Shown here: piece by piece, positions 1 through 64,000 of the stretch
How positions within the stretch are numbered: position 1 is the first letter of the stretch
How the letters are laid out: each line of letters begins with the position of its first letter
IMG/VR virus record: IMGVR_UViG_3300047445_000186
Span: 1 to 64,000 of that record
Length of the DNA stretch: 64,000 nt
Strand: one strand, 5' to 3'
Position numbers and translations under genes: made by a program
Notes under the pieces: generated by a model
Databases searched by the model: none
Told to the model about the DNA's origin: nothing
The model's input: the letters and a program-made list of their open reading frames with translations, nothing else

Positions 1-141
1 GTAGTACACACCGCCATTCGAGCTGAACCGCAGATCGCCGAGATTGCACTTCCCTTTCATGCTCTTCACGTAAGCAGTGACCTTACGCTGAATTGCTTCG
101 AAGTCCTTCTCGTTCCGGGCTTTGACATCAACCAATTTCAT
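1..141 (-). CDS. hypothetical protein, 3' end runs off the window
   Basis: ATG at 141-139 with GGAGAA RBS on minus strand; MKLVDVKARNEKDFEAIQRKV... open to window edge. Confidence 0.6.
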   Translation of the reverse strand, partial: MKLVDVKARNEKDFEAIQRKVTAYVKSMKGKCNLGDLRFSSNGGVYY

Positions 142-170
142 GTGTTCTCCTAGTCGGGATCAGGATTGTA

Positions 171-401
171 TCACAACCCGAGACCGCCGAACGGGCTCTT
201 CGATGCTGCCTCAATCCGCTTGTTGATACTTTCGATCACCAGGTCACGTTCGAACGCAGACATGTTCAAGGCCGTCTCGTACGGCACGCCACCACGGGTG
301 TACGTAGCGATGTCGATCGCGGCCTGAATCAGGCCCTTGATTTCAATCTGCATTCGATCGATCATCTGAACGATTCTGGTGTGATCGCCAGTCAGAATCA
401 T
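171..401 (-). CDS. small baseplate/tail assembly protein (gp51-like or frameshift extension of upstream chaperone)
   Basis: 76 aa; YTRGGVPYETALNMSAFER motif; ATGA overlap with upstream gp26-like gene. Confidence 0.55.
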   Translation of the reverse strand: MILTGDHTRIVQMIDRMQIEIKGLIQAAIDIATYTRGGVPYETALNMSAFERDLVIESINKRIEAASKSPFGGLGL

Positions 402-1186
402 TCGGAGAAAAAAGATACAGGATTGAGCGGGAGCTCAACCTTCATCTCACCACCACAGTCCTTGCACTTCAGCGGCACGGTCTGCTCTGGTCCCCAACCG
501 TTCAACTCAGCCGCAGCTTCGTTGATTCGATTCACCATTGGCGATGTGAGCTTCCGGATCCATTCTTCGATGAACTTCGGATCAGTGACATCGTCAACCT
601 TCTCGACCATCGATACGAGATTGATCACGGCCATTTCCTTCACGTCTTCAGCCGTGAATTCCTTCTTGTTCGCTGAGCGATGGAACAGCTCGATCACGTC
701 CTTGAACTTCATCGGACGAGTGTACACCTTCTGACCGGTCACGAGCTCAACGACACGCTTCTCTTCGATCAGGGTTGGATCAAGCAGAACCATCTTCTGA
801 GCGAGCGCTTCGAGATCAACGACGTACGAGTGCTGCTTCGCTTCAGCACAGTCGTGCTTCACTTCAATTCGATACTCCGAACCGTACGTCACGAGGCGTA
901 GGAAGAACAGGAGCGCGTCGATGTCGCGGCCAAAGAGCTCAAGCGGCTTCTTGATCGACGGAACGCAATCAGCCATCACGGCCTCGAGCGCCTTCCCGTT
1001 GAACAGCAAGTCAGGATTCTTCAAATTGATTTCAGCCAGTGCAGTCATTGGGTGCACATGGATTTCGCCGTTCTTGGTAGACGAATCAAGCTCGCCGTTC
1101 ACGTACAGCGCTGCTCGGGATGGGAGCTGGAACGTTCTGCCTGGCAGTTTGATCTTTGCCAGGAGTGGATTTGTGGTGTCGGACAT
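398..1186 (-). CDS. T4 gp26-like baseplate hub / tail assembly chaperone
   Basis: 262 aa; LPSRAALY, DIDALLFFLRLVTYG, C-terminal CKDC...LNPVSFF typical of gp26 family. Confidence 0.75.
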   Translation of the reverse strand: MSDTTNPLLAKIKLPGRTFQLPSRAALYVNGELDSSTKNGEIHVHPMTALAEINLKNPDLLFNGKALEAVMADCVPSIKKPLELFGRDIDALLFFLRLVTYGSEYRIEVKHDCAEAKQHSYVVDLEALAQKMVLLDPTLIEEKRVVELVTGQKVYTRPMKFKDVIELFHRSANKKEFTAEDVKEMAVINLVSMVEKVDDVTDPKFIEEWIRKLTSPMVNRINEAAAELNGWGPEQTVPLKCKDCGGEMKVELPLNPVSFFSE

Positions 1187-1203
1187 CAGTGTCGCCTTCG
1201 ATC

Positions 1204-1226
1204 TAAATATGGAACCTACCTATTTA
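1204..1226. promoter_or_regulatory. divergent pair of T4-like late promoters
   Basis: TAAATA on + at 1204-1209 and on - at 1221-1226 between the divergent genes. Confidence 0.65.
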
Positions 1227-1260
1227 CGGGCTTTAGAAAAGCCCCTCTCGGGACCACTGG

Positions 1261-4119
1261 ATGGCAATCGACAACGACATTCTTAAAACACTGCAGAGCA
1301 TTGAGAAGCTTCTCAAGAGCACGTCGTCTGCTGCTTCCGGTAAGTCAACGTTCTCTCAGAAATTCGACAAGATCCGCGGGAAGAAACAAGACGATAACTC
1401 TGGCGACGGTAAGACCTTCCAAGCTTTCACGAAGAGCATGGATAAGGCTGATGACGCTCTGCTTGGACTGTCAAGCAATCTGTCTGGCTTGAACAAGGAA
1501 GTCGGCAGAACGACGTCTGGATTCAGCGCTCTGAATGCGCAGATGTCGAAGTTCATGTCGGCTCTGCAAGTCACGCCACCAGGTGTGACACAAGCTGCAG
1601 GCGCTCCGAGAACTCGTATCCCTGGTAAGAACGGGCTTGGCGGTGTCGCACCAGGTATCACGATTCCAGCTCCAGCGGCAGGTGTAGGCGCTGCCTCGCC
1701 AATGAAGCAAGTCATGGGGCGGATGCTTCAGAACTTCGGTCAAGCATCTGTTGGTTCTGGCGGCCTTGCACTCGCATTCGGCGCTCTGATTGACGCAACG
1801 AAGCGTGTCACTGGCGAGTACTTTAATTTGGCTGAAATGGGCATGGGCTCAGTCAGCAATCTGGCGACACTCTCTAAGAACGCGCTGATGTCGGGCATGG
1901 CTCTGAAAGAGTACACGGCCCTGATCGGTTCGAGCATTAATGTCGCTTCCCGCGCCGGCAATCTTGAGAACTTCCAGAAGATCATCTCGGCGCAGGATGC
2001 CCAGCTCGCAGCAATGGGCGTGTTCGGTGCTGAAGCCCGCGCGATGCAGGCTTCGCTGGCCCAGAGCTCGGCGCAGCTTGGCGTTCCGATCGGTGATCTG
2101 ACGAAGGCAACTTCATCGCAGATCGACATCTTTGATAAGCTCCGCAAGTCGTCGAACATGACGGCTTCTGAGTTCGCAAGCATGACTCGTTCTGTTGCGA
2201 ACAGTGAAGAAGCTCAGAAGGAGCTGCTTGGACTGGCGCCATCAGAACGTATCGCTCGCATGAATCAGCTCGTGCAGCTGAACAGCATCGGTACGAAGAT
2301 GGGTATGGCTGCTGACGCTTCCGCGAAGCTCGGCCAGGCTCTGATGGCGGCACGTCAATCGACCGTCAAGGAACGTATCGACACTTCCGGCCTGATGTTG
2401 CAGATGGGTGCGTTCACTGGGAACGGCGCCGCTGGCCAACGTGGCATGGAACTTCAAATGAAGGGCCGCCGCCGCACAGAGGCTGAAGACGAAGAACTGC
2501 TGCAGATCTCGCAGACCTTTGAGCGTTCTGCTCAGACGATGTACCAGCAGGGTTCGCTTGGCGTTCAGAATGTTCTTGATCAGTTCGAAGAACAATCCTC
2601 AAAGGGTGCGTACGGCCAGATGGTCAAGGCTGGCCGAGGAAAGTCGCTCGCTGAAGATACTGGCACGGTAAATCAAGTTGCGTTCGGACAGCACGTTGGT
2701 GAATTCGGCCAGGCAGTTGGTAAGCTCACTTCACTGTTCAACGGTTTCGAACAGAGTGTTCTCGGCCCACTCGTCGCAGGTCTTGGTGGTGGTCTGCTCA
2801 CGATGTTCCGCGGTCCAATCGTGAACATCCTGTCTAAGGCACTTGGATTCGGTGGTGGAGCAGCAAAGGCTGCAGGCGCAGTTGCTTCGGCCGCTGGAGG
2901 TGGTGGAGCTTCAGCTGCGTACGGCGCTGGCCAGGCAGTCGGTAAGACGATGTCTTATTTGTCAAATGCATTCTCGACAGGTAAGAGCGCAATTGCTGGA
3001 TACATCCAGAACGTAAGACTCTCGAGCGCAATCATCAAGGATGCTGGCGGCACGACAATGGAAGTCGTCGGTCAGGTCTTCAAGGATGGTATTACCGCAG
3101 TGAAGGGTAGCGGCACGATGATGGCGGACGGCATGAAGTCATTCACCTCAGTCCTGAAGGCATCCGCACCTGAAATGAAGGCAGCGTTCGTGGGTGGTCT
3201 TGATGTGCTCAAAGGTGGCGCGGGAATGCTCTGGACCGGTTTGAAGGGTATCACGAAGATCTTCGGCCCACTGAGCGGTCTGATTGATGCTGCGATCGAA
3301 ATGTTCACTGGCGATATGTCGGATGCGCTGAACCCAAGTGGCGGCGTATTCAACCGCATGGGCGGGATGATCACGGCATTCTTCACAGCAATTCCGAACA
3401 TGCTCATTGACGCGCTTGCGTTCGTGTTCGGTGATGAGAACATCCAGCCTCTGAAGCGCGGTTTTGACCTGATCGTCGGGTACATGAACTTCGCGATCAA
3501 GGACTTCCTCGCTCGTCTCGCAGGTGGTGCTGCTGACTTGATGGAATCGCTGCCATTCGTTGGCAAAGACTCTCGCATGGTCAAGATGCTGCGCGGTTGG
3601 CAGGATGGTCTGGTTGACTCGGCGACTGAGAACGTCGCGATGGTCGAGAAGCTTTGGGACAACAACAGCGCGACGATGGCCTCGATCTCGAAGGAGAACA
3701 AGGCAGTCGCTGACAAGCAATCAGCTACCTCAGAGCAAGCTGCCACGAAGGTCGTCGCTTCTCAGAGCAAGTTCAACAACGTGATGGAGGCCGGTGCAGT
3801 GACGGCCGCTTCTGTCTATGCCGACGCTGCAGCACTTGCTGCACCACAGGTTCAGGTTGCAAAACAGGTCAGCACGGCCCCTGTAAATACTGCTGATCAG
3901 CAGACCGCTCAGGCACAGGCCGCGGCTGCAACCCAACAACAGCAAGCTGCAACAGTGACGTCCGATCTGGCGTCGGTGATGCAGTCCATTCTACAAGTTC
4001 TACGTGAGAATCTGCCTCGTCAAACTGACAGCTCTGAAGCGCTGGTCAAGCTCGTTAAACCGCAGACCTCTTTCCAATCAGCAGAAGACGCCGCAAATCA
4101 ACTCTTGCGCCGCAGGTAA
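1261..4119 (+). CDS. putative tape measure protein
   Basis: 952 aa, Ala/Gly/Ser-rich helical low-complexity protein next to the tail chaperone gene. Confidence 0.65.
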   Translation: MAIDNDILKTLQSIEKLLKSTSSAASGKSTFSQKFDKIRGKKQDDNSGDGKTFQAFTKSMDKADDALLGLSSNLSGLNKEVGRTTSGFSALNAQMSKFMSALQVTPPGVTQAAGAPRTRIPGKNGLGGVAPGITIPAPAAGVGAASPMKQVMGRMLQNFGQASVGSGGLALAFGALIDATKRVTGEYFNLAEMGMGSVSNLATLSKNALMSGMALKEYTALIGSSINVASRAGNLENFQKIISAQDAQLAAMGVFGAEARAMQASLAQSSAQLGVPIGDLTKATSSQIDIFDKLRKSSNMTASEFASMTRSVANSEEAQKELLGLAPSERIARMNQLVQLNSIGTKMGMAADASAKLGQALMAARQSTVKERIDTSGLMLQMGAFTGNGAAGQRGMELQMKGRRRTEAEDEELLQISQTFERSAQTMYQQGSLGVQNVLDQFEEQSSKGAYGQMVKAGRGKSLAEDTGTVNQVAFGQHVGEFGQAVGKLTSLFNGFEQSVLGPLVAGLGGGLLTMFRGPIVNILSKALGFGGGAAKAAGAVASAAGGGGASAAYGAGQAVGKTMSYLSNAFSTGKSAIAGYIQNVRLSSAIIKDAGGTTMEVVGQVFKDGITAVKGSGTMMADGMKSFTSVLKASAPEMKAAFVGGLDVLKGGAGMLWTGLKGITKIFGPLSGLIDAAIEMFTGDMSDALNPSGGVFNRMGGMITAFFTAIPNMLIDALAFVFGDENIQPLKRGFDLIVGYMNFAIKDFLARLAGGAADLMESLPFVGKDSRMVKMLRGWQDGLVDSATENVAMVEKLWDNNSATMASISKENKAVADKQSATSEQAATKVVASQSKFNNVMEAGAVTAASVYADAAALAAPQVQVAKQVSTAPVNTADQQTAQAQAAAATQQQQAATVTSDLASVMQSILQVLRENLPRQTDSSEALVKLVKPQTSFQSAEDAANQLLRRR
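3884..3889 (+). promoter_or_regulatory. late promoter TAAATA (portal)
   Basis: motif 240 nt upstream of the portal start, inside the tape measure CDS. Confidence 0.4.
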
Positions 4120-4128
4120 GGATATTTC

Positions 4129-5847
4129 ATGTCTCAAATGACTTCGTTCTGGCGCATCGTTGCTCCTAAGACACGTAAGCAACTGTACACAACGCTCAGC
4201 ACGGATGCGTACGATCCACGCTCGACAGATATGTCGTCCATGGCTGCAGTTACTTGGTACTCGCAGATCATGCGCGGGCCAGGTACTCGGATGGCTTCGT
4301 ACAAGCAGTACGACACAATGGATACCGACATCGACATCTCGCGTTCCCTCGACATTATCGCCGAAGAAATGTCCGGCAAGGATGACAAGACTGATCTGCC
4401 GTTCGTGATCAAGTGGCAGAAGGAAGACAACCAAGACGTGTCTGACACGACAGTTGTGACAGTTCGTGCTGCTCTTCGTCAGTGGGCGCAGATGCAGGAT
4501 CTGAAGAAGCGCGTGTTCAGCACGGCTCGAACGATGATCAAGTACGGTGATTGCTTCTTCCGCAAGGGTTCTGACACGCGTAAGTGGACGTACGTCGATC
4601 CATCGCTCGTGATTGGTATCGAGGTTGACGAGCTCGGCACGAAGGTCGCTTATCATGTGAAGCGTCCAGCTCAACAGCAACAGCAATCGCAGATGTACAC
4701 GACCCAGCGTATGGATGACGTTGACGTCGTTCCAGCGGCTGCGATGATTCACTTCTCGATGTGTGACGACATGGGCGACTCTGCTCCGTTCGGTCACTCA
4801 GTGCTGAAGCCAATCTTCCGTGTCTACCGTCAACTTTCGATGCTTGAAGATGCGGTGATCATTTACCGTATCGTTCGTGCTCCAGAACGCCGTGTGTTCT
4901 ACATCGACGTCGGGAACATGAACCAACAACAGGTCAAGCGTTACCTCGAGTCGGTCAAGAACGAAATCCGTCAGAAGCGCGCGCCAGGAACGACTGCTGG
5001 CGGCAAGGCTGAAGTTGACGGCCAATTCGATCCTACGTCGCTCCAAGAAGATTACTTCTTCCCAGTCACGGCTGCCGGTAAGGGTTCACGTGTTGAAACC
5101 CTGCCAGGCGGCACTGAAGACTTCGGTACGAATCTACTCCGCTCGTTCGCTGAGAAGATCTTCCGCGGTCTGCGTATTCCGACCTCGTACCTTGGCGGTC
5201 AAGAGGGTGCTGGCGCTCAGACGAACGACGGCAAGGTCGGTATCGCGTACATCGAAGAACTTCGGTTCGCGAACTTCATCACGCGTCTGCAAGACCGGAT
5301 GAACGAAATCTATGACCAAGAATTCAAGATCTACTTGAAGGTCTGTGGTCTCCGCATTGACGATGAAGTGTTCCAGGTCCGTCTGCCAGATCCAGCGAAC
5401 TTCGCGCTGTACCGTCAGGCTGCGCTCGATGCCGATCTGATTGCATCGTTCCAGAACATTCAGGAAGTTAAGTTCCTGTCGCGTCGCTTCATCTTGAAGC
5501 GTTACCTCGGTCTGACGGATGACGAAATCCAGATGAACGAAGTGATGATCAAGGAAGAGAAGAACATGTCTGACAACGCGATTGTGCCGATCATGCAGCA
5601 GATGTATGACGATGCAGTGTACGCGAATCGTGCCGAGATCACGGTTGACGGTGAGAACGTTGATCAAGGTGGCGGTGGTACTGACGAAGCTGGCGATCCA
5701 GGAGCAGGTCTCTTGGATAACGACTTCGAAGACAAGCCATTCGCATCAGCGCCTGATGAGTCTCCAGAGGCAGCTCCACCTGAAGGTGCTGATGAAACTG
5801 GTGCAGAACCACCAGCGGCAGGTGAAGAACCGCCAGCAGCCGGCTAA
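4129..5847 (+). CDS. portal protein (T4 gp20-like)
   Basis: LSMLEDAVIIYRIVRAPERRVFYIDVGNM, EDYFFP, VETLPGG signature motifs. Confidence 0.95.
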   Translation: MSQMTSFWRIVAPKTRKQLYTTLSTDAYDPRSTDMSSMAAVTWYSQIMRGPGTRMASYKQYDTMDTDIDISRSLDIIAEEMSGKDDKTDLPFVIKWQKEDNQDVSDTTVVTVRAALRQWAQMQDLKKRVFSTARTMIKYGDCFFRKGSDTRKWTYVDPSLVIGIEVDELGTKVAYHVKRPAQQQQQSQMYTTQRMDDVDVVPAAAMIHFSMCDDMGDSAPFGHSVLKPIFRVYRQLSMLEDAVIIYRIVRAPERRVFYIDVGNMNQQQVKRYLESVKNEIRQKRAPGTTAGGKAEVDGQFDPTSLQEDYFFPVTAAGKGSRVETLPGGTEDFGTNLLRSFAEKIFRGLRIPTSYLGGQEGAGAQTNDGKVGIAYIEELRFANFITRLQDRMNEIYDQEFKIYLKVCGLRIDDEVFQVRLPDPANFALYRQAALDADLIASFQNIQEVKFLSRRFILKRYLGLTDDEIQMNEVMIKEEKNMSDNAIVPIMQQMYDDAVYANRAEITVDGENVDQGGGGTDEAGDPGAGLLDNDFEDKPFASAPDESPEAAPPEGADETGAEPPAAGEEPPAAG

Positions 5848-5850
5848 ATA
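5845..5850 (+). promoter_or_regulatory. late promoter TAAATA
   Basis: overlaps portal stop, 27 nt before gp21. Confidence 0.6.
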
Positions 5851-5876
5851 CAGGACTATTAGGCTAAGGAGCACTC

Positions 5877-6485
5877 ATGCAGCTGTTGAAAGAATACCTC
5901 GATCCAAGCACCACCAATCTGACCGAAATGAAGAAGGTTGGCGGCGATCTCTACCTGTCTGGCATCATGATGCAAGCAGCACTGAAGAACGGCAATGGCC
6001 GCGTCTATCCAGTGAATGAAATCGCCCGTGCAGTTCAAGAGTGTCAAGACAAGATCACCAAGGGTAACTTCATCCTTGGCGAACTGAATCACCCAGACTC
6101 GTTGAGCATCAATCTCGCGAACGTTTCGCACGCTATCACTGAGATCCGCATGGACGGTAATAACGCTGTTGGCAAGATGAAGCTCTTGAACACGCCAGCT
6201 GGTAACATCGCAAAGGCTATCATCGAAGGCGGCGTTCGTCTTGGTGTTTCCTCGCGCGGTACCGGTAACGTGAACGAAGGCGGCGAAGTTGGTGACTTCT
6301 CGTTCGTCACAATGGACATCGTTTCTACTCCATCGGCTCCAGATGCATTCCCATCGGTAGTGCAAGAAGCTATGGGCTCGAAGAAGATTCTCTCGCTCGC
6401 TGAAGCTGTTGTTGTCGATCCAAAGGCACAGAAGTTCTTTGCGGCTGAGATCAAGAACCTGATCGCATCCCTCACAAAGAAGTAA
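5877..6485 (+). CDS. prohead core protease (T4 gp21-like)
   Basis: NGNGRVY, GELNHP (catalytic His), VSH, NTPAG, GVSSRG (catalytic Ser), DIVSTPSAP. Confidence 0.93.
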   Translation: MQLLKEYLDPSTTNLTEMKKVGGDLYLSGIMMQAALKNGNGRVYPVNEIARAVQECQDKITKGNFILGELNHPDSLSINLANVSHAITEIRMDGNNAVGKMKLLNTPAGNIAKAIIEGGVRLGVSSRGTGNVNEGGEVGDFSFVTMDIVSTPSAPDAFPSVVQEAMGSKKILSLAEAVVVDPKAQKFFAAEIKNLIASLTKK

Positions 6486-6488
6486 TCC

Positions 6489-7322
6489 ATGAAGCTCCTT
6501 CAAGAAATGCTGGGGCTGCTTGAAGCCTCGGCTAAGTTCGCAACTGATGCGGACGGTAATCTGATTCCAGCAAAGCTGCCTAAGCTCAGCCTTGGCGCGA
6601 TCAATGCAGCAATCTATCGTGTCGCAATCGCTTCGGTGAAGCTTCCAGCTGACGTGAAGGCTGACGCTCAGTTCACTGCAAAAGAAACAGATCGTTTCTT
6701 CAGCTCCCAGAACGACGAAGTGCTTTCGCAACTCGAGAAGTTCGCAGACGGCCGCGGGAACTATCAAGACGACGTGCTTGAAGCGTTCTACCGAGCGCTC
6801 GAAGATGTGGGTAACGAGATCATCGAGTACTACTCGAACAAAATGAATCACGCTCCAGGCTATCAAGCGCCAAAGATCGCTGCCTTCGATGCTGAAAAGG
6901 TTCCATCGTCCCGCGTGATCGCTGAGCTGAAGAAGTTCCCACACTGGGAAGAAGGTGTTCGCATTGAGAAGTGGACCGAGCAGAATCAAAAGAATGCGCG
7001 TAAAGCAAAGCACGCTTCTATGGTCTCTCCAGCGCTGATCGACAAGGTCGTGAAGGAATTCGACGCTCGCTTTGATGGCGAATTCACTGACAAGATCGCG
7101 AAAGAAATCACGCGCGATCCAGGCATGTTCGGCCTTCCAAATGGGTACGCTCCAAAGACTGGTGCAGAAGTTCGCGCCAAGATTCTTACATGGAAGCCAC
7201 GTGACATCATCGAGTGGATCATCGAGAACTCACGCAAGCTCAGCCACGATGAAATTTCTGCAGCCTTGAGCAGCAAGAAAACAGTCGACGCGATCTGGGC
7301 TAAGGTCTCCAAGGGTAAGTGA
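6489..7322 (+). CDS. hypothetical virion internal head protein
   Basis: 277 aa in head operon; N-terminus MKLLQEMLGLLEA resembles capsid-targeting/cleavage leader. Confidence 0.6.
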   Translation: MKLLQEMLGLLEASAKFATDADGNLIPAKLPKLSLGAINAAIYRVAIASVKLPADVKADAQFTAKETDRFFSSQNDEVLSQLEKFADGRGNYQDDVLEAFYRALEDVGNEIIEYYSNKMNHAPGYQAPKIAAFDAEKVPSSRVIAELKKFPHWEEGVRIEKWTEQNQKNARKAKHASMVSPALIDKVVKEFDARFDGEFTDKIAKEITRDPGMFGLPNGYAPKTGAEVRAKILTWKPRDIIEWIIENSRKLSHDEISAALSSKKTVDAIWAKVSKGK

Positions 7323-7337
7323 CCCAACCGGCCCCGG

Positions 7338-7343
7338 TAAATA
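7338..7343 (+). promoter_or_regulatory. late promoter TAAATA
   Basis: intergenic, upstream of small prohead core gene. Confidence 0.6.
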
Positions 7344-7375
7344 CTAACTTCATACAACAGACGAAAGGTACCGCT

Positions 7376-7543
7376 ATGAGCGATCCACGCGAACAACTGA
7401 AATCAATGCTTCAAGACCTGATCAATGATCGTCCAGAGCAAGCTTCTGCCACCATCCACGATTACATCGTGGCGAAGACGCAAGCCCTCGCAGGCTTTGC
7501 AGCTCCAGAAGCTGACGTTGATACTGAAGTCACCCCAGAGTGA
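7376..7543 (+). CDS. small acidic prohead core protein (gp67/gp68-like position)
   Basis: 55 aa MSDPREQLKSML..., GAAAGG RBS, sits between protease and scaffold. Confidence 0.55.
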   Translation: MSDPREQLKSMLQDLINDRPEQASATIHDYIVAKTQALAGFAAPEADVDTEVTPE

Positions 7544-7548
7544 TCACT

Positions 7549-7584
7549 ATGTGCTGAAAACATCCCCGTTTTCAGCACATTTTC
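7549..7584 (+). terminator. intrinsic terminator
   Basis: ATGTGCTGAAAAC-loop-GTTTTCAGCACAT followed by TTT. Confidence 0.65.
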
Positions 7585-7596
7585 CGAACTGCGCGC

Positions 7597-7602
7597 TAAA
7601 TA
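7597..7602 (+). promoter_or_regulatory. late promoter TAAATA (scaffold-capsid)
   Basis: intergenic, about 90 nt upstream of scaffold start. Confidence 0.65.
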
Positions 7603-7692
7603 CCACCACATGATAAAGAGTTGGTAACAACTTTAGTCACGCAGAAATTCAAATGTGGTAGCTTCATGCTACCGAAACTTAGGAGAAAGCTA

Positions 7693-8577
7693 ATGGACGA
7701 AATCCTGCAGAAACTGCTTCAGTCCGAGCTGCTCAGCGAAGAAACCAAAACTGAACTCTCCGAGCAATGGACCACTTCGGTCGAAGCCTACAAGACGCAA
7801 GTCCGTGAAGAAACTTCGCTCCAAGTTCGTTCGGAACTCGCAGAACAGTGGATCGGCGAACGCGACGAACTCGTCGCCAAGGTCGATGGTTTTGTGTCTG
7901 AAGCACTCATGAACGAAGTTGCTGAACTGAAGGCTGACATCGAGCGCTTCCGTGATCTCGAAGCTGAATACGCTGAAAAGATTGTTGAAGAGAAGCACAA
8001 GCTCGCAGAAGAAGTCGCATCTGAACTCGACCAACTGGTTGACAAGATCGATGCATTCTTCGAAGCACGCCTGAACGACGAACTCGATGAGCTCAAGGAA
8101 GACCTCGAAGTCGTGAAGCAAAACGAATTCGGTCGCAAGATCTACGAAGCATTCGCAAACACGTTCGCTGGCGCTCACATCGACGAATCGTCGATCGCTG
8201 GTAAGCTCAAGATTGCTGAAGCTAAGCTCGCAGATGCTACCTCCGCTCTTGCTGATTCGGAAGAATCCCGCTCGACGATGGTTCGCGAAGCAAAGATGAA
8301 CACGCTCCTCGCTAGCCTCACAGGCAAGAAGCGCGAAGCGATGGAAATGGTTCTCAAGAATGTCGAAACCGGCCGTCTTGAAGAGTCGTACAAGTTCTTT
8401 ATCGGTCGTGTCCTGAAGGAAGATGCTGCACCAGCTGCTGCTCTGACTGAAGGTAAGACGGTCGACAAGAAGACAACGGTTGTGACTGGTGACACGCAAG
8501 TCGAACAAGTCGCAAAACAACCTGCAGCCCTCAGTGAAAGCCTGCTCCAGCTGCAGCGCCTCGCCGGTATCAAGTAA
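7693..8577 (+). CDS. prohead scaffolding protein (T4 gp22-like)
   Basis: acidic coiled coil directly before MCP; AGGAGA RBS supports start 7693 rather than 7621. Confidence 0.85.
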   Translation: MDEILQKLLQSELLSEETKTELSEQWTTSVEAYKTQVREETSLQVRSELAEQWIGERDELVAKVDGFVSEALMNEVAELKADIERFRDLEAEYAEKIVEEKHKLAEEVASELDQLVDKIDAFFEARLNDELDELKEDLEVVKQNEFGRKIYEAFANTFAGAHIDESSIAGKLKIAEAKLADATSALADSEESRSTMVREAKMNTLLASLTGKKREAMEMVLKNVETGRLEESYKFFIGRVLKEDAAPAAALTEGKTVDKKTTVVTGDTQVEQVAKQPAALSESLLQLQRLAGIK

Positions 8578-8602
8578 CCCCTGTCCCCATTAGGAGATAA
8601 AA

Positions 8603-9856
8603 ATGCAACTCAATGAAAACTGGACCGAAACCAAAGAGGCTCTGCTCGAAGGCCTGACCGGTTCGAAGAAGACTCTCGCTTCGACGCTGATGGATAACCA
8701 GCGTCGCCACCTCCTGGAAACTGCAGGCGCCACTCAAAACGGCACCGGCGACATCCAAGGCTTCCAGAAGATCGCGATCCCAATGATCCGTCGTATCATC
8801 CCAGGTACGATCGGTACGGAACTCGTCGGTGTTCAGCCACTCACCGGCCCAGTCGGTCTGGCTTACTCCCTGCGCTTCGCTTTCGCTGAAGCCCTCGACG
8901 TCGCTGGCACAGGCAACGACATCGGTGTGAACGACGAAGCATTCTCGAACAACGTTTCGAAGATGAAGCGCTTCTACTCGGCAAACCTGCTCACCGGTTC
9001 GGTTGGTACGTCTGATGGTTCCACGACCAATGACTCCACTGGTCTGGAAGCTCAAGGTGGCCGCACGATGCGCCTGCAAGTTCTGAAGCAAACCATCTCC
9101 GCTGGCTCGCGTAAGCTGCAAGCGAAGTGGACTGTTGAAGCTCAGCAAGACATCGGTTCGCAACACGGTCTGAACCTCGAAAACGAACTGGTCGCTGCTC
9201 TGTCGGCCCAGATCGCGCACGAAATCGACAACGAAATCCTGACCGACCTCGTCGCTCTGGCTTCGACCGTCGCTACGTACGACTTCGCAGCTCCAGTCGC
9301 TGGCATGGCTCCAGCATTCATCGGTGATCGTTACGCTGAACTCGGCGTTCTCGTGAACAAGATGGCAAACGAAATCGGTGTGAAGACACGCCGTGGCCCA
9401 GCTAACTGGCTGGTCGGTTCCCACCTGACGACGTCCCTCCTGCAGTCCGCTGCAAAGTCGGTGTTCGCTCCAGCAGTCCAAGGCTCGTTCGCTGACCCAG
9501 TCGGCAACAAGATGGTTGGTACTCTGAACGGCCAACTGAAGGTGTACTCGTACCAGTGGGGTCTGGGTGATGCATGGACGATCGGTTCCGGCGCTGCTAC
9601 GGCAGACTCCGCAGCTGGTGAGCAGATTCTGCTCGGCTACAAGGGCGGTTCTTCGGAACTCGACTCCGGCTACTTCTACTGCCCATACGTGCCACTCATG
9701 TCCTCGGGCGTGATCATGGACCCAGCAACGTTCTCGCCAGCAGTTTCGCTGATGACCCGTTACGGCAAGGCAACGTTCACGAACGCTGCTACGTCGCTCG
9801 GTAACTCGGCTGACTACTACGCACGTATCCTCGTCAAGAACGTTGCATTCAGCTAA
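8603..9856 (+). CDS. major capsid protein (T4 gp23-like)
   Basis: IRRIIP..VGVQPLTGPVG, SRKLQAKWTVEAQQD, EIDNEIL, GYFYCPYVPL, LMTRYG. Confidence 0.96.
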   Translation: MQLNENWTETKEALLEGLTGSKKTLASTLMDNQRRHLLETAGATQNGTGDIQGFQKIAIPMIRRIIPGTIGTELVGVQPLTGPVGLAYSLRFAFAEALDVAGTGNDIGVNDEAFSNNVSKMKRFYSANLLTGSVGTSDGSTTNDSTGLEAQGGRTMRLQVLKQTISAGSRKLQAKWTVEAQQDIGSQHGLNLENELVAALSAQIAHEIDNEILTDLVALASTVATYDFAAPVAGMAPAFIGDRYAELGVLVNKMANEIGVKTRRGPANWLVGSHLTTSLLQSAAKSVFAPAVQGSFADPVGNKMVGTLNGQLKVYSYQWGLGDAWTIGSGAATADSAAGEQILLGYKGGSSELDSGYFYCPYVPLMSSGVIMDPATFSPAVSLMTRYGKATFTNAATSLGNSADYYARILVKNVAFS

Positions 9857-9894
9857 TCAAACGCAGCTTCGGCTGCTTTGACAAAGCCTCGAAC

Positions 9895-9923
9895 AAGGGA
9901 CTCTTCGGAGTCCCTTTTCTTTT
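9895..9923 (+). terminator. intrinsic terminator with UUCG loop
   Basis: AAGGGACTC-TTCG-GAGTCCCTT followed by T-tract. Confidence 0.85.
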
Positions 9924-9955
9924 GTGTGTCATCTTGCCCATTGAAAATTTCGATC

Positions 9956-9961
9956 TAAATA
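9956..9961 (+). promoter_or_regulatory. late promoter TAAATA
   Basis: upstream of 10029 gene. Confidence 0.55.
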
Positions 9962-10028
9962 GAGTTCCACCGTTGCTTTTGACTGTGGTAATTTGACCAC
10001 TTTGGTCTTTATTCTTTTAGGAAAATTT

Positions 10029-10505
10029 ATGTCTAATCAAACTTGGGTAACTGGCGTCATTGAATACAAGGATGTTCTCCTTCCACTTGACACCGAGGTT
10101 CTCCATCACAACATCGTTATCTCTGATCCAGAAGACGCTGATCACACCTTCAATGTTCAGCTAATGACCGGCCAAAGCGCTGGCGGTTTTATCGGACCAG
10201 CCAATACCTACCCGTACACTGTACTTTCAGATCGATCTATCTTCCAAGCTCAAGGCCTGTGGGGTACTGACTACCCACCTGCGCGTTTTCTGCCAGGCAA
10301 AACATACAACGTCACAGTAACCACAATGGTCAGAGATCCAATGAATCAATACAACTATGAAGGCATCGTGCTTGAAGGTGCGCCGGTTCTAACATCCTCG
10401 TTCACGGTTCCTGAGACGCTGACCGCTCCTGTGAATCTTAAGGTTGTGCGCATGCCCGGCACCATTGAGTTCATGTTTGACAATGTGACGAACGCCTCAG
10501 ATTAA
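10029..10505 (+). CDS. hypothetical beta-rich late protein, possible head decoration protein
   Basis: follows MCP with own late promoter; beta-strand-rich composition. Confidence 0.45.
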   Translation: MSNQTWVTGVIEYKDVLLPLDTEVLHHNIVISDPEDADHTFNVQLMTGQSAGGFIGPANTYPYTVLSDRSIFQAQGLWGTDYPPARFLPGKTYNVTVTTMVRDPMNQYNYEGIVLEGAPVLTSSFTVPETLTAPVNLKVVRMPGTIEFMFDNVTNASD

Positions 10506-10526
10506 AACTCTAGCATCTTCGCAATC

Positions 10527-10547
10527 AAAGGGCCCATAGGGCCCTTT
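10527..10547. terminator. hairpin terminator
   Basis: AAAGGGCCC-ATA-GGGCCCTTT. Confidence 0.6.
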
Positions 10548-10596
10548 CTGGTATCCGGAATTTGGTGTATAATCCACCCATCAACCTGGAGGCCGT

Positions 10597-10878
10597 ATGA
10601 AGTACATCGTCGAAATTCGTTCCCGCGATCGGAAGTGGTCTGATTGGGAGGAGCTCTGCGAAGAGCGCCTGGAACGTGATGAGGTTCTCGAGTTCTTCAA
10701 GGACTGCGATGACGGAATCAACGTCCAGTACCGAGCTCGCCTGCTCCCACAGTTCGGATACGAGGTCCTCACCCCGTGCAAGACATTCGTTGACGAGCCT
10801 GATCAGCGGCTCTCGCGCGAGATGCCAGCGTCTGTGCACCGCTTGAACGACCAGATCCTCTCCGCCCTCGGCGTGTAA
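10597..10878 (+). CDS. hypothetical early protein
   Basis: 93 aa, GGAGG RBS, TATAAT upstream. Confidence 0.7.
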   Translation: MKYIVEIRSRDRKWSDWEELCEERLERDEVLEFFKDCDDGINVQYRARLLPQFGYEVLTPCKTFVDEPDQRLSREMPASVHRLNDQILSALGV

Positions 10879-11006
10879 TGCCGCCGTAATTGCGTGTCAG
10901 AGATTTCGGGTTCACGGGCGTTACAATTGTTACAACCTACGACCCGAAATCAGGTTAAGATCCACTCAACGTTAAACCTTTTGTATTACTCTGAAGGAAC
11001 TTTGAG

Positions 11007-11240
11007 ATGAACGCCAAGCTGACCGCAATGCACACTCGGACGATCGAGAAGCACCCCGGCTTCGCAGTCGAGATCGAGGTGCTGAAGCATCAACTCGACG
11101 GCCGCGCTCCGTACGTTTCCAATCGCGTCACGTCCGCTCCGGTGTTCACCACGAAGTTCGCTGCCGATTCCGCTGCCGTTCGAGCTGTGATGCAGTTCAA
11201 CAGCGGTGGGAACCTGCCGAACATGTGCGAACTTTTCTAA
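11007..11240 (+). CDS. hypothetical early protein
   Basis: 77 aa, GAAGGA RBS. Confidence 0.65.
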   Translation: MNAKLTAMHTRTIEKHPGFAVEIEVLKHQLDGRAPYVSNRVTSAPVFTTKFAADSAAVRAVMQFNSGGNLPNMCELF

Positions 11241-11255
11241 CCACCGGAGAAGACC

Positions 11256-11438
11256 ATGAAGCGTTTCCAAGCGAAGGCATTCGTTCCTCACCCTGGTTCG
11301 ATGCCTCTCCCGAAGCCGGCGAAGCCGTACGACGCAACAACGAGCACCCGGATAATTCTGCTTCGCGAGCAGAGCGACCTGTCGTACAGCTTCGCCGCGG
11401 CCCGCCGCGCTGGAGCGAAGATTCACACCCTGCACTGA
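11256..11438 (+). CDS. hypothetical protein
   Basis: 60 aa, GGAGA RBS. Confidence 0.6.
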   Translation: MKRFQAKAFVPHPGSMPLPKPAKPYDATTSTRIILLREQSDLSYSFAAARRAGAKIHTLH

Positions 11439-11507
11439 GCGACCCAGAGCGTCAGCTCTAACCTGATCTGTGCTACCGACATGGTAGTGCAAGCGTTACA
11501 ATGAAGC

Positions 11508-12722
11508 ATGAAAATTGCTGTCATTGGGGCTGGAATCGCTGGTACGCTTTCCGCCTATTTCTTGGCCGAGGATGGCCACCAAGTTACTGTCATTGATCGA
11601 GAACCTGAGCCCGCGATGGCTTGCACTCGAGCGAATGGCGGTCAAATCTCTGTCTGCAACGCCAGCACCTGGAACACGTGGTTGAACGTGCGCAAGGGTT
11701 TGAAGTGGCTCACACAAGCAGACGCCCCTCTCCTGATTCGTCCGAAGCCTGAACTCGCGAAGCTGAAATGGCTCGCTGGTTTCATGCGGCACGTCGTGAA
11801 CGGCACGCACGAGGCGAACACGATCGAGACGATCGGTCTCGGCCTGACATCACGTTCCTTGTACGAGAAGATCGCTGAGCGCGAAGGTCTGCAGTTCGAC
11901 AAGTCGAGCACTGGCCTGCTGAATGTGTACACGAGCGACAAGTCGTTCGAAGACGCGCTCGATGAGAACTGGATGTTCGCGTACGCTGGTCTTGAGCGGA
12001 AAGAGCTCACTACTGAGGAGGTGATAGCGCTTGATCCAGGTCTGAAGAACTTCAAACATCTCGTTGGCGGCATCCTGACCGAGTCCGATTGGACGGGCGA
12101 TCCGCACAAGTTCTGCCAGCAGCTCAGAACGATTCTCGAGTCACGCGGTACCCAGTTCCAATTCAATCAAGAGATCGAGCTTGGAACCGTGCACGATGCG
12201 AACACATTCACGCAGAACGGCCATGACTTGCTCGGCCTGTATGATCTGGTCGTCGTCTCGAACGGTCATGAGATCAGCCAGTTCGCATCGCACCTTGGCG
12301 ACTCGATGAATGTGTACCCTGTGAAGGGGTACTCGATTACGATCGATGTGGAAGGTGATGAAGCTCCTCAGTTCTCGCTCCTTGATGACGATCGCAAGAT
12401 CGTCTCCTCGCGTCTTGGCGATCGCTTCCGCATTGCCGGAACTGCTGAGCTCACTGGTGTGAATTACGACATCCGCCGAGATCGAATCGATCCGCTTTTG
12501 AACTGGGTCCGTGAGAACTTCCCGAACGTTCGAACAAGCACGTACAACCCGTGGGCCTGCCTCCGCCCAATGAACTCGAACATGATGCCAATCGTTCGTC
12601 GTTCCAAGAACCCGCGCGTCTGGTACCATGGCGGTCACGGCCATCTGGGCTGGACCCTTGGTGCGGCAACTGCGAATCAGCTCGCCGAGAAGATTCAAAT
12701 CGCCGTGACAGTGGGTGGCTAG
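11508..12722 (+). CDS. dadA: D-amino acid dehydrogenase (FAD-dependent, DAO family)
   Basis: IAVIGAGIAG FAD motif, RANGGQIS, YPVKGYSIT, RIAGTAEL, WACLRPM, GHGHLGWTLG. Confidence 0.85.
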   Translation: MKIAVIGAGIAGTLSAYFLAEDGHQVTVIDREPEPAMACTRANGGQISVCNASTWNTWLNVRKGLKWLTQADAPLLIRPKPELAKLKWLAGFMRHVVNGTHEANTIETIGLGLTSRSLYEKIAEREGLQFDKSSTGLLNVYTSDKSFEDALDENWMFAYAGLERKELTTEEVIALDPGLKNFKHLVGGILTESDWTGDPHKFCQQLRTILESRGTQFQFNQEIELGTVHDANTFTQNGHDLLGLYDLVVVSNGHEISQFASHLGDSMNVYPVKGYSITIDVEGDEAPQFSLLDDDRKIVSSRLGDRFRIAGTAELTGVNYDIRRDRIDPLLNWVRENFPNVRTSTYNPWACLRPMNSNMMPIVRRSKNPRVWYHGGHGHLGWTLGAATANQLAEKIQIAVTVGG

Positions 12723-12731
12723 CACGTAGGC

Positions 12732-12772
12732 TCGGCTCACTCAGAACACCCGAGGGACCTTTGCGTCCCTCG
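12732..12772 (+). repeat. 16-nt repeat TCGGCTCACTCAGAAC plus hairpin
   Basis: identical 16-mer at 50486-50501; both lie between a stop codon and a GGGAC/GTCCC stem. Confidence 0.7.
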
Positions 12773-12851
12773 TTCAGTATGCTCTGCATCCTAGAACTCG
12801 GGTGCACCCTGCGCACTGATCGTTACAATTGATCTTTCAAGGAGAACAAGA

Positions 12852-13052
12852 ATGACAACTTACGCACGGAAGGTGCTCGACGTAGCAGTCCACAATCTGG
12901 ATCGCTCGATCGAAGTACAAGAAGCGTCTATCAAAGAGCTGCGGAATGATCTTGGCATCGCAGAGAACGATCTGCAGAACAGCTACAACCACCGCGTCGA
13001 GCTGATCAACTCGATCATCGCGCTCGACGCTCTGAAGCGAGATGCTGTCTAA
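12852..13052 (+). CDS. hypothetical coiled-coil protein
   Basis: 66 aa, AGGAGA RBS. Confidence 0.65.
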   Translation: MTTYARKVLDVAVHNLDRSIEVQEASIKELRNDLGIAENDLQNSYNHRVELINSIIALDALKRDAV

Positions 13053-13596
13053 GATCACGATCCCGTTCATTAGGAAGATCATTCCTAGTGTGATCGCGTC
13101 TGAACTTGTCAGTGTTCAACCGCTGACAGGCCCCGTAGGCGAGATCTTTTCGATCCGCCATAATTTAGAACTTTACTTTGGACCAGGAACAAACCAAGCC
13201 ATGATGAATATCCGCCAACGCTCTGTGAACGTCAATCGTCTCGAGCTGCTCGAGAAGCTCCGCGCCAATCTCGCTGTACATCGCGCCGAGTACGAAACCG
13301 CTCTGAGCGAGTACAAGCAACGTCTGATCGACGACCTGAAGCTTGCTGTGAAGAAGGTCGGCAAGGTCGAGAATCCACTCGAGCTGAAGAGCTTCCGATT
13401 CGCTCTGCCATTCCCACAGGATTACTCCTCGCAGTACGAGGAAGTGATCGACATGCTCGAGATGTCGGTTGATGAGAACATCAATCTCGACTCCGAATCG
13501 TTCAAGGCGTACCTGAAGAACGAGTGGTCGTGGAAGGGTAACTTCGAAGCTTCCGCCGCGATGTACAAGTCGGTCGGCTCTTCGCTCTCGCTGTAA
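13042..13596 (+). CDS. major-capsid (Gol-region) peptide fused to a 132-aa conserved phage domain; possible internal start at 13201
   Basis: residues 4-39 are 24/36 identical to MCP 8768-8875; CAGGA RBS before ATG 13201. Confidence 0.7.
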   Translation: MLSKITIPFIRKIIPSVIASELVSVQPLTGPVGEIFSIRHNLELYFGPGTNQAMMNIRQRSVNVNRLELLEKLRANLAVHRAEYETALSEYKQRLIDDLKLAVKKVGKVENPLELKSFRFALPFPQDYSSQYEEVIDMLEMSVDENINLDSESFKAYLKNEWSWKGNFEASAAMYKSVGSSLSL

Positions 13597-13832
13597 TGGC
13601 ACAGACCCAAGGATACTGGATTTCTTGGGTCCCCCAGAACACTGGTTGGTCTGGGGGAATCTCCTGGTTTGACACCAAGTCAGGGCCGATCTCGCGGTAC
13701 AAAGCGACCGTATGCGCCTCGAAAGAGGAAGCTCAGAGGGTGAACGCTGAGCTGAAGGAAGCGATGAAGACATCCGAGGTTCTGTACCGCGTTGTGAAGC
13801 GAACCGTGACTGAGGAATACTTCTATGACTGA
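13596..13832 (+). CDS. hypothetical protein
   Basis: 78 aa, TAATG coupling. Confidence 0.65.
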   Translation: MAQTQGYWISWVPQNTGWSGGISWFDTKSGPISRYKATVCASKEEAQRVNAELKEAMKTSEVLYRVVKRTVTEEYFYD

Positions 13833-14112
13833 TGACGAACGTCGCGCGAAGACGAAGGAAATCCAGGCAGAGCTCGCTCGACTGTCGGCTGAGACGAAGA
13901 TCATGGAGCTTCGTCGGAAGGCGCTTAACGCCAGGTACGATGCTGCTGAGACCGAATTGCAGCTGTTCTGCCTGCATGAGGACATTGAGAACAAGGTCGA
14001 GCACTATGAAGGCGGCTACTACGATCGAGCCAGCACCGAGCGGTGGCGTCGTTGCAAGACCTGCGGAACAACCTCGGAGCGAGTGACTGAAACGCACTCG
14101 TGGTACGGATGA
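13825..14112 (+). CDS. hypothetical protein with Zn-ribbon motif
   Basis: CLH...CKTC motif, 95 aa. Confidence 0.6.
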   Translation: MTDDERRAKTKEIQAELARLSAETKIMELRRKALNARYDAAETELQLFCLHEDIENKVEHYEGGYYDRASTERWRRCKTCGTTSERVTETHSWYG

Positions 14113-14615
14113 TCCGCAATGATTGGATTGACCTCTGGCGTCGATTCACTTTCAATCTCGACGATCCGCATATTCTTGCTGAGGCGCACGAAATTTTGAT
14201 CCATGGAGCTCGTGGTGAACGATCTGATGACGTTCGGCTTGAGGACTCCAAGCGTGGATTAGCAGTGCAGTACGCAGTGGCCGATCATCTCTTCAAGCAA
14301 GGGAACGCAGTCTGTCGTCCAGAGGATGGGGTGTATCATTACGACTTGATAGTGAACGGATATTTCGTTGACGTGAAGTGTCGTTTCACTGGCAAGTTCT
14401 GGCAACAGACGAAGTACGAAGCAAAGAAGGTTCCTGAGTCAGGTGACCGGGTTCTCTATCTCTGCATTGACGCATTTCCAGAGACTCGCCCTGAAGATCA
14501 GCGCTTCAAGTACATGGGCGGGTGCTGGTCAGAAAACCTCTCGCCAAGTGATTACGGGTGTCCGTACGTTGATCAGAAGAACTTCATTGATCTGGATGAA
14601 CTGATGGTAATCTGA
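14109..14615 (+). CDS. PD-(D/E)xK nuclease-like protein
   Basis: GLAVQYAV...YDLIVNGYFVDVK pattern. Confidence 0.5.
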   Translation: MIRNDWIDLWRRFTFNLDDPHILAEAHEILIHGARGERSDDVRLEDSKRGLAVQYAVADHLFKQGNAVCRPEDGVYHYDLIVNGYFVDVKCRFTGKFWQQTKYEAKKVPESGDRVLYLCIDAFPETRPEDQRFKYMGGCWSENLSPSDYGCPYVDQKNFIDLDELMVI

Positions 14616-14701
14616 CCCACGTTAGGGACTACCGATCGTAACACCCGACTTAGAATAGTCATTCCTCTCCAGTGTCTCAAGACACATTTATTGGAGAGAA
14701 A

Positions 14702-15133
14702 ATGACTGAAAATACTTTAAAGACTGATTGGGTTCAAGACATCGCAGCAATGCACACCAAGTTCGGTGTGAACACCGTTGTTCGAGGTCTGGACAAAGAG
14801 AAGCTCTCGAAGTTCCTGCAGTTCCGCCTGGATTTCCTTCAGGAAGAACTGGACGAAGCGAAAGAAGCTCTGGCATCCGGTGAAGTCGATCGTGCAGAAG
14901 ACGTGGTTGACGCCATGATCGATCTGTGTGTCGTCGCAATCGGTACGCTCGATGCTTTCGACGTGAATGCGTATGAAGCTTGGAATCGCGTGCACGGCAA
15001 GAACATGGAAAAGACTCCTGGCATCAAGCCAGAACGTCCGAATCCGCTGGGTCTGCCAGATCTGATCAAACCAGCTGGCTGGACAGCTCCTACACACGCG
15101 GACAACGTCGGGATTCTTGCACGGGTTTTCTAA
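14702..15133 (+). CDS. MazG-like / PRA-PH family nucleoside triphosphate pyrophosphohydrolase
   Basis: LQEELDE...EDVVDAMIDL acidic helices, VHGKNMEK, LIKPAGW. Confidence 0.8.
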   Translation: MTENTLKTDWVQDIAAMHTKFGVNTVVRGLDKEKLSKFLQFRLDFLQEELDEAKEALASGEVDRAEDVVDAMIDLCVVAIGTLDAFDVNAYEAWNRVHGKNMEKTPGIKPERPNPLGLPDLIKPAGWTAPTHADNVGILARVF

Positions 15134-15156
15134 ACCTGAGGGTTCCGTCGGCGATG

Positions 15157-15162
15157 TAAATA
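15157..15162 (+). promoter_or_regulatory. late promoter TAAATA
   Basis: upstream of fibre genes. Confidence 0.6.
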
Positions 15163-15192
15163 GGCCTGTACTTACGTATAGGCCTTTTTCGC

Positions 15193-16044
15193 ATGCGCCA
15201 GCTTGACATCATCACCATCACACCCAGCACTAACCCGGCCGTCCCATCGACGTTCGAGGTTGCTGGCGACTTCACTTCAATTTTCCACGGTAAAGAGTGG
15301 ATCGACGAGGATGGAGTACGCTTCCCGTTCTACGACACTGTGGCTGGAGGTACGCTTCTTGTCGCAACTACGTTCGATGTAATCGGAAATCCAAAGTACG
15401 CAGGTCGGTACACGGTTTACACGAAGCCGACTCTTGGCGGTCTGGATTCCTCAACGTACCAATCTGGTCCTAATCGCACGATTGTTCGTGTGAATGAGGC
15501 GATGCCAGCCGGTACCTCAGGTGAACTGATCATCGGGAAGATCACGCGCGTTTCGACGTACCTGCTCTCGATCGCTGGTGAGTCAGACTTCGTTCTCACT
15601 GAACAGCAGAGCGTCACTGATCGTCCGATCGAACTCTCTGGTCGTTTGACCGTCGGTTGGGGTGAGTCGATGATGCAGAACATGCTTCGTCAAGCTCAGT
15701 CGTTCGCAGGTCCTACAGCTCCTGAGAATCCTTTCCTTGGTCAGCTCTGGCTTGACACAACGACCAGCGTTCTGATGATCCGTGGCGCTTCGGCTTGGAG
15801 CATCGTGAATGCTCAAGTGTTCGGTGCTTCGTACCGTTTCACACAAGGCGCAGCATCAACGACTTGGACCGTGAATCACGGTCTTGCTTTGCCAGCTCCA
15901 TTCCACGCGGGCTTCGAGTTCTTCGTTGATACTCCAGGCGGGCTGAAGCCGATTCTTCCTCTTGACGTGACGTTCAACTCTGCGAATCAGCTCACCGCTA
16001 CGTTCTCGAACGCCAGCACCGGGTACGCGATCGTTCGCGCATAA
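15193..16044 (+). CDS. virion structural / fibre-associated protein
   Basis: WGESMMQNMLRQAQSFAGPTAPENPFLGQLWLDT, TTWTVNHGL motifs. Confidence 0.65.
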   Translation: MRQLDIITITPSTNPAVPSTFEVAGDFTSIFHGKEWIDEDGVRFPFYDTVAGGTLLVATTFDVIGNPKYAGRYTVYTKPTLGGLDSSTYQSGPNRTIVRVNEAMPAGTSGELIIGKITRVSTYLLSIAGESDFVLTEQQSVTDRPIELSGRLTVGWGESMMQNMLRQAQSFAGPTAPENPFLGQLWLDTTTSVLMIRGASAWSIVNAQVFGASYRFTQGAASTTWTVNHGLALPAPFHAGFEFFVDTPGGLKPILPLDVTFNSANQLTATFSNASTGYAIVRA

Positions 16045-16052
16045 GGAATAAC

Positions 16053-17495
16053 ATGCTGTACGATGGTATCAATCTAGCCGAGCACGCGTCGATCTTGAAC
16101 ATCACCGTGCAGTCTGGCACGGTGTTCCCGACAAATGCAAACGTCGCTGAGCTGTTCTATCGAACAGATTCGTCCACGCTGTACGCGCACGATGGCACCA
16201 CTTGGCAGGCCCTCGGCGGAGGCGGTTCTGGTGGTGGATCGGTTGCTGCTGAAGCTGCGAAACTGAGCACGCCTCGATTGATCAACGGCGTCGCGTTCGA
16301 CGGTACAGCGAACATCACAATCACAGATAGCTCGGCACTGCCACTCGCTGGTGGCACACTCACTGGCTTGCTCGTTACACGCGCTTCAAATGGAACCACC
16401 GCTGGTCTGCGTCTTCCAGTAGGAACAGGTCCAGCAGCTCCAGTGAATGGCGATCTGTGGAACAGCGGATCGGCACTACAGCTCCGCGTCTCTGGGAACA
16501 CGAAGACGATCGCGTTCACTGACTCGAATATGGCATCAGCAGACAAATGGTCTGCTGCTCGAACGATTACTCTCGCTGGTGATGTCACTGGCTCGACATC
16601 GATTGACGGTTCGGCGAACGTTTCGCTAACGGCTGTTCTGTCTCCATCTGCCGTTCTTGCTGCGTTCATTGCCTCTGGCGGTGGTGGTGAAGCAAGCACG
16701 TTGAATGGCCAGCCTGGTTCGTTCTATACGAACATCACTGCTCGCCTTGGCTATACTCCGCTGAACGCATCAGCGTACACCGCAGCCGATGTGCTGTCGA
16801 AGCTGATCACAGTGGATGGTGCTGCTTCCGGTCTTGACGCTGATCTGCTTGATGGTCAGCACGGTGCGTACTATCGTGACTTGGCGAACATGAGCGGTAC
16901 GCTCGCTGTGAATCAAGGCGGCACAGGTGTCGGAACGATTACTGGTTTGATCAAGGGAAATGGCACAAGCCCGGTGACTGCTGCAGTTGCTGGCACTGAC
17001 TACGTTCTTCCAACAGGCTCGATCACAGGGAACGCAAGCACGGCCTCGCGGATCAACGTTGGTGGCACTGCGTACCAGACGTACCGCATGAACAGCACAG
17101 GAACAACTCAAGAGTGGGGTGGAGCGATCCAGCCAATCTTGATTGCAGCCAGCGATGAGACAACTGATCTCACGGTTGGAGATGCGAAGGTCACGTTCAG
17201 AATGCCATTTGCGTTCACGCTGACTCAGCTTCCGCGAATTAGTCTTGCGGCCGCCGCCGTAGGTGAAGGTGACTTTGAAGTGGACATCAAGAAGAATGGC
17301 GTCTCGATTTTCAGCACGAATTTGACGATCAACTCAAGTGACACAACAAGCAAAACTGCTTCAACTCCTGCGGTGCTTGTAAGCAATCCAACGGTATTTG
17401 CAGACGACGATGAAGTGACGATTGATGTTATTCACGTTGGTATCAGCGTTGCTGGTGCAGGTCTGAAGGTTGCATTGGTGGGGTACCCATCATGA
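16053..17495 (+). CDS. tail fibre protein
   Basis: TPRLINGVAFDGTANIT, ARTITLAGDVTGS, SGLDADLLDG fibre repeats. Confidence 0.8.
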   Translation: MLYDGINLAEHASILNITVQSGTVFPTNANVAELFYRTDSSTLYAHDGTTWQALGGGGSGGGSVAAEAAKLSTPRLINGVAFDGTANITITDSSALPLAGGTLTGLLVTRASNGTTAGLRLPVGTGPAAPVNGDLWNSGSALQLRVSGNTKTIAFTDSNMASADKWSAARTITLAGDVTGSTSIDGSANVSLTAVLSPSAVLAAFIASGGGGEASTLNGQPGSFYTNITARLGYTPLNASAYTAADVLSKLITVDGAASGLDADLLDGQHGAYYRDLANMSGTLAVNQGGTGVGTITGLIKGNGTSPVTAAVAGTDYVLPTGSITGNASTASRINVGGTAYQTYRMNSTGTTQEWGGAIQPILIAASDETTDLTVGDAKVTFRMPFAFTLTQLPRISLAAAAVGEGDFEVDIKKNGVSIFSTNLTINSSDTTSKTASTPAVLVSNPTVFADDDEVTIDVIHVGISVAGAGLKVALVGYPS

Positions 17496-20230
17496 GCAGA
17501 GGTTGGATGAACGGAGAGGTGATCGCTCCAGAAGATGCAGTGACCAGTGGTCGTTATCGAGTGATGAACTACCGTTTGTACGGGCATCCTGAAATGTTCC
17601 TGAACCCTTACCGGTTCGGTGGAGGCACGATCACTCCTCCTCCATCATCGCCGTACTTCATTTACGACACGTTCACTGGTGCGGACGGCACGTACATCTT
17701 CGATCACGTTGGTGACAGTGGTGTGGTCTGGACTATGAAGGCTGCTGCCCGCGAGTACAAGATCACGGATAACATCGGCATTAAGCTGTCGGGGAATACA
17801 CTTCTCACAGACGGTTACTACGGTGGGTACACCACAATCCTGCCGACGATTGCACTTCCAGCAGATACGCCATACTACGTTGAGTTCGATCTGACCTTCA
17901 TTGAGGGAGCAGGTAACGGCCCGAACATTACGTTGTACCGCGCGAGTGGCACTGACGATACCTCCATGGACAACGCGGACTGGATCGGTCAGGTGATCCA
18001 CACAGGGACTACCGGTGAACTGTTCATTAGCAGCAACATGCTTTCATCGGACACTTTGCCTGCGGCTGCTGAAACGCCTCACACATTTCGGTTCATCTTC
18101 GACGGGCTGAGCATGACGGTTAGAATGAATGGCACGACCATTCTCACCGATACCGATTCGTATTACGTGGGTCTCCCTGGCGGGTACATGGGCTTTGCTG
18201 TTGAGGATCGAGATGTACCGCCACAAATGTCGCTTGACAACTACAAGGTTGTCGTTCCTTCAACTGGTCTCGTGATCTTCAGAGATGATTTCACTGACAG
18301 TTCAGGCACGGTCCTTGAAGGCCGCGTTCCTAACATCCGCGAAGCTGGATCGACCGCGACTTGGAGCGACACCTCGAAGTTGTCTGATACGTCTCCTGAG
18401 TTCCAACTCACTGGTGCCGGTGAGGTGGGCGTCGTTCTTTCATCTGGGGCGCCAAGCGATACGGTAGCATGGACGTTCGCGTATCTGCCATTGGGCGGTG
18501 AAGTCTTGCGCTTCGAGACGTCTATTCGTAATGCTAACGGAACGAGCGCGCTCGTGCGCAGCAGCGACGAAGAAATTTTCTCTGTTGAGTTGAATCAAAC
18601 CGACACTGGCGAGAATGTCAAGTTCGGTATCTTGAACGTTGGGTGGGTGTACATCGGCTCATCGGCAGACGGAGATGGTAGCGTCGCGTACGAACCTATT
18701 TTGGGTGTTGGCGGCGCGGCAGTTAAGTTCGCAGCAGAATGGGGTGGTGGATTCCTTCGGATCTTCATTGATGATGTTCAGATTTCAGAGATGGTCTGCA
18801 CGACAGAGACACTGTCATCCGGTTCGCCAGGGTACATGTACTTCGAGTTCGCTAATGGGAACGTAGTTGACTATGTTGAGCTTAAGCGATTCGGATCTTC
18901 GACACCGCCTCCTGCTCCTCCAGCCCCACCAGTACCAATGTTCACGGTGAGTGCTTCATCTGGAATTCCACCGCTGACTGTGACCTTCACAGACACCTCG
19001 ACAGGTGGACCGACCTCTTGGGCATGGGACTTCCAAAATGATGGTACTGTAGACAGCACTGCGCAGAATCAAATTTTCACGTTCACCGATCCTGGAACGT
19101 ACGATGTGAAGCTCACGGTGACGAACAGCGGTGGTTCAAGCAACGTAGTTCAAACGGCAGCGGTCACCGTCGCTTACCCAGCGTATACGATTTACGATTC
19201 GTTCAGCGGTGCGCCGCAAGATCAGCAATTGACCGCTCACACTGGTGAAATCAATGCGTCTTGGACTTCGCCTTCTGGGTATCATCCAGTGGTGAATCCA
19301 TCGTATCCGTATCCACCAGGTACCGGCTATGCGCAGTTCACGTATGCCACTGGTAAGTCAGTCGGAACCATGACCTCAGCGACAGGTTTTGTTGAGGTTG
19401 GTTTTTCAGTGTTGAATTCGAACGATAGCTTCATGCTCACGTTCTGCGACTCTCCTGCAATTGACAACTTCTTTACGCCTACGAATCGGAACGCGCCGAC
19501 TGTGTTGTTCGTGAATGCCGATCCGCCAAGGCTTGAGTTCACCAAGAGCGGTGAAGGCCCTGCGTACACGTACATGACGTACAACTCCGAAGTCAAGATC
19601 GATGGAACACTGAACAGATTCCGTCTGCAAGTGACGGCCAGTACGATCGACGTGATCATCAACGGCAGTACAGTGTACACGATGGCAAGCACATTCGATT
19701 TGACAGGGAAGCACGTCAGTATTCGAAGCGACAGCGTCACGTCTTACAACGCATTGTTCTTCGACTACATCGTCGCAGGTCCTGGCAATCTGCCGTCACC
19801 ACCTCCGACACCAATGGCAGCGCCACCGGCTCCGCCTCCACCGCCTCCTCCACCACCACCTCCGGCACCGCCTCCAGGAGCTGCACCATCTGCTACGCTG
19901 ATCACGCTGCCGTACTCGGCATCGGTTCCGCTGGACAGCAATCTGAAGTGGTACAAGTTCGTCCTGTCTGCGACAGCTACTGTCACAATGTCTACATTGA
20001 ATTCGCCAGACACGAACGGTGATACGTTCTTGGCGCTGTACGACAGTGCTGGCAACGGGCTCCAGGAGAATGACGATTCTGGCGCCAGGTACCTCAGTGA
20101 GATCGTTACTTCACTGAGTGCAGGCACGTACTACCTCGGCCTCACGTACTGGCCTGGCAATGTGAACTCTGGTTGGAATCTCACTGGTGGCTCTGTTGCT
20201 GGCTCTGATATTCTGCTGGAAGTGTCTTAA
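17492..20230 (+). CDS. large multidomain adhesin-like virion protein (three lectin-like domains, PKD, PPC-like)
   Basis: three (Y/R)D(T/D/S)F(T/S) domain openers; PKD VTFTDTSTGGPTSWAWDF; C-terminal DTFLALYDSAG..ENDDSG; poly-Pro linkers. Confidence 0.7.
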   Translation: MSRGWMNGEVIAPEDAVTSGRYRVMNYRLYGHPEMFLNPYRFGGGTITPPPSSPYFIYDTFTGADGTYIFDHVGDSGVVWTMKAAAREYKITDNIGIKLSGNTLLTDGYYGGYTTILPTIALPADTPYYVEFDLTFIEGAGNGPNITLYRASGTDDTSMDNADWIGQVIHTGTTGELFISSNMLSSDTLPAAAETPHTFRFIFDGLSMTVRMNGTTILTDTDSYYVGLPGGYMGFAVEDRDVPPQMSLDNYKVVVPSTGLVIFRDDFTDSSGTVLEGRVPNIREAGSTATWSDTSKLSDTSPEFQLTGAGEVGVVLSSGAPSDTVAWTFAYLPLGGEVLRFETSIRNANGTSALVRSSDEEIFSVELNQTDTGENVKFGILNVGWVYIGSSADGDGSVAYEPILGVGGAAVKFAAEWGGGFLRIFIDDVQISEMVCTTETLSSGSPGYMYFEFANGNVVDYVELKRFGSSTPPPAPPAPPVPMFTVSASSGIPPLTVTFTDTSTGGPTSWAWDFQNDGTVDSTAQNQIFTFTDPGTYDVKLTVTNSGGSSNVVQTAAVTVAYPAYTIYDSFSGAPQDQQLTAHTGEINASWTSPSGYHPVVNPSYPYPPGTGYAQFTYATGKSVGTMTSATGFVEVGFSVLNSNDSFMLTFCDSPAIDNFFTPTNRNAPTVLFVNADPPRLEFTKSGEGPAYTYMTYNSEVKIDGTLNRFRLQVTASTIDVIINGSTVYTMASTFDLTGKHVSIRSDSVTSYNALFFDYIVAGPGNLPSPPPTPMAAPPAPPPPPPPPPPPAPPPGAAPSATLITLPYSASVPLDSNLKWYKFVLSATATVTMSTLNSPDTNGDTFLALYDSAGNGLQENDDSGARYLSEIVTSLSAGTYYLGLTYWPGNVNSGWNLTGGSVAGSDILLEVS

Positions 20231-20282
20231 GCTGACCTGATTTGAAGGCCTTGCAGGTTCATAGATTCGGTACAATAGGCCG

Positions 20283-20585
20283 ATGAAGAAGTTCCTGCAG
20301 GCCTTGACCAATCAAAGGCTCGAAAAACCGATCAGCGAAATTCCCGCCGAAAAACCGGCGCAAATTTTTTCGCCGATTAGTTTCGAGCGCACGGTCTTCC
20401 TGAGGGAACGCATTCAGGTTCTGCAGTCGATGTACAACGAATTCCTGCAGAAACCTGCGAAGTACGTTGTTGGGGGTCAGCACGAGCTCCAACGATCGGT
20501 CCTGAGCACGATCATGGCCGAGAAACTTCAGCTCATGGTCGAGCTGAACGTCTTGAGCGAGCATCTGGAGAAGACTAATGTTTAA
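20283..20585 (+). CDS. hypothetical protein
   Basis: 100 aa, TACAAT upstream. Confidence 0.6.
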   Translation: MKKFLQALTNQRLEKPISEIPAEKPAQIFSPISFERTVFLRERIQVLQSMYNEFLQKPAKYVVGGQHELQRSVLSTIMAEKLQLMVELNVLSEHLEKTNV

Positions 20586-20793
20586 GCTGATCAAGTGTTC
20601 TGCGCCTGGGTGGGAGAAGGAATTCCAAACCAGTGAAGAGATGAAAGCCGCGCTGTACAGTCACATCTGCGGCCTCTGCCGAGATGGGGCTGAGTCGTCG
20701 TACTGCGATCCAGTCCACGAGGGTTCCTCGTTCGGCGAACTGCTCAGCACCGGTTGCGGTTGCGAATTCGACGTGGAGCCTTACCCTCTGTAA
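20578..20793 (+). CDS. hypothetical Cys-rich protein
   Basis: 71 aa, CGLC..C..CGC. Confidence 0.6.
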   Translation: MFKLIKCSAPGWEKEFQTSEEMKAALYSHICGLCRDGAESSYCDPVHEGSSFGELLSTGCGCEFDVEPYPL

Positions 20794-20845
20794 CACGTTA
20801 CAGATTAGTTGTGTACGTCATCCTGTGGTGGAGTAGAATTCACCC

Positions 20846-21220
20846 ATGAACTTGAACGAAGCAACTGAACTGGATATCCGCTCCGACATCGTCGTGACCG
20901 GGTACAACGGTGAAATGGCTGATTTCGATAATCCGCGCGGAGAAATCCACGGATTCCGCGCCTACCTGACGATCACCGCCGAAGACGGTTCTCGTTGGGC
21001 ACACTTCGCGCACTGCACCAAACACTGGGAGCAGGAGGCGATCGCAGAGGTCGAGAAGCTGAAAGCTCGTGTTCAAGCATTCCTTGATCACGGTGCGCAA
21101 CCCCTCGATCCTGCGTGTTGGACCCCGATTCAGCCGTGCTACGGTTCCGATGCGTACCAGTCCGGCGGTTGGGAAGCAGAAACGGTCGCGTGGGAACGCG
21201 AAATGGACGAAAGATTCTGA
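20846..21220 (+). CDS. hypothetical early protein
   Basis: 124 aa, TAGAAT upstream. Confidence 0.65.
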   Translation: MNLNEATELDIRSDIVVTGYNGEMADFDNPRGEIHGFRAYLTITAEDGSRWAHFAHCTKHWEQEAIAEVEKLKARVQAFLDHGAQPLDPACWTPIQPCYGSDAYQSGGWEAETVAWEREMDERF

Positions 21221-21221
21221 C

Positions 21222-21422
21222 ATGCCCGATTTGAAAACCCAAGTCTTCGAGGCGCTCGACACCGCCACGAAGGAGAACGATTTCTCGTACTTCGGCATGA
21301 CGCCGCTCGAAGTAGCCGATGACATCGTCGAGTTCAACGCCACATTCGAGAACGTGCAGCCCGAAGAACTCGTGCCGCACATCGAGGCCTGGCTCGAAGG
21401 CAATCCGCAGGAGGACAAATGA
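21222..21422 (+). CDS. hypothetical acidic protein
   Basis: 66 aa MPDLKTQVFEALD... Confidence 0.6.
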   Translation: MPDLKTQVFEALDTATKENDFSYFGMTPLEVADDIVEFNATFENVQPEELVPHIEAWLEGNPQEDK

Positions 21423-21550
21423 TCAGACCAATCGGCCCGTCGATGGCGTACCTGGATTTCCGTGCAATGAAGATGCACTGGGAAGCGATCTGGGAAGCGA
21501 ACGACATGCGCTGGAACTACACGCTCCTGCCACCGGAGAAATTCCTGTGA
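21419..21550 (+). CDS. small hypothetical protein (missed by ORF track)
   Basis: 43 aa MIRPIGPSMAYLDFRAMK..., GAGGA RBS, ATGA and GTGA overlaps with both neighbours. Confidence 0.5.
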   Translation: MIRPIGPSMAYLDFRAMKMHWEAIWEANDMRWNYTLLPPEKFL

Positions 21551-22047
21551 ACAAGATCATCGAACGAGCCTTGGAGCTCGTGAAACCCCAATTTCGCCTG
21601 GACCTCCACCATGGCTGGCATGGGATCGGCCACTGGTCTCGCGTCTGGCATAACGCCCGGTTTCTGTGCAGCGAGTTGAAGCTCGATCCGACGGTTCCCT
21701 GTTGGTTCGCGTTCACGCACGACTCGCAGCGGTTCAACGAGGACAAGGACGAGGAGCATGGCCATCGAGCCGCGGCCTGGATCGAAAGTCTGGACGGCCA
21801 TCAGCTCCGCTTGAACACGTTCGATCTGCACCTCCTGAAGACCGCGATGCGTGGTCACTCTGACGGAAAGACAGAAGCGCACCCGATCATCCAGGTCTGC
21901 TGGGACGCCGATCGCCTCGATCTCGGCCGAGTGGGGATCATGCCGCACAAGTCTTACCTCTGCACCGAACCAGCGAAGCGGCCAGAGGTGATCGCGCTAG
22001 CGTGGGAACGATCAACCAGTCCTCCCGCCAGACGACTGGTTCGCTGA
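21547..22047 (+). CDS. HD-domain phosphohydrolase
   Basis: HGIGHWSRV, FTHD, EHGHRAA, CWDADRLDL; GTG start. Confidence 0.8.
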   Translation: MNKIIERALELVKPQFRLDLHHGWHGIGHWSRVWHNARFLCSELKLDPTVPCWFAFTHDSQRFNEDKDEEHGHRAAAWIESLDGHQLRLNTFDLHLLKTAMRGHSDGKTEAHPIIQVCWDADRLDLGRVGIMPHKSYLCTEPAKRPEVIALAWERSTSPPARRLVR

Positions 22048-22067
22048 CCCTCTGTCAGACTCCTTAA

Positions 22068-22090
22068 GAAAGGGCCTTCGGGCCCTTTTC
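22068..22090 (+). terminator. intrinsic terminator with UUCG loop
   Basis: AAAGGGCC-TTCG-GGCCCTTTT. Confidence 0.8.
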
Positions 22091-22187
22091 CGTTTCCGGA
22101 ATTAGACTCTTCACCGACGCCGGTCAGGTGTCTCCGGTGTCGCCTCGTGTCGCCGATCGGTGCCGGGTCTTTGGTGCTGGCATGACG

Positions 22188-22193
22188 TAAATA
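22188..22193 (+). promoter_or_regulatory. late promoter TAAATA
   Basis: upstream of neck gene. Confidence 0.6.
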
Positions 22194-22219
22194 GGTCTCT
22201 ACTCCTATGAGCGTCATTC

Positions 22220-24094
22220 ATGTCAGAAAATCTAAACACCGCTTCTACGCACGATCTCTGGGTTGAAGCGCGGCAGTTCAAGCTGGACCTCAATCGTCCA
22301 ACGCCGACCTCAATTGAAATTACGATCACGCGGCCAGTCGGTCTGAAGATCGCGGACGGAGCGGTCGTTCTGCTCGGCGAGCAGGCAATCGACGCGTCGA
22401 GCTGGCCAGAAGACGGTAAGAAGTATCTCGCCTCGACCACGTGGAATGACCAGAGCGAAGGCGCTGGATCGCTTATCAACACGTTCCAGGTCGTTGGGTT
22501 CTACAGCGGAATCATGGGTCAGCCTCTGCCTGAAGGCACGGTCACTGGCACTGAGACCACATGGACGATCACCGTCGAAGGCACGGATCCAGACACGCTG
22601 TACTACGCGTCGATCCACCCTGCAACGAAGGTCTTGCAGTACTACCCGATTGGCGTCCAATCGTACCCACTTGACGGTTCGCAGATCGAGAAGAGCTCGA
22701 ACTCGTACACTGGTTCGATCCCATCGCTTCCTGCTGCTCCAACCTCGCCAACTCCTGGCATGGTCTACTTCGATCAGGCGCTGAAGTTCGTTCAGTACTG
22801 GGACGCAACGCGGAACGTCTGGATCCCAACGCGCTCTGACACCATCCAAGCAGGTGAAACAAATCCTGGCGTGATCGGTCATGTGTTCATGATCGGCGGA
22901 TCGCTGAAGGTGTTCGATGGTCTGAACTGGATTTCAGTCACGGCAGCGAACATGCAGTTCTCAGCAGCTGGATCGTGGGTGCCGTTCAACTCGGTCTCTG
23001 GCGCGACGAAGCTCCCTGATGCTCCAGTTGCTGGTGACCTCGTGTACAACTACACGTCGCAACAAGTTCAGTACTTTGACGGTACAAGCTGGCAAATCCC
23101 TGGCCCAGCTACGGCTCTGCTCACAACGAGCACCGCAACGGTTCCTGCGTTCACGGTTCCATTCGCTGTTGAGTACGAAGACCTCGTCACGCCGTACATC
23201 GGAATGTTGTTCTACAACACGAAGAACCATCAGCTGAACGTGTTCAATGGCACGACATGGGAGCGCGCAAATACAGCCCAAGCCGGCACGCCAACATCCG
23301 ACAAGGTCGGTATCGGCAATGACGGTTCGTACGATCAACGCATTCGCCTTGTGAACATTTTGAAGGCTCAGCTTGGTTGGCCAGCGCAATGCGTTGAGCT
23401 CACTGAAGAGCAGTTCAACATCGCGATCGATAACGCGCTTGACACTTACCGTCAGCTCAGCATCGGTGCGTACGAGCCACGGTTCATGGTCATTCAGCTG
23501 ATCGCTGGACAGCAGACGTACTTCCTGAACTCGCCAACTGATCGCTCTGACGCAATTGTGTCGGTCCAGAAGATCAATCGCATGGGGTACGCCTCGATCG
23601 GCTCGACTGGCTCCGACAACATCTGGAACCAAGCGTTCATTCAACAGAACTTCACGCAGTCAATTACGAGCGGGCCGATGGTTGAGCTTCAACTGCTGTC
23701 GAACTGGACTGATGACATGACACGTATGTTCGCTGGTGACATTCCATTCGTTTGGAATGAAGCGCGCCGCGAGTTGTTCCTGAAGCGCATGATCCGCAAT
23801 CATGAGAAGGTTGTGCTTGAAGTTGAACTTGAGCGCACCGAGCAAGAAATCATGATGGACCGTTGGTGCAAGCAGTGGATTCAAGGTTGGGCTATTGCCG
23901 AGTGCAAGGAAAATCTCGGCTTGATCCGTTCGAAGTTCAGCTCCGGTACTCCTGGTCCCGCTGGCACGATCACCCTGAACGGTGACACACTGCTCTCCGA
24001 AGCTCGCCAAGACTTCACGGACCTGCGCCAGCAGATCTTTGATTACGAGGTTCAGAACGCCGAGCACGGGAACGTCGCGTTCCTGATGGGCTGA
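22220..24094 (+). CDS. neck protein gp13-like with about 370-aa N-terminal extension
   Basis: C-terminal ILKAQLGWP..VELTEEQ..AIDNAL, ITLNGDTLLSEA; N-terminal fibre-type repeats. Confidence 0.75.
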   Translation: MSENLNTASTHDLWVEARQFKLDLNRPTPTSIEITITRPVGLKIADGAVVLLGEQAIDASSWPEDGKKYLASTTWNDQSEGAGSLINTFQVVGFYSGIMGQPLPEGTVTGTETTWTITVEGTDPDTLYYASIHPATKVLQYYPIGVQSYPLDGSQIEKSSNSYTGSIPSLPAAPTSPTPGMVYFDQALKFVQYWDATRNVWIPTRSDTIQAGETNPGVIGHVFMIGGSLKVFDGLNWISVTAANMQFSAAGSWVPFNSVSGATKLPDAPVAGDLVYNYTSQQVQYFDGTSWQIPGPATALLTTSTATVPAFTVPFAVEYEDLVTPYIGMLFYNTKNHQLNVFNGTTWERANTAQAGTPTSDKVGIGNDGSYDQRIRLVNILKAQLGWPAQCVELTEEQFNIAIDNALDTYRQLSIGAYEPRFMVIQLIAGQQTYFLNSPTDRSDAIVSVQKINRMGYASIGSTGSDNIWNQAFIQQNFTQSITSGPMVELQLLSNWTDDMTRMFAGDIPFVWNEARRELFLKRMIRNHEKVVLEVELERTEQEIMMDRWCKQWIQGWAIAECKENLGLIRSKFSSGTPGPAGTITLNGDTLLSEARQDFTDLRQQIFDYEVQNAEHGNVAFLMG

Positions 24095-24133
24095 TCGCTA
24101 TTTGTCACCTAATGCCTGTATAACTCTCACCCT

Positions 24134-25957
24134 ATGAGCTCTCTCCCTATCACCACATGTCCAGACGGCGCAGGTTCAGTGAACACGACCGGAAATGGAC
24201 TCGCCCCTGTACAGACGTACATCCAACCTGACATTTGCGTCGGTGAGTGGGAAATTCCGGCGTGCTCGGATTCGTATCAAGAGCAGCTCGCAGCAGAGAA
24301 CCTGAACATCAGTGGGGCGCCACTGAATGTGTTCAAGCTCCTGGGTGTGCACGAGCAAGGGAAGTTGATTGACCTTGTCGGTCTTGGGCAAGCGCTGAAC
24401 AGCTCGGCAGATGCGTTCGATCTGCTCGGAAACAATTGGCTGTCAGCAGAGACGGGCATGGCCGTGCTCACGACCCCTGCTTGGATGGGGTACGATTTTG
24501 GAACGACTAAGACGTCGTTCGGTCAGGACGTGAACGCAAAGGGCCAACCTGCCGCGCAGCACATCACATCGTTCCGAATTACGCAACCGACTGAGGGTCG
24601 CAGAGCACTTCAAGTGCGAATTGAACGATCGACGGGCGGGTACAAGGTTGACCCTCTGAAGATCCGCTTTACCGGATCTGGGAATGGTTCAGTGCAAGGT
24701 TACACTCCGGGCGTTCAGGCGGTTCCGGGCACCTTCATGCTTGCTGCAAGTAGCGCTACAAACTTCTCGGTTCTTTTCACCGGGGCCACCACGGAGGTGG
24801 TCGGTGTTTGCACGGTAGGAGTACGCTTCAATAGTCTGCACGGTTCTTTCACGATCATTCCTGGTTCGATTCCATTCGAGGCTGGCGACATGTTCTCCCT
24901 TCCGGTTGAACTTGATTGGTACCGAGTAGATGTCTTGAACTTGCCAGACGTCGCAGGTGCGGTCCTTGCCCGCATCAAGCAATCCTCAGCTTCCCGTTAC
25001 TGGCGAATCGTCCCTACTTCCTTCAGTGGAGTTCATGACGATCAACCTTGGGAGGTTGAGAAGTTGGAGCTGTTCGACTACCAGACAACTCGTCTGGATG
25101 ACGTTCAAGACCAACTGTACCTGGAGAATCGCGATCGGGACTATGCTAAGCAATCAGTCCAGTTCAAAGTTTCGTACCAGCCGTTCGACGCCATTTCTGA
25201 CCTGTCGAAGTTTGGTTTCCAAGTTTCTGACATGTACTCGTTCACAACTGTATTCTCTACCATGATCGCGGCTTTGGGCCGTCCGATCGTGGTTGGGGAC
25301 GTGCTTGAAGTACCGTCTGAGATGCAGTACGACCAGAACCTGAAACCAGTCCGGAAGTTCCTTGAAGTCACAGACACTTCGTGGGGCTCTGACGGGTACA
25401 CCACTTCGTGGCGCCCAATCACGTTCAAGTTCCAAGCGACTCAATTGATCCCGAGCCAGGAAACACGCGACATTCTCGGCACCGTTGATACCCAGAAGTA
25501 TGTGGTCGACGATGGTAACTTCTTCGCTGGCATCGAGCAGATCAGCACCGGTCCTCTGACATCCTCCGAAGCTGTGAAGGCCGAGGCTGAGCTGGCAGTT
25601 CCTGAGACTGGCGCGAATGTCCGTGAAGTCGCTTCCGGTATGAATCGCTTCAATCAACCTGGCAGCTACGACGGCACTGGTTTGTACGTTGAAGATGGTC
25701 TGCCGCCAGATGCGCAGCCATACACCGAAGGCTTCAAGCTTCCAGACGTCGCTGGAGTTCAGGATGGCGCGTTCTTCCGTTTGAACTACGACCCAAAACT
25801 AAATATCGCTGCACGCCTGTACAAGTTCAGCAACGTGAAGAACCAGTGGATGTACGTTGAGACCGATCGTCGGAACGAACGCTCTGCACTGAAGCCATCA
25901 CAGCGCGAAATGTTCAATCAGACGAAGACAATCTCTCTCACATCTAAGACCGTCTAA
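24134..25957 (+). CDS. neck/head-completion protein gp14-like with inserted domains
   Basis: ENLNISGAPLNVFKLL ... QDQLYLENRDRDY, LSKFG, IVVGDVLEVP, YVEDG. Confidence 0.7.
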   Translation: MSSLPITTCPDGAGSVNTTGNGLAPVQTYIQPDICVGEWEIPACSDSYQEQLAAENLNISGAPLNVFKLLGVHEQGKLIDLVGLGQALNSSADAFDLLGNNWLSAETGMAVLTTPAWMGYDFGTTKTSFGQDVNAKGQPAAQHITSFRITQPTEGRRALQVRIERSTGGYKVDPLKIRFTGSGNGSVQGYTPGVQAVPGTFMLAASSATNFSVLFTGATTEVVGVCTVGVRFNSLHGSFTIIPGSIPFEAGDMFSLPVELDWYRVDVLNLPDVAGAVLARIKQSSASRYWRIVPTSFSGVHDDQPWEVEKLELFDYQTTRLDDVQDQLYLENRDRDYAKQSVQFKVSYQPFDAISDLSKFGFQVSDMYSFTTVFSTMIAALGRPIVVGDVLEVPSEMQYDQNLKPVRKFLEVTDTSWGSDGYTTSWRPITFKFQATQLIPSQETRDILGTVDTQKYVVDDGNFFAGIEQISTGPLTSSEAVKAEAELAVPETGANVREVASGMNRFNQPGSYDGTGLYVEDGLPPDAQPYTEGFKLPDVAGVQDGAFFRLNYDPKLNIAARLYKFSNVKNQWMYVETDRRNERSALKPSQREMFNQTKTISLTSKTV

Positions 25958-26835
25958 TGAAGCTCCTCGATCTTTTTGAATCAGCGAAATACACCCTCGA
26001 GCAGGAGTTTATCATCCGCTCGTGGGGTCAGGTCTTGTACCTTGACTACTTCGATTTGCCTGCTGGCCGCAGCACTATTGGCACCTATGATTTGGCTGTT
26101 CTCGTTCGTGAGTACAACGAGGCAATCAAGTCTGGCGATGAAGACAAGATCACCGAGCTGGATGAGTGGATCGCTGAAGGCGCGCCATTGAAGAACGGTA
26201 AGCACGTGCTCACAAAGGAAACTGTTGACGTTCTGCTCACGCGAGCGCAACATAAAGCTGGCAAGGAGATCACGCTCTATCGGTTCGATGAACGAGACAA
26301 TCCATTGAAGCCAGATGCGTGGATCAGCATGACCACGAAAGATAACGGATACGCAGGCGCACGTCGTGAATACCATCTGAAGGCAGATGACCTGATCATT
26401 GACGCACATGGTCTTGCTGATGACCAGGAAGTGATCGTGAATACGAACGTGCTTCTTAAGTCTACAAACGAAGCGTACCAGCCAGAGTGGGAGAAGCCAT
26501 GCTGGATCGTCGCAATCAAGAACACCCTTGGCGTCTCTGAAGAGAAGATCAAGGAGCTTGCTCTGAAGCATGACTGGGACGGAAAGAGCGATGGTCTTGC
26601 TGTCAAGAACGTGATCATGATCGTGTGGGATTTGATCGGCCATATGCCTGATCTGTCGCTCACGAAGGACTCGAGAGGCATGACACCAAAGGAGTTCTCT
26701 GGCACTCAAGGCAAGACTGGTCTCGTGTTCACGAAGGCGCACGTGATGCCGATGATCAATGGCAAGGTATCAAATTTCAACGGGCACGGCGAAGAAGAAA
26801 TCGCGGCGGTCGCCACGTACAAAGGTAAGAAATGA
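25957..26835 (+). CDS. putative packaged protein: ADP-ribosyltransferase-like domain plus papain-like peptidase-like domain
   Basis: LYR..WISMT..DQEVIV (R-S-E pattern); CWIVAI...HVMPMINGKVSN (Cys-His-Asn pattern). Confidence 0.45.
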   Translation: MKLLDLFESAKYTLEQEFIIRSWGQVLYLDYFDLPAGRSTIGTYDLAVLVREYNEAIKSGDEDKITELDEWIAEGAPLKNGKHVLTKETVDVLLTRAQHKAGKEITLYRFDERDNPLKPDAWISMTTKDNGYAGARREYHLKADDLIIDAHGLADDQEVIVNTNVLLKSTNEAYQPEWEKPCWIVAIKNTLGVSEEKIKELALKHDWDGKSDGLAVKNVIMIVWDLIGHMPDLSLTKDSRGMTPKEFSGTQGKTGLVFTKAHVMPMINGKVSNFNGHGEEEIAAVATYKGKK

Positions 26836-27302
26836 TTCTGCAGGAGATCCTTGACAGCGTATATCCGTTCAAGCTGAAGAAGCATGCTGACGGTATGTCG
26901 GCGTCGTTCGTGAATGCGAACAAGAAGCGCGTCTCGGTCTCCTTGGTTGGGTACCACATTCCAGAAACTGGTTGGTCGTACGAGATCCAGTTCGCGATCA
27001 AGAACAGCACTGAGTTAACAGGTGATGGTGATCAGTTCAAAATCTTTGCGACTGTTTCTGCAATCGTGCAGGAGTTCTTGAAGGTCAAGAGCGATTGGCG
27101 AGCATCAGGAGTTCCTGTGCTACTGTTCTGCACGGCAGATTCAGGTGGCCGTCATGGACTGTACAGGAAGCTTGTTCAGCGAGTAATCGCTGGTACGAAA
27201 TTCAAAATCAAAGAACCAACCGCTCTGCCGAAGAACGTGCAAGAGTGGTGGTCGCAGCTGGAGTTCTCCGGCGACTCATACATTATGGCAACAACACTAT
27301 GA
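26832..27302 (+). CDS. hypothetical virion-associated protein
   Basis: MILQEILD leader; LTGDGDQFKIFATV motif recurrent in T4-like phages. Confidence 0.55.
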   Translation: MILQEILDSVYPFKLKKHADGMSASFVNANKKRVSVSLVGYHIPETGWSYEIQFAIKNSTELTGDGDQFKIFATVSAIVQEFLKVKSDWRASGVPVLLFCTADSGGRHGLYRKLVQRVIAGTKFKIKEPTALPKNVQEWWSQLEFSGDSYIMATTL

Positions 27303-28084
27303 TCAATAACTACTGGTTCGATAATCAACTGCGGAGCTACATCCTGCAGTTCGTCTCGATCTTCCAAGGTCTGCAAGTACAGACTGGTTCTGGCGAGTGC
27401 GATGAGGTTCAGCGAATCACCGTACCATGCGTGATCGGTAACAAGGACCGTGTCGTCGCAGCTCTGCACACTGGGAATACAGACAATCGCGTGTTCAGCC
27501 TGCCAACAATGTCCGTGCACATGCAAGGTCTGCAGCTCGCTCCTGAACGTCGGAAGGTTCAAGCATTCGTGGATCAGCGAGTGACCATGAAGGCTGGTGG
27601 CGTGTTCCCGCAAGACTTGACGACCGTTAAGCGCGCGATGCCAATCCCGTACAACATGACGATCGAACTGAGCATCTACGCGTCGAACACTCTGCAACGC
27701 GATCAGATCCTAGAGCAAATCCTCGTGCTGTTCAATCCGGATCTGCAGATCCAGAAGTCTGATGGTGCATTCGACTGGACACGTCTGACAAAGGTTGAAC
27801 TGACTGACATCGCGAACGAAGAGAACTATCCATCGGCGACTGATCGCCGCATGATCGTCTGGACTCTGTCGTTCGAGCTGCCGATCTTCCTGAGCGTTCC
27901 GATGGGCGTGAAGGATGACTTGGTCCGGAAGGTCATTATCCAGATTGGTTCGCTAGATACTCTAGTAGTGAATGAAGTTGACGAGAATGGAGAACTGACT
28001 CCGTTCGGCACTCCAATTGCTCGTATCGAGTACGACACCCGCGACCCTGTAGGTCCAATTCCTGACGGCCCAGTCCAAGTATGA
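27299..28084 (+). CDS. tail sheath stabiliser/terminator (T4 gp15-like)
   Basis: YWFDNQLRSYILQF, PIPYNMTIELSIY, QILEQILVLFNP. Confidence 0.85.
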   Translation: MINNYWFDNQLRSYILQFVSIFQGLQVQTGSGECDEVQRITVPCVIGNKDRVVAALHTGNTDNRVFSLPTMSVHMQGLQLAPERRKVQAFVDQRVTMKAGGVFPQDLTTVKRAMPIPYNMTIELSIYASNTLQRDQILEQILVLFNPDLQIQKSDGAFDWTRLTKVELTDIANEENYPSATDRRMIVWTLSFELPIFLSVPMGVKDDLVRKVIIQIGSLDTLVVNEVDENGELTPFGTPIARIEYDTRDPVGPIPDGPVQV

Positions 28085-29667
28085 TTTCATTCAAGCAATT
28101 CCTCGCCGAAAAGGCAATGAACAAAGGCGCGTACGCTAAGGCTGCGGCCCGCGTAGGCGGAGACGCACGTATCGGTTTTGAGATCGAAGTCGTTGTTCCA
28201 GCAAAAACCGCAATGCACGTCGGTCCTTCTGAAACGAAGGACGATCCGTCGAACATCGAAGACATCCGTAAGTACGACTCTCTGAGCGAGTTCGAGGTCA
28301 CGTTCTATGTGACGCAGAATGATCGTGCAAAGATCAATCGTGACTTCGGAGACTGGGTGGCAGCCCAGGAAGATGACTGGGTTGAGGGGAACTGGCACTC
28401 ATTCGTTGATGACGACGAGCATGAAGACAATCCAGATCGCGCTGAGAAGAATGCGCGCCGTGAAGCCGCACGTGAGTACGACAAGTCTGACGACACCTTT
28501 GATGTCTGGGTTGATCGTGAATTCAGAACCTCAAAGTCATTCGTTGATTTCTACGATCTTGAGCCAAACTACGGCTGGCACAACGACTACACGGTGTACA
28601 CGTCTGATCCACAAGGCGAGTCCGAGATGTACATGAACGGCTGGGGTGAGACAGCAAAGTACATGGCACAGCAGCTCGAGCTGATCGTAAAGAACAAGGT
28701 CGTCGTGAACGGTTCCGGCTATTCAAGCTGGAACCTTACCCATGACACCTCGATCAAAGACGATCAAGGCACTGATTACGAATCAGGCATGAACGGGTAC
28801 GGTATTGAAATCGTCTCTCCTCCGCTGAAGTTCGAAACCGCGTTCACTCTCCTTGAAGCTGTTCTCCGTTGGGTAGATCGGAACGGCATGAACACGAATG
28901 AGACGACTGGCATTCACATGAACATGTCTCTGAACGACATGGCTGATTTCGATCCATTGAAGCTCGTGCTGTTCATGGGTGACAAGCACATCCTTGAGAA
29001 GTTCAATCGTCTTTCGAACACGTTCACTCGCTCGCAGATTCAGCTTGCTGCTGACGGCGTCGAGATGACTGGCACTCTGCCAAAGGGCGTGGCTGAGATT
29101 GAGAAGGCTGCTCGTGAATCGCTGAAGACTTCAGGTAAGTACTTCTCGGTTAATCTGAACCACATGCCGAAGTACCTCGAGTTCCGCGCTGCTGGCGGTC
29201 CAGGATACCACAAGCGAATCGCTGATCTGCACGAATTGATGGGCCGTTGGCTGACCGCCATGGAGATCGCAACCGATCCGGCACGTGAACGGAAAGAGTA
29301 CCTGAAAAAGATCGCGAAGCTCGCAGGGCTGACATCGATCGGTAAGGCGCAACAAGGCGATTCAGTCGAGAAGTCATTCAAGGACGCAGTTCTTGGTCCA
29401 CGCGGTCGTCGCTGGCTCTGGGACGGCGTCCAAAAGGCTCTTGAGTCTGGTGATGCAGCAAAGATCAAGACGGCTCTGAAGTCGCTCGTGATGGAGATCA
29501 TTTCCGATTACGAAGACGGATCGCCAAAGAAGCCGACCTTTAAACAGGTAAAAGAAGCCCGTGCAATGTTCAAGCAGGCCGGAGTGAAACTGAATGATTT
29601 GCAGGGAGACGACAAAGAACTGCGCGGCGCGTACGCAAAATTCAATCACATTTGGAGTGTCGACTGA
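28081..29667 (+). CDS. putative amidoligase (COOH-NH2 ligase superfamily)
   Basis: IGFEIE, GIEIVSPPL, TGIHMNMS, KYFSVN, YLEFR motifs. Confidence 0.75.
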   Translation: MISFKQFLAEKAMNKGAYAKAAARVGGDARIGFEIEVVVPAKTAMHVGPSETKDDPSNIEDIRKYDSLSEFEVTFYVTQNDRAKINRDFGDWVAAQEDDWVEGNWHSFVDDDEHEDNPDRAEKNARREAAREYDKSDDTFDVWVDREFRTSKSFVDFYDLEPNYGWHNDYTVYTSDPQGESEMYMNGWGETAKYMAQQLELIVKNKVVVNGSGYSSWNLTHDTSIKDDQGTDYESGMNGYGIEIVSPPLKFETAFTLLEAVLRWVDRNGMNTNETTGIHMNMSLNDMADFDPLKLVLFMGDKHILEKFNRLSNTFTRSQIQLAADGVEMTGTLPKGVAEIEKAARESLKTSGKYFSVNLNHMPKYLEFRAAGGPGYHKRIADLHELMGRWLTAMEIATDPARERKEYLKKIAKLAGLTSIGKAQQGDSVEKSFKDAVLGPRGRRWLWDGVQKALESGDAAKIKTALKSLVMEIISDYEDGSPKKPTFKQVKEARAMFKQAGVKLNDLQGDDKELRGAYAKFNHIWSVD

Positions 29668-29705
29668 AAGTGCACTGGTTCTCGAAGCACTTTCCGGCAC
29701 GGTCC

Positions 29706-29711
29706 TAAATA
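29706..29711 (+). promoter_or_regulatory. late promoter TAAATA
   Basis: upstream of sheath. Confidence 0.6.
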
Positions 29712-29771
29712 CCTAGAACCAAAACCCAGCAGTCAGAATTCTGACTCTTAACCCCTCGTAGGAGATCTAAC

Positions 29772-31613
29772 ATGCCATCCCTCGTTTCTCCAGGTGTATC
29801 CGTATCGGTCACCAACGAAGCGCTCTACTTCGCAGCTGCAGCACCGACTGTCCCGCTGTTCTTCATCGCCACCAAGGCCGGCAAGACCCAACCAAATGGC
29901 GTTACCCCAGCCGCCGGTACACTTGAATCTGGTGTTGTCCGCACTGTCACGTCGCTTCAGCAATCGCTCGAGCTGTACGGTGTGCCATCGTTCCGCAAGG
30001 ACTCGTCCGGCAATGAATTCCACGGCGATTCCCGCAATGAATACGGCCTGTTCGCTCTGAACCAAGCTCTCGGCGCTCTGTCGCGTGCTTATGTTGTCCG
30101 CGCTGACGTTGACCTCTCTGACGCTCCAGACACGTTCATCTCGTTCGGCACTCCAGTCGTTCTCGCAGGCTCGACCCTGTACAACGGTATCGGCAATGGC
30201 ACGATCGCAACGATCACCGCAACCGACAGCAAGGTGAAGCCACAAACGATCTCGATTCTGTTCACGTCCGCAACGACGTTCGCAGTATCCGGTTCGGTCT
30301 CCGGCTACATCGGTGCTGGTGTCGTTGGTACGCCTTTTGCTTCGTCGAAGGTGAACTTCACGATCACAGCAGGCGTTGTTCCATTCGTCGCTGGTGACGC
30401 ATACCTGTTCGATCTGGTTTACACCTCGGTCTTCACCGGCACCGGTAACGGCAAGCTGGTTTCCCTGGTTCCAGACACGCTCGCAGTTCCAGAAACTGTC
30501 ACGATCAAGTTCACTTCGCCAACGGCATTCACGGTCGTCGGTTCGGTCTCCGGCTCCGGTACTCCAGGCACTGTTGGTACTCCGTACGACAACATGCGCA
30601 TGCAGTTCACTGTGAACGCAGGCACGACTCCATTCGCAGTGGATGACCAGTTCGTTGTGACCGTCACGGAAGTTACTGTCGCTGCTCAACTCGGTTCGAA
30701 CGATGCTGCAAAGCGCGTCACGATCGTTACGGCTCTCCAAGCTGCAATCAACGGCAATCTGGATGTTCGCTCGGAACGCTACGAGTACAACATCATCGCT
30801 GCTCCTGGTTACCCAGAAGTTTCCGATGAACTGGCTGCTCTCGCATCCGACGTTCTGTACGAAGCAGTTGTTATCGCTGACACCCCAATGAACAAGACGC
30901 CTGACCAAGTCGCTCAATGGGCACTGACTTCGTCGCGTACTTCGAACGAAAGCGTCGCGTACTACTACCCATGGGGTCTCGCATCGAACCTCGACGGTCG
31001 TGATGTCCTGATCGCTCCATCGGGTATCGCTATCCGTACGATCGCTGTGTCTGATCAACAAGGTTACGTCTGGTCTGCAGCCGCAGGTGCTCAGCGTGGT
31101 GTTGTTACTGGTGTCTCGAAGGTTGGTTATGTTTCCGGCATGCTCGGTACCGCTACCACGTTCGTTGAAGCCAATCTGAACAACGGTCAGCGCGACAATC
31201 TGTACGAAGCACAGAAGAACATCAACCCAATCACGTTCTTCCCAGGTCGCGGTATCTTGGTTTGGGGTCAGAAGACTTCCGCTCCAGCAAACTCGGCAAT
31301 GGACCGCCTGAACGTTGTTCGTCTGGTTGCTTACCTCCGTCGTGTTCTCCGTAAGGGTGGCATGCCGTTCGTGTTCGAACCAAATGACCAGATCACTCGC
31401 GACAACTTGAAGGCAGCTGCCGATGGCATGCTGAACGACATCATGTCGAAGCGCGGTCTGTACGACTACGCAACGAAGTGCGATGCATCGAACAACACCG
31501 GCACTCGTATCGACAACAACGAGCTCTGGCTCGACGTTGGTATCAAGCCAGTGAAGACGGCGGAATTCTTGTACATTCCTATCCGTCTGGTTAGCACTGA
31601 CACTAGCTTCTAA
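29772..31613 (+). CDS. tail sheath protein (T4 gp18-like)
   Basis: LVSPGVSVSV, YYYPW, IAPSG, WSAAAGAQRG, RDNLY, WGQKT, DRLNVVRL, FVFEPND. Confidence 0.95.
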   Translation: MPSLVSPGVSVSVTNEALYFAAAAPTVPLFFIATKAGKTQPNGVTPAAGTLESGVVRTVTSLQQSLELYGVPSFRKDSSGNEFHGDSRNEYGLFALNQALGALSRAYVVRADVDLSDAPDTFISFGTPVVLAGSTLYNGIGNGTIATITATDSKVKPQTISILFTSATTFAVSGSVSGYIGAGVVGTPFASSKVNFTITAGVVPFVAGDAYLFDLVYTSVFTGTGNGKLVSLVPDTLAVPETVTIKFTSPTAFTVVGSVSGSGTPGTVGTPYDNMRMQFTVNAGTTPFAVDDQFVVTVTEVTVAAQLGSNDAAKRVTIVTALQAAINGNLDVRSERYEYNIIAAPGYPEVSDELAALASDVLYEAVVIADTPMNKTPDQVAQWALTSSRTSNESVAYYYPWGLASNLDGRDVLIAPSGIAIRTIAVSDQQGYVWSAAAGAQRGVVTGVSKVGYVSGMLGTATTFVEANLNNGQRDNLYEAQKNINPITFFPGRGILVWGQKTSAPANSAMDRLNVVRLVAYLRRVLRKGGMPFVFEPNDQITRDNLKAAADGMLNDIMSKRGLYDYATKCDASNNTGTRIDNNELWLDVGIKPVKTAEFLYIPIRLVSTDTSF

Positions 31614-31630
31614 TCCAAGCTAACTGTACA

Positions 31631-31657
31631 AAGGGTCCGGCTTTGCTGGGCCCTTTT
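31631..31657 (+). terminator. intrinsic terminator
   Basis: AAGGGTCCGGC-TTT-GCTGGGCCCTTTT. Confidence 0.65.
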
Positions 31658-31688
31658 CCATTTCTGCTATCGGAAATGGCTTACGCAC

Positions 31689-31694
31689 TAAATA
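31689..31694 (+). promoter_or_regulatory. late promoter TAAATA
   Basis: upstream of tail tube. Confidence 0.6.
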
Positions 31695-31727
31695 AGGCTG
31701 TAAAGCTTATCTCAACTGGAGTCAATT

Positions 31728-32321
31728 ATGGCAACACTTTCGAATTTCGGTATCCCAGGCGCTGGCTCTGGCGTGCTGCATCCGAAGCTCAAGAACAAGT
31801 GGCGCATCACGTTCCAAGACATTGGCCGTTTGGTTGCTGGGCATAACAGCCGCAATCTGACGATGCAGTCTACCACCGTGTCGCGCCCTCAAGTAGAATT
31901 TGAAGAAGTCGCAATCCATCGCTACAACTCGACGGCATACGTCGCTGGGAAGCACACATGGTCGCCAATGAGCCTGACGCTCGAAGACGACATCGGTGGT
32001 CTCGCTTCGAAGGTCGTGAAGGCACAACTTGAAACGCAACAGCGTCTCGTTGGTGTGGATCTCGACGGTCGTTGGTTGAACACCGCTGCTACCGGTTCCG
32101 ACTACAAGTTCGGCGTTAAGCTCGAACAACTGGATGGTGACGAAGGCGTTGTTGAAACGTGGATTCTGGAAGGCGTGTTCATTCAGTCCGCAGAATTCGG
32201 CGATCTGGATTACTCCGCTTCGGAAGCTGCTACGATTCAGCTCTCCCTGCGCTTTGACCACGCTCGCTCGGTCGATAGCGGTGAAGGTTACGGTACGGCT
32301 CTGGGCGGTAACGTCGCTTAA
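31728..32321 (+). CDS. tail tube protein (gp19-like)
   Basis: PKLKNKWRITF, AYVAGKHTW, GDLDYS..IQLSLRFD; follows sheath. Confidence 0.9.
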   Translation: MATLSNFGIPGAGSGVLHPKLKNKWRITFQDIGRLVAGHNSRNLTMQSTTVSRPQVEFEEVAIHRYNSTAYVAGKHTWSPMSLTLEDDIGGLASKVVKAQLETQQRLVGVDLDGRWLNTAATGSDYKFGVKLEQLDGDEGVVETWILEGVFIQSAEFGDLDYSASEAATIQLSLRFDHARSVDSGEGYGTALGGNVA

Positions 32322-32572
32322 TTAGTCGCGCTGTCTGACAGATTTAGAGGACCTTTCGAGGTCCTCTTTTGTTTTGCCTTCGAGCATGCATTTCGCTCTG
32401 CCTCCTCCCAGGTTTCACCATATCCCCAGGCGCAGGTCCCGTCTTTGAGCTCCACGTACACGCCACACGTTTGGTGATGGTGGTGATTTTGCAGCATCGC
32501 GGCAGGCAAGAACGCACGCTGATGGACCTCGTGATCTACATCACCGCCGAATAGGTAGCTCAATAGTGTCAT
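32318..32572 (-). CDS. hypothetical protein
   Basis: 84 aa filling the tube-ATPase gap on the minus strand; stop overlaps tube stop (TTAA). Confidence 0.45.
   Translation of the reverse strand: MTLLSYLFGGDVDHEVHQRAFLPAAMLQNHHHHQTCGVYVELKDGTCAWGYGETWEEAERNACSKAKQKRTSKGPLNLSDSATN
32346..32372 (+). terminator. intrinsic terminator
   Basis: GAGGACC-TTTCGA-GGTCCTC-TTTTT. Confidence 0.7.
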
Positions 32573-32651
32573 GAACCGATTTTAACCCGAACCCCTGTAT
32601 CGGACTTGTTATCAGTTGTAAAACCGGTACAGACTGCTTGGCACTGTTCGC

Positions 32652-32657
32652 TAAATA
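32652..32657 (+). promoter_or_regulatory. late promoter TAAATA
   Basis: upstream of AAA+ ATPase. Confidence 0.6.
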
Positions 32658-32688
32658 CATGACATCATAATTCACTAAAAAGTGTCAC

Positions 32689-34242
32689 ATGCTTTCCTTC
32701 ATTGATTTCCTGGCAGAAGCCCAGTTCAGCGACGACGATTTTGCTCGCGTTCTGAGCGTCTTCGAACGCCGTCTCCCAAAGCTCCTTGGCGCTAAGCTGT
32801 ACCGTTACGGTGGTAAAAACCACGTTGAAAAGGTCGGCTCCGCTTCCCGGATCGTGTACATTTTCAATGACCGCGCATTCGGTGTTCGCTTCAAGGGCGG
32901 TCACGTTATTGGCATCGACGTCTGGTCCTCGTTCAAGGGTGGTCCAAGCCACTTCATCGACGTGCACACGCTCGCCGCTTCTTCCCTGATTGCTTCGATC
33001 AGCAAGCTCGCTGCTCTGATCAAGAATCCAAAGGAAGGTACGCACGAAGTGAACGCGGTGAATGAATCCGTTCAGCTCGATGAGATGGCACGTCGCGTTG
33101 ACGACAGCGCTTTCTACAAGTTCATGGTCGCTGCGTACGGTGAAGACGGTGCACAGAAGGTTACTTGGGCTCAGATCAAGACTGTCGCTGACGACAATGA
33201 CGTTCTGATTCCACGCTACATCCGTGACCAGAAGATTGGCCGCGGTCTCTGGACCTCGAAGCCAGGTGCTGGTGGTTCTTCCGAAGGTGGTGACGCCGCT
33301 GCTCCAGAAGCTGCTCCAAAGGCCGCTAAGAAGGAACCAATCCTGTACATCAAGGTCACGGCTCAGGACCCTGACACGAAGCGCTTCATCCCTGCTGGTG
33401 AAGTGAAGCAAGCCCAAGCTCTGTACAAGCAGATCGCTTCTGGCATGGCTGATCACAAGCCTTCCGAAAAGGAAATGCGCGATCCAGACACTCTGTACGG
33501 TCACTTGTCGCAACTCGTCGACATGACTTGTAAGGGTACGCTCCGCTCGCTGCTGATCTACGGTGGTCCAGGTACCGGTAAGACGTACACGATTATGCAG
33601 ACGATCAAGCAAGCTGGCATGACGTCTGGTAAAGAGTACATCAAGATGTCGGGTAAGGCATCTCCACTGTCGATCTACCAAACACTGTTCATGTTCCGCG
33701 AAGGCGGTCTCGTTGTGTTCGACGACTTGGACTCGATGTGGGGTAATGAAGACGCAACGAACATCTTGAAGGGTGCTCTCGATACGTCACCAGTCCGCGA
33801 AATCACATGGGGTTCTTCGAGCACTGTGAACGTTTCGAAGATGGACAAGGAAGAGCGCGAGCAATTCAATCGTCAAGTGGACGACAAGCTCGAAACGAAC
33901 CCAGAGAAGGTCAAGCTGCCTAATCAGTTCGAATTCAAGGGCCGCGTTGTGTTCATCTCGAACCTGAAGAAGGACGAGTTCGACACCGCGATCATGTCGC
34001 GTTCCGCAAAGATCTGTATGGACCTGACTCCAGAGGAAATTCTGAAGCGCATGCGTTCCGTTCTGCCAGGTCTCGGTGGTGACGACGTTCCACTGAAGGA
34101 TAAGGAAGCTCTGCTTGATCACCTGATCAAGATGCACGGTAATGGCGAACTCGATGCTGTCACAATGCGTGAGTTCGTTAAGGGTCTGAACATCTTCCGC
34201 TCGGGTGCTCCGAACTGGAAGGACCTGATCCAGTATTCCTAA
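32689..34242 (+). CDS. AAA+ ATPase with N-terminal domains
   Basis: Walker A GGPGTGKT, Walker B VVFDDLD, VFISN sensor, MSRS arginine finger. Confidence 0.85.
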   Translation: MLSFIDFLAEAQFSDDDFARVLSVFERRLPKLLGAKLYRYGGKNHVEKVGSASRIVYIFNDRAFGVRFKGGHVIGIDVWSSFKGGPSHFIDVHTLAASSLIASISKLAALIKNPKEGTHEVNAVNESVQLDEMARRVDDSAFYKFMVAAYGEDGAQKVTWAQIKTVADDNDVLIPRYIRDQKIGRGLWTSKPGAGGSSEGGDAAAPEAAPKAAKKEPILYIKVTAQDPDTKRFIPAGEVKQAQALYKQIASGMADHKPSEKEMRDPDTLYGHLSQLVDMTCKGTLRSLLIYGGPGTGKTYTIMQTIKQAGMTSGKEYIKMSGKASPLSIYQTLFMFREGGLVVFDDLDSMWGNEDATNILKGALDTSPVREITWGSSSTVNVSKMDKEEREQFNRQVDDKLETNPEKVKLPNQFEFKGRVVFISNLKKDEFDTAIMSRSAKICMDLTPEEILKRMRSVLPGLGGDDVPLKDKEALLDHLIKMHGNGELDAVTMREFVKGLNIFRSGAPNWKDLIQYS

Positions 34243-34262
34243 TCCTTGATTTAAGGATTATG

Positions 34263-34293
34263 ATAGCCGATCCTTTATGGGTCGGCTATTTTT
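34263..34293 (+). terminator. intrinsic terminator
   Basis: ATAGCCGATCC-TTTAT-GGGTCGGCTAT-TTTT. Confidence 0.75.
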
Positions 34294-34312
34294 GCATCTG
34301 CTCGCTCCGCTC

Positions 34313-34318
34313 TAAATA
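34313..34318 (+). promoter_or_regulatory. late promoter TAAATA
   Basis: intergenic. Confidence 0.6.
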
Positions 34319-34342
34319 AGCGTACATCCGATCGGAATCACC

Positions 34343-35371
34343 ATGAAACTCATCCAAGAAATTCAAACCATTGTTGAAGCCAAGGGCGTCAAAGACTCGC
34401 TCTCTGATACTCAACTGAAGTATGTTCTCCGTGGCGCAGCCACTGGTAGCCGTATCGAAGCTGATGGAAAGATCGTTTGGCCAGGCACTGCGTCGACAAT
34501 CTTCAATTCACGTGAAGCTAAAGAAAAGTATGCTCGTAAGGGTGATGCATTTGCCGAGAAGATGAAGACCGGCAAGTTCAACAAGGTCGTGATCAAGGAT
34601 TACCAAGCACGTGGCGCCGGCGGTCAATGGCTGACTGCTGAAACGTACGAACTGACGATCAACGAATCGTTCACGCTTGGCTCGAAGCAACACGCTGAAC
34701 TCGCAGCAGCTGCAAAGGGTCTGGACAAGATGACCGTTCGTCGCTTCAAGACGATCGTCAAGTACTCGACCATGAGCCAGCACGATTGCACTGAAATCAC
34801 CGACATGTTGAACACTGTCGACGCTGACAAGGTTCTGACGCGTCATGACATCGAGCAAATTGCAGCTTCAACGAACACTGATCTTGGCGAACTGCTTGAT
34901 CTTTCGAATCTGAATGAGGCGGAAGAGAAGAAGACAGCAAACCCAGAATTTGCCAAGGGTCTCGAAGCAGGTATGAAGGCGCTCAAGAAGCTTCGTCCCC
35001 AAGGCAAGATCATCCCAGGTTTCGTTCATAACATCGGCAGTGCGAGCCACGAACGTCATGATGCATCGTTCGAGTACGATTTCGAATATGACGGCAAAAC
35101 ATACGAAGCTGCGATCCGTGTAGATTACTCGAAGTCTGGTGGCGTCAGCCGCCCACCACAGTACCACTACTCGTACTACAGCTTCAAGGACAAGAACGAA
35201 AAGAACGCTCGTATGTTCAACCCACAAGCTGACTCCGGCCCGTTCATCACGGATCTGAGCGAGCTCGGCAAGGAACTGAACTCCTGGGAAAAGCACATTG
35301 CTGATGGCTTGATCGCTCAGAAGAAGCGTTGGGAAGCTGATCTCGAAAAGATGCGTCCAAAGAAGAAGTAA
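34343..35371 (+). CDS. hypothetical internal head protein (probable polyprotein)
   Basis: MKLIQEIQTIVEA leader; internal TINE/S and LNE/A junctions. Confidence 0.55.
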   Translation: MKLIQEIQTIVEAKGVKDSLSDTQLKYVLRGAATGSRIEADGKIVWPGTASTIFNSREAKEKYARKGDAFAEKMKTGKFNKVVIKDYQARGAGGQWLTAETYELTINESFTLGSKQHAELAAAAKGLDKMTVRRFKTIVKYSTMSQHDCTEITDMLNTVDADKVLTRHDIEQIAASTNTDLGELLDLSNLNEAEEKKTANPEFAKGLEAGMKALKKLRPQGKIIPGFVHNIGSASHERHDASFEYDFEYDGKTYEAAIRVDYSKSGGVSRPPQYHYSYYSFKDKNEKNARMFNPQADSGPFITDLSELGKELNSWEKHIADGLIAQKKRWEADLEKMRPKKK

Positions 35372-36661
35372 ATGGCCGATATTTCGCAACTCCTGAGATC
35401 CTCAGGCATTGACGCTCAGCGCACTGCGACTGATCTGTTCGGTGCCGCTGTTGAGGACTTCGCGGCAAAGCCACTGAACGGCTTGCTGAACTCCGTCACT
35501 GGACGGAACGGCACGGCGGCTCAGGGGCGAAATGATCCAGGTACATGGTACGCAACATCGTACGCTGCCTCTTTGGCGAACTCGCAGTACCGTCCGAAGT
35601 TGAAGTTCATGTTCCGCGTGGAGTTCTTGTTCGAGCCAAAGGTGCTCGAGACATTCGGCCGCGCCGAATGGCAAAAGAACTTCACCTTCCTCGTGAAGAC
35701 TGTAGATCGTCCAAAGGTCGACTTCGAGTACGAGGACGTGAATCAGTACAACTTTAGAACGAAGGTCTTGAAGCAGATCAAGCACCGTGAACTGACGCTC
35801 TCATTCACTGACGACGTCGGCAATCACGTGTACGAGTTCTTCCGTTTCATGATGATGGTTCACTCACCAATTACCCGTCGCTCTGCTTACGCATCAAGTG
35901 ACATCTCGGCTGCGTACGCAACGTACACCGCTGGTTCGGGCATGGAGTTCACGAAGGGTCTCGGTCCTATCAATGACTTCGCGCACCGTGGTGCTGTTGA
36001 CACCGATCTTGGCAATGCGATCCGCGCAATCAAGATCACTCAGATCTTCATCAACCCTTCCGATACGCCGCCAAATGCAGCGAAGGAAGTGTCGTTCTTC
36101 TTCATCAATCCACGCGTAACCTCGTTCGACTTGGATGATGTGTCGCATGAAGCATCTGATCCGAATCTGTTCACGATGCAGTTCGATTATGACTTCATGG
36201 TCATGAGCAAGCAAGAACTCTTGAAGCCACTGAGCGCTGACAAGTCTCTCCCACCAGTTGGCACTGCTCCAGGTGAAGCTGCTCCTACACCAGGTTCTGG
36301 CACTAGCACTGGGTACGGTTCTGGCGCAATGGATCCGTACATTGGAATGCTCGCTGGTATTGGTGGCCGTGCTGTACAGAAGATCACCTCAGATACCGTT
36401 GGCAAAGCTCTGCGAACCATTCCTGGTCTCGGTTCTGTCGCTGACAACATCGGTGGTATCACGCAAGGTATTGCGCGTGACCAGCTTGCAGGGATCGGTC
36501 AAACTGTGAACCAAGCGTTCGCTCGACCAGGTCGCGACATCGTGACTGATTTGTCGACTGCTGGCCGTGATGCAGCGTCGTACATCACTTCTATTGGTTC
36601 AGGTGGATTCGGCTCAGGCCAACCATCCGTGAACGTAACTGATCTTGGCGGATATCTCTAA
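35372..36661 (+). CDS. baseplate tail-tube initiator (gp48/gp54-like tube fold)
   Basis: RPKLKFMFRVEF, VDRPKVDF, NQYNFR, LSFTDD, FTMQFDYD. Confidence 0.7.
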   Translation: MADISQLLRSSGIDAQRTATDLFGAAVEDFAAKPLNGLLNSVTGRNGTAAQGRNDPGTWYATSYAASLANSQYRPKLKFMFRVEFLFEPKVLETFGRAEWQKNFTFLVKTVDRPKVDFEYEDVNQYNFRTKVLKQIKHRELTLSFTDDVGNHVYEFFRFMMMVHSPITRRSAYASSDISAAYATYTAGSGMEFTKGLGPINDFAHRGAVDTDLGNAIRAIKITQIFINPSDTPPNAAKEVSFFFINPRVTSFDLDDVSHEASDPNLFTMQFDYDFMVMSKQELLKPLSADKSLPPVGTAPGEAAPTPGSGTSTGYGSGAMDPYIGMLAGIGGRAVQKITSDTVGKALRTIPGLGSVADNIGGITQGIARDQLAGIGQTVNQAFARPGRDIVTDLSTAGRDAASYITSIGSGGFGSGQPSVNVTDLGGYL

Positions 36662-37146
36662 TGCTTCTCACTGAACTCCTGGCCTATCATGGCACTGGTA
36701 AGAAACCAACAACGAAGCTGAAGCCGCCTATCTTCGTGACAACTCAACGTGAAGGCGCTGAGTGGTATGCTGCTGAGCGCGGGAACGGCGAGAATGGTGT
36801 TATCCTCGTTGGCGATCTTCAAGTGAAGAAGCCGTTCGATCTGCGTAGGTTCGATGGGTACGAGAAATACCTAGAGTTGGCTAAGTCTGCGGGGATCGAG
36901 TTCGAGGGCATGGATGTCCATAACGAGCAGTTCTTCTGCAAGGAAATTCAAGATCACTCGCCATACGATGGCACGAACTCCTCTGACCTCGTGTACATTC
37001 CGAAGTTTCAAGCGGCACTGAAGGCCGCTGGATATGATTCATTGCACATGAGTGACGTGCTCACGAATGATGAGATCGACACGTACGTGATCTTTGATCC
37101 ATCACTGTTCAAGATTAAGCGCGCTGAGAAGCATCTGTACTACTAA
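36661..37146 (+). CDS. ADP-ribosyltransferase-fold protein (ART-PolyVal-like), copy 1
   Basis: YHGT, IFVT, AEWYA, GYDS, EIDTYVIFDP. Confidence 0.6.
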   Translation: MLLTELLAYHGTGKKPTTKLKPPIFVTTQREGAEWYAAERGNGENGVILVGDLQVKKPFDLRRFDGYEKYLELAKSAGIEFEGMDVHNEQFFCKEIQDHSPYDGTNSSDLVYIPKFQAALKAAGYDSLHMSDVLTNDEIDTYVIFDPSLFKIKRAEKHLYY

Positions 37147-37153
37147 GAACGCA

Positions 37154-37642
37154 ATGCTTCTCTCTGAAATCACCGTCTATCACGGCTCTGAAGCTGCTCC
37201 TAAGGGGAAGTTCAAGATGCCTCTGTTCTTGACACCAAACAAGAATGGTGCTTCGTGGTATGCTCGCGAGCATGCTGGCGCCGGCAGAACTGGTGTCCTC
37301 GTGACTGGTGAGCTGAACGTGAAGAAGCCGCTTGAGGCTTATGGATACGGTCTGTGGAAGAAGATGCTTGACGTCGCTCAGTACGCAGGCATTCGTTTCA
37401 AGAACGATCCGTACTTCCAGTGCGATGAGATCAGCGACGCTGGACACTCTGGTTCGAACATCGGTGATCTCGTCTATCTTCCGAAGTTCCAGCAAGAGCT
37501 GAAGAGACAGGGATACGACTCAGTGCACATGAGTGACGAGCTAGTCGGTAGCTCGATCGAAGTGTACGTGATCTTCAAACCATCACAATTCAAAATCACC
37601 AGCATCGGCGATCCAATTTCGACCGATGACGCTTGGAAATAA
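37154..37642 (+). CDS. ADP-ribosyltransferase-fold protein (ART-PolyVal-like), copy 2
   Basis: YHGS, LFLT, ASWYA, GYDS, SIEVYVIFKP; tandem paralog of copy 1. Confidence 0.6.
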   Translation: MLLSEITVYHGSEAAPKGKFKMPLFLTPNKNGASWYAREHAGAGRTGVLVTGELNVKKPLEAYGYGLWKKMLDVAQYAGIRFKNDPYFQCDEISDAGHSGSNIGDLVYLPKFQQELKRQGYDSVHMSDELVGSSIEVYVIFKPSQFKITSIGDPISTDDAWK

Positions 37643-37643
37643 T

Positions 37644-38087
37644 ATGGCAGCATCACGTGGCACAATGAAGGGTCGGTTCATTCCGAAGAACCCACAGAAA
37701 TACCTTGGGAACTCCGATCGAATCATCGGTCGCTCGAGCTGGGAATTCCGCCTGTTCCAATGGTGTGACAGCACTCCAGCAGTTCTGCAATGGGCTAGTG
37801 AAGAGTTCTCCGTTCCGTACCTGTCGCCAATTGACAACAAGGTTCATCAGTACTACCCTGACGCGCTCGTTGTTTACCGTGACAAGTTCGGGAACATCAA
37901 GAAAGAAATCGTTGAAGTGAAGCCGTACAAAGAGACGGTCAGAACTCCAAAGTCAACTGAACGGGATCTGATCGCTCTTGCAATCAATGAAGCTAAGTGG
38001 AAAGCCGCTGTGCGTTTCGCTGAGCAGCAAGGCATGACGTTCCGAATCATCACTGAAAAGACAATGTTCAAGCAGGCTGGCAAATGA
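37644..38087 (+). CDS. head completion nuclease (T4 gp4-like, TnsA-type fold)
   Basis: KGRFIPKNPQKYLG, RSSWE, WASEE, YYPD, VEVKP, NEAKWKAA. Confidence 0.9.
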   Translation: MAASRGTMKGRFIPKNPQKYLGNSDRIIGRSSWEFRLFQWCDSTPAVLQWASEEFSVPYLSPIDNKVHQYYPDALVVYRDKFGNIKKEIVEVKPYKETVRTPKSTERDLIALAINEAKWKAAVRFAEQQGMTFRIITEKTMFKQAGK

Positions 38088-39241
38088 AACAGACCTTTAA
38101 ACAATTCAACGAATCGACTGAGCTGAACACCATTCATGTCCGCCCACTGAAGTCGGTCGAGCTTCATCGTGCAAAGGAAGCCGTTCAAGCCGCCTTGCTC
38201 GGTCACCAGCTCGCAAAAGAAAAGAAGCCAACACTCGATCAGATCAAGGCTGTTCATGATCAGCTCGCGAAGTTCAAGCTCCCGTTCGTGCAGGCGATCG
38301 TGAAGGAGCTTGATGAGGTGTTCGAGAAGTACCGCGCAATGATGAACGCTGGCACAAAGCTGTTCAGCCACGGCGCCGCAGTCGGCTCGTTGAACAAGGC
38401 GATGAAGGCCGCGTTCCTGTCAGGCGACAAGGCGAAGTTCAAGGAACTGAAGGCTCAGGCAGACTCCAAGATTGCAGACCTGGACCACCACGTGGACGCC
38501 GAGGCCACCGCGCATCGCAAGGTGAAGAACTCCTTTACGGCTGAAGCAAGCATCTTCGGCACCACCCGGCTCCTGTCAACGGTCGGGGATCATGAGTACG
38601 ACAAGCTGAAGGCTCTGGACTTCAGCCAGCCGCTGTACACAGGCCTCGATTTCCCGACGAAGCAAGCACATGACTTCCATTACGTCCTGTACTTCCTGAC
38701 GAATCTCACTAACTCTCCGAAGCCGATCCGGATGACGAGCGCGAATGAGTTCAGAACGCACACTCGTGTGAAGTACGCGAATGATGGTAAGCTCGAGAAG
38801 CTCTTGAAGATCACGGATGATTACCTGCACTCGAACGACAAGACACTGATCCCGCAGATCATGGCGCTTGTGAACGACATTCCTTCGATCAAGTCAGCGA
38901 ACGACTCAGCCAAGAAGAAGATCAAGACGGTTTATCGAGGGATCGGGATTGGTGAAGATGATGAGGGAGATCCGTCTCGCGATCAGATTATCGCCCAAGA
39001 CCGCGAGAGTAAATACGTTGCAACGTCTGATTCACGGCACGCCGCAAAGAACTTCGCATTGCAGAAGGGTCACTTAGAAGACAGTGAAGAGCGCCGTTCC
39101 GCTCTCGGATACATCATCGAGTACCGAGTAACTCCAGATGCGATCCTGTTCGACACGAAGGTGATCGACACCGTGTACAACGAGTCAGAAATTTTGATTG
39201 ACGCCACGAAGGCGGAAGTCGTAGAAATCAAGGAAGTATAA
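38084..39241 (+). CDS. putative packaged ADP-ribosyltransferase (Alt-like, R-S-E class)
   Basis: MKQTFKQFNE leader; VYRG, VATS..AAKNFA, NESEIL. Confidence 0.6.
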   Translation: MKQTFKQFNESTELNTIHVRPLKSVELHRAKEAVQAALLGHQLAKEKKPTLDQIKAVHDQLAKFKLPFVQAIVKELDEVFEKYRAMMNAGTKLFSHGAAVGSLNKAMKAAFLSGDKAKFKELKAQADSKIADLDHHVDAEATAHRKVKNSFTAEASIFGTTRLLSTVGDHEYDKLKALDFSQPLYTGLDFPTKQAHDFHYVLYFLTNLTNSPKPIRMTSANEFRTHTRVKYANDGKLEKLLKITDDYLHSNDKTLIPQIMALVNDIPSIKSANDSAKKKIKTVYRGIGIGEDDEGDPSRDQIIAQDRESKYVATSDSRHAAKNFALQKGHLEDSEERRSALGYIIEYRVTPDAILFDTKVIDTVYNESEILIDATKAEVVEIKEV

Positions 39242-39760
39242 ATGTCAGCAGATCATAAAGCGTTCGACCTGCGGTTGAACAACGGCGGATACGGCGAAAA
39301 GGTTGACGTGAACACCAGCTTCTCTGGTGACGAGTTCACGCTCCGTCTTGGTGGTGTTCTGACCGAGGTGAAGTACAAGATCCCTCCTAATCTGACAACA
39401 GGTTGGGATCTTGTGATGCAGAGCTCGAAAGAGATCAAGACGGTTCTGGAACCGATCTTCCACGCCCATGGGATGAAGACCTATGAGAAGGCGCAGCAAT
39501 CGTTTGAGAAGCGACTGTACAAAGATCCTCCAACGAACGTTGATCTGAAGAAAGAACTTGCTAATGAACTCGGCGAGCTGATTGATCACTTTGAAACACT
39601 GGTGAAGTCTCATCTGCTTGAGTTCGCCACTAAGTACGTGAAGTACGAGATCGACTACCGTAAGTCGATCGTTCAAGATGCTCGTGATCAGGTTGCTCAC
39701 ATTGTGAAGGATCCGAGCGAGTTCAAGACAGAAGAAGAGCCAGAAGATGCAAGCACCTAA
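39242..39760 (+). CDS. hypothetical protein
   Basis: 172 aa, coupled to neighbours. Confidence 0.65.
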   Translation: MSADHKAFDLRLNNGGYGEKVDVNTSFSGDEFTLRLGGVLTEVKYKIPPNLTTGWDLVMQSSKEIKTVLEPIFHAHGMKTYEKAQQSFEKRLYKDPPTNVDLKKELANELGELIDHFETLVKSHLLEFATKYVKYEIDYRKSIVQDARDQVAHIVKDPSEFKTEEEPEDAST

Positions 39761-40217
39761 GCCAACAGTGAACATGGTCAATCCGTTGGATGACCTGTTC
39801 GACATCGATCCAGATGATCGTGACAATGAGCTCACCGAGTACCAGCAAGCCTCTGAAGGCGAAATTGCTGCGCTCGCTGCTCCGACCGAACCTGCTGAGA
39901 AGGACGAAGACGACATTGAGACCGACAAGCGTTTCGATGCCGTGTACGACGAAGCGATCGGCACGTTCAAGAATCAGATGGCGTACACCGAAATCATTGA
40001 GCCGCGTTATGCAGCTCGGAATGCTGAAGTCGCTTCGACGTTCCTGAATCTCGCTCTGCAAGCTGCAACAGCGAAGGCACGCGTGAAGACTGATCGTAAG
40101 CGTGTTGGCCAGTTCATTCCAGGCATGGGGAACAAGGTCACGAACAACACGATCGTTGCGACCCGCGAAGAGATCATGCGAATGATTTCCGTAGACGCAG
40201 ACACGAAGCCGCTCTAA
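39747..40217 (+). CDS. terminase small subunit (gp16-like)
   Basis: PLDDLFDI, RNAEVA, C-terminal VTNNTIVATREEIMRM. Confidence 0.65.
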   Translation: MQAPKPTVNMVNPLDDLFDIDPDDRDNELTEYQQASEGEIAALAAPTEPAEKDEDDIETDKRFDAVYDEAIGTFKNQMAYTEIIEPRYAARNAEVASTFLNLALQAATAKARVKTDRKRVGQFIPGMGNKVTNNTIVATREEIMRMISVDADTKPL

Positions 40218-40220
40218 ATA
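40215..40220 (+). promoter_or_regulatory. late promoter TAAATA
   Basis: overlaps stop codon. Confidence 0.55.
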
Positions 40221-40242
40221 CAGCTGCACAACAGAGATTATC

Positions 40243-40449
40243 ATGCGTAAACTGATTGAAGACAAAGAAACGATTTCCGTTCCTACACTGAAGCCACGTG
40301 ATCCTAATCAGCAAATTCTTGCGAACAAGAAGAATGCTGGCGGTCCTATGCGTGACAAGAAGAAGGAAATGAAGCGCGGCAAGGAAAAGTTCAAGGGCTC
40401 TTTCAAGCAGTTCATGGAAGCGCTTGACGCAGCTGAGCAGGCTGAATAA
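40243..40449 (+). CDS. small basic late protein
   Basis: 68 aa, Lys-rich, ends SFKQFMEALD. Confidence 0.65.
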   Translation: MRKLIEDKETISVPTLKPRDPNQQILANKKNAGGPMRDKKKEMKRGKEKFKGSFKQFMEALDAAEQAE

Positions 40450-40853
40450 TGGCCGGGAATCCTTTCGATTTCGCAAAGCCGATCATCAAGTTCAAGAAGC
40501 TTGACGACGACGGTAAGGGCAAAGAGAACAAGCCGTACACGCACGACGAAGTGATGGCGGCTCTGGCTGTCCTGCACAAGATGATTCACGCCCAAGCGGA
40601 ACACTACGGTGGCTCGCATGGTAAGCTCCTCCAAGCAGGTGTCGTAGAAGGTTCACTCCTTCAGCAAGTATCGTCTGCTGAGTTCATCGTTGAAAGCGGT
40701 GACGAGCTCGAGGACAAGCTCCAAGAGATGTACAAAGCTGCAAATAATCTGCTCCGCCGCATTGCCGGACTGGAAGATCGTGGTGCAATTCAGATGCTCG
40801 TTAAGTTGATCAATTCGATCACGAACGCAGTACAACTGGCACAAAAGACCTAA
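40449..40853 (+). CDS. hypothetical protein
   Basis: 134 aa helical. Confidence 0.6.
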   Translation: MAGNPFDFAKPIIKFKKLDDDGKGKENKPYTHDEVMAALAVLHKMIHAQAEHYGGSHGKLLQAGVVEGSLLQQVSSAEFIVESGDELEDKLQEMYKAANNLLRRIAGLEDRGAIQMLVKLINSITNAVQLAQKT

Positions 40854-40870
40854 CAGCAGGCGGTGAAGTG

Positions 40871-40876
40871 TAAATA
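40871..40876 (+). promoter_or_regulatory. late promoter TAAATA
   Basis: immediately before hydrolase ATG (near-leaderless). Confidence 0.5.
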
Positions 40877-40880
40877 GGGG

Positions 40881-41450
40881 ATGGCCCCTACACTTCACTT
40901 CATTCACGGTTTCAATTCGAGCCACTACTCATTCGCCTACCTGGCGAAGGAGCTTGGTGCCGTCTCGAATATCGACTACAAGTCATACCAGCCGTTGGAG
41001 AAGTCGGTTCTCGACGTAGGTCTCCATCTCCCTCACAAAGAACCGGTCATCCTGATCGGGCACTCCCTTGGTGGAGTCCTTGCGATGATGCTTGCTCTGA
41101 AGGGTCAGCATAACGTCCAAGGTGTCGTCACGATCAGCTCTCCACTTGGTGGATCAAAGGCTGCATCGCTCACTCGGTGGTTCATGAACCTGCCGATCCT
41201 GAATGACATCACTCCATCTTCGGATGCAATGAAGCTTTTCAAGTCGAAGCCAGCACCATGCTCTGTGCTTTCGATCATCAGCACTGGCGGTCATCTCCCC
41301 GCCGCAGGCGAAGCGAACGACTCGATCGTTTCCGTTCAGAGCCAATCAGCTCTGAAGTACGCCCAGAAAGTGGAGATCCCAGCGAATCACTTCGAGATCC
41401 TGATGCATGATCAGACGATCGAAGCTGTACGCGCGTTCACTCAAACATAA
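40881..41450 (+). CDS. alpha/beta hydrolase
   Basis: FIHGFNS, GHSLGG nucleophile elbow, NDSIV, NHFEIL. Confidence 0.85.
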   Translation: MAPTLHFIHGFNSSHYSFAYLAKELGAVSNIDYKSYQPLEKSVLDVGLHLPHKEPVILIGHSLGGVLAMMLALKGQHNVQGVVTISSPLGGSKAASLTRWFMNLPILNDITPSSDAMKLFKSKPAPCSVLSIISTGGHLPAAGEANDSIVSVQSQSALKYAQKVEIPANHFEILMHDQTIEAVRAFTQT

Positions 41451-41453
41451 TCT

Positions 41454-42197
41454 ATGCTATCAAAAGAACAGATTGCGGAGCTTCATCGCTGCGCAACAGA
41501 CCCCCTGCACTTCATTGAGCAGTACATCAAGATTGAACACCCATCCCTTGGTGCTGTTCCATTTGAGCTGTACGAGTACCAGCGCGATTACATCCGTGAG
41601 ATTCACACGGGGAACGTGATCGCTGCATTCGGCCGTCAGATGGGTAAGACCTCGCTGACATGTGCGTACGCGCTCTGGCACTCGATCTTCAATCCAAATC
41701 AGAACATTCTGTTTGTCTCGCAGAAGGTCGTGATCGCGCAAGAGATCATGAGCAAGATTCACTTCATGCGCTCGCATCTCGCATGGATCAGCGATCTTGT
41801 TCGCGCGAACAAGAATGAGCTCCAGTTTGACAACGGTTCGAGGATCATGTCTGTAGTTGGAAATAGAAATACTGCTCGTGGAATGTCGCTGAACATGATC
41901 GTGCTTGATGAGCTTGCGTACTGGCCGGAAAAGCAAGTCACTGAGTGCCTTGAAACGATCGTGCCATGCTTGGTCTCAACGAACGCGAAGATCGTGATCC
42001 CATCGACTCCAGGTCCAAATGGCAATCAGTTCATCGAGCTGTTCAAGCTTGGCGAAGCAGGACCACTGAAGCTCAAGCCTATCAGATACTCGTACGAGCT
42101 GCACCCACATCGTGGCGCTGAGTGGATGCAAAATCAGCGCGCTATGCTTGGCTCAATTCGATTTGAGCAGGAATATGGAGCCATCGTAAATGGCTAA
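41454..42197 (+). CDS. terminase ATPase-domain-only paralog
   Basis: YEYQ, RQMGKT, RGMS, VLDE, STPG; ends at FEQEY with no nuclease domain. Confidence 0.85.
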   Translation: MLSKEQIAELHRCATDPLHFIEQYIKIEHPSLGAVPFELYEYQRDYIREIHTGNVIAAFGRQMGKTSLTCAYALWHSIFNPNQNILFVSQKVVIAQEIMSKIHFMRSHLAWISDLVRANKNELQFDNGSRIMSVVGNRNTARGMSLNMIVLDELAYWPEKQVTECLETIVPCLVSTNAKIVIPSTPGPNGNQFIELFKLGEAGPLKLKPIRYSYELHPHRGAEWMQNQRAMLGSIRFEQEYGAIVNG

Positions 42198-43722
42198 GAA
42201 TCCGAATCTGAAGCGAGCTCACGAAACCAGTGAGTTCCTGCCAGAGAACGTCCTTGAGCTTTCACGCTGCATGGCCGATCCGATTTACTTCATGACGCAC
42301 TTCGTGAAGGTCACTCACCCTACCAAGGGTTCTGTGCCGTTCATCTTGTACGACTACCAGAAGGAAATGGTCCTTGCTATTCATGAGAACAAGGACACGA
42401 TTTTGCTTTGCTCGCGTCAGATGGGTAAAACCACTGTTGCGGCTATGTACATCCTGTGGTACGCTCTGTTCAACAAGGACAAGCGATGCGTGATTGCATC
42501 GAAGGCGATGGCGCACGCGGTTGAAATTCAATCTCGCGTTAAGTTCGCGTACGAAGAGCTGCCGCACTGGCTGAAAGCTGGTTGTAAGTTCTACAACCGT
42601 ACCTCGATCGAATTCGACAACGGTTCGAAGATCATCTGTGAAGCTACGTCTGAAAAGACTGGTCGCGGTTCCTCGCCATCGATCATTTTTCTTGACGAAA
42701 TCGCGTTCATCTCGCGCCGCATCCAAGAAGAAATGTGGGCATCGCTCACGCCCGCTCTGTCCACTGGTGGTAAGTTCATTATCACCTCGACTCCGAACGG
42801 TGACGGTGACTTGTTCGCTACGCTCTGGCGTGGCGCAAAGTCTGGCATGAACAACTTCAAACCACTCGAGTTCTTGTGGTGGCGCCACCCTGATCGTGAT
42901 CAGTCGTACTACGACGAAATGAAGGGTAAGCTCGGTCCCGTGAAGGCAAAGCAGGAATTGGATTGTGAGTTCCTGTCGTCTGATGCTCTGCTTGTGAGCT
43001 CACTCCGCCTTGCGCAGTTGAAGTGGGAAGTGCCGATCTTCCAAACGCTTGGTATCAACTTCTGGATTCCAGAGGAAGAGATTGGTGGGCGGAACAAGAC
43101 GTACTTGGTCTCCATGGATCCTGCAACAGGCTCTGGGAATGACTACTCGACGATCGAAGTGTTCGACTTCCCAGGGCTGAATCAAATCGCCGAGTTCAGA
43201 TCGAATGAGATCAACATCCCGTTGATGTACGGTAAGCTGATGTGGCTTCTCAGAAAACTCGCGCAACCGGTGAACGGTGGTCGAGCCGAAATTCTGTGGA
43301 CGTTCGAACGGAACGGTATTGGTGAAGCGGTCTCTGCGTTGTACTACAACGACGATAAGCAGGTCGAAGAAGCTGAGCTCGTGAACGATCACCCACTGAA
43401 GTTCGGTGTGTTCACGACCGGTAAGCAGAAGATTCTGTCTTGCTTGCAACTCAAGAGTCTGATCGAGAAGATCAACGGCGGCTTGAACGTGAAGTCTGAG
43501 CACCTCGTGTTCGAGCTGAAGAACTTCGTCTCGAAGGGTCAGAGTTACGAAGCGAAGACTGGTTCGACTGATGACTGCGTGATGGCAACAGTCGGTATCA
43601 TGCGTCTGCTGAAGCGTCTCTCTGAGTACAACGACGGCGCATTCAAGGTCGTGAACGAGTACGTTGACCCAGAAGCAGCGATCGACGAGAACAACGACTA
43701 CGTTCCGTTCGCGATCATGTGA
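42190..43722 (+). CDS. terminase large subunit (T4 gp17-like)
   Basis: YDYQ, SRQMGKT, FLDE, TSTPNG, QELDCEF, SMDPATG, FERN, TDDCVMA. Confidence 0.95.
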   Translation: MAKNPNLKRAHETSEFLPENVLELSRCMADPIYFMTHFVKVTHPTKGSVPFILYDYQKEMVLAIHENKDTILLCSRQMGKTTVAAMYILWYALFNKDKRCVIASKAMAHAVEIQSRVKFAYEELPHWLKAGCKFYNRTSIEFDNGSKIICEATSEKTGRGSSPSIIFLDEIAFISRRIQEEMWASLTPALSTGGKFIITSTPNGDGDLFATLWRGAKSGMNNFKPLEFLWWRHPDRDQSYYDEMKGKLGPVKAKQELDCEFLSSDALLVSSLRLAQLKWEVPIFQTLGINFWIPEEEIGGRNKTYLVSMDPATGSGNDYSTIEVFDFPGLNQIAEFRSNEINIPLMYGKLMWLLRKLAQPVNGGRAEILWTFERNGIGEAVSALYYNDDKQVEEAELVNDHPLKFGVFTTGKQKILSCLQLKSLIEKINGGLNVKSEHLVFELKNFVSKGQSYEAKTGSTDDCVMATVGIMRLLKRLSEYNDGAFKVVNEYVDPEAAIDENNDYVPFAIM

Positions 43723-43773
43723 TCCTGAAAACCCAGGTTCCTTCCCTGGAGCCTGGGTGGTACAATCACGTCT

Positions 43774-44049
43774 ATGATTGCACCTGACTTGGCGAACGCC
43801 ACATTCGAAGCGCTCGCCGCCCTGTTCATCCTTAATCACTGCCGCGCAGTGTGGGGCTCGAAGCAGGCGCACGGCATTTCCATTCTGAGCACAATGTTCT
43901 TCGCGTCTTGGGGCGTGTGGAACATCTGGTACTATCCGCATCTCGGCCAGTGGTTGAGCTTCTACGCCGGCATTCTCGTCACATTCGCGAATCTGTTCTG
44001 GATCTATTCGATCTGGCTCATTCGCCGTAAGTACCCGTTGGAGGCCTGA
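43774..44049 (+). CDS. PQ-loop/SemiSWEET-like small membrane protein
   Basis: three hydrophobic segments, GIS..WGVWNIWYY. Confidence 0.55.
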   Translation: MIAPDLANATFEALAALFILNHCRAVWGSKQAHGISILSTMFFASWGVWNIWYYPHLGQWLSFYAGILVTFANLFWIYSIWLIRRKYPLEA

Positions 44050-44339
44050 TGCCAGTCATCTCCGACACGATCGCGGCGCACGGCGCAAAGCTGCCAGATG
44101 GTTCCACGACACACGATGCCGCCGTGTACTACGCTGGGTGGGAAGAGATTCAGGACAAGCTCACCTTGCTGTTCGGCGCAAAGTGCTGGACTGATGGGAT
44201 GTTCAGCGGAATGTACTTTCAGTCACCAAAAGAGTTCGTGTTCCAAGAAGGAAACGTCGGCGAAACCGAGTACAGCTACAAACCAGGATTCAGAATGTCA
44301 CTATGGGCAGGTCTGCGTCTTCTAGGATACCCAATATGA
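44049..44339 (+). CDS. hypothetical protein
   Basis: 96 aa, coupled. Confidence 0.6.
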   Translation: MPVISDTIAAHGAKLPDGSTTHDAAVYYAGWEEIQDKLTLLFGAKCWTDGMFSGMYFQSPKEFVFQEGNVGETEYSYKPGFRMSLWAGLRLLGYPI

Positions 44340-44608
44340 GCATCGTTGTTTTCTATTTGCGACCAGACCCGATCGTTGAGGGTTGGTTGCCGCGCCACGA
44401 GGCATTCGAGTCCAGCGAGTTCGGCGAAGCAATGCGCCGCATTCAAGAGCTGCGCGACAAGGGATACCAGCACGTCGTGATGTCGTCCCAGTTCGATGGC
44501 GCGGTCGGAAAGCCAGGAGTCGATGCTGTCGAGAACGGCAAGACTCCAGACGGTCACGACTACGAGTGGACGAAGAAGCACCGCGGTGCTGGGCCGGAGT
44601 CGTCATGA
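44336..44608 (+). CDS. hypothetical protein
   Basis: 90 aa, ATGA overlap. Confidence 0.65.
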   Translation: MSIVVFYLRPDPIVEGWLPRHEAFESSEFGEAMRRIQELRDKGYQHVVMSSQFDGAVGKPGVDAVENGKTPDGHDYEWTKKHRGAGPESS

Positions 44609-44871
44609 TCGTCTGCGTCGTGATTTCATCTGCACTCTGCGGCAGGCCGTACGGCGTCGTGATGATCGACAAGAAATACCCGACCTGTTATGACGTAATG
44701 GATGGCGTCACGGCGTGGCTTGAAGAGCATATGTCAGCGAAGGACATTACGTTCAAGCAAGGTTATTACGGCAAGGACAGCTCCGAAGTCACATGCACAC
44801 TCGGTGGTGCTGCTCCGTACACTGCTACTTTCAAGAATACCAGCATTGAAAATTGCACGAGAATCACATGA
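44605..44871 (+). CDS. hypothetical protein
   Basis: 88 aa, ATGA overlaps. Confidence 0.55.
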   Translation: MIVCVVISSALCGRPYGVVMIDKKYPTCYDVMDGVTAWLEEHMSAKDITFKQGYYGKDSSEVTCTLGGAAPYTATFKNTSIENCTRIT

Positions 44872-45098
44872 CTGAAGACACTTGGGAAGCGACCCTTGAA
44901 GACCTTGCCGATCTGCGTGTCGAGATCAACGCAGTGCAGCATCAGTTTCCTGGCAAGGAGGATCGGGATAATCTTGAAGCAGCTTTGAAGCCGCTCCGCA
45001 AGCGGGGCGTTAAGATTCATGAACGGCGGATTGCGCTGAATGTGAAAGAGCTTCGGTTCACAAAGCGCGCCGCCGAACTTTTGGAGATCTTTGAATGA
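44868..45098 (+). CDS. hypothetical coiled-coil protein
   Basis: 76 aa. Confidence 0.6.
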   Translation: MTEDTWEATLEDLADLRVEINAVQHQFPGKEDRDNLEAALKPLRKRGVKIHERRIALNVKELRFTKRAAELLEIFE

Positions 45099-45304
45099 TC
45101 GAATGTGGACGTCCAGTATCCGTTCCAGGCTCAACGCCTGACTACGAGGCCGCGCTGCCAGAGCCGACGCAAGAGCTTTGCGGTGAGTACGGCGTGTACG
45201 CCCGGGTTGGCAATCTGATCTACCGCGGAACCTACAACGCGTTTGGCCGCGATCACCACAACACCGGTGGGCATGGTTCCTGGGCATGGGTGGCGCACGC
45301 ATGA
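45095..45304 (+). CDS. hypothetical protein
   Basis: 69 aa. Confidence 0.55.
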   Translation: MIECGRPVSVPGSTPDYEAALPEPTQELCGEYGVYARVGNLIYRGTYNAFGRDHHNTGGHGSWAWVAHA

Positions 45305-45648
45305 ATGAACGAGGCAAGATCAGGCGCTTCAAAGCACAGTTGATCAAGATCTCCGAGGCATTCAATTGTCCAGGTCTGCACATCAGCGAACACGTTGCCG
45401 AGCGAATCTTCGAGCGCCACATGGCCCGCGACATTCCGTTCATCGCCGCGATCGCGAAGAATTTCTACGAGAACGTGTTCACACAGACAACTTACTGCGA
45501 ACGTTCTTACAAGGTCGGGTTCCGCGGGCTGTTCGTTTGTTTTAGAGTTACGGTAGGCGCCGTTTCTGGCGAACGCCGAGCAGTCCTGACCACGACCTAC
45601 GAAGGTGAGCAGGATTACTTCACCGACGAAACCATCATCTTGAAATGA
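45301..45648 (+). CDS. hypothetical protein
   Basis: 115 aa, ATGA overlaps. Confidence 0.6.
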   Translation: MNERGKIRRFKAQLIKISEAFNCPGLHISEHVAERIFERHMARDIPFIAAIAKNFYENVFTQTTYCERSYKVGFRGLFVCFRVTVGAVSGERRAVLTTTYEGEQDYFTDETIILK

Positions 45649-46136
45649 ACATGAAACTCAAACTCTCCCTCCTCGCTCTGGCCGTTCTCTCGCTCTCCGC
45701 CTGCAATCACGACGCTGCGCCAGTCTCGTACCAGCAACCGCAACAGCAGTACGCTCCCCAACAAGCGCCCGTGGTCGTTCAACAAGACAGCGGCATGAGC
45801 GCTGGAACCGCAGCCGCAGTCGGCCTCGCCGCTGGCGCCGTGGGTGGATACCTGCTCGGCAATCGGAACACGCCTCAGCCTTCCCAAGTTCAACAACCTA
45901 CAACCGTGATCAACAAGACCGTCGTGAACAAGACGTACGTACAACAAGCCCCCACCGCTCCCGTGACCGCGCCCGTCGCGCCAGCCAAGCCTGCAGTCGT
46001 GACTGCTGTGACGCAGCCAACTCTGCCGAAGTACACGGCCGCCGTTCCTGCTGTGCCGGTGAAGAGCACTGGCACGAGCTTCGCGCAGAAGCCCGCGAGC
46101 TACGGCACGACCACGACCACGTTCAAGCGGAAATGA
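45645..46136 (+). CDS. lipoprotein with Pro/Gln/Thr-rich tail
   Basis: signal peptide with lipobox LSAC; AAVGLAAGAVGGYLLG glycine zipper. Confidence 0.75.
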   Translation: MNMKLKLSLLALAVLSLSACNHDAAPVSYQQPQQQYAPQQAPVVVQQDSGMSAGTAAAVGLAAGAVGGYLLGNRNTPQPSQVQQPTTVINKTVVNKTYVQQAPTAPVTAPVAPAKPAVVTAVTQPTLPKYTAAVPAVPVKSTGTSFAQKPASYGTTTTTFKRK

Positions 46137-46504
46137 GCGAACGCGACGCCTTCTGGCAGGGCGTCTTTGACGGTCAAACTCTGGCGAACTGCCATGGGTC
46201 TGACCGTCATGGCGTTGGGTACGGGAACCCATGTCAAACCTGCACGAACAGCTACATCAAGATGATGACGCACACGCCTGATCAGGGCCCATGGTCCGTG
46301 TACGAGCATAACGGCCAGTTCTCGATCGAGTCGCAAGATTTTCGTCATGACGTTCTGCTCCGCGTGACCGGTGATTTCTTCGATGACACCGTTCGACGCG
46401 AGTACGCGCAGCATATCGTCGAGATCTTGAATGCGGCTCCGCAGACACTGCCGCTCTGGTGGATCCCACATCAGTTCAAGCAGCTTCGTTTGTTCGAAGA
46501 ATGA
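46133..46504 (+). CDS. hypothetical protein
   Basis: 123 aa. Confidence 0.6.
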   Translation: MSERDAFWQGVFDGQTLANCHGSDRHGVGYGNPCQTCTNSYIKMMTHTPDQGPWSVYEHNGQFSIESQDFRHDVLLRVTGDFFDDTVRREYAQHIVEILNAAPQTLPLWWIPHQFKQLRLFEE

Positions 46505-46590
46505 AGTTGTAACGGCCGCCGATACTGTTACACATTCACCCGCAGGATGTAGTACAATCACTCATCGACAACGAAACGAGGTGATGCAAG

Positions 46591-47043
46591 ATGTTCTACG
46601 TTCTGTTTCTCAAAGGTGAAGTGGTTGCAGTCACGGCCGAATCCCCGTACACCGGCACCCCCGCTCTGAAGAAGTTCGACGGCATCGAATACGACGCAGC
46701 CCAGAGCCGCTGGGACTGGGAGAGCCTGGAGGAAGTCGAGAACCTCGCCGCAAAGCTGACCGAGATCACCGGCAAGCTCCACATGGGCGAAGACAGCGGC
46801 CCGAACGTTTCGCCTCGCTTCGACATCTTCTGCCCGCCGGCTGTCGGCGACAAGGTCTCGTACGCCTTCAACGGCGACTACCACCCCGATGGTGAGATCG
46901 TCCGAATCACCCCGAGCTGGATGGTGATCACCTCCACTGGCAGCAAGTACAACCGCAAGAAGAACTCCGGCACCTGGAAGAAGGTCGGCGGAACCTGGTC
47001 GCTCGTGAGCGGTCACATCAGTCGCCAAAACCCCGAAGTCTGA
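46591..47043 (+). CDS. hypothetical early protein
   Basis: 150 aa, GAGGTG RBS, TACAAT promoter. Confidence 0.7.
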   Translation: MFYVLFLKGEVVAVTAESPYTGTPALKKFDGIEYDAAQSRWDWESLEEVENLAAKLTEITGKLHMGEDSGPNVSPRFDIFCPPAVGDKVSYAFNGDYHPDGEIVRITPSWMVITSTGSKYNRKKNSGTWKKVGGTWSLVSGHISRQNPEV

Positions 47044-47084
47044 GATAGAATCAAGAATCAACAACCTCGAAAACTGGAGCACTC

Positions 47085-47267
47085 ATGTCGAACAACTTCA
47101 ACCCGTACGCCCCGTTCAACAACACGCCCGAGCACAAGAACCGCCTCGAGAAGATCGCCAATCGCCCTTCGCAACGCCAGCGCGATCTGCTCAAGCCGGG
47201 CCGAGTCACGATCATTGACTATGGCACCTCCGGCGAAGGTCCCCGCGTCGCAGTGAAGGCGAAGTAA
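47085..47267 (+). CDS. hypothetical protein
   Basis: 60 aa, GGAG RBS. Confidence 0.65.
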   Translation: MSNNFNPYAPFNNTPEHKNRLEKIANRPSQRQRDLLKPGRVTIIDYGTSGEGPRVAVKAK

Positions 47268-47551
47268 TGAACTTCGTCGACATCTCGGTGAAGGACTTCA
47301 GTGGGAACTTCACGCACAAGGCGAAAGCCTTCGACGTGAAGACCCAAATCCTGCTGAAGACCCCGGCCTGGAGCTTGACGACCGTGCGCCTGCTCGGAAC
47401 GACCGATGCGATCACGCAGTTCCTGCGCACGCTCCCAACGTTCACTGAAGCTCTCGTGCAGATGCACGTCGGCGCTGCAAAGACCCTGACCGAGGATTCG
47501 ATCTCGCCTGGCTGGAAGAATCGCTCGCTCGTCGAGAACAGGAGAAAATGA
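47267..47551 (+). CDS. hypothetical protein
   Basis: 94 aa. Confidence 0.6.
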   Translation: MNFVDISVKDFSGNFTHKAKAFDVKTQILLKTPAWSLTTVRLLGTTDAITQFLRTLPTFTEALVQMHVGAAKTLTEDSISPGWKNRSLVENRRK

Positions 47552-47769
47552 TGGCAAAATACTGGTCGTCCGAACCGCCCTCGCGCTGCGATGCGTGTGA
47601 CACCCCGATCACGAACGTGTTCACCGACGGAAAGACCACGTACGGGCCGTGGGCTTGCATGTGCCCGAGCTGTGCGACCCTCGGCCCTGGCATCGGGAAG
47701 TGGGGTATGGGCCTCGGCCAAGAATACACGAAGCAGCCCGATGGCAAGTGGTTGAAGACGAAAGGTTGA
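47548..47769 (+). CDS. small Zn-finger protein
   Basis: CDAC..WACMCPSC..GLGQEY. Confidence 0.7.
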   Translation: MMAKYWSSEPPSRCDACDTPITNVFTDGKTTYGPWACMCPSCATLGPGIGKWGMGLGQEYTKQPDGKWLKTKG

Positions 47770-47771
47770 TC

Positions 47772-47939
47772 ATGACATTCCTCGCAATTCTCCTGGGGCT
47801 GATCGTTGGTGGACTGTTCGGCTGCCTGCTTGGTTGGGTGTGGGCGCATAACACCGTGCTGAACGAAGCCAAAAAGCTTGGACGCTTCTACGTCGGGCCC
47901 GACGTGGTCGAGTGCACCGTGCATGAAGGAGCTCGATGA
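47772..47939 (+). CDS. small membrane protein
   Basis: 55 aa, N-terminal hydrophobic helix. Confidence 0.55.
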   Translation: MTFLAILLGLIVGGLFGCLLGWVWAHNTVLNEAKKLGRFYVGPDVVECTVHEGAR

Positions 47940-48535
47940 TGGAGTACGAGTGCTACCTCCTCAATCCGGACATGGAGCTCTGCCACATGGGCGAGAAGCT
48001 CTTCGAGACGGATGATTTGGCCGAAGCCTGCTCGTTCGTGTACAACTGGTACCAAGAGAAGAACGTGGATGTTTGCGTCTGGCAACCACGCACCAGCGGG
48101 TATCGCGAGTACTACAAGGTCGGCGAATGGCCGCCCTCGGCCGCGGCTCCCAAGGATCAAGTGACCGCGCCAGAGCCCGTGGATGCGGATGATCAGATCA
48201 AGCTCGATCACCCGCGCGCGATGTGGGAAATCCTCGTGCCAACGGAAAAGCGCCAACAACCAGGCGCGTTCTATCGGACTCGGTACCATCGCGTGTGGGA
48301 CGCGAAAGTCCGTGAAATTACTGGTGGTCTCACGATCCTCACGCCTGCCAAGGGGCAGTGGGTCAGCCCGAAAGGCGAGACGTTCACTGAGCGCATGATC
48401 CCCGTGCGGATCGTCGCCACCGAACCACAGATCAGCGAGATCATCGATCACACGCTGGAATACTATGACCAACTGGCAGTGCTCTGCTACAAGGTCAGCG
48501 ATCACGTCATTATTCGTCACAAGTCGGAGGTTTGA
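47936..48535 (+). CDS. two-domain hypothetical protein
   Basis: 199 aa; C-terminal GGLTILTPAKGQW..ERMIPVRI. Confidence 0.65.
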   Translation: MMEYECYLLNPDMELCHMGEKLFETDDLAEACSFVYNWYQEKNVDVCVWQPRTSGYREYYKVGEWPPSAAAPKDQVTAPEPVDADDQIKLDHPRAMWEILVPTEKRQQPGAFYRTRYHRVWDAKVREITGGLTILTPAKGQWVSPKGETFTERMIPVRIVATEPQISEIIDHTLEYYDQLAVLCYKVSDHVIIRHKSEV

Positions 48536-48757
48536 ATGGCAGCTCAGTATGTGTTCATGGTGAAGGGCCGCGGCGAGTTCCCAGTGGACATGCTTCGTCG
48601 CGATCAGTGCTATCCGTACCGAACGGAAGATGCGCACGCCATTCTCGGCGATGCAACCACGAAGGAACGTGAAGGCGTGTTCGTCTCGCCCCGCCCTCCG
48701 AACATCGATCGTTGGGCAAGCTTCGGCTGGCAGGTTCAAAGGACCTGCACCGTCTAA
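48536..48757 (+). CDS. hypothetical protein
   Basis: FPVDMLRRDQCYP..RWASFGW small phage family pattern. Confidence 0.65.
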   Translation: MAAQYVFMVKGRGEFPVDMLRRDQCYPYRTEDAHAILGDATTKEREGVFVSPRPPNIDRWASFGWQVQRTCTV

Positions 48758-48787
48758 GAACCTGAATCAATTCCGCTGTCGCACTTT

Positions 48788-48815
48788 AAAGGGCCTACAA
48801 TGGCCCTTTCTTTTT
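48788..48815 (+). terminator. intrinsic terminator
   Basis: AAAGGGCC-TACAAT-GGCCCTTT-CTTTTT. Confidence 0.75.
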
Positions 48816-48827
48816 GCGGGGGTGCGC

Positions 48828-49001
48828 ATGTTCATTGCAATGGTACAGGTTAGCGGAGTGTGGGAAGTCACAAGGTTCGAGACGGAAGAGAAGCTCATGG
48901 CCTGGGCTGTGGCCCGACCAGGAAGTGTGGACGACTACCACATCTACGAGGCGAAGCAAATCCGCGTAGAGGTGCAGGCGACTGCGAGCATCAAACGATG
49001 A
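48828..49001 (+). CDS. hypothetical protein
   Basis: 57 aa. Confidence 0.55.
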   Translation: MFIAMVQVSGVWEVTRFETEEKLMAWAVARPGSVDDYHIYEAKQIRVEVQATASIKR

Positions 49002-49279
49002 AGTTCTCGATTTGGTATCACATCAGGTACTCGCTGCCTGTTCAGTACGTGGATCTTTGGGCTTGGCAGTTCAGCAATTGGTACACCAAGACCCGAAAGA
49101 AGTTCGGTCGCTGGCTCGGCACCCGCTCGCTCACGAAGCGTATCTGGGCGCGGGTCTATCGGAAGTGGCTCGATGAAGGCGATGTGATTGTTCGCGTGAT
49201 CAATTGGCGGACAGCTTTGCTCGATCGCAAGGGCTATCAACGCGTTGCAGTCTCAGCCTGCTTCTGGATTTTCGACTGA
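48998..49279 (+). CDS. hypothetical Trp/Arg-rich protein
   Basis: 93 aa, ATGA overlap. Confidence 0.5.
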   Translation: MKFSIWYHIRYSLPVQYVDLWAWQFSNWYTKTRKKFGRWLGTRSLTKRIWARVYRKWLDEGDVIVRVINWRTALLDRKGYQRVAVSACFWIFD

Positions 49280-49327
49280 TCCCACACTCTGGTTCAGCGG
49301 CTCTTGGTTGAGCCGTACAATCAGAGG

Positions 49328-50479
49328 ATGGAAAAATTCGAACAATTTCTCGCCGAGTTCAAGCTCACACCGTACTGGGCCACGATGGTCAACACGGTGG
49401 AGGACTCCCCATGGCACCGTGAAGCGAACGTTGCGCTCCATACGGAGATGTCGCTCGAGCAATTCGACACGCGCTTCGCCGCGAACTACTCGCGACGCGA
49501 AGCTCTCGTTGGTCGCGTGGCGATCTTGTTCCACGACACTGGCAAGCCTTCCGCTGAAGAAGTTCTCGAAAAGAAGGACGGCTCTGGTGAGAAGTACCGT
49601 CGGTACGCGGGGCACGAGCAAGATTCGGCCGTGGCATTCCAAGAGTGCTACTTGACGATGAGTTCACTTCGCGCGCTCTTGACGCCTGAAGAAGCTCGCG
49701 CAATCCGCTGGATCATCGAGCATCACTTGCCGTACGGGTACAAGGACAAGCAGAAGCGTCAAGGTCTCGCTGTCGCCACGTGGCACGCGCTTTACACCGC
49801 GAACTGCCGGTACGAGTTGTTCTTCGATTGCCTTCGCTCTGATGCGGCGGGTCGGATCAGTGACGACATGGAAACAAAGCTCCAGAACGTCGAGGATTGG
49901 GTCGAAGAGTTCAAGAAGATCCCGACTGCTCGCACTGCCGCGTACCGTGAACAGATCGCGTTCCTCTTGATCGGTCCTTCTGGATCGGGTAAGAGCACGT
50001 ACGTTCGGCATGCGTCTCAGAACGGCGATGAGATCATCTCGTACGATGACTTGAAGGAACAGTTCTGGTACCACAAGGGCCAGGCTGAGGGCTTTGGCTT
50101 CAGCGTTCCTACTCGTCAAGAGCAGTACGATCTTGCGTGGGCTTACGCGAACGAGAACGAGTCTGAGTTCAAGAAGTTCTCCGATGCGATCGTGGCGGCT
50201 CAGTTCGAAATGGCCTCGAAGTCTGGAGCGAACGTGTTCGTGGACATGGTGAACGCGTCCAAGAAGAAGCGTGCAAAGTTCGTGGATCTTGCGAACAGGT
50301 TCAAGTTCCGCGTCGTTGCAGTCGAGTTCTGGAACCCGCTCGATGAGTTGATCCGTCGTCAGAAGACGCGGCCTGACAAGTCGGTACCGCCAGGTGCGGT
50401 GAAGCAGCAGCTTTACGCGATCGGTGGAGCATGGCTCGGATCTGAAGTCGATCGTGTCGAGTTGGTACTGCCGACCTGA
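49328..50479 (+). CDS. HD-domain phosphoesterase / polynucleotide kinase fusion (HD-Pnk-like)
   Basis: WHRE..H, FHDTGKP, GHE, EHH, SDAAGR; P-loop GPSGSGKST, DMVN, RKT..DK. Confidence 0.8.
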   Translation: MEKFEQFLAEFKLTPYWATMVNTVEDSPWHREANVALHTEMSLEQFDTRFAANYSRREALVGRVAILFHDTGKPSAEEVLEKKDGSGEKYRRYAGHEQDSAVAFQECYLTMSSLRALLTPEEARAIRWIIEHHLPYGYKDKQKRQGLAVATWHALYTANCRYELFFDCLRSDAAGRISDDMETKLQNVEDWVEEFKKIPTARTAAYREQIAFLLIGPSGSGKSTYVRHASQNGDEIISYDDLKEQFWYHKGQAEGFGFSVPTRQEQYDLAWAYANENESEFKKFSDAIVAAQFEMASKSGANVFVDMVNASKKKRAKFVDLANRFKFRVVAVEFWNPLDELIRRQKTRPDKSVPPGAVKQQLYAIGGAWLGSEVDRVELVLPT

Positions 50480-50485
50480 CATCGT

Positions 50486-50533
50486 TCGGCTCACTCAGAA
50501 CGCACAGGGGACCCGAAGGTCCCCTTCTTGTTT
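50486..50533 (+). repeat. second copy of 16-nt repeat plus terminator
   Basis: TCGGCTCACTCAGAAC then AGGGGACC-CGAA-GGTCCCCTT-CTTGTTT. Confidence 0.7.
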
Positions 50534-50648
50534 AGCTAAACACCGATCCCTCTGCCTCGCACCGGCGCCCTCTCGTGTCGCCATGATTTCTGGCCAGACC
50601 GCGGATTCTCCGCGCTGGAAGTTCAACATCCTGATCCAAACACTCGGG

Positions 50649-50702
50649 TGTAACTTGTAACGATCTCTGTTACAATTACTACATCTTGTTGCAAATTGTA
50701 AC
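50649..50702. promoter_or_regulatory. cluster of four TGTAAC/GTTACA boxes upstream of gp32
   Basis: sites at 50649, 50656, 50669, 50697. Confidence 0.5.
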
Positions 50703-50736
50703 AGATACACGAAGTCAACCTGACGGCGGTTTCCGC

Positions 50737-50742
50737 TAAATA
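50737..50742 (+). promoter_or_regulatory. late promoter TAAATA
   Basis: upstream of gp32. Confidence 0.5.
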
Positions 50743-50810
50743 GACAGCCGAACATTCAGTTCGCAATCTTGTCACTTTGACTATTTGAATTTTTACGGAG
50801 TTTTGAAATC

Positions 50811-51731
50811 ATGGCAACCAAGCGTTCACTGGCCGATCTGGCCGCAGCATTCACATCCAAGACCAACGAAGGTGGTGGCGGAAACGCAACGTGGAAGCTG
50901 TTCTTCCCTTTCTGGAAGGCTGAAGTCGAGACCGTTTCTACGGTTCGTTTCCTCCCAGACAACGACGGTGAGAACCCAATGGGCTTCCTCGTCGAAAACC
51001 TCACCCACGAATTGAATATCAACGGCAAGCGCGAAAAGGTCGCATGCTTGAAGATGTTCGGCGAAGCCTGCCCAATCTGCGAACTGTCCTCGCGTTTCTA
51101 CGACAAGAACAGCGCAGAGCACAACGAAGAACTCGGCAAGCAGTTCTATCGCAAGAAGAGCTACATCGGCCAAGTCCTCGTTCTCGAAACCCCAATCGAG
51201 CACGATGCTGAGCAGATGGTGAAGCTCATCGAATTCGGTCCGCAAGTGTTCAAGCAAATCCAAGCTGCTTTCCAAAGCGGTGACCTGGAAGAAGCTCCTT
51301 ACGAACTGAAGGGTGGATACAACTTCCGCTTCCGCAAGACGAAGACCGGCTCTGGCCAGAATTCGTACACCACGTCGAACTTCGCTCCGAAGCAGACCGA
51401 CGTGTCGGACCAGATTCTGGAAAGCATCACGCTTTACAACCTGGCCGAGTACCGCACCGCAAAGGTCGATCGCGCTGCTGTTGAAGCAATGCTGATCGCT
51501 GCCCAAACCGGTGGCACGTACGAAGCAGCTGGTTCCGCAGCTCCTGCTGCTGGTCTCCAACTGAACAAGAAGTCGGCTGCAGCTCCTGCTCCTGCCGCTT
51601 CTGATGACGGTGATGTCGCAGCTCCTGCTGCCGCGCCAGCCGCTGCACCTGCTGAAGGTGGCGCGAAGCTCAGCGTAGTCGAACAACTGCGTGCACGTGC
51701 TGCCGCAGCCAAGGCCGCTCAACAAGCCTAA
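50811..51731 (+). CDS. single-stranded DNA-binding protein (T4 gp32-like)
   Basis: VRFLP, CPIC, KKSY, EFGPQVF, GYNF..K, YTTSNF, Ala-rich tail. Confidence 0.88.
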   Translation: MATKRSLADLAAAFTSKTNEGGGGNATWKLFFPFWKAEVETVSTVRFLPDNDGENPMGFLVENLTHELNINGKREKVACLKMFGEACPICELSSRFYDKNSAEHNEELGKQFYRKKSYIGQVLVLETPIEHDAEQMVKLIEFGPQVFKQIQAAFQSGDLEEAPYELKGGYNFRFRKTKTGSGQNSYTTSNFAPKQTDVSDQILESITLYNLAEYRTAKVDRAAVEAMLIAAQTGGTYEAAGSAAPAAGLQLNKKSAAAPAPAASDDGDVAAPAAAPAAAPAEGGAKLSVVEQLRARAAAAKAAQQA

Positions 51732-51798
51732 GCTTGTAAGTTGAATGTTCGGAAGGATCCTTCGTGGTCCTTCCGCTTTTTCATTTCCAAAGGAAAAT

Positions 51799-52863
51799 AT
51801 GGGACTCAAATTTCTTGCTCAGTTCAAGAAGGACGTCGCCAAGCTCGACACCGTAGGTGTTGGTATCAAGACCGTTGAAGAATGGTTGAGTACCGGCAAT
51901 TACGCGTTGAATCGAGCCTTGTCTGGCGACTTCATGAAGGGCGTGCCACTCAGCAAGCTCACTCTGTTCGCAGGTCCATCGGGCTCTGGTAAGTCGTTCA
52001 TCGCCTCGAATCTCGCTCTCCAAGCGCAGAAGGAAGGCTATCACGTTCTGTACCTCGACTCGGAACACGCGATTGACGTTGACTACCTGAGCAAAATCGG
52101 TGTTGACGTTTCGGAAGAAGCTCTCACGTACCTGTCGGTCACTACGATCGAAGACGTGAACAGCGTTCTGTCTGACTTCTTCAGTGCGTACAAGAAGGAA
52201 GTTGGCAAGGACAACATGACTGGTCAGAAGACCATGATCGTGCTGGACTCGCTCGCGATGCTTTCGTCTGCAACTGAAATCGAAAATTACGACAAGGGCG
52301 TGATCAAGGGTGACCAAGGTCAGCTCGCCAAGCGTCGTAAAGCAATGCTTCGTCTGGCCGTTGGTAACATCGGTCGTCTGCCAATCTCGATGATCATCAC
52401 CGATCACGTGTACCCGCAAGACATCATGATGGGCGATGGCGCATGGGCGATCACGAACTCTACGAAGTTCTCGGTCTCCATCATCGGCATCGTCACGAAG
52501 CTGAAGCTCAAGGAAGAAGGCGCCGTCACTGGTGTTCGCATGCGATTCGAAACGTACAAGAGCCGCTTTGCGAAGCTCGGTACGAAGGTCGAACTCGAAG
52601 TGCCGTACAACAAGGGGATGTCTCCTTTCTCTGGCCTGATTGAACTCCTCGAAGAGATGAGTGTGATCGCCAAGGGTACGCAGCCAGGTGAGAAGACGAA
52701 GTTCATCGGGAACGTGAACGGTGAACGGATCGTGTTCAAGGAAAGCGAGATCACAACTGAGATCGCTGAGAAGCTCTTGAAGCATCCATCGTGCCAGCCA
52801 ATGCTGACTCGTGGCGCTGAACCAGAGCCGACCGCTGAAGAGCTCGACAAGATCGAAGACTAA
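51799..52863 (+). CDS. uvsX: RecA-like recombinase
   Basis: STGNYALN..LSG, GPSGSGKS, YLDSE, VLDSL. Confidence 0.9.
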   Translation: MGLKFLAQFKKDVAKLDTVGVGIKTVEEWLSTGNYALNRALSGDFMKGVPLSKLTLFAGPSGSGKSFIASNLALQAQKEGYHVLYLDSEHAIDVDYLSKIGVDVSEEALTYLSVTTIEDVNSVLSDFFSAYKKEVGKDNMTGQKTMIVLDSLAMLSSATEIENYDKGVIKGDQGQLAKRRKAMLRLAVGNIGRLPISMIITDHVYPQDIMMGDGAWAITNSTKFSVSIIGIVTKLKLKEEGAVTGVRMRFETYKSRFAKLGTKVELEVPYNKGMSPFSGLIELLEEMSVIAKGTQPGEKTKFIGNVNGERIVFKESEITTEIAEKLLKHPSCQPMLTRGAEPEPTAEELDKIED

Positions 52864-52868
52864 ACCAA

Positions 52869-52891
52869 GGGAGGCTTCGGCCTCCCGCTTA
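52869..52891 (+). terminator. hairpin with UUCG loop
   Basis: GGGAGGC-TTCG-GCCTCCC. Confidence 0.6.
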
Positions 52892-52905
52892 AAAAGAGAA
52901 TTGAA

Positions 52906-53124
52906 ATGAACCCATCTGCAACACACAGCTACAACGCATCGATCACCGTTCAAATCGCCGTCGGCGGTTTCATCGTCTCGTACCCAAAGTACGAAGAAGG
53001 TGTGGAGTACCCAGTGTACGTCCAAGAAGTCGCGACCTCGATCGGCAAGGCAATGCGTCTCGTGAAGACCGCGGCTGAGCAATTCAGCCTGGTCAAGAAG
53101 ACGGCTGACGACGCTGCTGAGTAA
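52906..53124 (+). CDS. hypothetical protein
   Basis: 72 aa. Confidence 0.65.
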   Translation: MNPSATHSYNASITVQIAVGGFIVSYPKYEEGVEYPVYVQEVATSIGKAMRLVKTAAEQFSLVKKTADDAAE

Positions 53125-53318
53125 TGGAGCGCTATCAACTCCGGGTTATGGCTGAGAAAGCCGATCTGGACGTGCGTCTCGATCTACTCACGAAGTACAT
53201 CGACTCGAACCCACAGTACTTACGGATGGATGAGGAACAACAGGACCTTCTGGTGCGGCAACGCATGATCATGGAAGAGTACGCTGAAGTTCTCTCTGAG
53301 CGCATCAACACGTTCTGA
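53124..53318 (+). CDS. small helical-hairpin protein (crAss001_48-related pattern)
   Basis: YQLRVMAEKADLD.RL..L..YI...EEQQDLL..Q...M.EY..VL.ERI. Confidence 0.65.
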   Translation: MERYQLRVMAEKADLDVRLDLLTKYIDSNPQYLRMDEEQQDLLVRQRMIMEEYAEVLSERINTF

Positions 53319-53398
53319 TCCCACGGCTGATAGGCCGTTCCCTTAGGCATCGTTACAATTGAACTTCAACTTGTAACGGTGCCTTTCTCGTCTCTGCA

Positions 53399-53878
53399 AT
53401 GGAAAAACAAAGAATCAATCTGTTCGCTCTCGGAACAAAGAACGAGGAGTACATGGCTGAACTCCCGACGTTCTTCGAGCAGTGGGCACAGGAAATCGAA
53501 GAGGCGGCACCGATCTTTGAAATGGAAGGCGTGCGTCTCGAAAAGCTCGCATCTGCTCTTCCACATCATCAGTTCTTCTACGCAGGTCGTGCTCAAGAAG
53601 CTCGGGCTGTTGTGAAGTGGCTCGAAATCTCGAAGGCCCAGAAGGAATCTCGGCACGTCAAGAATTACAACAACCAACCTCGCGCTCTTGGCGTGAAGGA
53701 ACAGTCGCTGTACATCCAAGGCGAGAAGGACGTCGTCGAGCTGAATCAACTGATCGTTGAAGCGAATTTGAAACAACAACAATTTGACGAGATCGTCGAG
53801 GCCATCAAGCAGATGGGCTGGATGCTCGGTCACATCACAAAGCTTCGTGTCGCAGAAATGCAGGACGCGATCATTTAA
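53399..53878 (+). CDS. uvsY: recombination mediator (UvsY-like)
   Basis: helical; YIQGEKDV, EAIKQMGWML..ITKLR; between uvsX and uvsW. Confidence 0.7.
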   Translation: MEKQRINLFALGTKNEEYMAELPTFFEQWAQEIEEAAPIFEMEGVRLEKLASALPHHQFFYAGRAQEARAVVKWLEISKAQKESRHVKNYNNQPRALGVKEQSLYIQGEKDVVELNQLIVEANLKQQQFDEIVEAIKQMGWMLGHITKLRVAEMQDAII

Positions 53879-54165
53879 TGGCAACCATCTCTAACTTCGG
53901 CGCCAGCACAATGGCCGCTTCGTCAGATCCAATCGCAGTGATCGGGTACAAGGACGAAGACATTTATCTCGTTCTGAATCTGCATGAGAACGGACAAGCT
54001 GTGAAGCTAACGTTCGAGCCAGAATCGACGATCAGCAATCTCGAAACCGTTCGCGTGAACATGCTCATGATGATGCTTGCTGGTGCAGCAATCACGGCTG
54101 AGAGCACGATGAAATACATCCGTGCAAAGAACCTCGAGCGCCATTTCCGTTTCAGTGCTCCATGA
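53878..54165 (+). CDS. hypothetical protein
   Basis: 95 aa, starts MATISNFG. Confidence 0.6.
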   Translation: MATISNFGASTMAASSDPIAVIGYKDEDIYLVLNLHENGQAVKLTFEPESTISNLETVRVNMLMMMLAGAAITAESTMKYIRAKNLERHFRFSAP

Positions 54166-55565
54166 AGACGGCGCACATTTGGGTACGCGACGAAGTGTAC
54201 ATGACTGTCGCCGGCATTGAGCCGAGCGAGCACCAGTTCTTCTGGGTGAAGTACGGCATTGAGGTCGAAGGTTCGTTCTACATGCCAGCTCGCAAGCTCG
54301 GTCGCTGGGATGGCAAGCTTCGGTACTACGAGAAGACTGGGAAGGTCTTCCTGCGTTTCCTGGCCGACATCATTCCGTTCCTCGAGAAGTGGGGATACAC
54401 GGTCGAGCTCCATGATGAGCGTCGCCCAATGAAGCTCGTCGAAGGCCGTCTGCACAAGGACTGGTTCCAAGGGAAGTCACAGGTTCCGATCGAGATCCGA
54501 CCGTATCAAGTTGAAGCTGTGAATGCAGCGCTTGACGCAACATCTGGGTTCGTGATCGCGGCGACGGGTGCTGGCAAGACGATCATGGTTGCGGGTCTCT
54601 GTGACGTTGTCGGCTCTGAAGGGTTCCGCTCGATCACGATCGTTCCATCCGCCGACTTGGTTGAACAGACCTCAGCAACGTTCAAGCTGTGCAACATCGA
54701 GCATGGCACGTACTCTGGCGCGAAGAAAGAAATCTACGCACCACACGTGATCGCAACATGGCAATCGCTGCAGAACAATCCGCACGTGATGGAAGACTTT
54801 CAGGTCGCGATCGTTGACGAAGCGCATGGTGCGAAGGCGAACACGATTGGCGATCTGCTCACGAACCACGGGAAGCACATTGGTTATCGTTTCGGCTTCA
54901 CTGGAACATGGCCAAAGCCAGAGACCGATCAGTACACGCTGCGTGGAACGATTGGTGAGAAGCTCTTTGAGATCAGCGCAGCCGATCTGATTCAGATGGG
55001 TTACCTTGCGAATTTGGAAATTCAACCTGTTGAAATCCAAGAGAAGGTCGGCGAAGACTTCCCTGATTACGCATCTGAAAAGGCGTACACGTCGAAGAGC
55101 AAGGAGCGCCTCGAGTTCCTTGCTGACTTGGTGATCGCTCGTGCTGCAGAGCACGGGAACACTCTGGTCCTCGTGAACTCGATCAAGCAAGGTCAGCAGC
55201 TCCAGAAGCTCGTGAAAGATTCGATCTTCCTGTGTGGCTCAGATGAAACCGAAGTGCGAGCTGAATGGTACTCAACGTTCGATAAACGAGATGATCTGAT
55301 CGTCTTTGCGACAGCCGGAATTGCGTCCACGGGTATCTCGATCGATCGCGTGTTCCATCTGATGCTGATCGACTCGGGCAAGTCGTTCGTTCGCGCCATT
55401 CAGTCGATTGGCCGTGGTCTCCGCAAGGGCCGTGACAAGGACTTCGTGTACGTGACTGACGTTTACTCGTCGCTGAAGTGGGGCAAGAAGCATGCCAAGG
55501 AGCGCGCAAAGTTCTACAAGGAAGCGCACTATCCAATCAACAAGGTAATGAAAGCAAAACTGTAA
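54162..55565 (+). CDS. uvsW: SF2 DNA helicase
   Basis: WDGKLR, RPYQ, ATGAGKT, VDEAH, GFTGT, IQSIGRGLR. Confidence 0.92.
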   Translation: MKTAHIWVRDEVYMTVAGIEPSEHQFFWVKYGIEVEGSFYMPARKLGRWDGKLRYYEKTGKVFLRFLADIIPFLEKWGYTVELHDERRPMKLVEGRLHKDWFQGKSQVPIEIRPYQVEAVNAALDATSGFVIAATGAGKTIMVAGLCDVVGSEGFRSITIVPSADLVEQTSATFKLCNIEHGTYSGAKKEIYAPHVIATWQSLQNNPHVMEDFQVAIVDEAHGAKANTIGDLLTNHGKHIGYRFGFTGTWPKPETDQYTLRGTIGEKLFEISAADLIQMGYLANLEIQPVEIQEKVGEDFPDYASEKAYTSKSKERLEFLADLVIARAAEHGNTLVLVNSIKQGQQLQKLVKDSIFLCGSDETEVRAEWYSTFDKRDDLIVFATAGIASTGISIDRVFHLMLIDSGKSFVRAIQSIGRGLRKGRDKDFVYVTDVYSSLKWGKKHAKERAKFYKEAHYPINKVMKAKL

Positions 55566-55738
55566 TGGACCAAAATATTATTCACCACATTTTGAACACA
55601 TTTGACGAGGTGAAGGATGCGAGCAATGGCCGTCGTTTGAAGCTCAGTGATGAGGTTATCGCCACACTAACATCTGCAGCGATAATTCGAGAAACATATG
55701 GGTGGTATGAAGAACGTGACAACAATCGTGGTGCATAA
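55565..55738 (+). CDS. hypothetical protein
   Basis: 57 aa, TAATG couplings on both sides. Confidence 0.55.
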   Translation: MDQNIIHHILNTFDEVKDASNGRRLKLSDEVIATLTSAAIIRETYGWYEERDNNRGA

Positions 55739-56112
55739 TGCGAGCTAAAATTCTTGAACTGAACGTGCCGAACAAGAACGGCCGCATTTACACGACTGAG
55801 GCTGTCCAGGCCGCGATCGAGCAGACCAAGGGCCGTGACATCTTCGGCTCCATTGGATATCCCGATGACTTCAATGGCACGGTCAATCTGGAACGTGTCT
55901 CGCACCGCGCTGTGAATATCCGCATCGAAGACGGTGACGTGTTCGCTGACATCAAGATCATGAACACCCCGAACGGGAAGATCTTGAAGCAACTCGAAGG
56001 CGCTGATGTTCCTCTCCATTTCCGACCAGCCGGCTTTGCGAACATCGCAGCAGACGGCACGGTTTCCGATTACCAAATTATCAGCATCGATGTGGTGCAT
56101 GACCCAGCATGA
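55738..56112 (+). CDS. prohead protease paralog lacking catalytic residues
   Basis: NKNGRIY, VSH, NTPNG, IDVV..P align to 5877-6485; ELNH->SIGY and SSRG->RPAG. Confidence 0.8.
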   Translation: MRAKILELNVPNKNGRIYTTEAVQAAIEQTKGRDIFGSIGYPDDFNGTVNLERVSHRAVNIRIEDGDVFADIKIMNTPNGKILKQLEGADVPLHFRPAGFANIAADGTVSDYQIISIDVVHDPA

Positions 56113-56333
56113 CAGCTGATGAATTCTTTGAATGCCGGCCTGGCGATACGGTTCGCCTGAACTGTGAACTCTGGTTCGGCAACGGACATGATAAAGAGAA
56201 GACGGTTCTTGTAGAAAGTACTCCATTCACGGTTATCCGAGGACACCTCGGCTTTTACAACTATTACCTGTACGTCGAGACCGAAGACAAGGTTCCGTAC
56301 AAACTGCAATATCAATCTTTGGAACGCGTATGA
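56109..56333 (+). CDS. hypothetical protein
   Basis: 74 aa. Confidence 0.6.
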   Translation: MTADEFFECRPGDTVRLNCELWFGNGHDKEKTVLVESTPFTVIRGHLGFYNYYLYVETEDKVPYKLQYQSLERV

Positions 56334-56845
56334 TTATTCTGAACGAAGTAAACCGACCTTACATGGTCGACTCCCTGACCGCTCCACTGCCACAAGGTTC
56401 GCGCTTCCACTGGATCTTCAGTGGCCAGCAGCGTGACTTCACACTGAGCGACATCACGTACCTCGAGGAAACCGTCGGACCGACCGTGACTCTGATTATC
56501 GCTGGCGCCGAAGTCCGCGTTCCGGGTGCCTGGAACATCCTGATCGTTGACAGCGAGACGTACACGATCGATGCCGTGCCAGTTACCGCTTGCGCAGCAT
56601 TCGAACACCTCGCGTTCGTGTTCTCTCCAGACGACGGGAAGCTGATCACTGAGCCGATCCGTGCCAGCGGCTGGGAACCGAATAGTTCGTGCATCTACCC
56701 GGCCGTTGAAAAGGCGAACGCGGTTGTGCATGCTATTACTCCTGGCACGAGCCATGGAAAACAAGTGCAACGGGGTGTAATCGTTGGTCCGAATGACCTC
56801 TGGCGCTACATTTCTGGATGTACCGTGGGCGATATTCTCGGGTAA
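56330..56845 (+). CDS. conserved jumbo-phage hypothetical protein
   Basis: 171 aa; DFT..ITYLEE..P.V.L.I.G..V.VP..WNILI. Confidence 0.65.
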   Translation: MIILNEVNRPYMVDSLTAPLPQGSRFHWIFSGQQRDFTLSDITYLEETVGPTVTLIIAGAEVRVPGAWNILIVDSETYTIDAVPVTACAAFEHLAFVFSPDDGKLITEPIRASGWEPNSSCIYPAVEKANAVVHAITPGTSHGKQVQRGVIVGPNDLWRYISGCTVGDILG

Positions 56846-56895
56846 AGAAACTGTTCGTTTCCCAGAACGATCCAATTTCATTGAGCTGCCGTCTG

Positions 56896-56901
56896 TAAAT
56901 A
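56896..56901 (+). promoter_or_regulatory. late promoter TAAATA
   Basis: upstream of endolysin. Confidence 0.6.
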
Positions 56902-56925
56902 CCTCCCACATACAGGAGATTACAG

Positions 56926-57495
56926 ATGGCCTTGAAACGAGAAGACTGCCTTGATGATGCGCAGCAAATTGGATGTGAAGTAGAGGCCGTTATGGCCGTG
57001 GCGGCAGTGGAATCGCGTGGAGGCGGCTTCGATCCAGAAGGCTTCCCTAAGACCTTGTTTGAAGGTCAGTGGTTCTACAAGTTTACCAAGGGTAAGTTCG
57101 CAGAGTCACATCCAAATCTGTGCTTCCCTAAATGGGATAAGAAGTCGTACGGCAAGACGTGGCAAGAAGAGAAGGCTCGCCTCGCTACTGCTTGCACACT
57201 GGACCGTACCGCTGCGCTGATGTCCGCATCGTGGGGCATGTTCCAAATCATGGGTTTCAATTTCGCAACTTGCGGCTTCAAGACTGTCCAGCAGTACGTG
57301 TCCGCAGTTTGCAAGGACGAGAACGAGCAACTCGCTGCGTTCACTCAATTCATCATTCACTCCCGCTTGGATGATGAGCTGCGCGAAAAGCGCTGGGCAG
57401 ACTTTGCCCGCCTGTACAACGGTTCGGGTTACGCCCAGAACCAGTACGACGTGAAACTTGCGAAGGCCTACGAACAGGCCAAGAAGCAAGCTTAA
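56926..57495 (+). CDS. endolysin, N-acetylmuramidase (DUF3380-type)
   Basis: AVAAVESRGGGF, LFEGQWF, SASWGMFQIMGFN, FARLYNG..Y..N.YD.KL. Confidence 0.88.
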   Translation: MALKREDCLDDAQQIGCEVEAVMAVAAVESRGGGFDPEGFPKTLFEGQWFYKFTKGKFAESHPNLCFPKWDKKSYGKTWQEEKARLATACTLDRTAALMSASWGMFQIMGFNFATCGFKTVQQYVSAVCKDENEQLAAFTQFIIHSRLDDELREKRWADFARLYNGSGYAQNQYDVKLAKAYEQAKKQA

Positions 57496-57591
57496 CACAA
57501 AACACAATCCCGAATATTTCGTACCTGTAACGGGGACGCGCGCAAGCACGTCCCTTGTTACAATTGTCTCTATTGGTTACAGTTCAAAAGA

Positions 57592-59883
57592 ATGATTACT
57601 CACATTGAAAAGCGTAATGGCACGCAAGAAGATTTCTCACCTGCTAAGGTGAATGGTTGGGGTTCGTGGGCGTCAAAAACGCTTGGTTCGCATGTTGACT
57701 GGGCGAGCGTGGTCCTTGAGACCGTGAATCAGTGCCCAGCAGTCTGCACGTCGCTGCAGCTTCAGGAAACTCTGATCAACGTCTGCCTGAACAAGAAGAC
57801 TTGGGAATACAACCGGATGGCCGGTCGTCTGTACTCTTCGTTGCTCGATCGCATTCTCTATCCAGAAGGCCGCCCAACTGTTCAGGCTTTGCACAAGGAA
57901 CTCCTTGACGTCGGCATGATGGTCAAGCTCGATTACTCGGATGACGAGTACGCGCTCATTGAGAAGATCATCGATCACAAGACGAATCTGAAGTACCCAC
58001 ACTACCAGATCAATCAGATCCGTTTCAAGTACGCGCTGCGGAACAAGCAAAAGGGCGGCAAGGAATACGAGACTCCTCAGTTCGTTTACATGCGGATGGC
58101 GATGGCCCTCGCAGAGAACGAGCCGAAGGCCGAGCGTCTGATCCACGTCCAAAAGTGGTACGAGCATTTCAGCAACAATCGGATCAACCCACCGACTCCG
58201 AACTTCGTGAACCTCGGTACGCGTCTGAACGGGTATGCTTCGTGCTGCTTGTACACGACGGACGACACGGCTCCTTCGCTCGCTGCTGGTGATCACATCG
58301 CGTACATGATGACCGTGATGTCGGCTGGTATCGGTACGCACATCAAGACTCGTTCGCTCGGCGATCCGATTCGTGGTGGTCTGATTCAGCATCAGGGGAA
58401 GCTCCCGTACTACAAGGCGATGGTTGGCGCGATCGGCGCGAATCTGCAAAATGGCCGTGGTGGTGCTTCAACCGTGTACTACACGGCGTACGACCCAGAA
58501 GTCGAAGTGATCCAGAAGCTGCGCCATCCAATGACGCCAGCGAACAAGGCGATCAAGGGCTGCCATTACAACTTCGGTTCGAACAAGTTCCTGGCCCGCA
58601 AGGTCGCTCGGAAAGAAACGTTCGCTCCGTTCTCGTACGCTGATCAACCTGCTCTGTACAACGCACAATATGCGAAAGACCAGACAATCTTCGAACGTCT
58701 GTACACCGAGTACGAAAAGAACGCGAAGGTTTTCCTGAACGCTCGTGAAGTTGTTCTCGGTGCTCTGACCCAAGCGTACGAAACTGGCGTGCAGTACATG
58801 CACCAGACCGACACGATGAATCAACACACTCCTTTCAAGGATGTGATTCACTCGTCGAATCTCTGTGCAGAAATCGGCATTCCTACTTCGGCGTTCGAGA
58901 GCGTTGCCGCTCTGTACAAGGACGTGTACGAAGAAGGTGATGGCGAAATCGGTCTGTGCAGCCTTGGTGGTGCAATCGTTTCGAACATCGACTCCGATGC
59001 GCAGTACGCTGAAGTTGCGTACTACACGTTGAAGATGATTGACGTGTGTATCCACAAATCAGATTACGTGTTCCCGAATCTGAAGCACACCGCTCAAGCT
59101 CGCCTGTCCGCTGGTGTTGGTATCCTCGGTCTCGCGCATCTGATGGCAAAGGAAGGTCTGACGTACGACTCGCAAGAAGGTCGGAACTTCATCCATGAGC
59201 TGTACGAAACGCACATGTTCCACTTGGTGAGCGCATCGCTGCGTCTCGGCAAGGAACTCGGGAATGCGCCATGGATGCACAAGACCCGTTGGCCTGAAGG
59301 TTGGTTGCCAATCGACACGTACGAAAAGCGCGTTGACGAACTCGTGACCGTGCCGAACAAGCGTGATTGGGAAACTCTCCGCGGCAAGGTCATTGCGAAC
59401 GGTGGTATCCGTAATTCGGTTCTGGCAGCTCACATGCCTGGCGAATCTTCGACGATCGCTGCTGGTACAACGAACGGTCCTTACCCGATCCGCGAGCTGT
59501 ACATCATGAAGACGAATGACACGCAAGTGAATCATTGGGTCGCTCCTGACAGCACGCGTCTCGCGAAGAAGTACCAATCGGCTTGGGACGTCTCGACGAC
59601 TGACATGATCAAGGTTTACGCGATCATGCAGAAGTGGACCGATCAAGGTATCTCCGCTGACTTGTTCGTGAAGCTCATTGGCGATCAGAAGATCAGCTCG
59701 ACCGAGATCATCAACGACTACCTGAACATCGTGAAGTACGGCATGAAAACCCGGTACTACGTGAACAGCTTGACAAGTGACGGCATTGACCTGAACAAGT
59801 CCGAAAACGCAGTGACACAAGCTCCAGTCGCTGCACAAGAACCAGAGCAAGACGAAGCGTACTGCGAGTCTTGCGCACTTTAA
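57592..59883 (+). CDS. nrdA: ribonucleotide reductase class Ia alpha subunit
   Basis: ATP-cone IEKRNG, TPN..N, SCCL, SSNLCAEI, LCSLG, HMPGESS, KTRYY, C-terminal CESC. Confidence 0.95.
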   Translation: MITHIEKRNGTQEDFSPAKVNGWGSWASKTLGSHVDWASVVLETVNQCPAVCTSLQLQETLINVCLNKKTWEYNRMAGRLYSSLLDRILYPEGRPTVQALHKELLDVGMMVKLDYSDDEYALIEKIIDHKTNLKYPHYQINQIRFKYALRNKQKGGKEYETPQFVYMRMAMALAENEPKAERLIHVQKWYEHFSNNRINPPTPNFVNLGTRLNGYASCCLYTTDDTAPSLAAGDHIAYMMTVMSAGIGTHIKTRSLGDPIRGGLIQHQGKLPYYKAMVGAIGANLQNGRGGASTVYYTAYDPEVEVIQKLRHPMTPANKAIKGCHYNFGSNKFLARKVARKETFAPFSYADQPALYNAQYAKDQTIFERLYTEYEKNAKVFLNAREVVLGALTQAYETGVQYMHQTDTMNQHTPFKDVIHSSNLCAEIGIPTSAFESVAALYKDVYEEGDGEIGLCSLGGAIVSNIDSDAQYAEVAYYTLKMIDVCIHKSDYVFPNLKHTAQARLSAGVGILGLAHLMAKEGLTYDSQEGRNFIHELYETHMFHLVSASLRLGKELGNAPWMHKTRWPEGWLPIDTYEKRVDELVTVPNKRDWETLRGKVIANGGIRNSVLAAHMPGESSTIAAGTTNGPYPIRELYIMKTNDTQVNHWVAPDSTRLAKKYQSAWDVSTTDMIKVYAIMQKWTDQGISADLFVKLIGDQKISSTEIINDYLNIVKYGMKTRYYVNSLTSDGIDLNKSENAVTQAPVAAQEPEQDEAYCESCAL

Positions 59884-59889
59884 TTTCAC

Positions 59890-60990
59890 ATGACCTCCAA
59901 AGTTTTTAATACACTGAAGACGGCCGAGGAATACAGGGCGAAGGCGCCCTTGTTCTTCGGTCCAGACCCTGGCTTGTTCGATACAGTGAACAAGCACTAC
60001 CCAAAGATCTGGACGATCTACAAGACCATGAAGTCGCTTGACTGGTCTGAAGACGAATTCGATTACACCCAGTGCCGTCTGGATTTCCAGAACTGCCCGA
60101 AGTCGGTGTACGACATGATGATCCGAACTCTCGCATGGCAGTGGGAAGCTGACTCGATCGCCTCGCGTTCGATCGCTCCTCTGATGGCACCGTTCATCTC
60201 TGACAGCTCGCTCTGGGCAGCATGGCAACGGATCTCCGACAACGAGGTCGTGCACGCCGCGACGTACTCTGAAATCGTTCGTATGTCGTTCGATGACGGT
60301 GAGAAGGTCATGGCTGACGTGCTTGCCGTAAAAGAAAGCATTGAGCGTCTTGATGCAGTTCACGCTGTGTTCAAGGACCTGCATAACGCTTCGCACGAGT
60401 ACGCACTTGGTCGGATGACGATCGATGAAGCGTACGACTGCGTGTTCATGGCTGTTGTGGCTCTGTTGTTCCTCGAGCGCGTGCAGTTCATGGCATCGTT
60501 CGCGATCACGTTCACAATCTGCTCGTCGAATTTCTTCCAGCCAATCGGCAAGGCCGTGCAGAAGATCGCTCAAGACGAACTGGAAGTGCACGTTGAGCTC
60601 GACAAGGAAGTCCTTCGGGTTGAGCTCGCGACCGAGCGTGGTCAGGCCGCGTACAAGAGACTGAAGCCAAGGATCAAGGCCCTTGGGGATGCTGTGATCC
60701 AGACGGAACTGGACTGGACCGATTACGCGTTCTCAGAAGGACGTGAACTGGTCGGGACGAACGTGAAGCTCGTAAAGAACTTCGTGCTTTACAATGCTAG
60801 AGATCCATACGAATTTCTCGACATTGAAAGTGATCACAAGTTCCCGAAGACAAATCCAATGCCTCACATCGAGGACTGGATCAACATCGGGAAATCCCAA
60901 GCTGCTCCTCAAGAGCAGGACAACAACCAGTACAAGGTCGGCGCGATCGTTCGCGATGACGACGCTGTTGACTTTGATGTTGACTTCTAA
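59890..60990 (+). CDS. nrdB: ribonucleotide reductase beta subunit
   Basis: WSEDEF, EVVHAATY (radical Tyr), LERVQFMASF, DELEVH. Confidence 0.93.
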   Translation: MTSKVFNTLKTAEEYRAKAPLFFGPDPGLFDTVNKHYPKIWTIYKTMKSLDWSEDEFDYTQCRLDFQNCPKSVYDMMIRTLAWQWEADSIASRSIAPLMAPFISDSSLWAAWQRISDNEVVHAATYSEIVRMSFDDGEKVMADVLAVKESIERLDAVHAVFKDLHNASHEYALGRMTIDEAYDCVFMAVVALLFLERVQFMASFAITFTICSSNFFQPIGKAVQKIAQDELEVHVELDKEVLRVELATERGQAAYKRLKPRIKALGDAVIQTELDWTDYAFSEGRELVGTNVKLVKNFVLYNARDPYEFLDIESDHKFPKTNPMPHIEDWINIGKSQAAPQEQDNNQYKVGAIVRDDDAVDFDVDF

Positions 60991-60993
60991 TCC

Positions 60994-61542
60994 ATGACTG
61001 CCACAATCAATTCCCTCGGCCTCCCCGGCTTCACCGCTCTCGCGATCAGCGAAACCGCCCCTGGCGCAAAGATGACACGGAAATTCACCGTGAAGTTCTC
61101 TTGCGCTCTCGTTGGCGGTGATCGCAAAGAACGCGTTCTGATCAACGATCTGAGCACGCAAGTTCTGTCGGTGAAGATCCCTTCGCTGACGTTCGCACCT
61201 CGCATTCCGTCTGGTGAGAATGGTTTCCACAACGTGAGCGTCACCGGCGATCTCGCGATCCGCTTCAAAGACGACACGCAGAATGTTTTCGCTCGTGCGC
61301 TCGACTTCTTCACCTCTGACGAAGTGATCGATCAAACGATTACCTTGATCAAGTCTGAAGGTGACGTCGCTCTCGAGGCATACAAGTACTCGTCGCTCCG
61401 TTTCAATCAGGTCGATCACTCGATGCTGGACTATACGGATAACAGCGTGCAATCGCGTACCCTTATCCTGACGCCCGCTATCGTCGCCACTGCGATCTTC
61501 ATGCCAGAAGATCTTGTCCTTGTGAAAGACATTGTTCTCTGA
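60994..61542 (+). CDS. diverged tail-tube-fold paralog
   Basis: collinear motif match to tail tube 31728-32321 (ATINSLGLPG, KMTRKFTVKF, VKIPSLTF, FKDD, LDY). Confidence 0.6.
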   Translation: MTATINSLGLPGFTALAISETAPGAKMTRKFTVKFSCALVGGDRKERVLINDLSTQVLSVKIPSLTFAPRIPSGENGFHNVSVTGDLAIRFKDDTQNVFARALDFFTSDEVIDQTITLIKSEGDVALEAYKYSSLRFNQVDHSMLDYTDNSVQSRTLILTPAIVATAIFMPEDLVLVKDIVL

Positions 61543-61787
61543 TGTTCACCGTTTACTCCAAGCCAGCTTGCCCGTTCTGCGATCAAGCGAAGAATCTCCT
61601 CGTGGCAAAGGAGCTTGAATTCAACGTCGTGAATCTTGACGTTGGTCAGCCAAAGTTCGAAGATCAAGCGTACATCTCGCGCGATGAGCTCTTGACGATC
61701 GTTCCAGGTGCTCGCACGATGCCGCAGATTCTGCAGGACGGCGTGCTGGTCGGTGGGTTCACCGAACTGAAGAAGCTGCTGTCGTGA
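61542..61787 (+). CDS. glutaredoxin
   Basis: YSKPACPFC, TMPQI, VGGFTEL. Confidence 0.92.
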   Translation: MFTVYSKPACPFCDQAKNLLVAKELEFNVVNLDVGQPKFEDQAYISRDELLTIVPGARTMPQILQDGVLVGGFTELKKLLS

Positions 61788-62209
61788 AACTCTTCGAGCT
61801 AAAGACGAGGGGAACAGGAACGTACGTTGCCATGGTCCCAACCGAAGGAACTGTTCACCTGCTCAAAGCTTGGGCAGTCCAGAATCAGGTCCCTCTGGCG
61901 AACGATCTGCACGTGACGCTCCTGTACTCACGGAACGCTCTGTATGTGAAACCTAACACCAAAGAAATTTCGGTGCAACCGGGTGGCTTTGAGCGGTTCG
62001 GAGAGGCGCTCGTACTGAAGCTCGAGAGTTCTGAGCTCCATCACCGCCATCGGGAGTTCATCTCCTATGGCGGGACGCACGACTTTGACGAGTACCGTCC
62101 GCACATGACCCTCTGCACGAGAGTCCTGTCGATCGACGAGACGAAGCTCAGTCCGATTACGTTCAGCCTGACGTTCCACAAGGAATACAACGAACCGCTT
62201 GACCTGTAA
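61784..62209 (+). CDS. 2H phosphoesterase, Acb1/T4 57B-like
   Basis: LHVTLLYSR and YRPHMTL HxT motifs. Confidence 0.8.
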   Translation: MKLFELKTRGTGTYVAMVPTEGTVHLLKAWAVQNQVPLANDLHVTLLYSRNALYVKPNTKEISVQPGGFERFGEALVLKLESSELHHRHREFISYGGTHDFDEYRPHMTLCTRVLSIDETKLSPITFSLTFHKEYNEPLDL

Positions 62210-62243
62210 TGTGTTATGATGCTCATCCACAACGGAGAAAACC

Positions 62244-62402
62244 ATGGATGAGTACATCGTGAATTTCAGTATCAAGGTCGACGACAAGGCGACTGCCGAA
62301 GAACTGCAGAATCTCGTGAAGCAATTCATCTCTGAGAAAGCGCAGTTCGAACTCGGCCTCGAACTCGATGATCACATGAGTACGTCGATAGTGCGAGTTT
62401 AG
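62244..62402 (+). CDS. hypothetical protein
   Basis: 52 aa MDEYIVNFSIKVDD..., GGAGA RBS. Confidence 0.6.
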   Translation: MDEYIVNFSIKVDDKATAEELQNLVKQFISEKAQFELGLELDDHMSTSIVRV

Positions 62403-62424
62403 AGGCATTAGGTGACAGATAGCG

Positions 62425-62450
62425 GAGGACCTTAGGGTCCTCTTTTCGTT
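62425..62450 (+). terminator. intrinsic terminator
   Basis: GAGGACC-TTAG-GGTCCTC-TTTT. Confidence 0.75.
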
Positions 62451-62469
62451 TCCGGAGCCAGCGCAGCCC

Positions 62470-62475
62470 TAAATA
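62470..62475 (+). promoter_or_regulatory. late promoter TAAATA
   Basis: upstream of membrane protein. Confidence 0.6.
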
Positions 62476-62499
62476 TCAGGTTCACACAAGGAGAAAGAT

Positions 62500-62877
62500 A
62501 TGGACAAGCTGGCAACTGTAATCGAAGTCTTTGGCTTCAACATCAGCCTGATGAACGCGACGATCTTCATCGTCCTGATCGGCATGCTGATGCTCTTCCG
62601 TCGTATTCAAGCATCTGAGAAGCTCGACTTCGCGGACATGATCACCAAGGACGGGCGTGCTGTTTCCCTGACGAAGGTTCTGCAGCTCATTGGTGGTATC
62701 ACCGCCACATGGGTGATCGTGAAGCTCACACTTGCAGGTGGTCTGAACGAGGGCCTGTTCGGCGTGTACCTCGCGTACGTAGGCGCGATCGAAGGTTATA
62801 GCAAGTTCGTAGCTGCAAAGTACGGCTACACCGAGAAGTCGATCAAGGACGCTGATCAAGCGGCCAAGACAGAGTAA
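62500..62877 (+). CDS. putative holin-like membrane protein
   Basis: three hydrophobic segments, late promoter, charged C-terminus. Confidence 0.5.
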   Translation: MDKLATVIEVFGFNISLMNATIFIVLIGMLMLFRRIQASEKLDFADMITKDGRAVSLTKVLQLIGGITATWVIVKLTLAGGLNEGLFGVYLAYVGAIEGYSKFVAAKYGYTEKSIKDADQAAKTE

Positions 62878-63009
62878 TCTCTGTACACGCGGCCAGTGCA
62901 ATGCTGGCCGCGTTCTGTTACAAGTCCGGCGATCGTTACAGATTCGTTTACACGAACCTCGGGATCGATATAGAATTCACCTATCGACAAACAAACGTAG
63001 GAGCTGAAT

Positions 63010-63699
63010 ATGACCGGATTGTTCGCCAAGGCAAAGACCCTCACCAAGCCTGTTACCGCTGCCAAGAAGCAAGAGCGCCAAGAGATTCCGGTCGCGCAGC
63101 TCCAACAGCTTTGCGAAATCAAGGCGCTCATGCAGACCCTCGAGGGTGTGTACAAGTCGCTCGAAGGCGAAGTCAAGGAAGCCGGTTTCGCCGAGTTCCT
63201 CACGATGACCCAGAACACTGGTGTTCGCCCTGACTCCTTCCGCGGCATCGATGGTATGGCTTCTGCCTCCGTCGAAATGCGCAAGCGCGGTACGAACTCG
63301 GCCCTGAACGAAGACGAGTGCAAGCTCCTCCGCGAGCACAACATCGAGCCGTTCGAACAAGAAGTCCAGAAGCAACTGTTCGCGATCAACCCCGCGTACG
63401 CCGAGCAGGAAAACCTGATGGCGAAGGTCGAAGCCGCGCTGTCCAAGGTGAAGGACCTGCCGGAAGACTTCATCGTCCAACAAGCCGGCGTGACGAAGTT
63501 CGTCGTGACCGACGAGATGATGGACAAGGCGTTCAAGAACGGCGACGGCGAAGTCCTCCGGATCGTGAGCACGATGGCCCTGAAGCCGAAGCTGAACGAA
63601 GAATACCCGATGGCCGAGCTGTTCGACAACGTGAAGAAGATCGTCCAGCCCGAAGTGAAGGCCAAGAAGGCGGTCCTCCCCGGCAAGAAGGCAGCCTAA
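63010..63699 (+). CDS. hypothetical early protein
   Basis: 229 aa, TTTACA-18-TAGAAT promoter, TAGGAG RBS. Confidence 0.75.
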   Translation: MTGLFAKAKTLTKPVTAAKKQERQEIPVAQLQQLCEIKALMQTLEGVYKSLEGEVKEAGFAEFLTMTQNTGVRPDSFRGIDGMASASVEMRKRGTNSALNEDECKLLREHNIEPFEQEVQKQLFAINPAYAEQENLMAKVEAALSKVKDLPEDFIVQQAGVTKFVVTDEMMDKAFKNGDGEVLRIVSTMALKPKLNEEYPMAELFDNVKKIVQPEVKAKKAVLPGKKAA

Positions 63700-63722
63700 G
63701 TCGAGAGATCAAGGAGATCATC

Positions 63723-63923
63723 ATGATGTACCTTGTCTCTCGCACTCCGCGCCACGAGCTCCGCCTCTCGAAGTCCATCCGCGTGACGGTCGTGCACGCA
63801 GCTTCGAAGGCCGAGGCTCTCCGCACGGCAGCCCAGAACGACCCCGCGTTCTCCGATGAGAACGACAGCTTCAACGCGGCGAAAGCCGAGCCCCTGAAGT
63901 CCTCCACCACGTACACGTTCTGA
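63723..63923 (+). CDS. hypothetical protein
   Basis: 66 aa, AAGGAG RBS. Confidence 0.6.
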   Translation: MMYLVSRTPRHELRLSKSIRVTVVHAASKAEALRTAAQNDPAFSDENDSFNAAKAEPLKSSTTYTF

Positions 63924-64000
63924 TCATGCTCGCTCCACTCGCCACTGGTCTCCGGTACGAAAGCTACTCGTATCTCTGGGCTCCCCGCCCCGAAGTCAAG

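What the first reader, a model, noticed from the sequence alone, without database searches (positions are those of the whole stretch)
398..413. Candidate programmed -1 frameshift fusing the gp26-like gene to the 76-aa ORF
Seen on the minus strand: GTA TCT TTT TTC TCC GAA TGA contains a correctly phased slippery heptamer T-TTT-TTC (413-407). A -1 shift reads TTT TTT CTC CGA ATG ATT, entering the 171-401 ORF with no stop. Established: tail assembly chaperones next to tape-measure genes often make G/GT products by -1 frameshifting. Here the pair is transcribed divergently from the tape measure gene.
Basis: partly seen in the sequence, partly recalled or inferred. Interest (0 to 1): 0.6.

Follow-up and report, generated by a model that had tools for sequence, protein, structure and literature searches.

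The report
Conserved -1 frameshift in tail chaperone
A jumbo phage's T4 gp26-like tail/baseplate-hub assembly chaperone gene carries a slippery T TTT TTC site, conserved across its relatives, that very probably lets ribosomes slip back one base to make a second, longer protein, which is the usual trick of phage tail assembly chaperones but is missing from public annotations of these phages.

Summary
On the minus strand, T TTT TTC (413-407) lies in phase four codons before the stop of a 262-aa gp26-like gene (398-1186, PF12322). The -1 frame stays open through the 76-aa ORF (171-401).

Comparison with relatives supports a programmed -1 frameshift:
- 70 of 72 distinct homologous genes (24-100% identity) keep T TTT TTY in the same phase. 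Codon usage alone predicts about 18%.
- The -1 frame is always open for 75-84 codons and is conserved as protein from the slip site onward.
- 18 of 70 distinct extensions have no start codon before codon 12. RsoM2USA and PA5oct are examples.
- A hairpin 5 nt downstream shows compensatory changes within the window's clade.
- Contigs from four independent metagenome runs show no indel at the site.

The predicted fold's best solved matches are tail assembly chaperones (YqbN, HK97), but the scores are modest. The extension's C-terminal half matches the C-terminus of T4 gp51, which is a longer gp26 paralogue. The short and long products therefore correspond to T4 gp26 and gp51.

Classical T4-like phages lack the site. 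This is a new member of a known kind: papers citing Vladimirov et al. 2022 attribute gp26-type chaperones and poly-T signals to it. I found no experimental, RNA or peptide evidence for the long product. None of the seven relatives' records read at this locus annotates the frameshift.

The parts
398..1186 (-). gp26-like tail/hub assembly chaperone gene. The zero-frame product is 262 aa (the short form, TAC-N). Stop TGA at 400-398.
   Evidence: ORF. PF12322 at 1.8e-11 and phrog_150 at 1.4e-13. It is the only PF12322 match in the 331,776-bp record. AF2 model pLDDT 86. The best solved matches are YqbN 3klu Z 6.0, HK97 tail assembly chaperone 2ob9 Z 5.9 and 3fgx Z 5.5. Foldseek gives 2ob9 a probability of 0.90.
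407..413 (-). Slippery heptamer T TTT TTC (U UUU UUC), in phase with the zero frame, at the conserved N-P-x-x-F-F motif.
   Evidence: 70 of 72 distinct homologous genes carry T TTT TTY in the same phase, against about 18% expected from codon usage. The Ser codon before it switches between TCT and AGT but always ends in T.
368..403 (-). Downstream stem-loop. It has an 11-bp lower stem plus 2 inner pairs in the window, and the conserved core is 370-401. The conserved stem starts 5 nt after the heptamer. The 5' arm contains the zero-frame stop and the ATG of the 76-aa ORF.
   Evidence: Fold. On the clade alignment A2, 98% of cells are paired, 5 of 11 pairs have compensatory changes, and 0 of 500 shuffles reach the observed value. 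Slid controls give 22-54% paired. A sister clade has a different hairpin with a 6-nt spacer.
171..407 (-). -1 frame extension of 78 codons plus the stop at 173-171. It includes the 76-aa ORF that starts at ATG 401-399. It is the C-terminal part of the long form (TAC-NC, about 338 aa).
   Evidence: In all relatives with enough sequence the -1 frame is open for 75-84 codons, and homology begins at the slip site. AF2 predicts a small helical domain, pLDDT 86. phrog_18291 at 1.5e-4. Positions 41-76 match the C-terminus of the T4 gp51 family.
1261..4119 (+). Divergently transcribed 952-aa tape-measure-like protein, the presumed client of the chaperone.
   Evidence: ORF. No Pfam or PHROG hit. 23 of 30 named Atlas neighbours are tape measure clusters at score 0.94, which is a lead only. 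The layout matches T4, where gene 26 is divergent from 51-27-28-29.

Best explanation
This is a programmed -1 ribosomal frameshift site in the single tail/hub assembly chaperone gene of a roughly 332-kb jumbo myophage. Most ribosomes terminate at the TGA at 400-398 and make the 262-aa gp26-like protein. With Phe-tRNAs on UUU UUC, a fraction slip back one base on U UUU UUC, probably helped by the hairpin that begins 3-5 nt downstream. These ribosomes continue in the -1 frame for 78 codons and give a protein of about 338 aa, made of the chaperone body plus a small helical C-terminal domain. By homology and analogy the short form corresponds to T4 gp26 or lambda G, and the long form to T4 gp51 or lambda GT. 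Together they would chaperone the tape measure protein during hub and tail-tube initiation and would be absent from the finished virion. What is shown: the site, its phase, its conservation, the open conserved -1 frame, the covarying hairpin, and the family and fold relations. What is inferred: that slipping occurs, its efficiency, and the division of labour between the two products.
For: (1) The heptamer is in phase.
(2) 70 of 72 distinct homologues, from 100% down to 24% identity, keep T TTT TTY in phase against about 18% expected. Background Phe codons are TTT 369 and TTC 478, and Ser switches between TCT and AGT.
(3) The -1 frame is always open for 75-84 codons. Its protein is as conserved as the main gene (47% mean column identity each) and aligns from the slip site onward.
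(4) 18 of 70 distinct extensions have no ATG, GTG or TTG before codon 12. In RsoM2USA the first is at codon 47 and the stretch is unannotated. PA5oct and PAC2 have none.
(5) Conserved, covarying hairpins with 5-6-nt spacers are found in two subclades. Stability downstream of the site is higher than in the gene body (mean -13.4 against -8.1 kcal/mol).
(6) The run always starts at the same codon position although its length varies from 6 to 9. A ribosome needs that phase; a polymerase does not.
(7) The top three of 48,161 solved chains include two tail-assembly-chaperone structures.
(8) T4 gp51 is PF12322 plus a C-terminal tail. The extension profile hits 91 gp51 homologues at their C-terminus, ahead of all 481 background ORFs, and hhalign gives E 8e-5.
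(9) The genome has a single PF12322 gene, so a long form has no other source.
(10) Homologues were not found in XacN1 and RaK2 virions (PMC5852040).
(11) There is no indel in four independent DNA assemblies.
Against: There is no protein, ribosome-profiling or RNA evidence: no RNA run holds the locus. In the window's clade an ATG sits 2 codons after the slip site in ATGA overlap with the stop, so the 76-aa ORF could also, or instead, be made by termination-reinitiation. 44 of 70 distinct extensions have a start codon within 6 codons. Two distinct relatives (L063; L043/L044) have TCT TTC TTC, which is not a canonical heptamer. No strong hairpin is conserved in the more distant clades. Structural matches to chaperones are modest (Z about 6; Foldseek E 0.38). 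The gene is not in the canonical position between the tube and tape measure genes. The host and the efficiency of U UUU UUC in it are unknown.
Confidence: 0.85

Rival explanations
1. There are two ordinary genes. The 76-aa ORF is translated separately from its own ATG by termination-reinitiation at the ATGA overlap, and no fusion protein is made.
For: The ATG at 401-399 overlaps the TGA stop. 44 of 70 distinct relatives have a start codon within 6 codons of the slip site. Public records that annotate the small ORF treat it as a separate gene, for example Turkey5, XacN1 and RAS14.
Against: This does not explain the synonymous-site conservation of T TTT TTY in 70 of 72 genes. It does not explain the absence of any usable start codon in RsoM2USA, PA5oct and 18 of 70 distinct extensions, or the protein conservation upstream of the Met position. 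That position is V, I, L, F, T or R in other relatives. There is no Shine-Dalgarno sequence before the ATG, which sits inside the hairpin stem. Separate translation could still coexist with frameshifting in this clade.
Confidence: 0.07
2. The long product arises from transcriptional slippage: RNA polymerase adds one U in the T run. The ribosome does not slip.
For: The site is a homopolymer. A few relatives have runs long enough for polymerase slippage, T8 in four and T9 in RsoM2USA.
Against: 60 of 70 relatives, including the window, have only T6. By my own knowledge that is short for efficient bacterial RNA polymerase slippage. The run always begins at the third position of the codon before Phe-Phe, a phase that matters only to the ribosome. 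A structured element sits at the classical 5-6-nt spacing.
Confidence: 0.06
3. The apparent frameshift is a homopolymer sequencing or assembly error, or a chance heptamer. The true gene would be one continuous ORF, or the heptamer would mean nothing.
For: Homopolymer runs are error-prone, and the window comes from a metagenome assembly.
Against: Four independent assemblies agree with no indel. The same two-frame arrangement is seen in 70 or more distinct sequences, including isolate genomes. It is the only in-phase TTTTTTN in 28,843 ORF codons of the window.
Confidence: 0.01

Closest known systems
T4 gp26 / gp51 baseplate-hub assembly chaperones, identified as the tail assembly chaperones of T4-like phages by Vladimirov, Gautam and Davidson, Virology 2022, PMID 34826709. 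The paper was not readable here and is known only through citing papers PMC10885494 and PMC12846349.
   Same: They share a Pfam family (PF12322) and a PHROG (150). They share the conserved Cys pairs and the C-terminal F-F motif. The synteny is the same, divergent from the hub and tape measure genes. There is a short and a long form, and the long form ends in the M-x-x-x-E-R... tail shared with the extension. Citing papers say that poly-T -1 signals in the TAC-N genes of T4-like phages were described there.
   Different: T4 and the classical T4-like phages I read (KIT01, DP45, Acj9, B614) encode the two forms as two separate genes. They have no slippery heptamer (T4 uses TTC TTT), and gene 25 follows gene 26 directly. 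The window's genome has a single gene and must recode it. I could not check whether the jumbo RaK2/PA5oct/XacN1/RsoM2USA clade was covered by that paper.
Lambda G/GT and the conserved tail assembly chaperone frameshift (Levin et al. 1993; Xu, Hendrix and Duda 2004, cited in PMC9024508; details from my own knowledge)
   Same: [quoted passage not shown] The heptamer is of the X XXY YYZ type. The products are assembly factors that are absent from virions. The fold resembles the HK97 chaperone.
   Different: The gene is not between the tail tube and tape measure genes and is transcribed away from the tape measure gene. The body is about twice as long, apparently two chaperone-like domains with a four-Cys motif. 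There is no detectable sequence similarity to G or T.
P2 E / E+E' in a contractile-tailed phage, with slip site T TTT TTG (from my own knowledge)
   Same: It is a myophage chaperone with a poly-T heptamer and a -1 extension.
   Different: It belongs to an unrelated sequence family, is small, and lies directly upstream of the tape measure gene.
Pakpunavirus / Andersonviridae chaperone frameshift with a conserved GTTTTT motif (PMC12846349)
   Same: It is a poly-T -1 site at the 3' end of TAC-N, inferred from conservation. The downstream ORF is routinely mis-annotated as a separate hypothetical gene.
   Different: It is a different phage family with a different gene position. No relation to PF12322 was tested here.

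Membership tests
T4 gp26/gp51 family (PF12322 T4_baseplate, phrog_150) | Profile match above the curated threshold | tested here: met
   PF12322 scores 44.6 bits against a cut-off of 24.5, E 1.8e-11, over residues 64-260. phrog_150 scores 1.4e-13. T4 gp26 and gp51 both fall in phrog_150.
T4 gp26/gp51 family (PF12322 T4_baseplate, phrog_150) | Conserved cysteine pairs (putative zinc ribbon) and a C-terminal Phe-Phe motif | tested here: met
   C113, C241, C244, F259 and F260 are invariant and C74 is nearly invariant across 64 sequences. T4 gp26 has CxC ... CxxC and ends in EFFELL. Metal binding itself was not tested.
T4 gp26/gp51 family (PF12322 T4_baseplate, phrog_150) | Position next to, and divergent from, the hub / tape measure gene block | tested here: met
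   In the window, 398-1186 (-) faces 1261-4119 (+). In T4, gene 26 (-) faces 51-27-28-29 (+).
T4 gp26/gp51 family (PF12322 T4_baseplate, phrog_150) | The long form carries the gp51-type C-terminal tail (the PF28602 region) | tested here: inconclusive
   hhalign of the extension (41-74) against the gp51 family (222-255) gives probability 61% and E 8e-5. The extension profile hits 91 gp51 homologues at residues of about 222-257, ahead of all 481 background ORFs, with a best E of 1.5e-4. The match is consistent but weak, and the local Pfam copy lacks PF28602.
Tail assembly chaperone with G/GT-type programmed -1 frameshift | [quoted passage not shown] | tested here: met
   70 of 72 distinct genes carry it.
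Tail assembly chaperone with G/GT-type programmed -1 frameshift | A second ORF in the -1 frame, open from the slip site, conserved, and not dependent on its own start codon | tested here: met
   The frame is open for 75-84 codons in all relatives with enough sequence. 18 of 70 have no start before codon 12.
Tail assembly chaperone with G/GT-type programmed -1 frameshift | Gene located between the tail tube gene and the tape measure gene, on the same strand | tested here: not met
   The gene is transcribed divergently from the tape-measure-like gene. This is the T4-type layout and not the lambda-type layout.
Tail assembly chaperone with G/GT-type programmed -1 frameshift | Chaperone fold (like HK97 2ob9 and YqbN 3klu) | tested here: inconclusive
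   The top three VIA matches are 3klu Z 6.0, 2ob9 Z 5.9 and 3fgx Z 5.5, and the next is 4.1. Foldseek gives 2ob9 probability 0.90, TM 0.53 by target and E 0.38. The ranking is consistent, but Z below 8 is not decisive on its own.
Tail assembly chaperone with G/GT-type programmed -1 frameshift | Two products made in a fixed ratio, both needed for tail assembly, and absent from virions | not testable with these tools
   The only indirect evidence is that the homologues of XacN1 and RaK2 were not detected in virion MS (PMC5852040). PA5oct gp336 carries no MS note.
Transcriptional slippage site | A homopolymer long enough for polymerase slippage (about 8-9 or more), with no requirement for codon phase | tested here: not met
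   The run is T6 in the window and in 60 of 70 relatives, and its phase is strictly conserved. The length threshold comes from my own knowledge.

The most novel reading that the evidence does not exclude
One recoded gene does in these jumbo phages what the gp26 + gp51 gene pair does in T4. On this reading the -1 frameshift is the ancestral state of the whole PF12322 chaperone family. It is retained from roughly 150-kb T4-like phages (LG08, LPCS28) up to the 490-kb Atu_ph07, and was replaced by duplication and a hard-wired fusion in the T-even lineage. Lineage-specific hairpins that bury the stop and the internal ATG tune the ratio of the two forms. For the RaK2/PA5oct/XacN1/RsoM2USA clade this may not have been described before, and none of the seven relatives' records I read at this locus annotates it.
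Probability: 0.35. Interest if true: 0.5.

Novelty: new member of a known kind. Interest (0 to 1): 0.4.

Why it matters
The finding corrects the annotation of a core morphogenesis gene in this jumbo phage. The same correction applies to the cultured relatives read here, including the RefSeq records of PA5oct and Atu_ph07, where the extension is either called an orphan hypothetical gene or left unannotated. It gives gp51, long called an enigmatic 'hub assembly catalyst', a clear counterpart: the long form of a tail assembly chaperone. It also shows that the G/GT logic extends to T4-type baseplate hubs. Finally, it offers a compact natural test case (a U UUU UUC heptamer and a 5-nt spacer, with two alternative hairpins) for frameshift efficiency in non-model hosts.

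Tried and rejected
- DNA-level search of the phage collection with 4.2 kb found nothing. Relatives are visible only at the protein level.
- Pfam gives nothing for the 76-aa ORF, and the profile search of solved structures gives nothing.
- Foldseek against PDB has no hit at E of 0.001 or better. Only the HK97 chaperone stands out, by probability.
- Foldseek of the extension against viral models finds only small unnamed phage proteins and a weak 'tape measure chaperone' of phage Moogle.
- hhalign against single T4 sequences was uninformative. Profiles were needed.
- A search for T4 gp26 relatives in IMG/VR with one sequence returned only near-identical T4 copies. Six phage records were fetched instead.
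- No RNA run holds the locus, so transcript-level tests were impossible.
- The key paper (PMID 34826709) is not held, so its content is quoted only through citing papers.
- No internal Shine-Dalgarno-like stimulator is seen 10-14 nt upstream of the heptamer.
- A second heptamer candidate, GGGCCCG at the end of the minus-strand ORF 47888-48739, was dismissed. That ORF and its neighbour have no family hits and overlap a plus-strand ORF.
- The large representative protein search, complex prediction and alternative genetic codes were not used because nothing required them.

Full report
**What is in the sequence.** The window is the first 64 kb of a 331,776-bp IMG/VR virus record, estimated 94% complete. 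The same sequence occurs in rhizosphere metagenomes.

On the minus strand a 262-aa ORF (398..1186) ends ...CCT GTA TCT TTT TTC TCC GAA TGA. A 76-aa ORF (171..401) starts at the ATG that overlaps this TGA, so it lies in the -1 frame. The heptamer T TTT TTC (413-407) is in the X XXY YYZ phase. After a -1 slip the reading CTC CGA ATG ATT... stays open for 78 codons. This gives a conceptual 338-aa product.

The site is unusual within the window:
- It is the only in-phase TTTTTTN in 28,843 codons of long ORFs.
- It is one of only two T/A runs of 6 or more in 64 kb.
- The gene otherwise prefers TTC to TTT for Phe 10:1.
- Contigs from four independent runs cover the site with no indel.

**What the genes are.** The 262-aa protein matches PF12322 (T4_baseplate, the gene 26 family) and phrog_150 'baseplate hub', and weakly matches a tail-assembly-chaperone PHROG. 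The divergent 952-aa neighbour has no family hit, but its nearest named Atlas clusters are tape measure proteins (a lead only). A T4-type portal and a prohead protease follow it.

Protein-level relatives are jumbo myophages. RsoM2USA is closest at 50% identity, followed by XacN1, RAS14, the RaK2-like and Eneladusvirus groups, PA5oct-like phages and Atu_ph07. They total 98 records.

**Comparative test of the frameshift.** I collected 80 IMG/VR loci with a profile of the protein and added phage records.
- Of 72 distinct genes spanning 24-100% identity, 70 have T TTT TTY in phase at the conserved N-P-x-x-F-F motif. Each gene's own codon usage predicts a slip-compatible codon choice in about 18% of cases.
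- The residue before Phe-Phe varies (S, N, T, A, D, V), but its codon always ends in T. Ser alternates between TCT and AGT.
- In every relative with enough sequence, the -1 frame is open for 75-84 codons from the slip site. The encoded peptide aligns without gaps from the first residue after the slip (consensus FFHRxI...SRG..Y..L.M..ER...IN.RL) and is as conserved as the main protein.
- 18 of 70 distinct extensions have no ATG, GTG or TTG before codon 12. In RsoM2USA the first is at codon 47, and the stretch lies in a 1.4-kb unannotated gap. In PA5oct and PAC2 there is none at all.
- The Met of the window's ATG is V, I, L, F, T or R elsewhere. It therefore behaves as an internal residue and not as a conserved initiator.
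- Two distinct relatives (L063; L043/L044) have TCT TTC TTC instead. These are the only exceptions.

**RNA structure.** In the window a stable hairpin begins 3 nt after the heptamer. Its lower stem has 11 bp, and the 5' arm holds the stop codon and the ATG.

In the window's subclade of 15 sequences, a hairpin starting 5 nt after the heptamer is 98% paired. Five of its 11 pairs show compensatory changes. None of 500 shuffles reaches the observed values, and slid controls fall to 22-54% paired.

The sister subclade has a different hairpin at a 6-nt spacing, with one strongly covarying pair. More distant clades have no common strong structure, although the 50 nt after the site are on average more stable than the gene body.

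The spacing, together with the fixed codon phase of a run whose length varies from 6 to 9, points to ribosomal slippage rather than polymerase slippage.

**Fold and relation to known chaperones.** An AF2 model of the 262-aa protein (64-sequence alignment, pLDDT 86) was aligned against 48,161 solved chains. The top three matches were B. subtilis YqbN (3klu, Z 6.0), the HK97 tail assembly chaperone (2ob9, Z 5.9) and 3fgx (Z 5.5). The next match was Z 4.1. Foldseek singles out 2ob9 with probability 0.90.

The matches fall on two parts of the model, roughly residues 1-110 and 136-236, which suggests two chaperone-like domains. The scores are modest, so I treat the fold as supporting evidence only. 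The extension folds as a small helical domain, pLDDT 86.

**Relation to T4.**
- T4 gp26 is 208 aa and ends EFFELL, encoded TTC TTT. Gene 25 follows it directly.
- KIT01, DP45, Acj9 and B614 are alike in this respect, so the classical T4-like phages read here have no frameshift.
- T4 gp51, the 'hub assembly catalyst' next door, is itself a PF12322 protein (residues 1-201, 3.9e-52) with an extra C-terminal tail (PF28602 in precomputed tables). phrog_150 covers gp26 over positions 14-235 and gp51 over 13-280.
- A profile of the window's extension matches the extreme C-terminus of the gp51 family, with hhalign E 8e-5 and probability 61%.
- An hmmsearch of a mixed set hit 91 gp51 homologues at residues of about 222-257. 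All of them ranked above all 481 background ORFs of the window, and gp26 was not hit.

The frameshift product is therefore the likely counterpart of gp51 and the zero-frame product that of gp26. The window's genome has only one PF12322 gene.

Two smaller T4-like phages, Rhizobium LG08 and Cronobacter LPCS28, also have T TTT TTC with a -1 extension of 57-62 codons. The recoded arrangement is thus widespread in this protein family and not restricted to jumbo phages.

**What is already known.** Tail assembly chaperone frameshifting is classical. Vladimirov, Gautam and Davidson (Virology 2022, PMID 34826709) identified the chaperones of T4-like phages, but I could not read the paper.

Two citing papers describe its content. 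PMC10885494 says that some T4-like phages carry a short gene and a fused long gene instead of frameshifting. PMC12846349 says that poly-T -1 signals are known in the TAC-N genes of T4-like phages.

The jumbo-phage papers I checked (PA5oct, XacN1) do not mention a frameshift. The XacN1 paper also reports that the hub protein was not found in XacN1 or RaK2 virions, as expected for a chaperone. None of the seven relatives' records I read at this locus annotates a joined CDS.

**Verdict.** I put the probability of a functional -1 recoding event at this site at about 0.85.

Three things remain open: the efficiency of slipping, any contribution of independent initiation at the ATG in this clade, and direct proof of the protein. 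In kind it is a new member of a known class. It has practical value for annotation and for understanding gp26 and gp51.

Noticed in passing
L001 (Ralstonia phage RsoM2USA) 3296-4696: There is a 1.4-kb stretch with no annotated gene downstream of the gp26-like CDS. Its first 240 nt encode the homologue of the extension in the -1 frame with no start codon. The T run here is nine long, so polymerase slippage or a homopolymer miscount should be checked in this record.
   Followed up: partly
L085 (Pseudomonas phage PAC2) 2315-2446; L087 (PA5oct RefSeq) 2029-2251: In PAC2 the extension region is annotated as a 43-aa hypothetical protein on the opposite strand. In PA5oct RefSeq it is left empty. Both look like annotation gaps caused by the missing start codon.
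   Followed up: partly
L063 2283-2295; L043/L044 2262-2274: Two distinct metagenomic relatives have TCT TTC TTC instead of T TTT TTC, while keeping the open, conserved -1 extension. L043/L044 also lack a nearby start codon. This could mean a lower-efficiency P-site slip, loss of the frameshift, or an assembly variant.
   Followed up: no
L100 (Rhizobium phage LG08) 1270-1460; L101 (Cronobacter phage LPCS28, Straboviridae) 1265-1440: Smaller T4-like phages of 150-183 kb carry the same T TTT TTC at the end of their gp26 homologue, with a shorter -1 extension of 57-62 codons. The recoding is therefore not limited to jumbo phages.
   Followed up: partly
window 398-1186 (-), protein residues 1-110 and 136-236: The gp26-like protein seems to consist of two chaperone-like domains. 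Its C-terminal half (145-255, with the CxxC) aligns to the N-terminal 6-99 of the gp51 family. This hints at an internal duplication.
   Followed up: no
L060, L019-L031 and relatives (alignment A3), 6 nt after the heptamer: The sister clade uses a different downstream hairpin. The same 5' arm (ATGATCAT) pairs with a more distal partner and encloses a second inner stem, so the stimulatory structure has been remodelled between clades.
   Followed up: partly
window 1-141 (-): The next gene downstream of the extension is cut by the start of the contig (47 aa seen) and has no family hit. The window begins at the end of the virus record.
   Followed up: no
window 47888-48739 (-): An in-phase GGGCCCG lies 3 codons before the stop of a 283-aa minus-strand ORF, with a long open -1 frame. 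The ORFs have no family hits and overlap a plus-strand ORF with a weak PHROG hit, so the ORF is probably spurious.
   Followed up: partly
window 4129-8577 (+): This is a T4-type head module directly after the tape-measure-like gene: portal (PF07230, 1.3e-84), head maturation protease (phrog_207, 5e-56), then a 277-aa, a 74-aa and a 318-aa (phrog_10922) protein. The whole 64-kb window has no tRNA genes.
   Followed up: partly

Follow-up and report, generated by a model that had tools for sequence, protein, structure and literature searches.

Capsid-targeting-like leaders and matching internal junctions on a candidate modular cargo of a jumbo phage whose head module is T4-like

Background

Why should a phage begin dozens of otherwise unrelated proteins with nearly the same few residues? 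The question is raised by the first 64,000 nucleotides (hereafter the window) of the 331,776-bp genome of an uncultured soil (rhizosphere) jumbo phage, which is contained in DNA metagenome runs alone. A sequence-only reading of the window had proposed that about 10 late proteins encoded between positions 6489 and 39241 carry leaders like those of the phage T4 internal proteins, are cut after Glu at the leader and between domains, and are enzymes packaged in the head and injected with the DNA. All parts of this reading that can be tested at the sequence level came out in its favour, and we consider it supported. The capsid targeting sequence (CTS) carried by IPI, IPII and IPIII, internal proteins of T4, is said to have been described by Mullaney and Black in 1996 and is reviewed in PMC9026906.

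A T4-like head module with a gp21-family protease

The head module in the window is T4-like, with portal, protease, scaffold and major capsid protein in consecutive order (all coordinate ranges given here are on the + strand, and a slash marks a putative cut). The portal protein (4129–5847) matches phrog_213 (portal, E 1.9e-86) and is 28% identical to T4 gp20. The product of the gene at 5877–6485 belongs to the gp21 family of prohead (head maturation) proteases known from T4: it recovers Pfam PF03420 (Peptidase_S77) with 93.5 bits, above the cut-off, and phrog_207 (E 5e-56), is 32% identical to T4 gp21 and retains the GELNHP and GVSSRG blocks. Its family membership and its position, flanked by the portal on one side and leader gene 6489 on the other, are clear, and it presumably makes the cuts after Glu. 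Its N-terminus, MQLLKE/Y, is itself leader-like.

Directly 3' of the protease, in a head-core gene position, lies the gene for a 277-residue orphan protein (6489–7322) with the type A leader (see below) MKLLQEMLGLLE/A at nt 6489–6524. No Pfam or PHROG family was found for this protein, and a search for relatives returned none except on identical contigs. It is followed by a scaffold-like coiled-coil protein, the analogue of T4 gp22 (7693–8577), whose N-terminus is shared with ORF382 of RsoM2USA and ORF275 of XacN1; the Met at 7693 is likely the true start. Hydrophobic-x-Glu sites are denser in this protein than in any other of the genome (21 in 303 residues, rank 1 of 321). The gp23-like major capsid protein (8603–9856; phrog_138, E 3.8e-82) has such sites only sparsely overall (rank 256 of 321); its propeptide is predicted to be cut after Glu39 (HLLE/TA, nt 8708–8725), and LLE39 falls opposite the known LTE65/A site of T4 in a MAFFT alignment. 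Compared with T4, the head proteins are only 28–32% identical to their counterparts.

Two leader types resemble leaders of T4

The nine N-termini quoted in the sequence-only reading were all recovered, at 6489, 25957, 26832, 28081, 32689, 34343, 36661, 37154 and 38084. Two leader types recur, which we term type B (M-I-S-F-K-Q-F-L-A-E) and type A (M-K-L-x-E-L-F-E). The reading had named a T4 leader of the MKTYQEFIAE kind; the T4 sequences themselves bear this out, with MKTYQEFIAE/A on IPII and IPIII, and type B matches it. Other T4 leaders are MKTFKEF.. (IPI), MAKINELLRE/S (gp24) and MELITELFDE (Alt); the type A leaders resemble the gp24 and Alt propeptides, and the T4 scaffold gp22 has an N-terminus of like kind, MLKEQLIAE/A. 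Mutagenesis of the IPIII CTS has assigned residues 4 and 7 to targeting and residues 8 and 10 to processing (PMC9026906). Type B leaders retain all four of these positions: those of 28081 and 32689 have F4, F7, L8 and E10, to be compared with Y4, F7, I8 and E10 in IPII and IPIII. The leader of 38084 shows the type B pattern offset by one residue. A logo of the putative sites of 19 leaders was of the L/I-x-E type of T4 gp21, with L in 16, F in two and I in one at P3, Glu at P1 in 19 of 19, and mostly A, S, G or K at P1'. Hydrophobic-x-Glu is a short motif and is also found within folded domains.

To quantify the leaders, two strict regular expressions were built from those of relatives, independently of the window. 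Among the 473 called genes of the genome they matched 6 and 4 N-termini, where 0.12 and 0.16 were expected from internal positions (10 against 0.28 combined). With a looser signature, in which M is followed by K/R/I/L/N/Q, an aliphatic residue, one or two residues, E and a hydrophobic residue, 26 N-termini were matched against 1.45 expected (Poisson P ~1e-23). The leaders are therefore 25- to 50-fold enriched at N-termini over internal positions by the strict patterns, and the enrichment goes down to 18-fold when the loose signature is included. In total we noted 38 candidates genome-wide, with mostly unrelated bodies; the family proposed from the window exists, but its size of about 10 was an underestimate. 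When the leader proteins were taken in pairs, just 6 of the 703 pairs showed similarity between bodies. The leader codons vary synonymously while the residues are kept, indicating that selection acts on the peptide. One kind of leader on otherwise unrelated proteins, as in the CTS proteins of T4, describes a portable signal.

Leader genes share a promoter motif with structural genes

Within the first 45 kb of the window, the + strand contains 16 copies of the motif TAAATA. Upstream of genes the motif is enriched 13- to 17-fold, and it is found ahead of those for portal, protease, scaffold, neck, sheath and tube. Instances include 5845–5850, 32 nt 5' of protease gene 5877; 32652–32657, 37 nt 5' of the 32689 gene; 34313–34318, 30 nt 5' of the 34343 gene; and 22188–22193, which heads a run of genes from neck to amidoligase that includes 25957 and 28081. 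We read TAAATA as a late-promoter-like motif, and it is on this motif that the putative late class of the leader genes rests. T4's TATAAATA was looked for and is absent, and a search for a late sigma factor with the one annotated in XacN1 gave no match. The leader genes are clearly associated with the motif: 33 of the 38 candidates lie in TAAATA-headed units, and units in common with structural genes hold 9 of the 10 strict (Fisher P 7.7e-4) and 21 of the 26 loose (Fisher P 3.5e-6) leader genes. A look-alike gene in the window, 49328 (HD + kinase), has a perfect type B start, yet lies downstream of the other promoter type, and its membership in the family is doubtful.

The leader-bearing proteins and their domains

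At least two R-S-E ADP-ribosyltransferase (ART)-like domains appear to be present among the carriers, as do two proteins resembling ART-PolyVal, one amidoligase and one AAA ATPase. These enzyme assignments are weak, except for the amidoligase and the R-S-ExE motifs. The amidoligase-domain protein (28081–29667; type B leader MISFKQFLAE/K; phrog_2443) scores 40.1 bits against Pfam Amidoligase_2, for which the cut-off is 22. The protein encoded at 38084–39241 (type B leader MKQTFKQFNE/S) combines a helical N-domain with a C-terminal R-S-ExE ART-like domain, and R285, T314, S315, E367 and E369 are invariant across 25 homologs of its family. In its AF2 model (pLDDT 88) residues 1–11 are below 50, and its C-domain can be aligned with proteins of the ART fold (Tpt1/KptA with Z 7.6, TreX, PT S1, CT A1), although these matches are middling, with Foldseek E > 0.1.

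The protein at 25957–26835 (leader MKLLDLFE/S) has two modules, an ART-like domain (residues 9–168) and a Cys/His papain-like module (residues 173–292). The top Foldseek matches of the former are the ARTs ExoS, C3 and Certhrax, at weak E-values of 0.015–0.3 (0.015 for ExoS). The AAA ATPase protein (32689–34242; type B leader MLSFIDFLAE/A; Pfam AAA 25 bits, phrog_1250 E 1e-32) is laid out as leader, N-module, conserved junction block and low-complexity linker, and the protein at 34343–35371 carries the type A leader MKLIQEIQTIVE/A ahead of three modules. Hydrophobic-x-Glu density is low in the enzyme-like carriers 28081 and 32689 (ranks 193 and 234 of 321).

Two small paralogs with 47% identity, at 36661–37146 (MLLTE/LLAYHG) and 37154–37642 (MLLSE/ITVYHG), resemble ART-PolyVal (PF18760) with 21.1 and 25 bits, both below the cut-off of 31.2. 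Each has just a 5-residue putative propeptide (MLLTE/L, MLLSE/I), after which comes the YHG conserved in ART-PolyVal domains. The propeptide of 36661 is comparable to the 6 residues that T4 Alt loses at ITE-6 (PMC5694885). The 156-residue protein at 26832–27302 has the short leader MILQE/ILD and a paralog at genome position 253317, whose start is likewise leader-like; no such gene was present at the corresponding loci of relatives. Where the sequence-only reading had placed its cut the residue is D, not Glu; Glu occupies position 5.

Most internal junctions fall at module boundaries

All five internal linkers that the earlier reading had quoted (STNE-A, AVNE-S, QLDE-M, TINE-S and NLNE-A) were found in the sequence. 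Its claim that they separate domains held for four, which coincide with module boundaries, but NLNE/A is without comparative support. In 25957, STNE/A (residues 169–173, nt 26461–26475) lies between the two modules, exactly where the stand-alone homologs end, and falls in the sole internal low-confidence linker of the AF2 model (pLDDT 82, below 50 only at residues 1–10 and 171–179). Both modules occur independently elsewhere: some homologs consist of the N-module alone (168–171 residues, headed by type B leaders), in others the C-module is part of a different fusion, and one homolog, P0043, has at least three modules. In 32689 the block AVNE/SVQLDE/MA (residues 123–133, nt 33055–33090) is nearly invariant in five orthologs, and the residues after QLDE/M align with those after the leader MAFSLLQE/M of the paralog 162987 (39% over 64 residues, E 7e-12). 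In 34343, TINE/S (residues 105–109, nt 34655–34669) corresponds to the end of a module in relatives: its module 1 is homologous to one that there is preceded by an internal ..LTE/A and ends at the end of the protein. A search for relatives of modules 2 and 3 gave none, which leaves NLNE/A (residues 189–193, nt 34907–34921) unsupported.

Leaders are kept, exchanged and reassorted in relatives

The leaders are conserved and interchangeable. Orthologs of 28081 keep one at 31–41% body identity, the most distant carrying type A; all orthologs of 32689 keep theirs; and in the 38084 family (25 sequences) and the N-module of 25957 the leader is either kept or exchanged between types A and B. Across relatives the same modules come after either a leader or an internal LTE/A, LIE/G or LVE/A junction. 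In relatives, other leader-bearing genes occupy the corresponding slots among the neck, sheath, tube and head-closure genes, amounting to 10 of 25 genes in one relative (L009), and the cultured Ralstonia phage RsoM2USA has three leader genes in the same slot. The AAA homolog of RsoM2USA, ORF429, is without a leader. The strict leader family was not seen in the more distant XacN1 and phAPEC6, so that the virion proteomes available for these phages neither support nor test the reading.

Comparison with known packaged proteins

Like IPI, IPII and IPIII of T4, the proteins described here combine a 10-residue leader (aromatic or hydrophobic at 4 and 7, aliphatic at 8, Glu at 10, then a small residue) on unrelated bodies with an encoded gp21-family protease. 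They differ in number, about 38 candidates against a handful; in size and content, being mostly 120–530 residues with some enzyme domains, whereas the T4 proteins are small and basic; and in the dispersal of their genes among tail and neck genes and genome-wide, with two interchangeable leader classes. T4 Alt is a packaged and injected ART cut at ITE-6 and LTE-619 (PMC5694885). The ART-type proteins here likewise have a short propeptide ending in hydrophobic-x-Glu and lie beside tail genes, with an R-S-ExE motif in the 38084 family; BLASTP against Alt found no detectable similarity (E > 2), and at least four ART-like genes are present here, unlike the one packaged ART of T4.

A further parallel is offered by the polyvalent proteins that phages and conjugative elements encode (Iyer et al. 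2017, PMC5512222). There, too, several unrelated effector modules are united in a single polypeptide whose gene neighbours those of the virion, and the modules are reshuffled between relatives, although the ART-PolyVal matches here are weak. In contrast to polyvalent proteins, the present proteins are small, with two or three modules; Pfam scans found no MPTase or other built-in processing peptidase, and release is instead proposed to occur via the prohead protease at junctions mimicking the leader end. In the jumbo phages phiKZ, 201phi2-1 and SPN3US, inner-body or ejection proteins are processed by a gp21-related protease (PMC5694885, PMC7411985); many head-internal proteins are cut after Glu there, several times per protein, as is proposed here. 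Their sites are S/A/G-x-E or A-x-E and their propeptides mostly exceed 100 residues, whereas here P3 is L, F or I and leaders have 5–12 residues, a T4-like form that differs from inner-body proteins of that type.

Alternative explanations

The leaders could target the prohead core while most carriers are core or scaffold accessories, cut up and expelled before DNA packaging, with no injected enzymes among them. T4 gp22, gp67 and gp68 are degraded and expelled in this way. The location of 6489 among head-core genes, without an enzymatic domain, would fit, as would the many small candidates of unassigned function, the leader-like start of T4 gp22 and the abundance of cut sites in the scaffold-like protein here. 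We nevertheless find this account unlikely: several carriers are folded and enzyme-like, with invariant catalytic motifs and few hydrophobic-x-Glu sites, and would survive as Alt does, and the rapid gene turnover and module shuffling between relatives suit host-directed effectors more than assembly parts.

Somewhat more improbable, in our estimate, is a shared N-terminus that serves outside the head, as a signal recognised by a chaperone or by a factor for tail or baseplate assembly, a stability or degradation tag, or a translation booster of late messages with short untranslated regions. Most examples in the window do have neck, sheath and tube genes, not head genes, as their neighbours, and many lack a clear upstream Shine-Dalgarno sequence. 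Against this, the varying codons place the signal in the peptide, the peptide fits the experimentally mapped head-targeting positions of T4, and the same sequence type recurs at internal module junctions, where translation starts are irrelevant. The alt gene of T4, too, adjoins baseplate and tube genes, a neighbourhood with which packaged ARTs have been associated by Iyer et al. (PMC5512222). That the likeness has no function and reflects only a widespread N-terminal composition (starts with Met-Lys or with an amphipathic helix) or descent of whole genes from shared ancestors is highly improbable. Met-Lys starts are indeed common in bacteria and phages, and 47 of the 473 genes have a loose hydrophobic-x-Glu in their first 13 residues; but the 18- to 50-fold enrichment and the unrelated bodies in 697 of 703 pairs bring this explanation close to refutation, and leaders persist over much-diverged bodies and are tied to one promoter class.

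Proposed mechanism and implications

T4-type capsid targeting followed by release by the prohead protease, expanded to a modular cargo, is the best reading of these sequences and a probable one. The amphipathic N-terminal leader of 5–12 residues, ending in hydrophobic-x-Glu, would serve as a capsid targeting sequence and dock proteins made late on the prohead scaffold core. The gp21-family protease (5877–6485) would then cut after the Glu and remove the leader, and would also cut the equivalent hydrophobic-x-Glu junctions between modules, so that inside the head multi-module precursors would be divided into small individual proteins. The released set may comprise ART-like domains, the amidoligase, the AAA ATPase, the papain-like module and many proteins of no assigned function, which would be retained alongside the DNA in the head and pass into the host on infection, like Alt and the internal proteins of T4. 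We infer that the proteins are present in prohead and virion, bind the core, are cut after Glu, stay in the virion and are ejected into the host.

Since the same T4-type tag stands on dozens of unrelated, presumably late proteins, several of them putative enzymes, a probable injected cargo becomes readable from sequence. A bolder and decidedly tentative proposal is that leader and internal junction are one portable "dock, then cut" boundary flanking every cargo module. If so, recombination or gene fusion at such borders could exchange modules within the clade without loss of packaging or release, and each phage would have its own combinatorial arsenal of about 30–40 injected proteins, ~8% of its genes, and the injected proteome of uncultured jumbo phages would be readable from metagenomes by a simple sequence rule.

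Genomic context

The virus record spans 331,776 bp with a CheckV completeness of 94%, the window being its first 64 kb, and 473 genes were called across the whole genome. The window contains a T4-like head module consisting of a portal (4129-5847), a prohead protease of the gp21 family (5877-6485; Peptidase_S77, 93.5 bits), a scaffold-like coiled-coil protein and a gp23-like major capsid protein (MCP; 8603-9856), downstream of which lie neck, sheath-stabiliser, sheath, tube, head-closure and terminase genes. Between the head proteins and their T4 counterparts, identity is 28-32%. By MCP, the closest cultured relatives are the Ralstonia phage RsoM2USA (51%), Xoo-sp13, the Stenotrophomonas phages CM1 and RAS14, and XacN1, with the Rak2/121Q group next at 40%; a megablast search with the region recovered no match among cultured phages. 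The sequencing runs that contain DNA of this phage are rhizosphere DNA metagenomes only, with no RNA run among them.

Several other genes accompany the structural module. The terminase large subunit is represented by tandem genes, the first of which (41454-42197; 247 aa) matches the N-terminal ATPase part only, while the second (42190-43722; 510 aa) is full length; a short gene ahead of TerL is also present in two relatives (L007 and L005). Residues 5-42 of the 184-aa product of 13042-13596 match the conserved N-terminal portion of the major head proteins (phrog_138), and the protein also matches phrog_34511; the gene is an MCP-like fragment gene separate from the real MCP. A 429-aa protein (35372-36661), found in all relatives and devoid of a leader, combines a tail-tube-like N-terminal part (phrog_4542) with a Gly/Ser-rich C-terminal extension. 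An FAD/NAD-binding oxidoreductase-like protein (11508-12722) starts MKIAVIGAGIAG; its gene follows a TACAAT-type motif and lies in the stretch from the capsid to the tail-fibre genes.

Two types of leader shared by unrelated proteins

The sequence-only reading had proposed a family of proteins with leaders resembling the T4 capsid targeting sequence, and all nine of its N-termini and all five of its internal linkers are present where it had placed them. The leaders, named here by gene start and with the proposed cut shown by a slash, are of two types. Type B comprises MISFKQFLAE/K (28081), MLSFIDFLAE/A (32689) and MKQTFKQFNE/S (38084), and type A comprises MKLLDLFE/S (25957), MKLLQEMLGLLE/A (6489) and MKLIQEIQTIVE/A (34343), together with a short form seen in MILQE/I (26832), MLLTE/L (36661) and MLLSE/I (37154). 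To avoid circularity, the patterns for both types were written from the leaders of related metagenomic phages and then applied to the present genome. Type A matched 6 N-termini against 0.12 expected from internal positions, and type B matched 4 against 0.16; a looser signature (M, K/R/I/L/N/Q, an aliphatic residue, 1-2 residues, E and a hydrophobic residue) matched 26 against 1.45 (P about 1e-23). The proposed family therefore stands, but its suggested size of about 10 does not, as the union of the patterns amounts to 38 proteins genome-wide, with 9,717 residues in total. After removal of the first 15 residues, the bodies resemble each other in only 6 of the 703 pairs of these proteins, which indicates that the leader is common to unrelated proteins. 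Furthermore, the leader codons vary synonymously, both between copies and between phages, so that the conserved entity is the peptide rather than the RNA.

Far from the structural module, two runs of consecutive leader-bearing genes occur outside the window, at 162987-166720 and 265215-268679 of the genome. The product of one of these clustered genes, 165222, has a phosphoribosyltransferase domain; its start, MLTFKDFIAA, contains no Glu.

Conservation and exchange of leaders among relatives

When IMG/VR was scanned with the 32689 AAA ATPase, seven loci with 54-66% identity were recovered, in addition to two identical loci from the phage itself. The type B leader is retained in all orthologs of 32689. 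Orthologs of 28081 start with MITFKQFLAE/K or MITFKQFLSE/R despite a body identity of 35-41%, and the most distant of them (31%) has a type A start, MKLDVLFE/R. The 38084 family (25 homologs) retains the leader, with a type A replacement on two occasions, and stand-alone homologs of the N-terminal module of 25957 bear type B leaders, in contrast to the type A leader of the present phage. These swaps in three families show that the two types are interchangeable.

In the relatives, different genes lie between the conserved structural genes, and most of them start with one of the two leaders; at one locus (L009) a leader stands at the start of 10 of 25 genes. RsoM2USA has three leader genes (ORF403-405) in the slot occupied here by 25957 and 26832; its published proteomics, the scope of which was 10 abundant gel bands only, did not include ORF403-405. 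The tblastn searches found nothing for the 25957 protein and only weak matches, in Tenacibaculum phages, for 38084, and 6489 has no relatives except in identical contigs.

Two phages with virion proteomes were also considered. XacN1 (PMC5852040) was set aside as a test because it is too distant, no strict leader being seen in its head region or on the chitinase and lipase of its virion. In phAPEC6, for which a 62-protein virion proteome is available (PMC7247149), no strict leader family was detected in the 100 kb of genome examined. Its virion protein gp228c, encoded beside the protease, starts MANLKLLQE/A and has a body unrelated to 6489; we set it aside as anecdotal.

Comparison with T4 and the proposed cut site

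The T4 sequences bear out the MKTYQEFIAE-type start that had been cited for internal proteins, both IPII and IPIII reading MKTYQEFIAE/A. Other T4 N-termini are MKTFKEF (IPI), MAKINELLRE/S (gp24), MELITELFDE (Alt) and MLKEQLIAE/A (gp22), and gp23 is cut at LTE65/A. The first 10 residues of IPIII are sufficient for packaging, residues 4 and 7 acting in targeting and residues 8 and 10 in processing (a review of Black's work, PMC9026906); the corresponding residues of the type B leaders are F4, F7, L8 and E10. T4 Alt is cut at ITE-6 and LTE-619 (PMC5694885), the former being paralleled here by the short MLLTE/L form on two small ART-like proteins.

Across 19 leaders, P3 of the proposed site is occupied by L (16), F (2) or I (1), P1 by E and P1' mostly by A, S, G or K. 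It is thus of the L/I-x-E type of T4, unlike the S/A/G-x-E type of phiKZ-like phages. With 21 of these sites over 303 residues, the scaffold-like protein is the densest genome-wide (rank 1 of 321), and the prohead protease ranks fifth. The MCP is poor in them (rank 256), yet it has LLE39/T, which aligns with LTE65/A of T4. The scaffold, protease and MCP, as three internal calibrators, thus agree with the proposed site.

Internal junctions and module boundaries

Four of the five linkers that had been taken to separate domains, STNE/A, AVNE/S, QLDE/M and TINE/S, coincide with module boundaries. Homologs of 25957 consist either of the N-module on its own, which spans 168-171 residues and stops immediately ahead of STNE/A, or of the C-module. 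The latter begins around PEWEKPCW and is found N-terminally or downstream of other modules, from which junctions like TLVE/A divide it. The only low-confidence segments of the AlphaFold model of 25957 (pLDDT 82) are residues 1-10, the leader, and 171-179, the junction. In 32689 the block around AVNE/SVQLDE/MA is nearly invariant among orthologs, and the sequence after QLDE/M aligns with that following the N-terminal leader MAFSLLQE/M of the paralog 162987. The first module of 34343 lies behind a leader here and behind an internal GWVLTE/A junction in relatives, and ends at TINE/S, which corresponds to the end of the relatives' proteins. At the loci used in this comparison, modules follow either a leader or an internal LIE/G, LVE/A or VLE/T junction, and one fused gene retains an internal MKLSFKQFIQE/M. 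For NLNE/A of 34343 the comparison gave no such support: the matches to modules 2 and 3 in a word search and in scans of loci all came from the phage itself.

A 68-aa late protein (40243-40449) ends with an internal type B-like element, SFKQFME/A (40396-40425), and its homologs in relatives run past an internal MKLSFKQFIQE/M or LTFKEYLMVE/A into a further module; it looks like a relic of gene fusion or of a split at a leader.

Predicted identities of the leader proteins

The 28081 protein matches Amidoligase_2 over the Pfam cut-off, and 32689 is an AAA ATPase. The model of 38084 (pLDDT 88) has a disordered leader and a C-terminal domain that aligns with ART-fold proteins at middling scores, with R, T-S and E-x-E residues invariant across the 25 homologs. 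The best Foldseek matches of the 25957 N-module are ARTs of the ExoS, C3 and Certhrax type (E from 0.015), and its C-module has a conserved Cys and His with weak papain-like matches. Matches of 36661 and 37154 to ART-PolyVal are under threshold.

Association with a putative late promoter

The motif TAAATA shows a 13- to 17-fold enrichment upstream of genes, and precedes the portal-operon, protease, scaffold, neck, sheath and tube genes by 25-70 nt. It also stands before 32689, before 34343 and before the majority of the leader genes in the rest of the genome. TAAATA-headed units contain 9 of 10 strict (Fisher P 7.7e-4) and 21 of 26 loose (3.5e-6) leader genes. In RsoM2USA it occurs before the portal, scaffold, neck and ORF403 genes. 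Because the genome lacks the T4 late promoter TATAAATA, and the annotated late sigma factor of XacN1 as a query found no match in it, we infer from the position of the motif that TAAATA acts as the late promoter. TAAATA also stands before three paralogs of about 400 aa (287280-306138 of the genome, outside the window) that start MTSPVDTSVK, two of them followed by very large genes; they form a late family distinct from the leader type.

A second promoter-like motif, [TG]TACA[AG]T, often CGTTACAAT, precedes 51 genes genome-wide (in the window, for example, at 11496-11502, 20270-20276, 43760-43766 and 49315-49321). It often ends only 8-15 nt short of the start codon, in which case the messages would be leaderless or nearly so. 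Behind such a motif, rather than TAAATA, lies the gene for an RNA-repair-like protein with HD and AAA_33 kinase domains (49328-50479), which starts with a perfect type B leader, MEKFEQFLAE/F; this leader is either due to chance or marks an early-made protein that is also packaged.

Implications

The pattern of shared leaders is thus confirmed and extended. Its best-supported reading, which we regard as reasonably likely on these comparisons, would be T4-style capsid targeting, in which a probably injected cargo would dock, be cut free by the prohead protease, stay in the head and be ejected. The signal and the protease family are the same as in T4, but the proposed cargo is much larger, modular and fast-changing, and belongs to a distant jumbo-phage clade. 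The proposed arrangement, with protease sites between shuffled modules, would diversify the cargo in a manner that has not been described for T4; in the open-access literature we found no earlier description of such a leader system in this clade.

Proteins that a phage injects along with its DNA are active ahead of all phage gene expression. They rank as prime candidates for roles in take-over and counter-defence, and identifying them is difficult. Should the rule hold, a short signature would predict the injected proteins throughout a clade of jumbo phages associated with soil and plants, RsoM2USA among them, and the T4 targeting peptide would prove to have persisted among head proteins of only about 30% identity. 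Like the T4 capsid targeting sequence before it, the leader could also be tried in these phages as a tag for packaging.

Follow-up and report, generated by a model that had tools for sequence, protein, structure and literature searches.

The window analyzed here is a 64,000-nucleotide stretch comprising the first 64 kb of a 331,776-bp viral contig (IMGVR_UViG_3300047445_000186), which derives from a giant phage with a T4-type head module composed of a portal gene (4129-5847), an S77-type prohead protease gene (5877-6485), scaffold-like genes, and the major capsid protein (MCP) gene. By MCP similarity, the nearest isolates are jumbo phages of Ralstonia, Xanthomonas, and Stenotrophomonas at about 50% identity. 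Between the head and tail-fibre genes lies an ORF that begins with a copy of part of the MCP, and the features relevant to this locus are as follows.

8603..9856 (+), MCP gene (417 aa, T4 gp23 family; Pfam Gp23 E 2e-83, phrog_138), the parent of the copied segment
8768..8875 (+), Gol region of the resident MCP (aa 56-91), nearly invariant among the orthologous MCPs of relatives
9895-9916 (+), strong intrinsic terminator (9-bp stem followed by a T-run) right after the MCP gene
11508-12722 (+), 404-aa FAD-dependent oxidoreductase of the DAO family (Pfam E 5e-57) inside the island between the MCP and tail-fibre genes, an unusual auxiliary gene for a phage
12822..12829 (+), GTTACAAT motif 23 nt before the first ATG of the operon, a candidate non-late promoter or operator
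12852..13052 (+), 66-aa ORF with a strong SD (AAGGAGA) before it
13042..13596 (+), long ORF (184 aa plus stop) with the MCP-derived tail, a linker, and a phrog_34511 domain
13051..13158 (+), Gol-region copy (aa 4-39), a paralogue of MCP aa 56-91
13159..13200 (+), variable linker (aa 40-53) whose 3' end holds an SD-like AGGA (13185-13188) for the internal start
13201..13593 (+), the ancestral stand-alone protein (here called gene X, 131 aa), predicted to be a folded alpha/beta domain
14672-15133 (+), MazG/PRA-PH-type pyrophosphohydrolase gene

A two-part ORF downstream of the capsid gene

A preliminary description of this DNA reported that 13051-13158 encodes a peptide matching the MCP at 24 of 36 residues, and this observation was reproduced in every number. 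The two translations are 24/36 identical with no gaps (BLASTP E 2e-14 for the pair), nucleotide identity is 70/108 (65%), and 14 of the 24 identical residues use a different codon. Identity falls to background immediately on both sides, and a tblastn search with the MCP against the whole window recovered the copy (E 2.8e-11) but no other paralogue. The claim that only this segment of the capsid is copied therefore holds for this phage. The ORF is uninterrupted, and since the identical fused gene is present on three contigs from three samples, it is not an assembly artefact.

We found that the ORF consists of two unrelated parts. The first, aa 3-56, matches positions 5-53 of the 376 in the Pfam PF07068 (Gp23) profile with a score of 39.2 bits against a gathering threshold of 24.4 (E 7.2e-10). 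Since only about 50 profile positions are covered and the HK97-type capsid fold is not, this is a fragment and not a capsid protein. In a phmmer alignment, aa 7-39 align with T4 gp23 aa 96-128 (PDB 6uzc chain numbering), confirming that the copy is the positional equivalent of the T4 Gol region (residues about 94-122), as had been proposed. The second part, aa 54-178, matches positions 1-121 of the 126 in phrog_34511 (E 8.7e-36), a family of unknown function. We found 68 close homologues of gene X, and a profile search of a representative library recovered 4035 clusters at 50% identity, making this a very large phage family.

Gene X normally stands alone, as in Pseudomonas phage pf16 (gp172), Ralstonia phage RP13 (ORF198), DLP_6, and most metagenomic relatives (about 131 aa). 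These proteins begin M(M/L)N(I/L)R.(R/Q/K)SVNVNR, which is exactly where the window has ATGATG at 13201. AlphaFold predicts a confident fold for aa 54-184 (pLDDT above 90), with a long helix plus a small alpha/beta unit, while aa 1-53 are predicted to be disordered (pLDDT about 40). To determine whether the domain resembles a protein of known function, we searched by sequence and by structure. There was no Pfam match to the domain, no PDB sequence match, and no Foldseek match in PDB below E 1, while Foldseek against BFVD returned only the pf16 homologue (TM 0.85). The paper describing pf16 contains no virion proteomics for gp172, and a DNA search with the locus against isolate phages gave no match.

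The ATG at 13042 has no good SD, but the stop of the upstream 66-aa ORF (13050-13052) lies 8 nt after it, an arrangement typical of translational coupling. On the other hand, the internal RBS and ATG at 13201, also noted in the preliminary description, are real and conserved, with AGGA located 12 nt upstream in the window and GGAG or AGGA retained 8-13 nt before ATGATG in all fused relatives. A short and a long isoform are therefore both likely, although translation of the long form is inferred only from evolutionary constraint.

Distribution and evolution of the tail

To determine how widely the fusion occurs, we examined the DNA upstream of gene X in relatives (handles beginning with P or L denote the relatives and their loci, and W the copy in the window). 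MCP-derived tails precede gene X in frame in at least eight other metagenomic lineages, namely P0007 (L019, L020, and L023), P0008 (L021), L025, P0071 (L137), P0079 (L135), P0018 and P0029 (L009 and L054), P0011 (L017 and L018), and L024. Pfam Gp23 E-values for these tails range from 5e-8 to 8e-3, while the most decayed tails score nothing, and the linker differs in length and sequence in every fused relative. In P0007, the tail also keeps the first 17 residues of the MCP, which shows that it began as a 5' fragment of the MCP gene.

Absence or frameshifting of the segment in close relatives had been named beforehand as evidence against a functional peptide, and this criterion is met only in part. 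The closest relatives of the gene (L007 and L022; 70-71% identity) lack the segment cleanly, with an acyl-carrier-protein gene abutting ATGATG, and most of the family has no tail. However, in 36 loci, every VQP[ML] relic within 260 nt upstream of gene X is in frame (9 distinct cases in frame and none out of frame), despite many insertions and deletions among the tails. On the gene X tree, the tail-bearing forms fall in at least three places within one subclade, while P0079 belongs to a more distant clade with about 44% identity in the domain. In the group that includes the window, gene X lies 3-4 kb downstream of the MCP gene, whereas in the P0079 phage it sits among T4-like early genes (PNK, Y05D, and SNase) with no MCP gene within 10 kb upstream.

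The neighborhood of gene X also contains recurring genes. An acyl-carrier-protein gene (PF00550) lies directly upstream of gene X in several distant phages (L007:~4340-4570, L017:9717-9950, L018:77-310, and L002:2762-3001, which is RP13), forming a conserved gene pair, and its place in the window is taken by the unrelated 66-aa ORF. The MazG/PRA-PH-type pyrophosphohydrolase travels with gene X in several lineages (L025:1250-1795, L021:1934-2416, and L137:2347-2823, in addition to the window), as does a SIMPL-domain protein in L021, L025, and L137.

We next asked whether the tail is under selection, using Nei-Gojobori counts on its 25-33-codon core. Among W, L025, L019, L021, L137, and L135, pN is 0.23-0.42 against a saturated pS of 0.50-0.94, with Fisher p below 0.02 in 12 of 15 pairs and best values of 5e-6 to 9e-6, although the core is short and the lineages are related, so that the p-values are not independent. 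Core pN is about the same as that of the folded domain in the same pairs, while shuffled codons give a pN of 0.71. In contrast, L009/L054, L017, and L024 compared with the others give pN of 0.45-0.66 and pN/pS of 0.5-1.0, these three lineages show neutral decay (pN/pS 0.7-1.0), and L009 against L017 retains only 11/31 identical residues in the tail but 106/131 in the domain. Together, these findings show that the tail evolves under purifying selection in six lineages, including this one, and is decaying in three. The decay, the clean absence from the closest relatives, and the lack of a tail in most of the family indicate that it is dispensable.

These data bear on the possibility that the tail is a neutral relic, in which a chance in-frame partial duplication of the MCP 5' end persists because it does no harm and the real product is the 131-aa protein made from 13201. 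The conserved internal start, the weak SD at 13042, the decay series, and the clean loss in the closest relatives are consistent with this view, as is the GC3 of the tail (0.53), which is lower than that of the rest of the same ORF (0.76) and of neighboring genes (0.61-0.67), the codon usage of the copy being clearly de-optimised relative to the MCP. However, with synonymous sites saturated, a neutral peptide would have lost its similarity, and the frame data and the persistence of the tail across gene X clades that are only about 44% identical also disfavor this explanation, which we consider unlikely.

Since the MCP gene is only 4.2 kb upstream on the same strand, and since the copy shares E and L (ELV..QPL) with its own MCP where the sister MCPs have D and M, we also considered whether repeated recent capture or gene conversion from the resident MCP keeps the copy similar without selection on the copy itself. 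However, the copy compared with its own MCP has a pS of 0.67 (pN 0.24), which is no lower than against foreign MCPs (0.60-0.69) and higher than between orthologous MCPs (0.24-0.53), so the duplication is old, with no sign of recent gene conversion. In addition, ELV and QPL are common states in other T4-like MCPs, and the fragments share derived residues that no MCP has (ITIP and GEIF in W and L025, and S before VQP in W, L025, L017, and L135), although the cognate MCPs of L025, L019, L021, L135, and L137 are not on the contigs. Maintenance by gene conversion is therefore very unlikely, and the shared residues favor one old origin followed by trimming and loss, while independent capture is not excluded for the distant P0079. 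The three glycines of the MCP segment are replaced in the copy, and the same positions vary in the other tails, as expected once the capsid fold no longer constrains them, although these replacements could change binding.

A second, independent case was found in an AT-rich phage contig (L038, Ga0102851_10006905) that carries an un-extended gene X at 1526-1924. Here, a stand-alone 82-aa ORF (5943-6191, +; P0069) in a non-structural region begins with a Gol-region copy of about 42 aa (Pfam Gp23 E 3e-6, above the gathering score) and continues into an unrelated 45-aa tail. A tblastn search of isolate phages with the tail of this ORF and a scan of viral contigs found no relatives, and word-indexed protein searches with this ORF or with the window's tail alone returned only the queries, which reflects the sensitivity limit of the index and is not evidence of absence. 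A scan of viral contigs with the window's tail returned 80 loci, of which all non-self loci were ordinary MCP genes, most cut by contig ends, and no further detached fragments were found. One MCP ORF of a T4-like aquatic phage (L129:1199-1786) ends after 196 aa without reaching a contig end, which could be a frameshift or an assembly error.

Promoter-type motifs and possible roles of the peptide

The preliminary description placed the copy in an early-gene island, and we found support for this at the level of motifs only. The exact T4 late promoter TATAAATA is absent from the window, but a variant, STAAATA, occurs 20 times against 2.5 expected, with 19 copies on the + strand (for example at 1203, 5844, 7596, 9955, 15156, 22187, 29705, and 34312). 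It lies just upstream of the portal-side, protease, scaffold/MCP, tail, and other structural genes and is probably the late promoter of this phage. One copy follows the terminator after the MCP gene, at 9955, but none lies between 9962 and 15155. Instead, GTTACAAT, which has 8 exact copies in the window, all intergenic (including 10920, 11495, 12822, 50669, 50695 on the - strand, 53352, and 57557), lies before the oxidoreductase gene (11495), the gene X operon (12822), and the gp32-like, uvsY-like, and nrdA genes. It is often paired with an inverted partner, ATTGTAAC, and is a candidate early or middle promoter, or an operator.

Altogether, our analysis shows that an old partial paralogue of the MCP N-arm/Gol region, which began as a 5' fragment of a gp23-type MCP gene fused in frame to gene X and has since been trimmed, is kept in frame, evolves under purifying selection in this and at least five other lineages, is predicted to be disordered, is joined to the domain by a variable linker, retains the ancestral internal start, and lies in an operon with a non-late promoter-type motif, while its mechanism, including any EF-Tu binding or decoy activity, is inferred. 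The interpretation given in the preliminary description, namely selection on an early EF-Tu-binding peptide or a decoy for capsid-sensing immunity, is thus supported in part, as selection on the peptide rather than recent recombination debris is borne out, whereas the two proposed activities remain hypotheses.

In T4, the Gol region binds EF-Tu domains II-III, inhibits its GTPase, and is the most conserved part of gp23, and Kleanthous and colleagues proposed that gp23 of T4-related phages interacts with the EF-Tu of their respective hosts (PMC3014915). Since EF-Tu is the only partner known, we tentatively favor a model, held with less than even confidence, in which the tail works as a detached short linear motif that would reproduce, away from the capsid, the binding activity of the nascent MCP's most conserved segment. 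The tail would thereby tether the gene X domain to EF-Tu and the translation machinery, or occupy that site, before or independently of capsid synthesis. EF-Tu binding is known only for T4 gp23 and E. coli, however, and the trait is accessory, a pattern that fits a host-dependent benefit.

Alternatively, the tail may mimic the MCP epitope recognized by a capsid-sensing defence (a Lit-type protease with EF-Tu, Avs7/Avs8-type STAND sensors, or CapRel-type sensors), such that, made before the capsid, it would titrate or dead-end the sensor while the attached domain would hinder activation. The patchy distribution with repeated loss, which is typical of arms-race genes, and the non-late promoter class are consistent with this possibility, as is the fact that MCPs are common immune triggers and that one MCP sensor, Avs7, even incorporates EF-Tu (bioRxiv 10.64898/2026.01.04.697583). 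Replacement of the conserved glycines in most fragments could also separate binding from activation. On the other hand, the Gol peptide alone is the activating cofactor for Lit (PMC3014915), so an early plain copy would be expected to trigger suicide rather than prevent it, EF-Tu is far too abundant to be titrated, no defence gene, sensor, or host is known for this phage, and our literature search found no published example of an MCP-fragment decoy. We therefore regard a decoy role as doubtful.

A third possibility is that the tail reproduces the part of the MCP N-arm that faces the scaffolding core and portal inside the prohead, so that the fusion protein would be carried into the head as an internal or ejected protein or would modulate assembly. 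In T4, the gp23 N-terminal region up to L106 is disordered, lies inside the unexpanded shell, and probably contacts the scaffold, while Met98 contacts the portal whiskers (PMC9546572), and the position of gene X between head and tail-fibre genes in this lineage is compatible with such a role. However, no STAAATA motif precedes the operon (evidence from motifs only), no [LI]-x-E prohead-protease site occurs in aa 1-53 (assuming T4-like specificity for the S77-type protease), the P0079 gene lies far from head genes, and most family members work without any tail, making this explanation unlikely. We also considered whether the copy is a remnant of a lost gp24 gene but set this aside, since no other Gp23-family sequence is in the window and the tail also occurs far from head genes.

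The Gol region is the only part known to bind a host factor (EF-Tu), yet why the phage keeps an EF-Tu-binding, Lit-triggering segment has remained a question since 2000. A copy of just this segment, removed from every capsid-fold constraint and still held by purifying selection, argues that the peptide probably has a function of its own outside the capsid. The natural tails from several lineages, the matching tail-less isoform, and the decayed versions, which can serve as controls, offer a simple handle on that function. If the target proves to be EF-Tu or a capsid sensor, this would be a new type of phage host-manipulation or counter-defence module built from a structural gene. A broader reading, which we consider possible but unlikely on present evidence, is that T4-type phages have detached the most conserved segment of their capsid protein and keep it as an autonomous, non-late-expressed peptide module, fused to a small effector domain in several lineages and standing alone in at least one, that would act on EF-Tu or on immune sensors that read the MCP-EF-Tu interface (Lit-like or Avs7-like). 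This would mean that the Gol region has a capsid-independent function that benefits the phage.

Comparison with known systems

The Gol region and gene fusion by partial duplication are both known, whereas our literature search found no description of detached Gol-region or MCP N-arm paralogues, and what is new here is a capsid fragment kept by selection on a non-structural protein. Phage-encoded mimics and decoys against sensors, such as DSAD1 against DSR2 and Ocr, share a possible logic in which a phage protein occupies a host sensor or host factor, but no case found in our literature search uses a fragment of the phage's own capsid protein. T4 internal proteins with an N-terminal capsid-targeting sequence (CTS) likewise carry a short N-terminal peptide on an otherwise unrelated protein that could address it to the head interior, but the tail described here has no [LI]-x-E cleavage site after it and no late promoter motif before the operon, and it derives from the MCP rather than from a scaffold-binding CTS. 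The pf16 gp172 and RP13 ORF198 proteins share the phrog_34511 domain and its start sequence but have no N-terminal tail. The gp24 vertex protein of T4-like phages is, like the copy, a duplicate derived from the MCP gene and encoded downstream of it, but gp24 is a full-length paralogue with a complete HK97 fold.

The closest systems include the Gol region of T4 gp23 itself, the cofactor of the e14 Lit protease, for which mutagenesis reportedly defines 13 critical residues within a 20-aa core (Copeland & Kleanthous 2005). The copy shares with it the core pattern IP.IR+..P..IA.(D/E)LV.VQP(M/L), which is the most conserved part of the MCP family. Here, however, the region is detached from the capsid protein, fused to a non-structural domain, placed behind a non-late promoter-type motif, altered at its glycines, and evolving separately.
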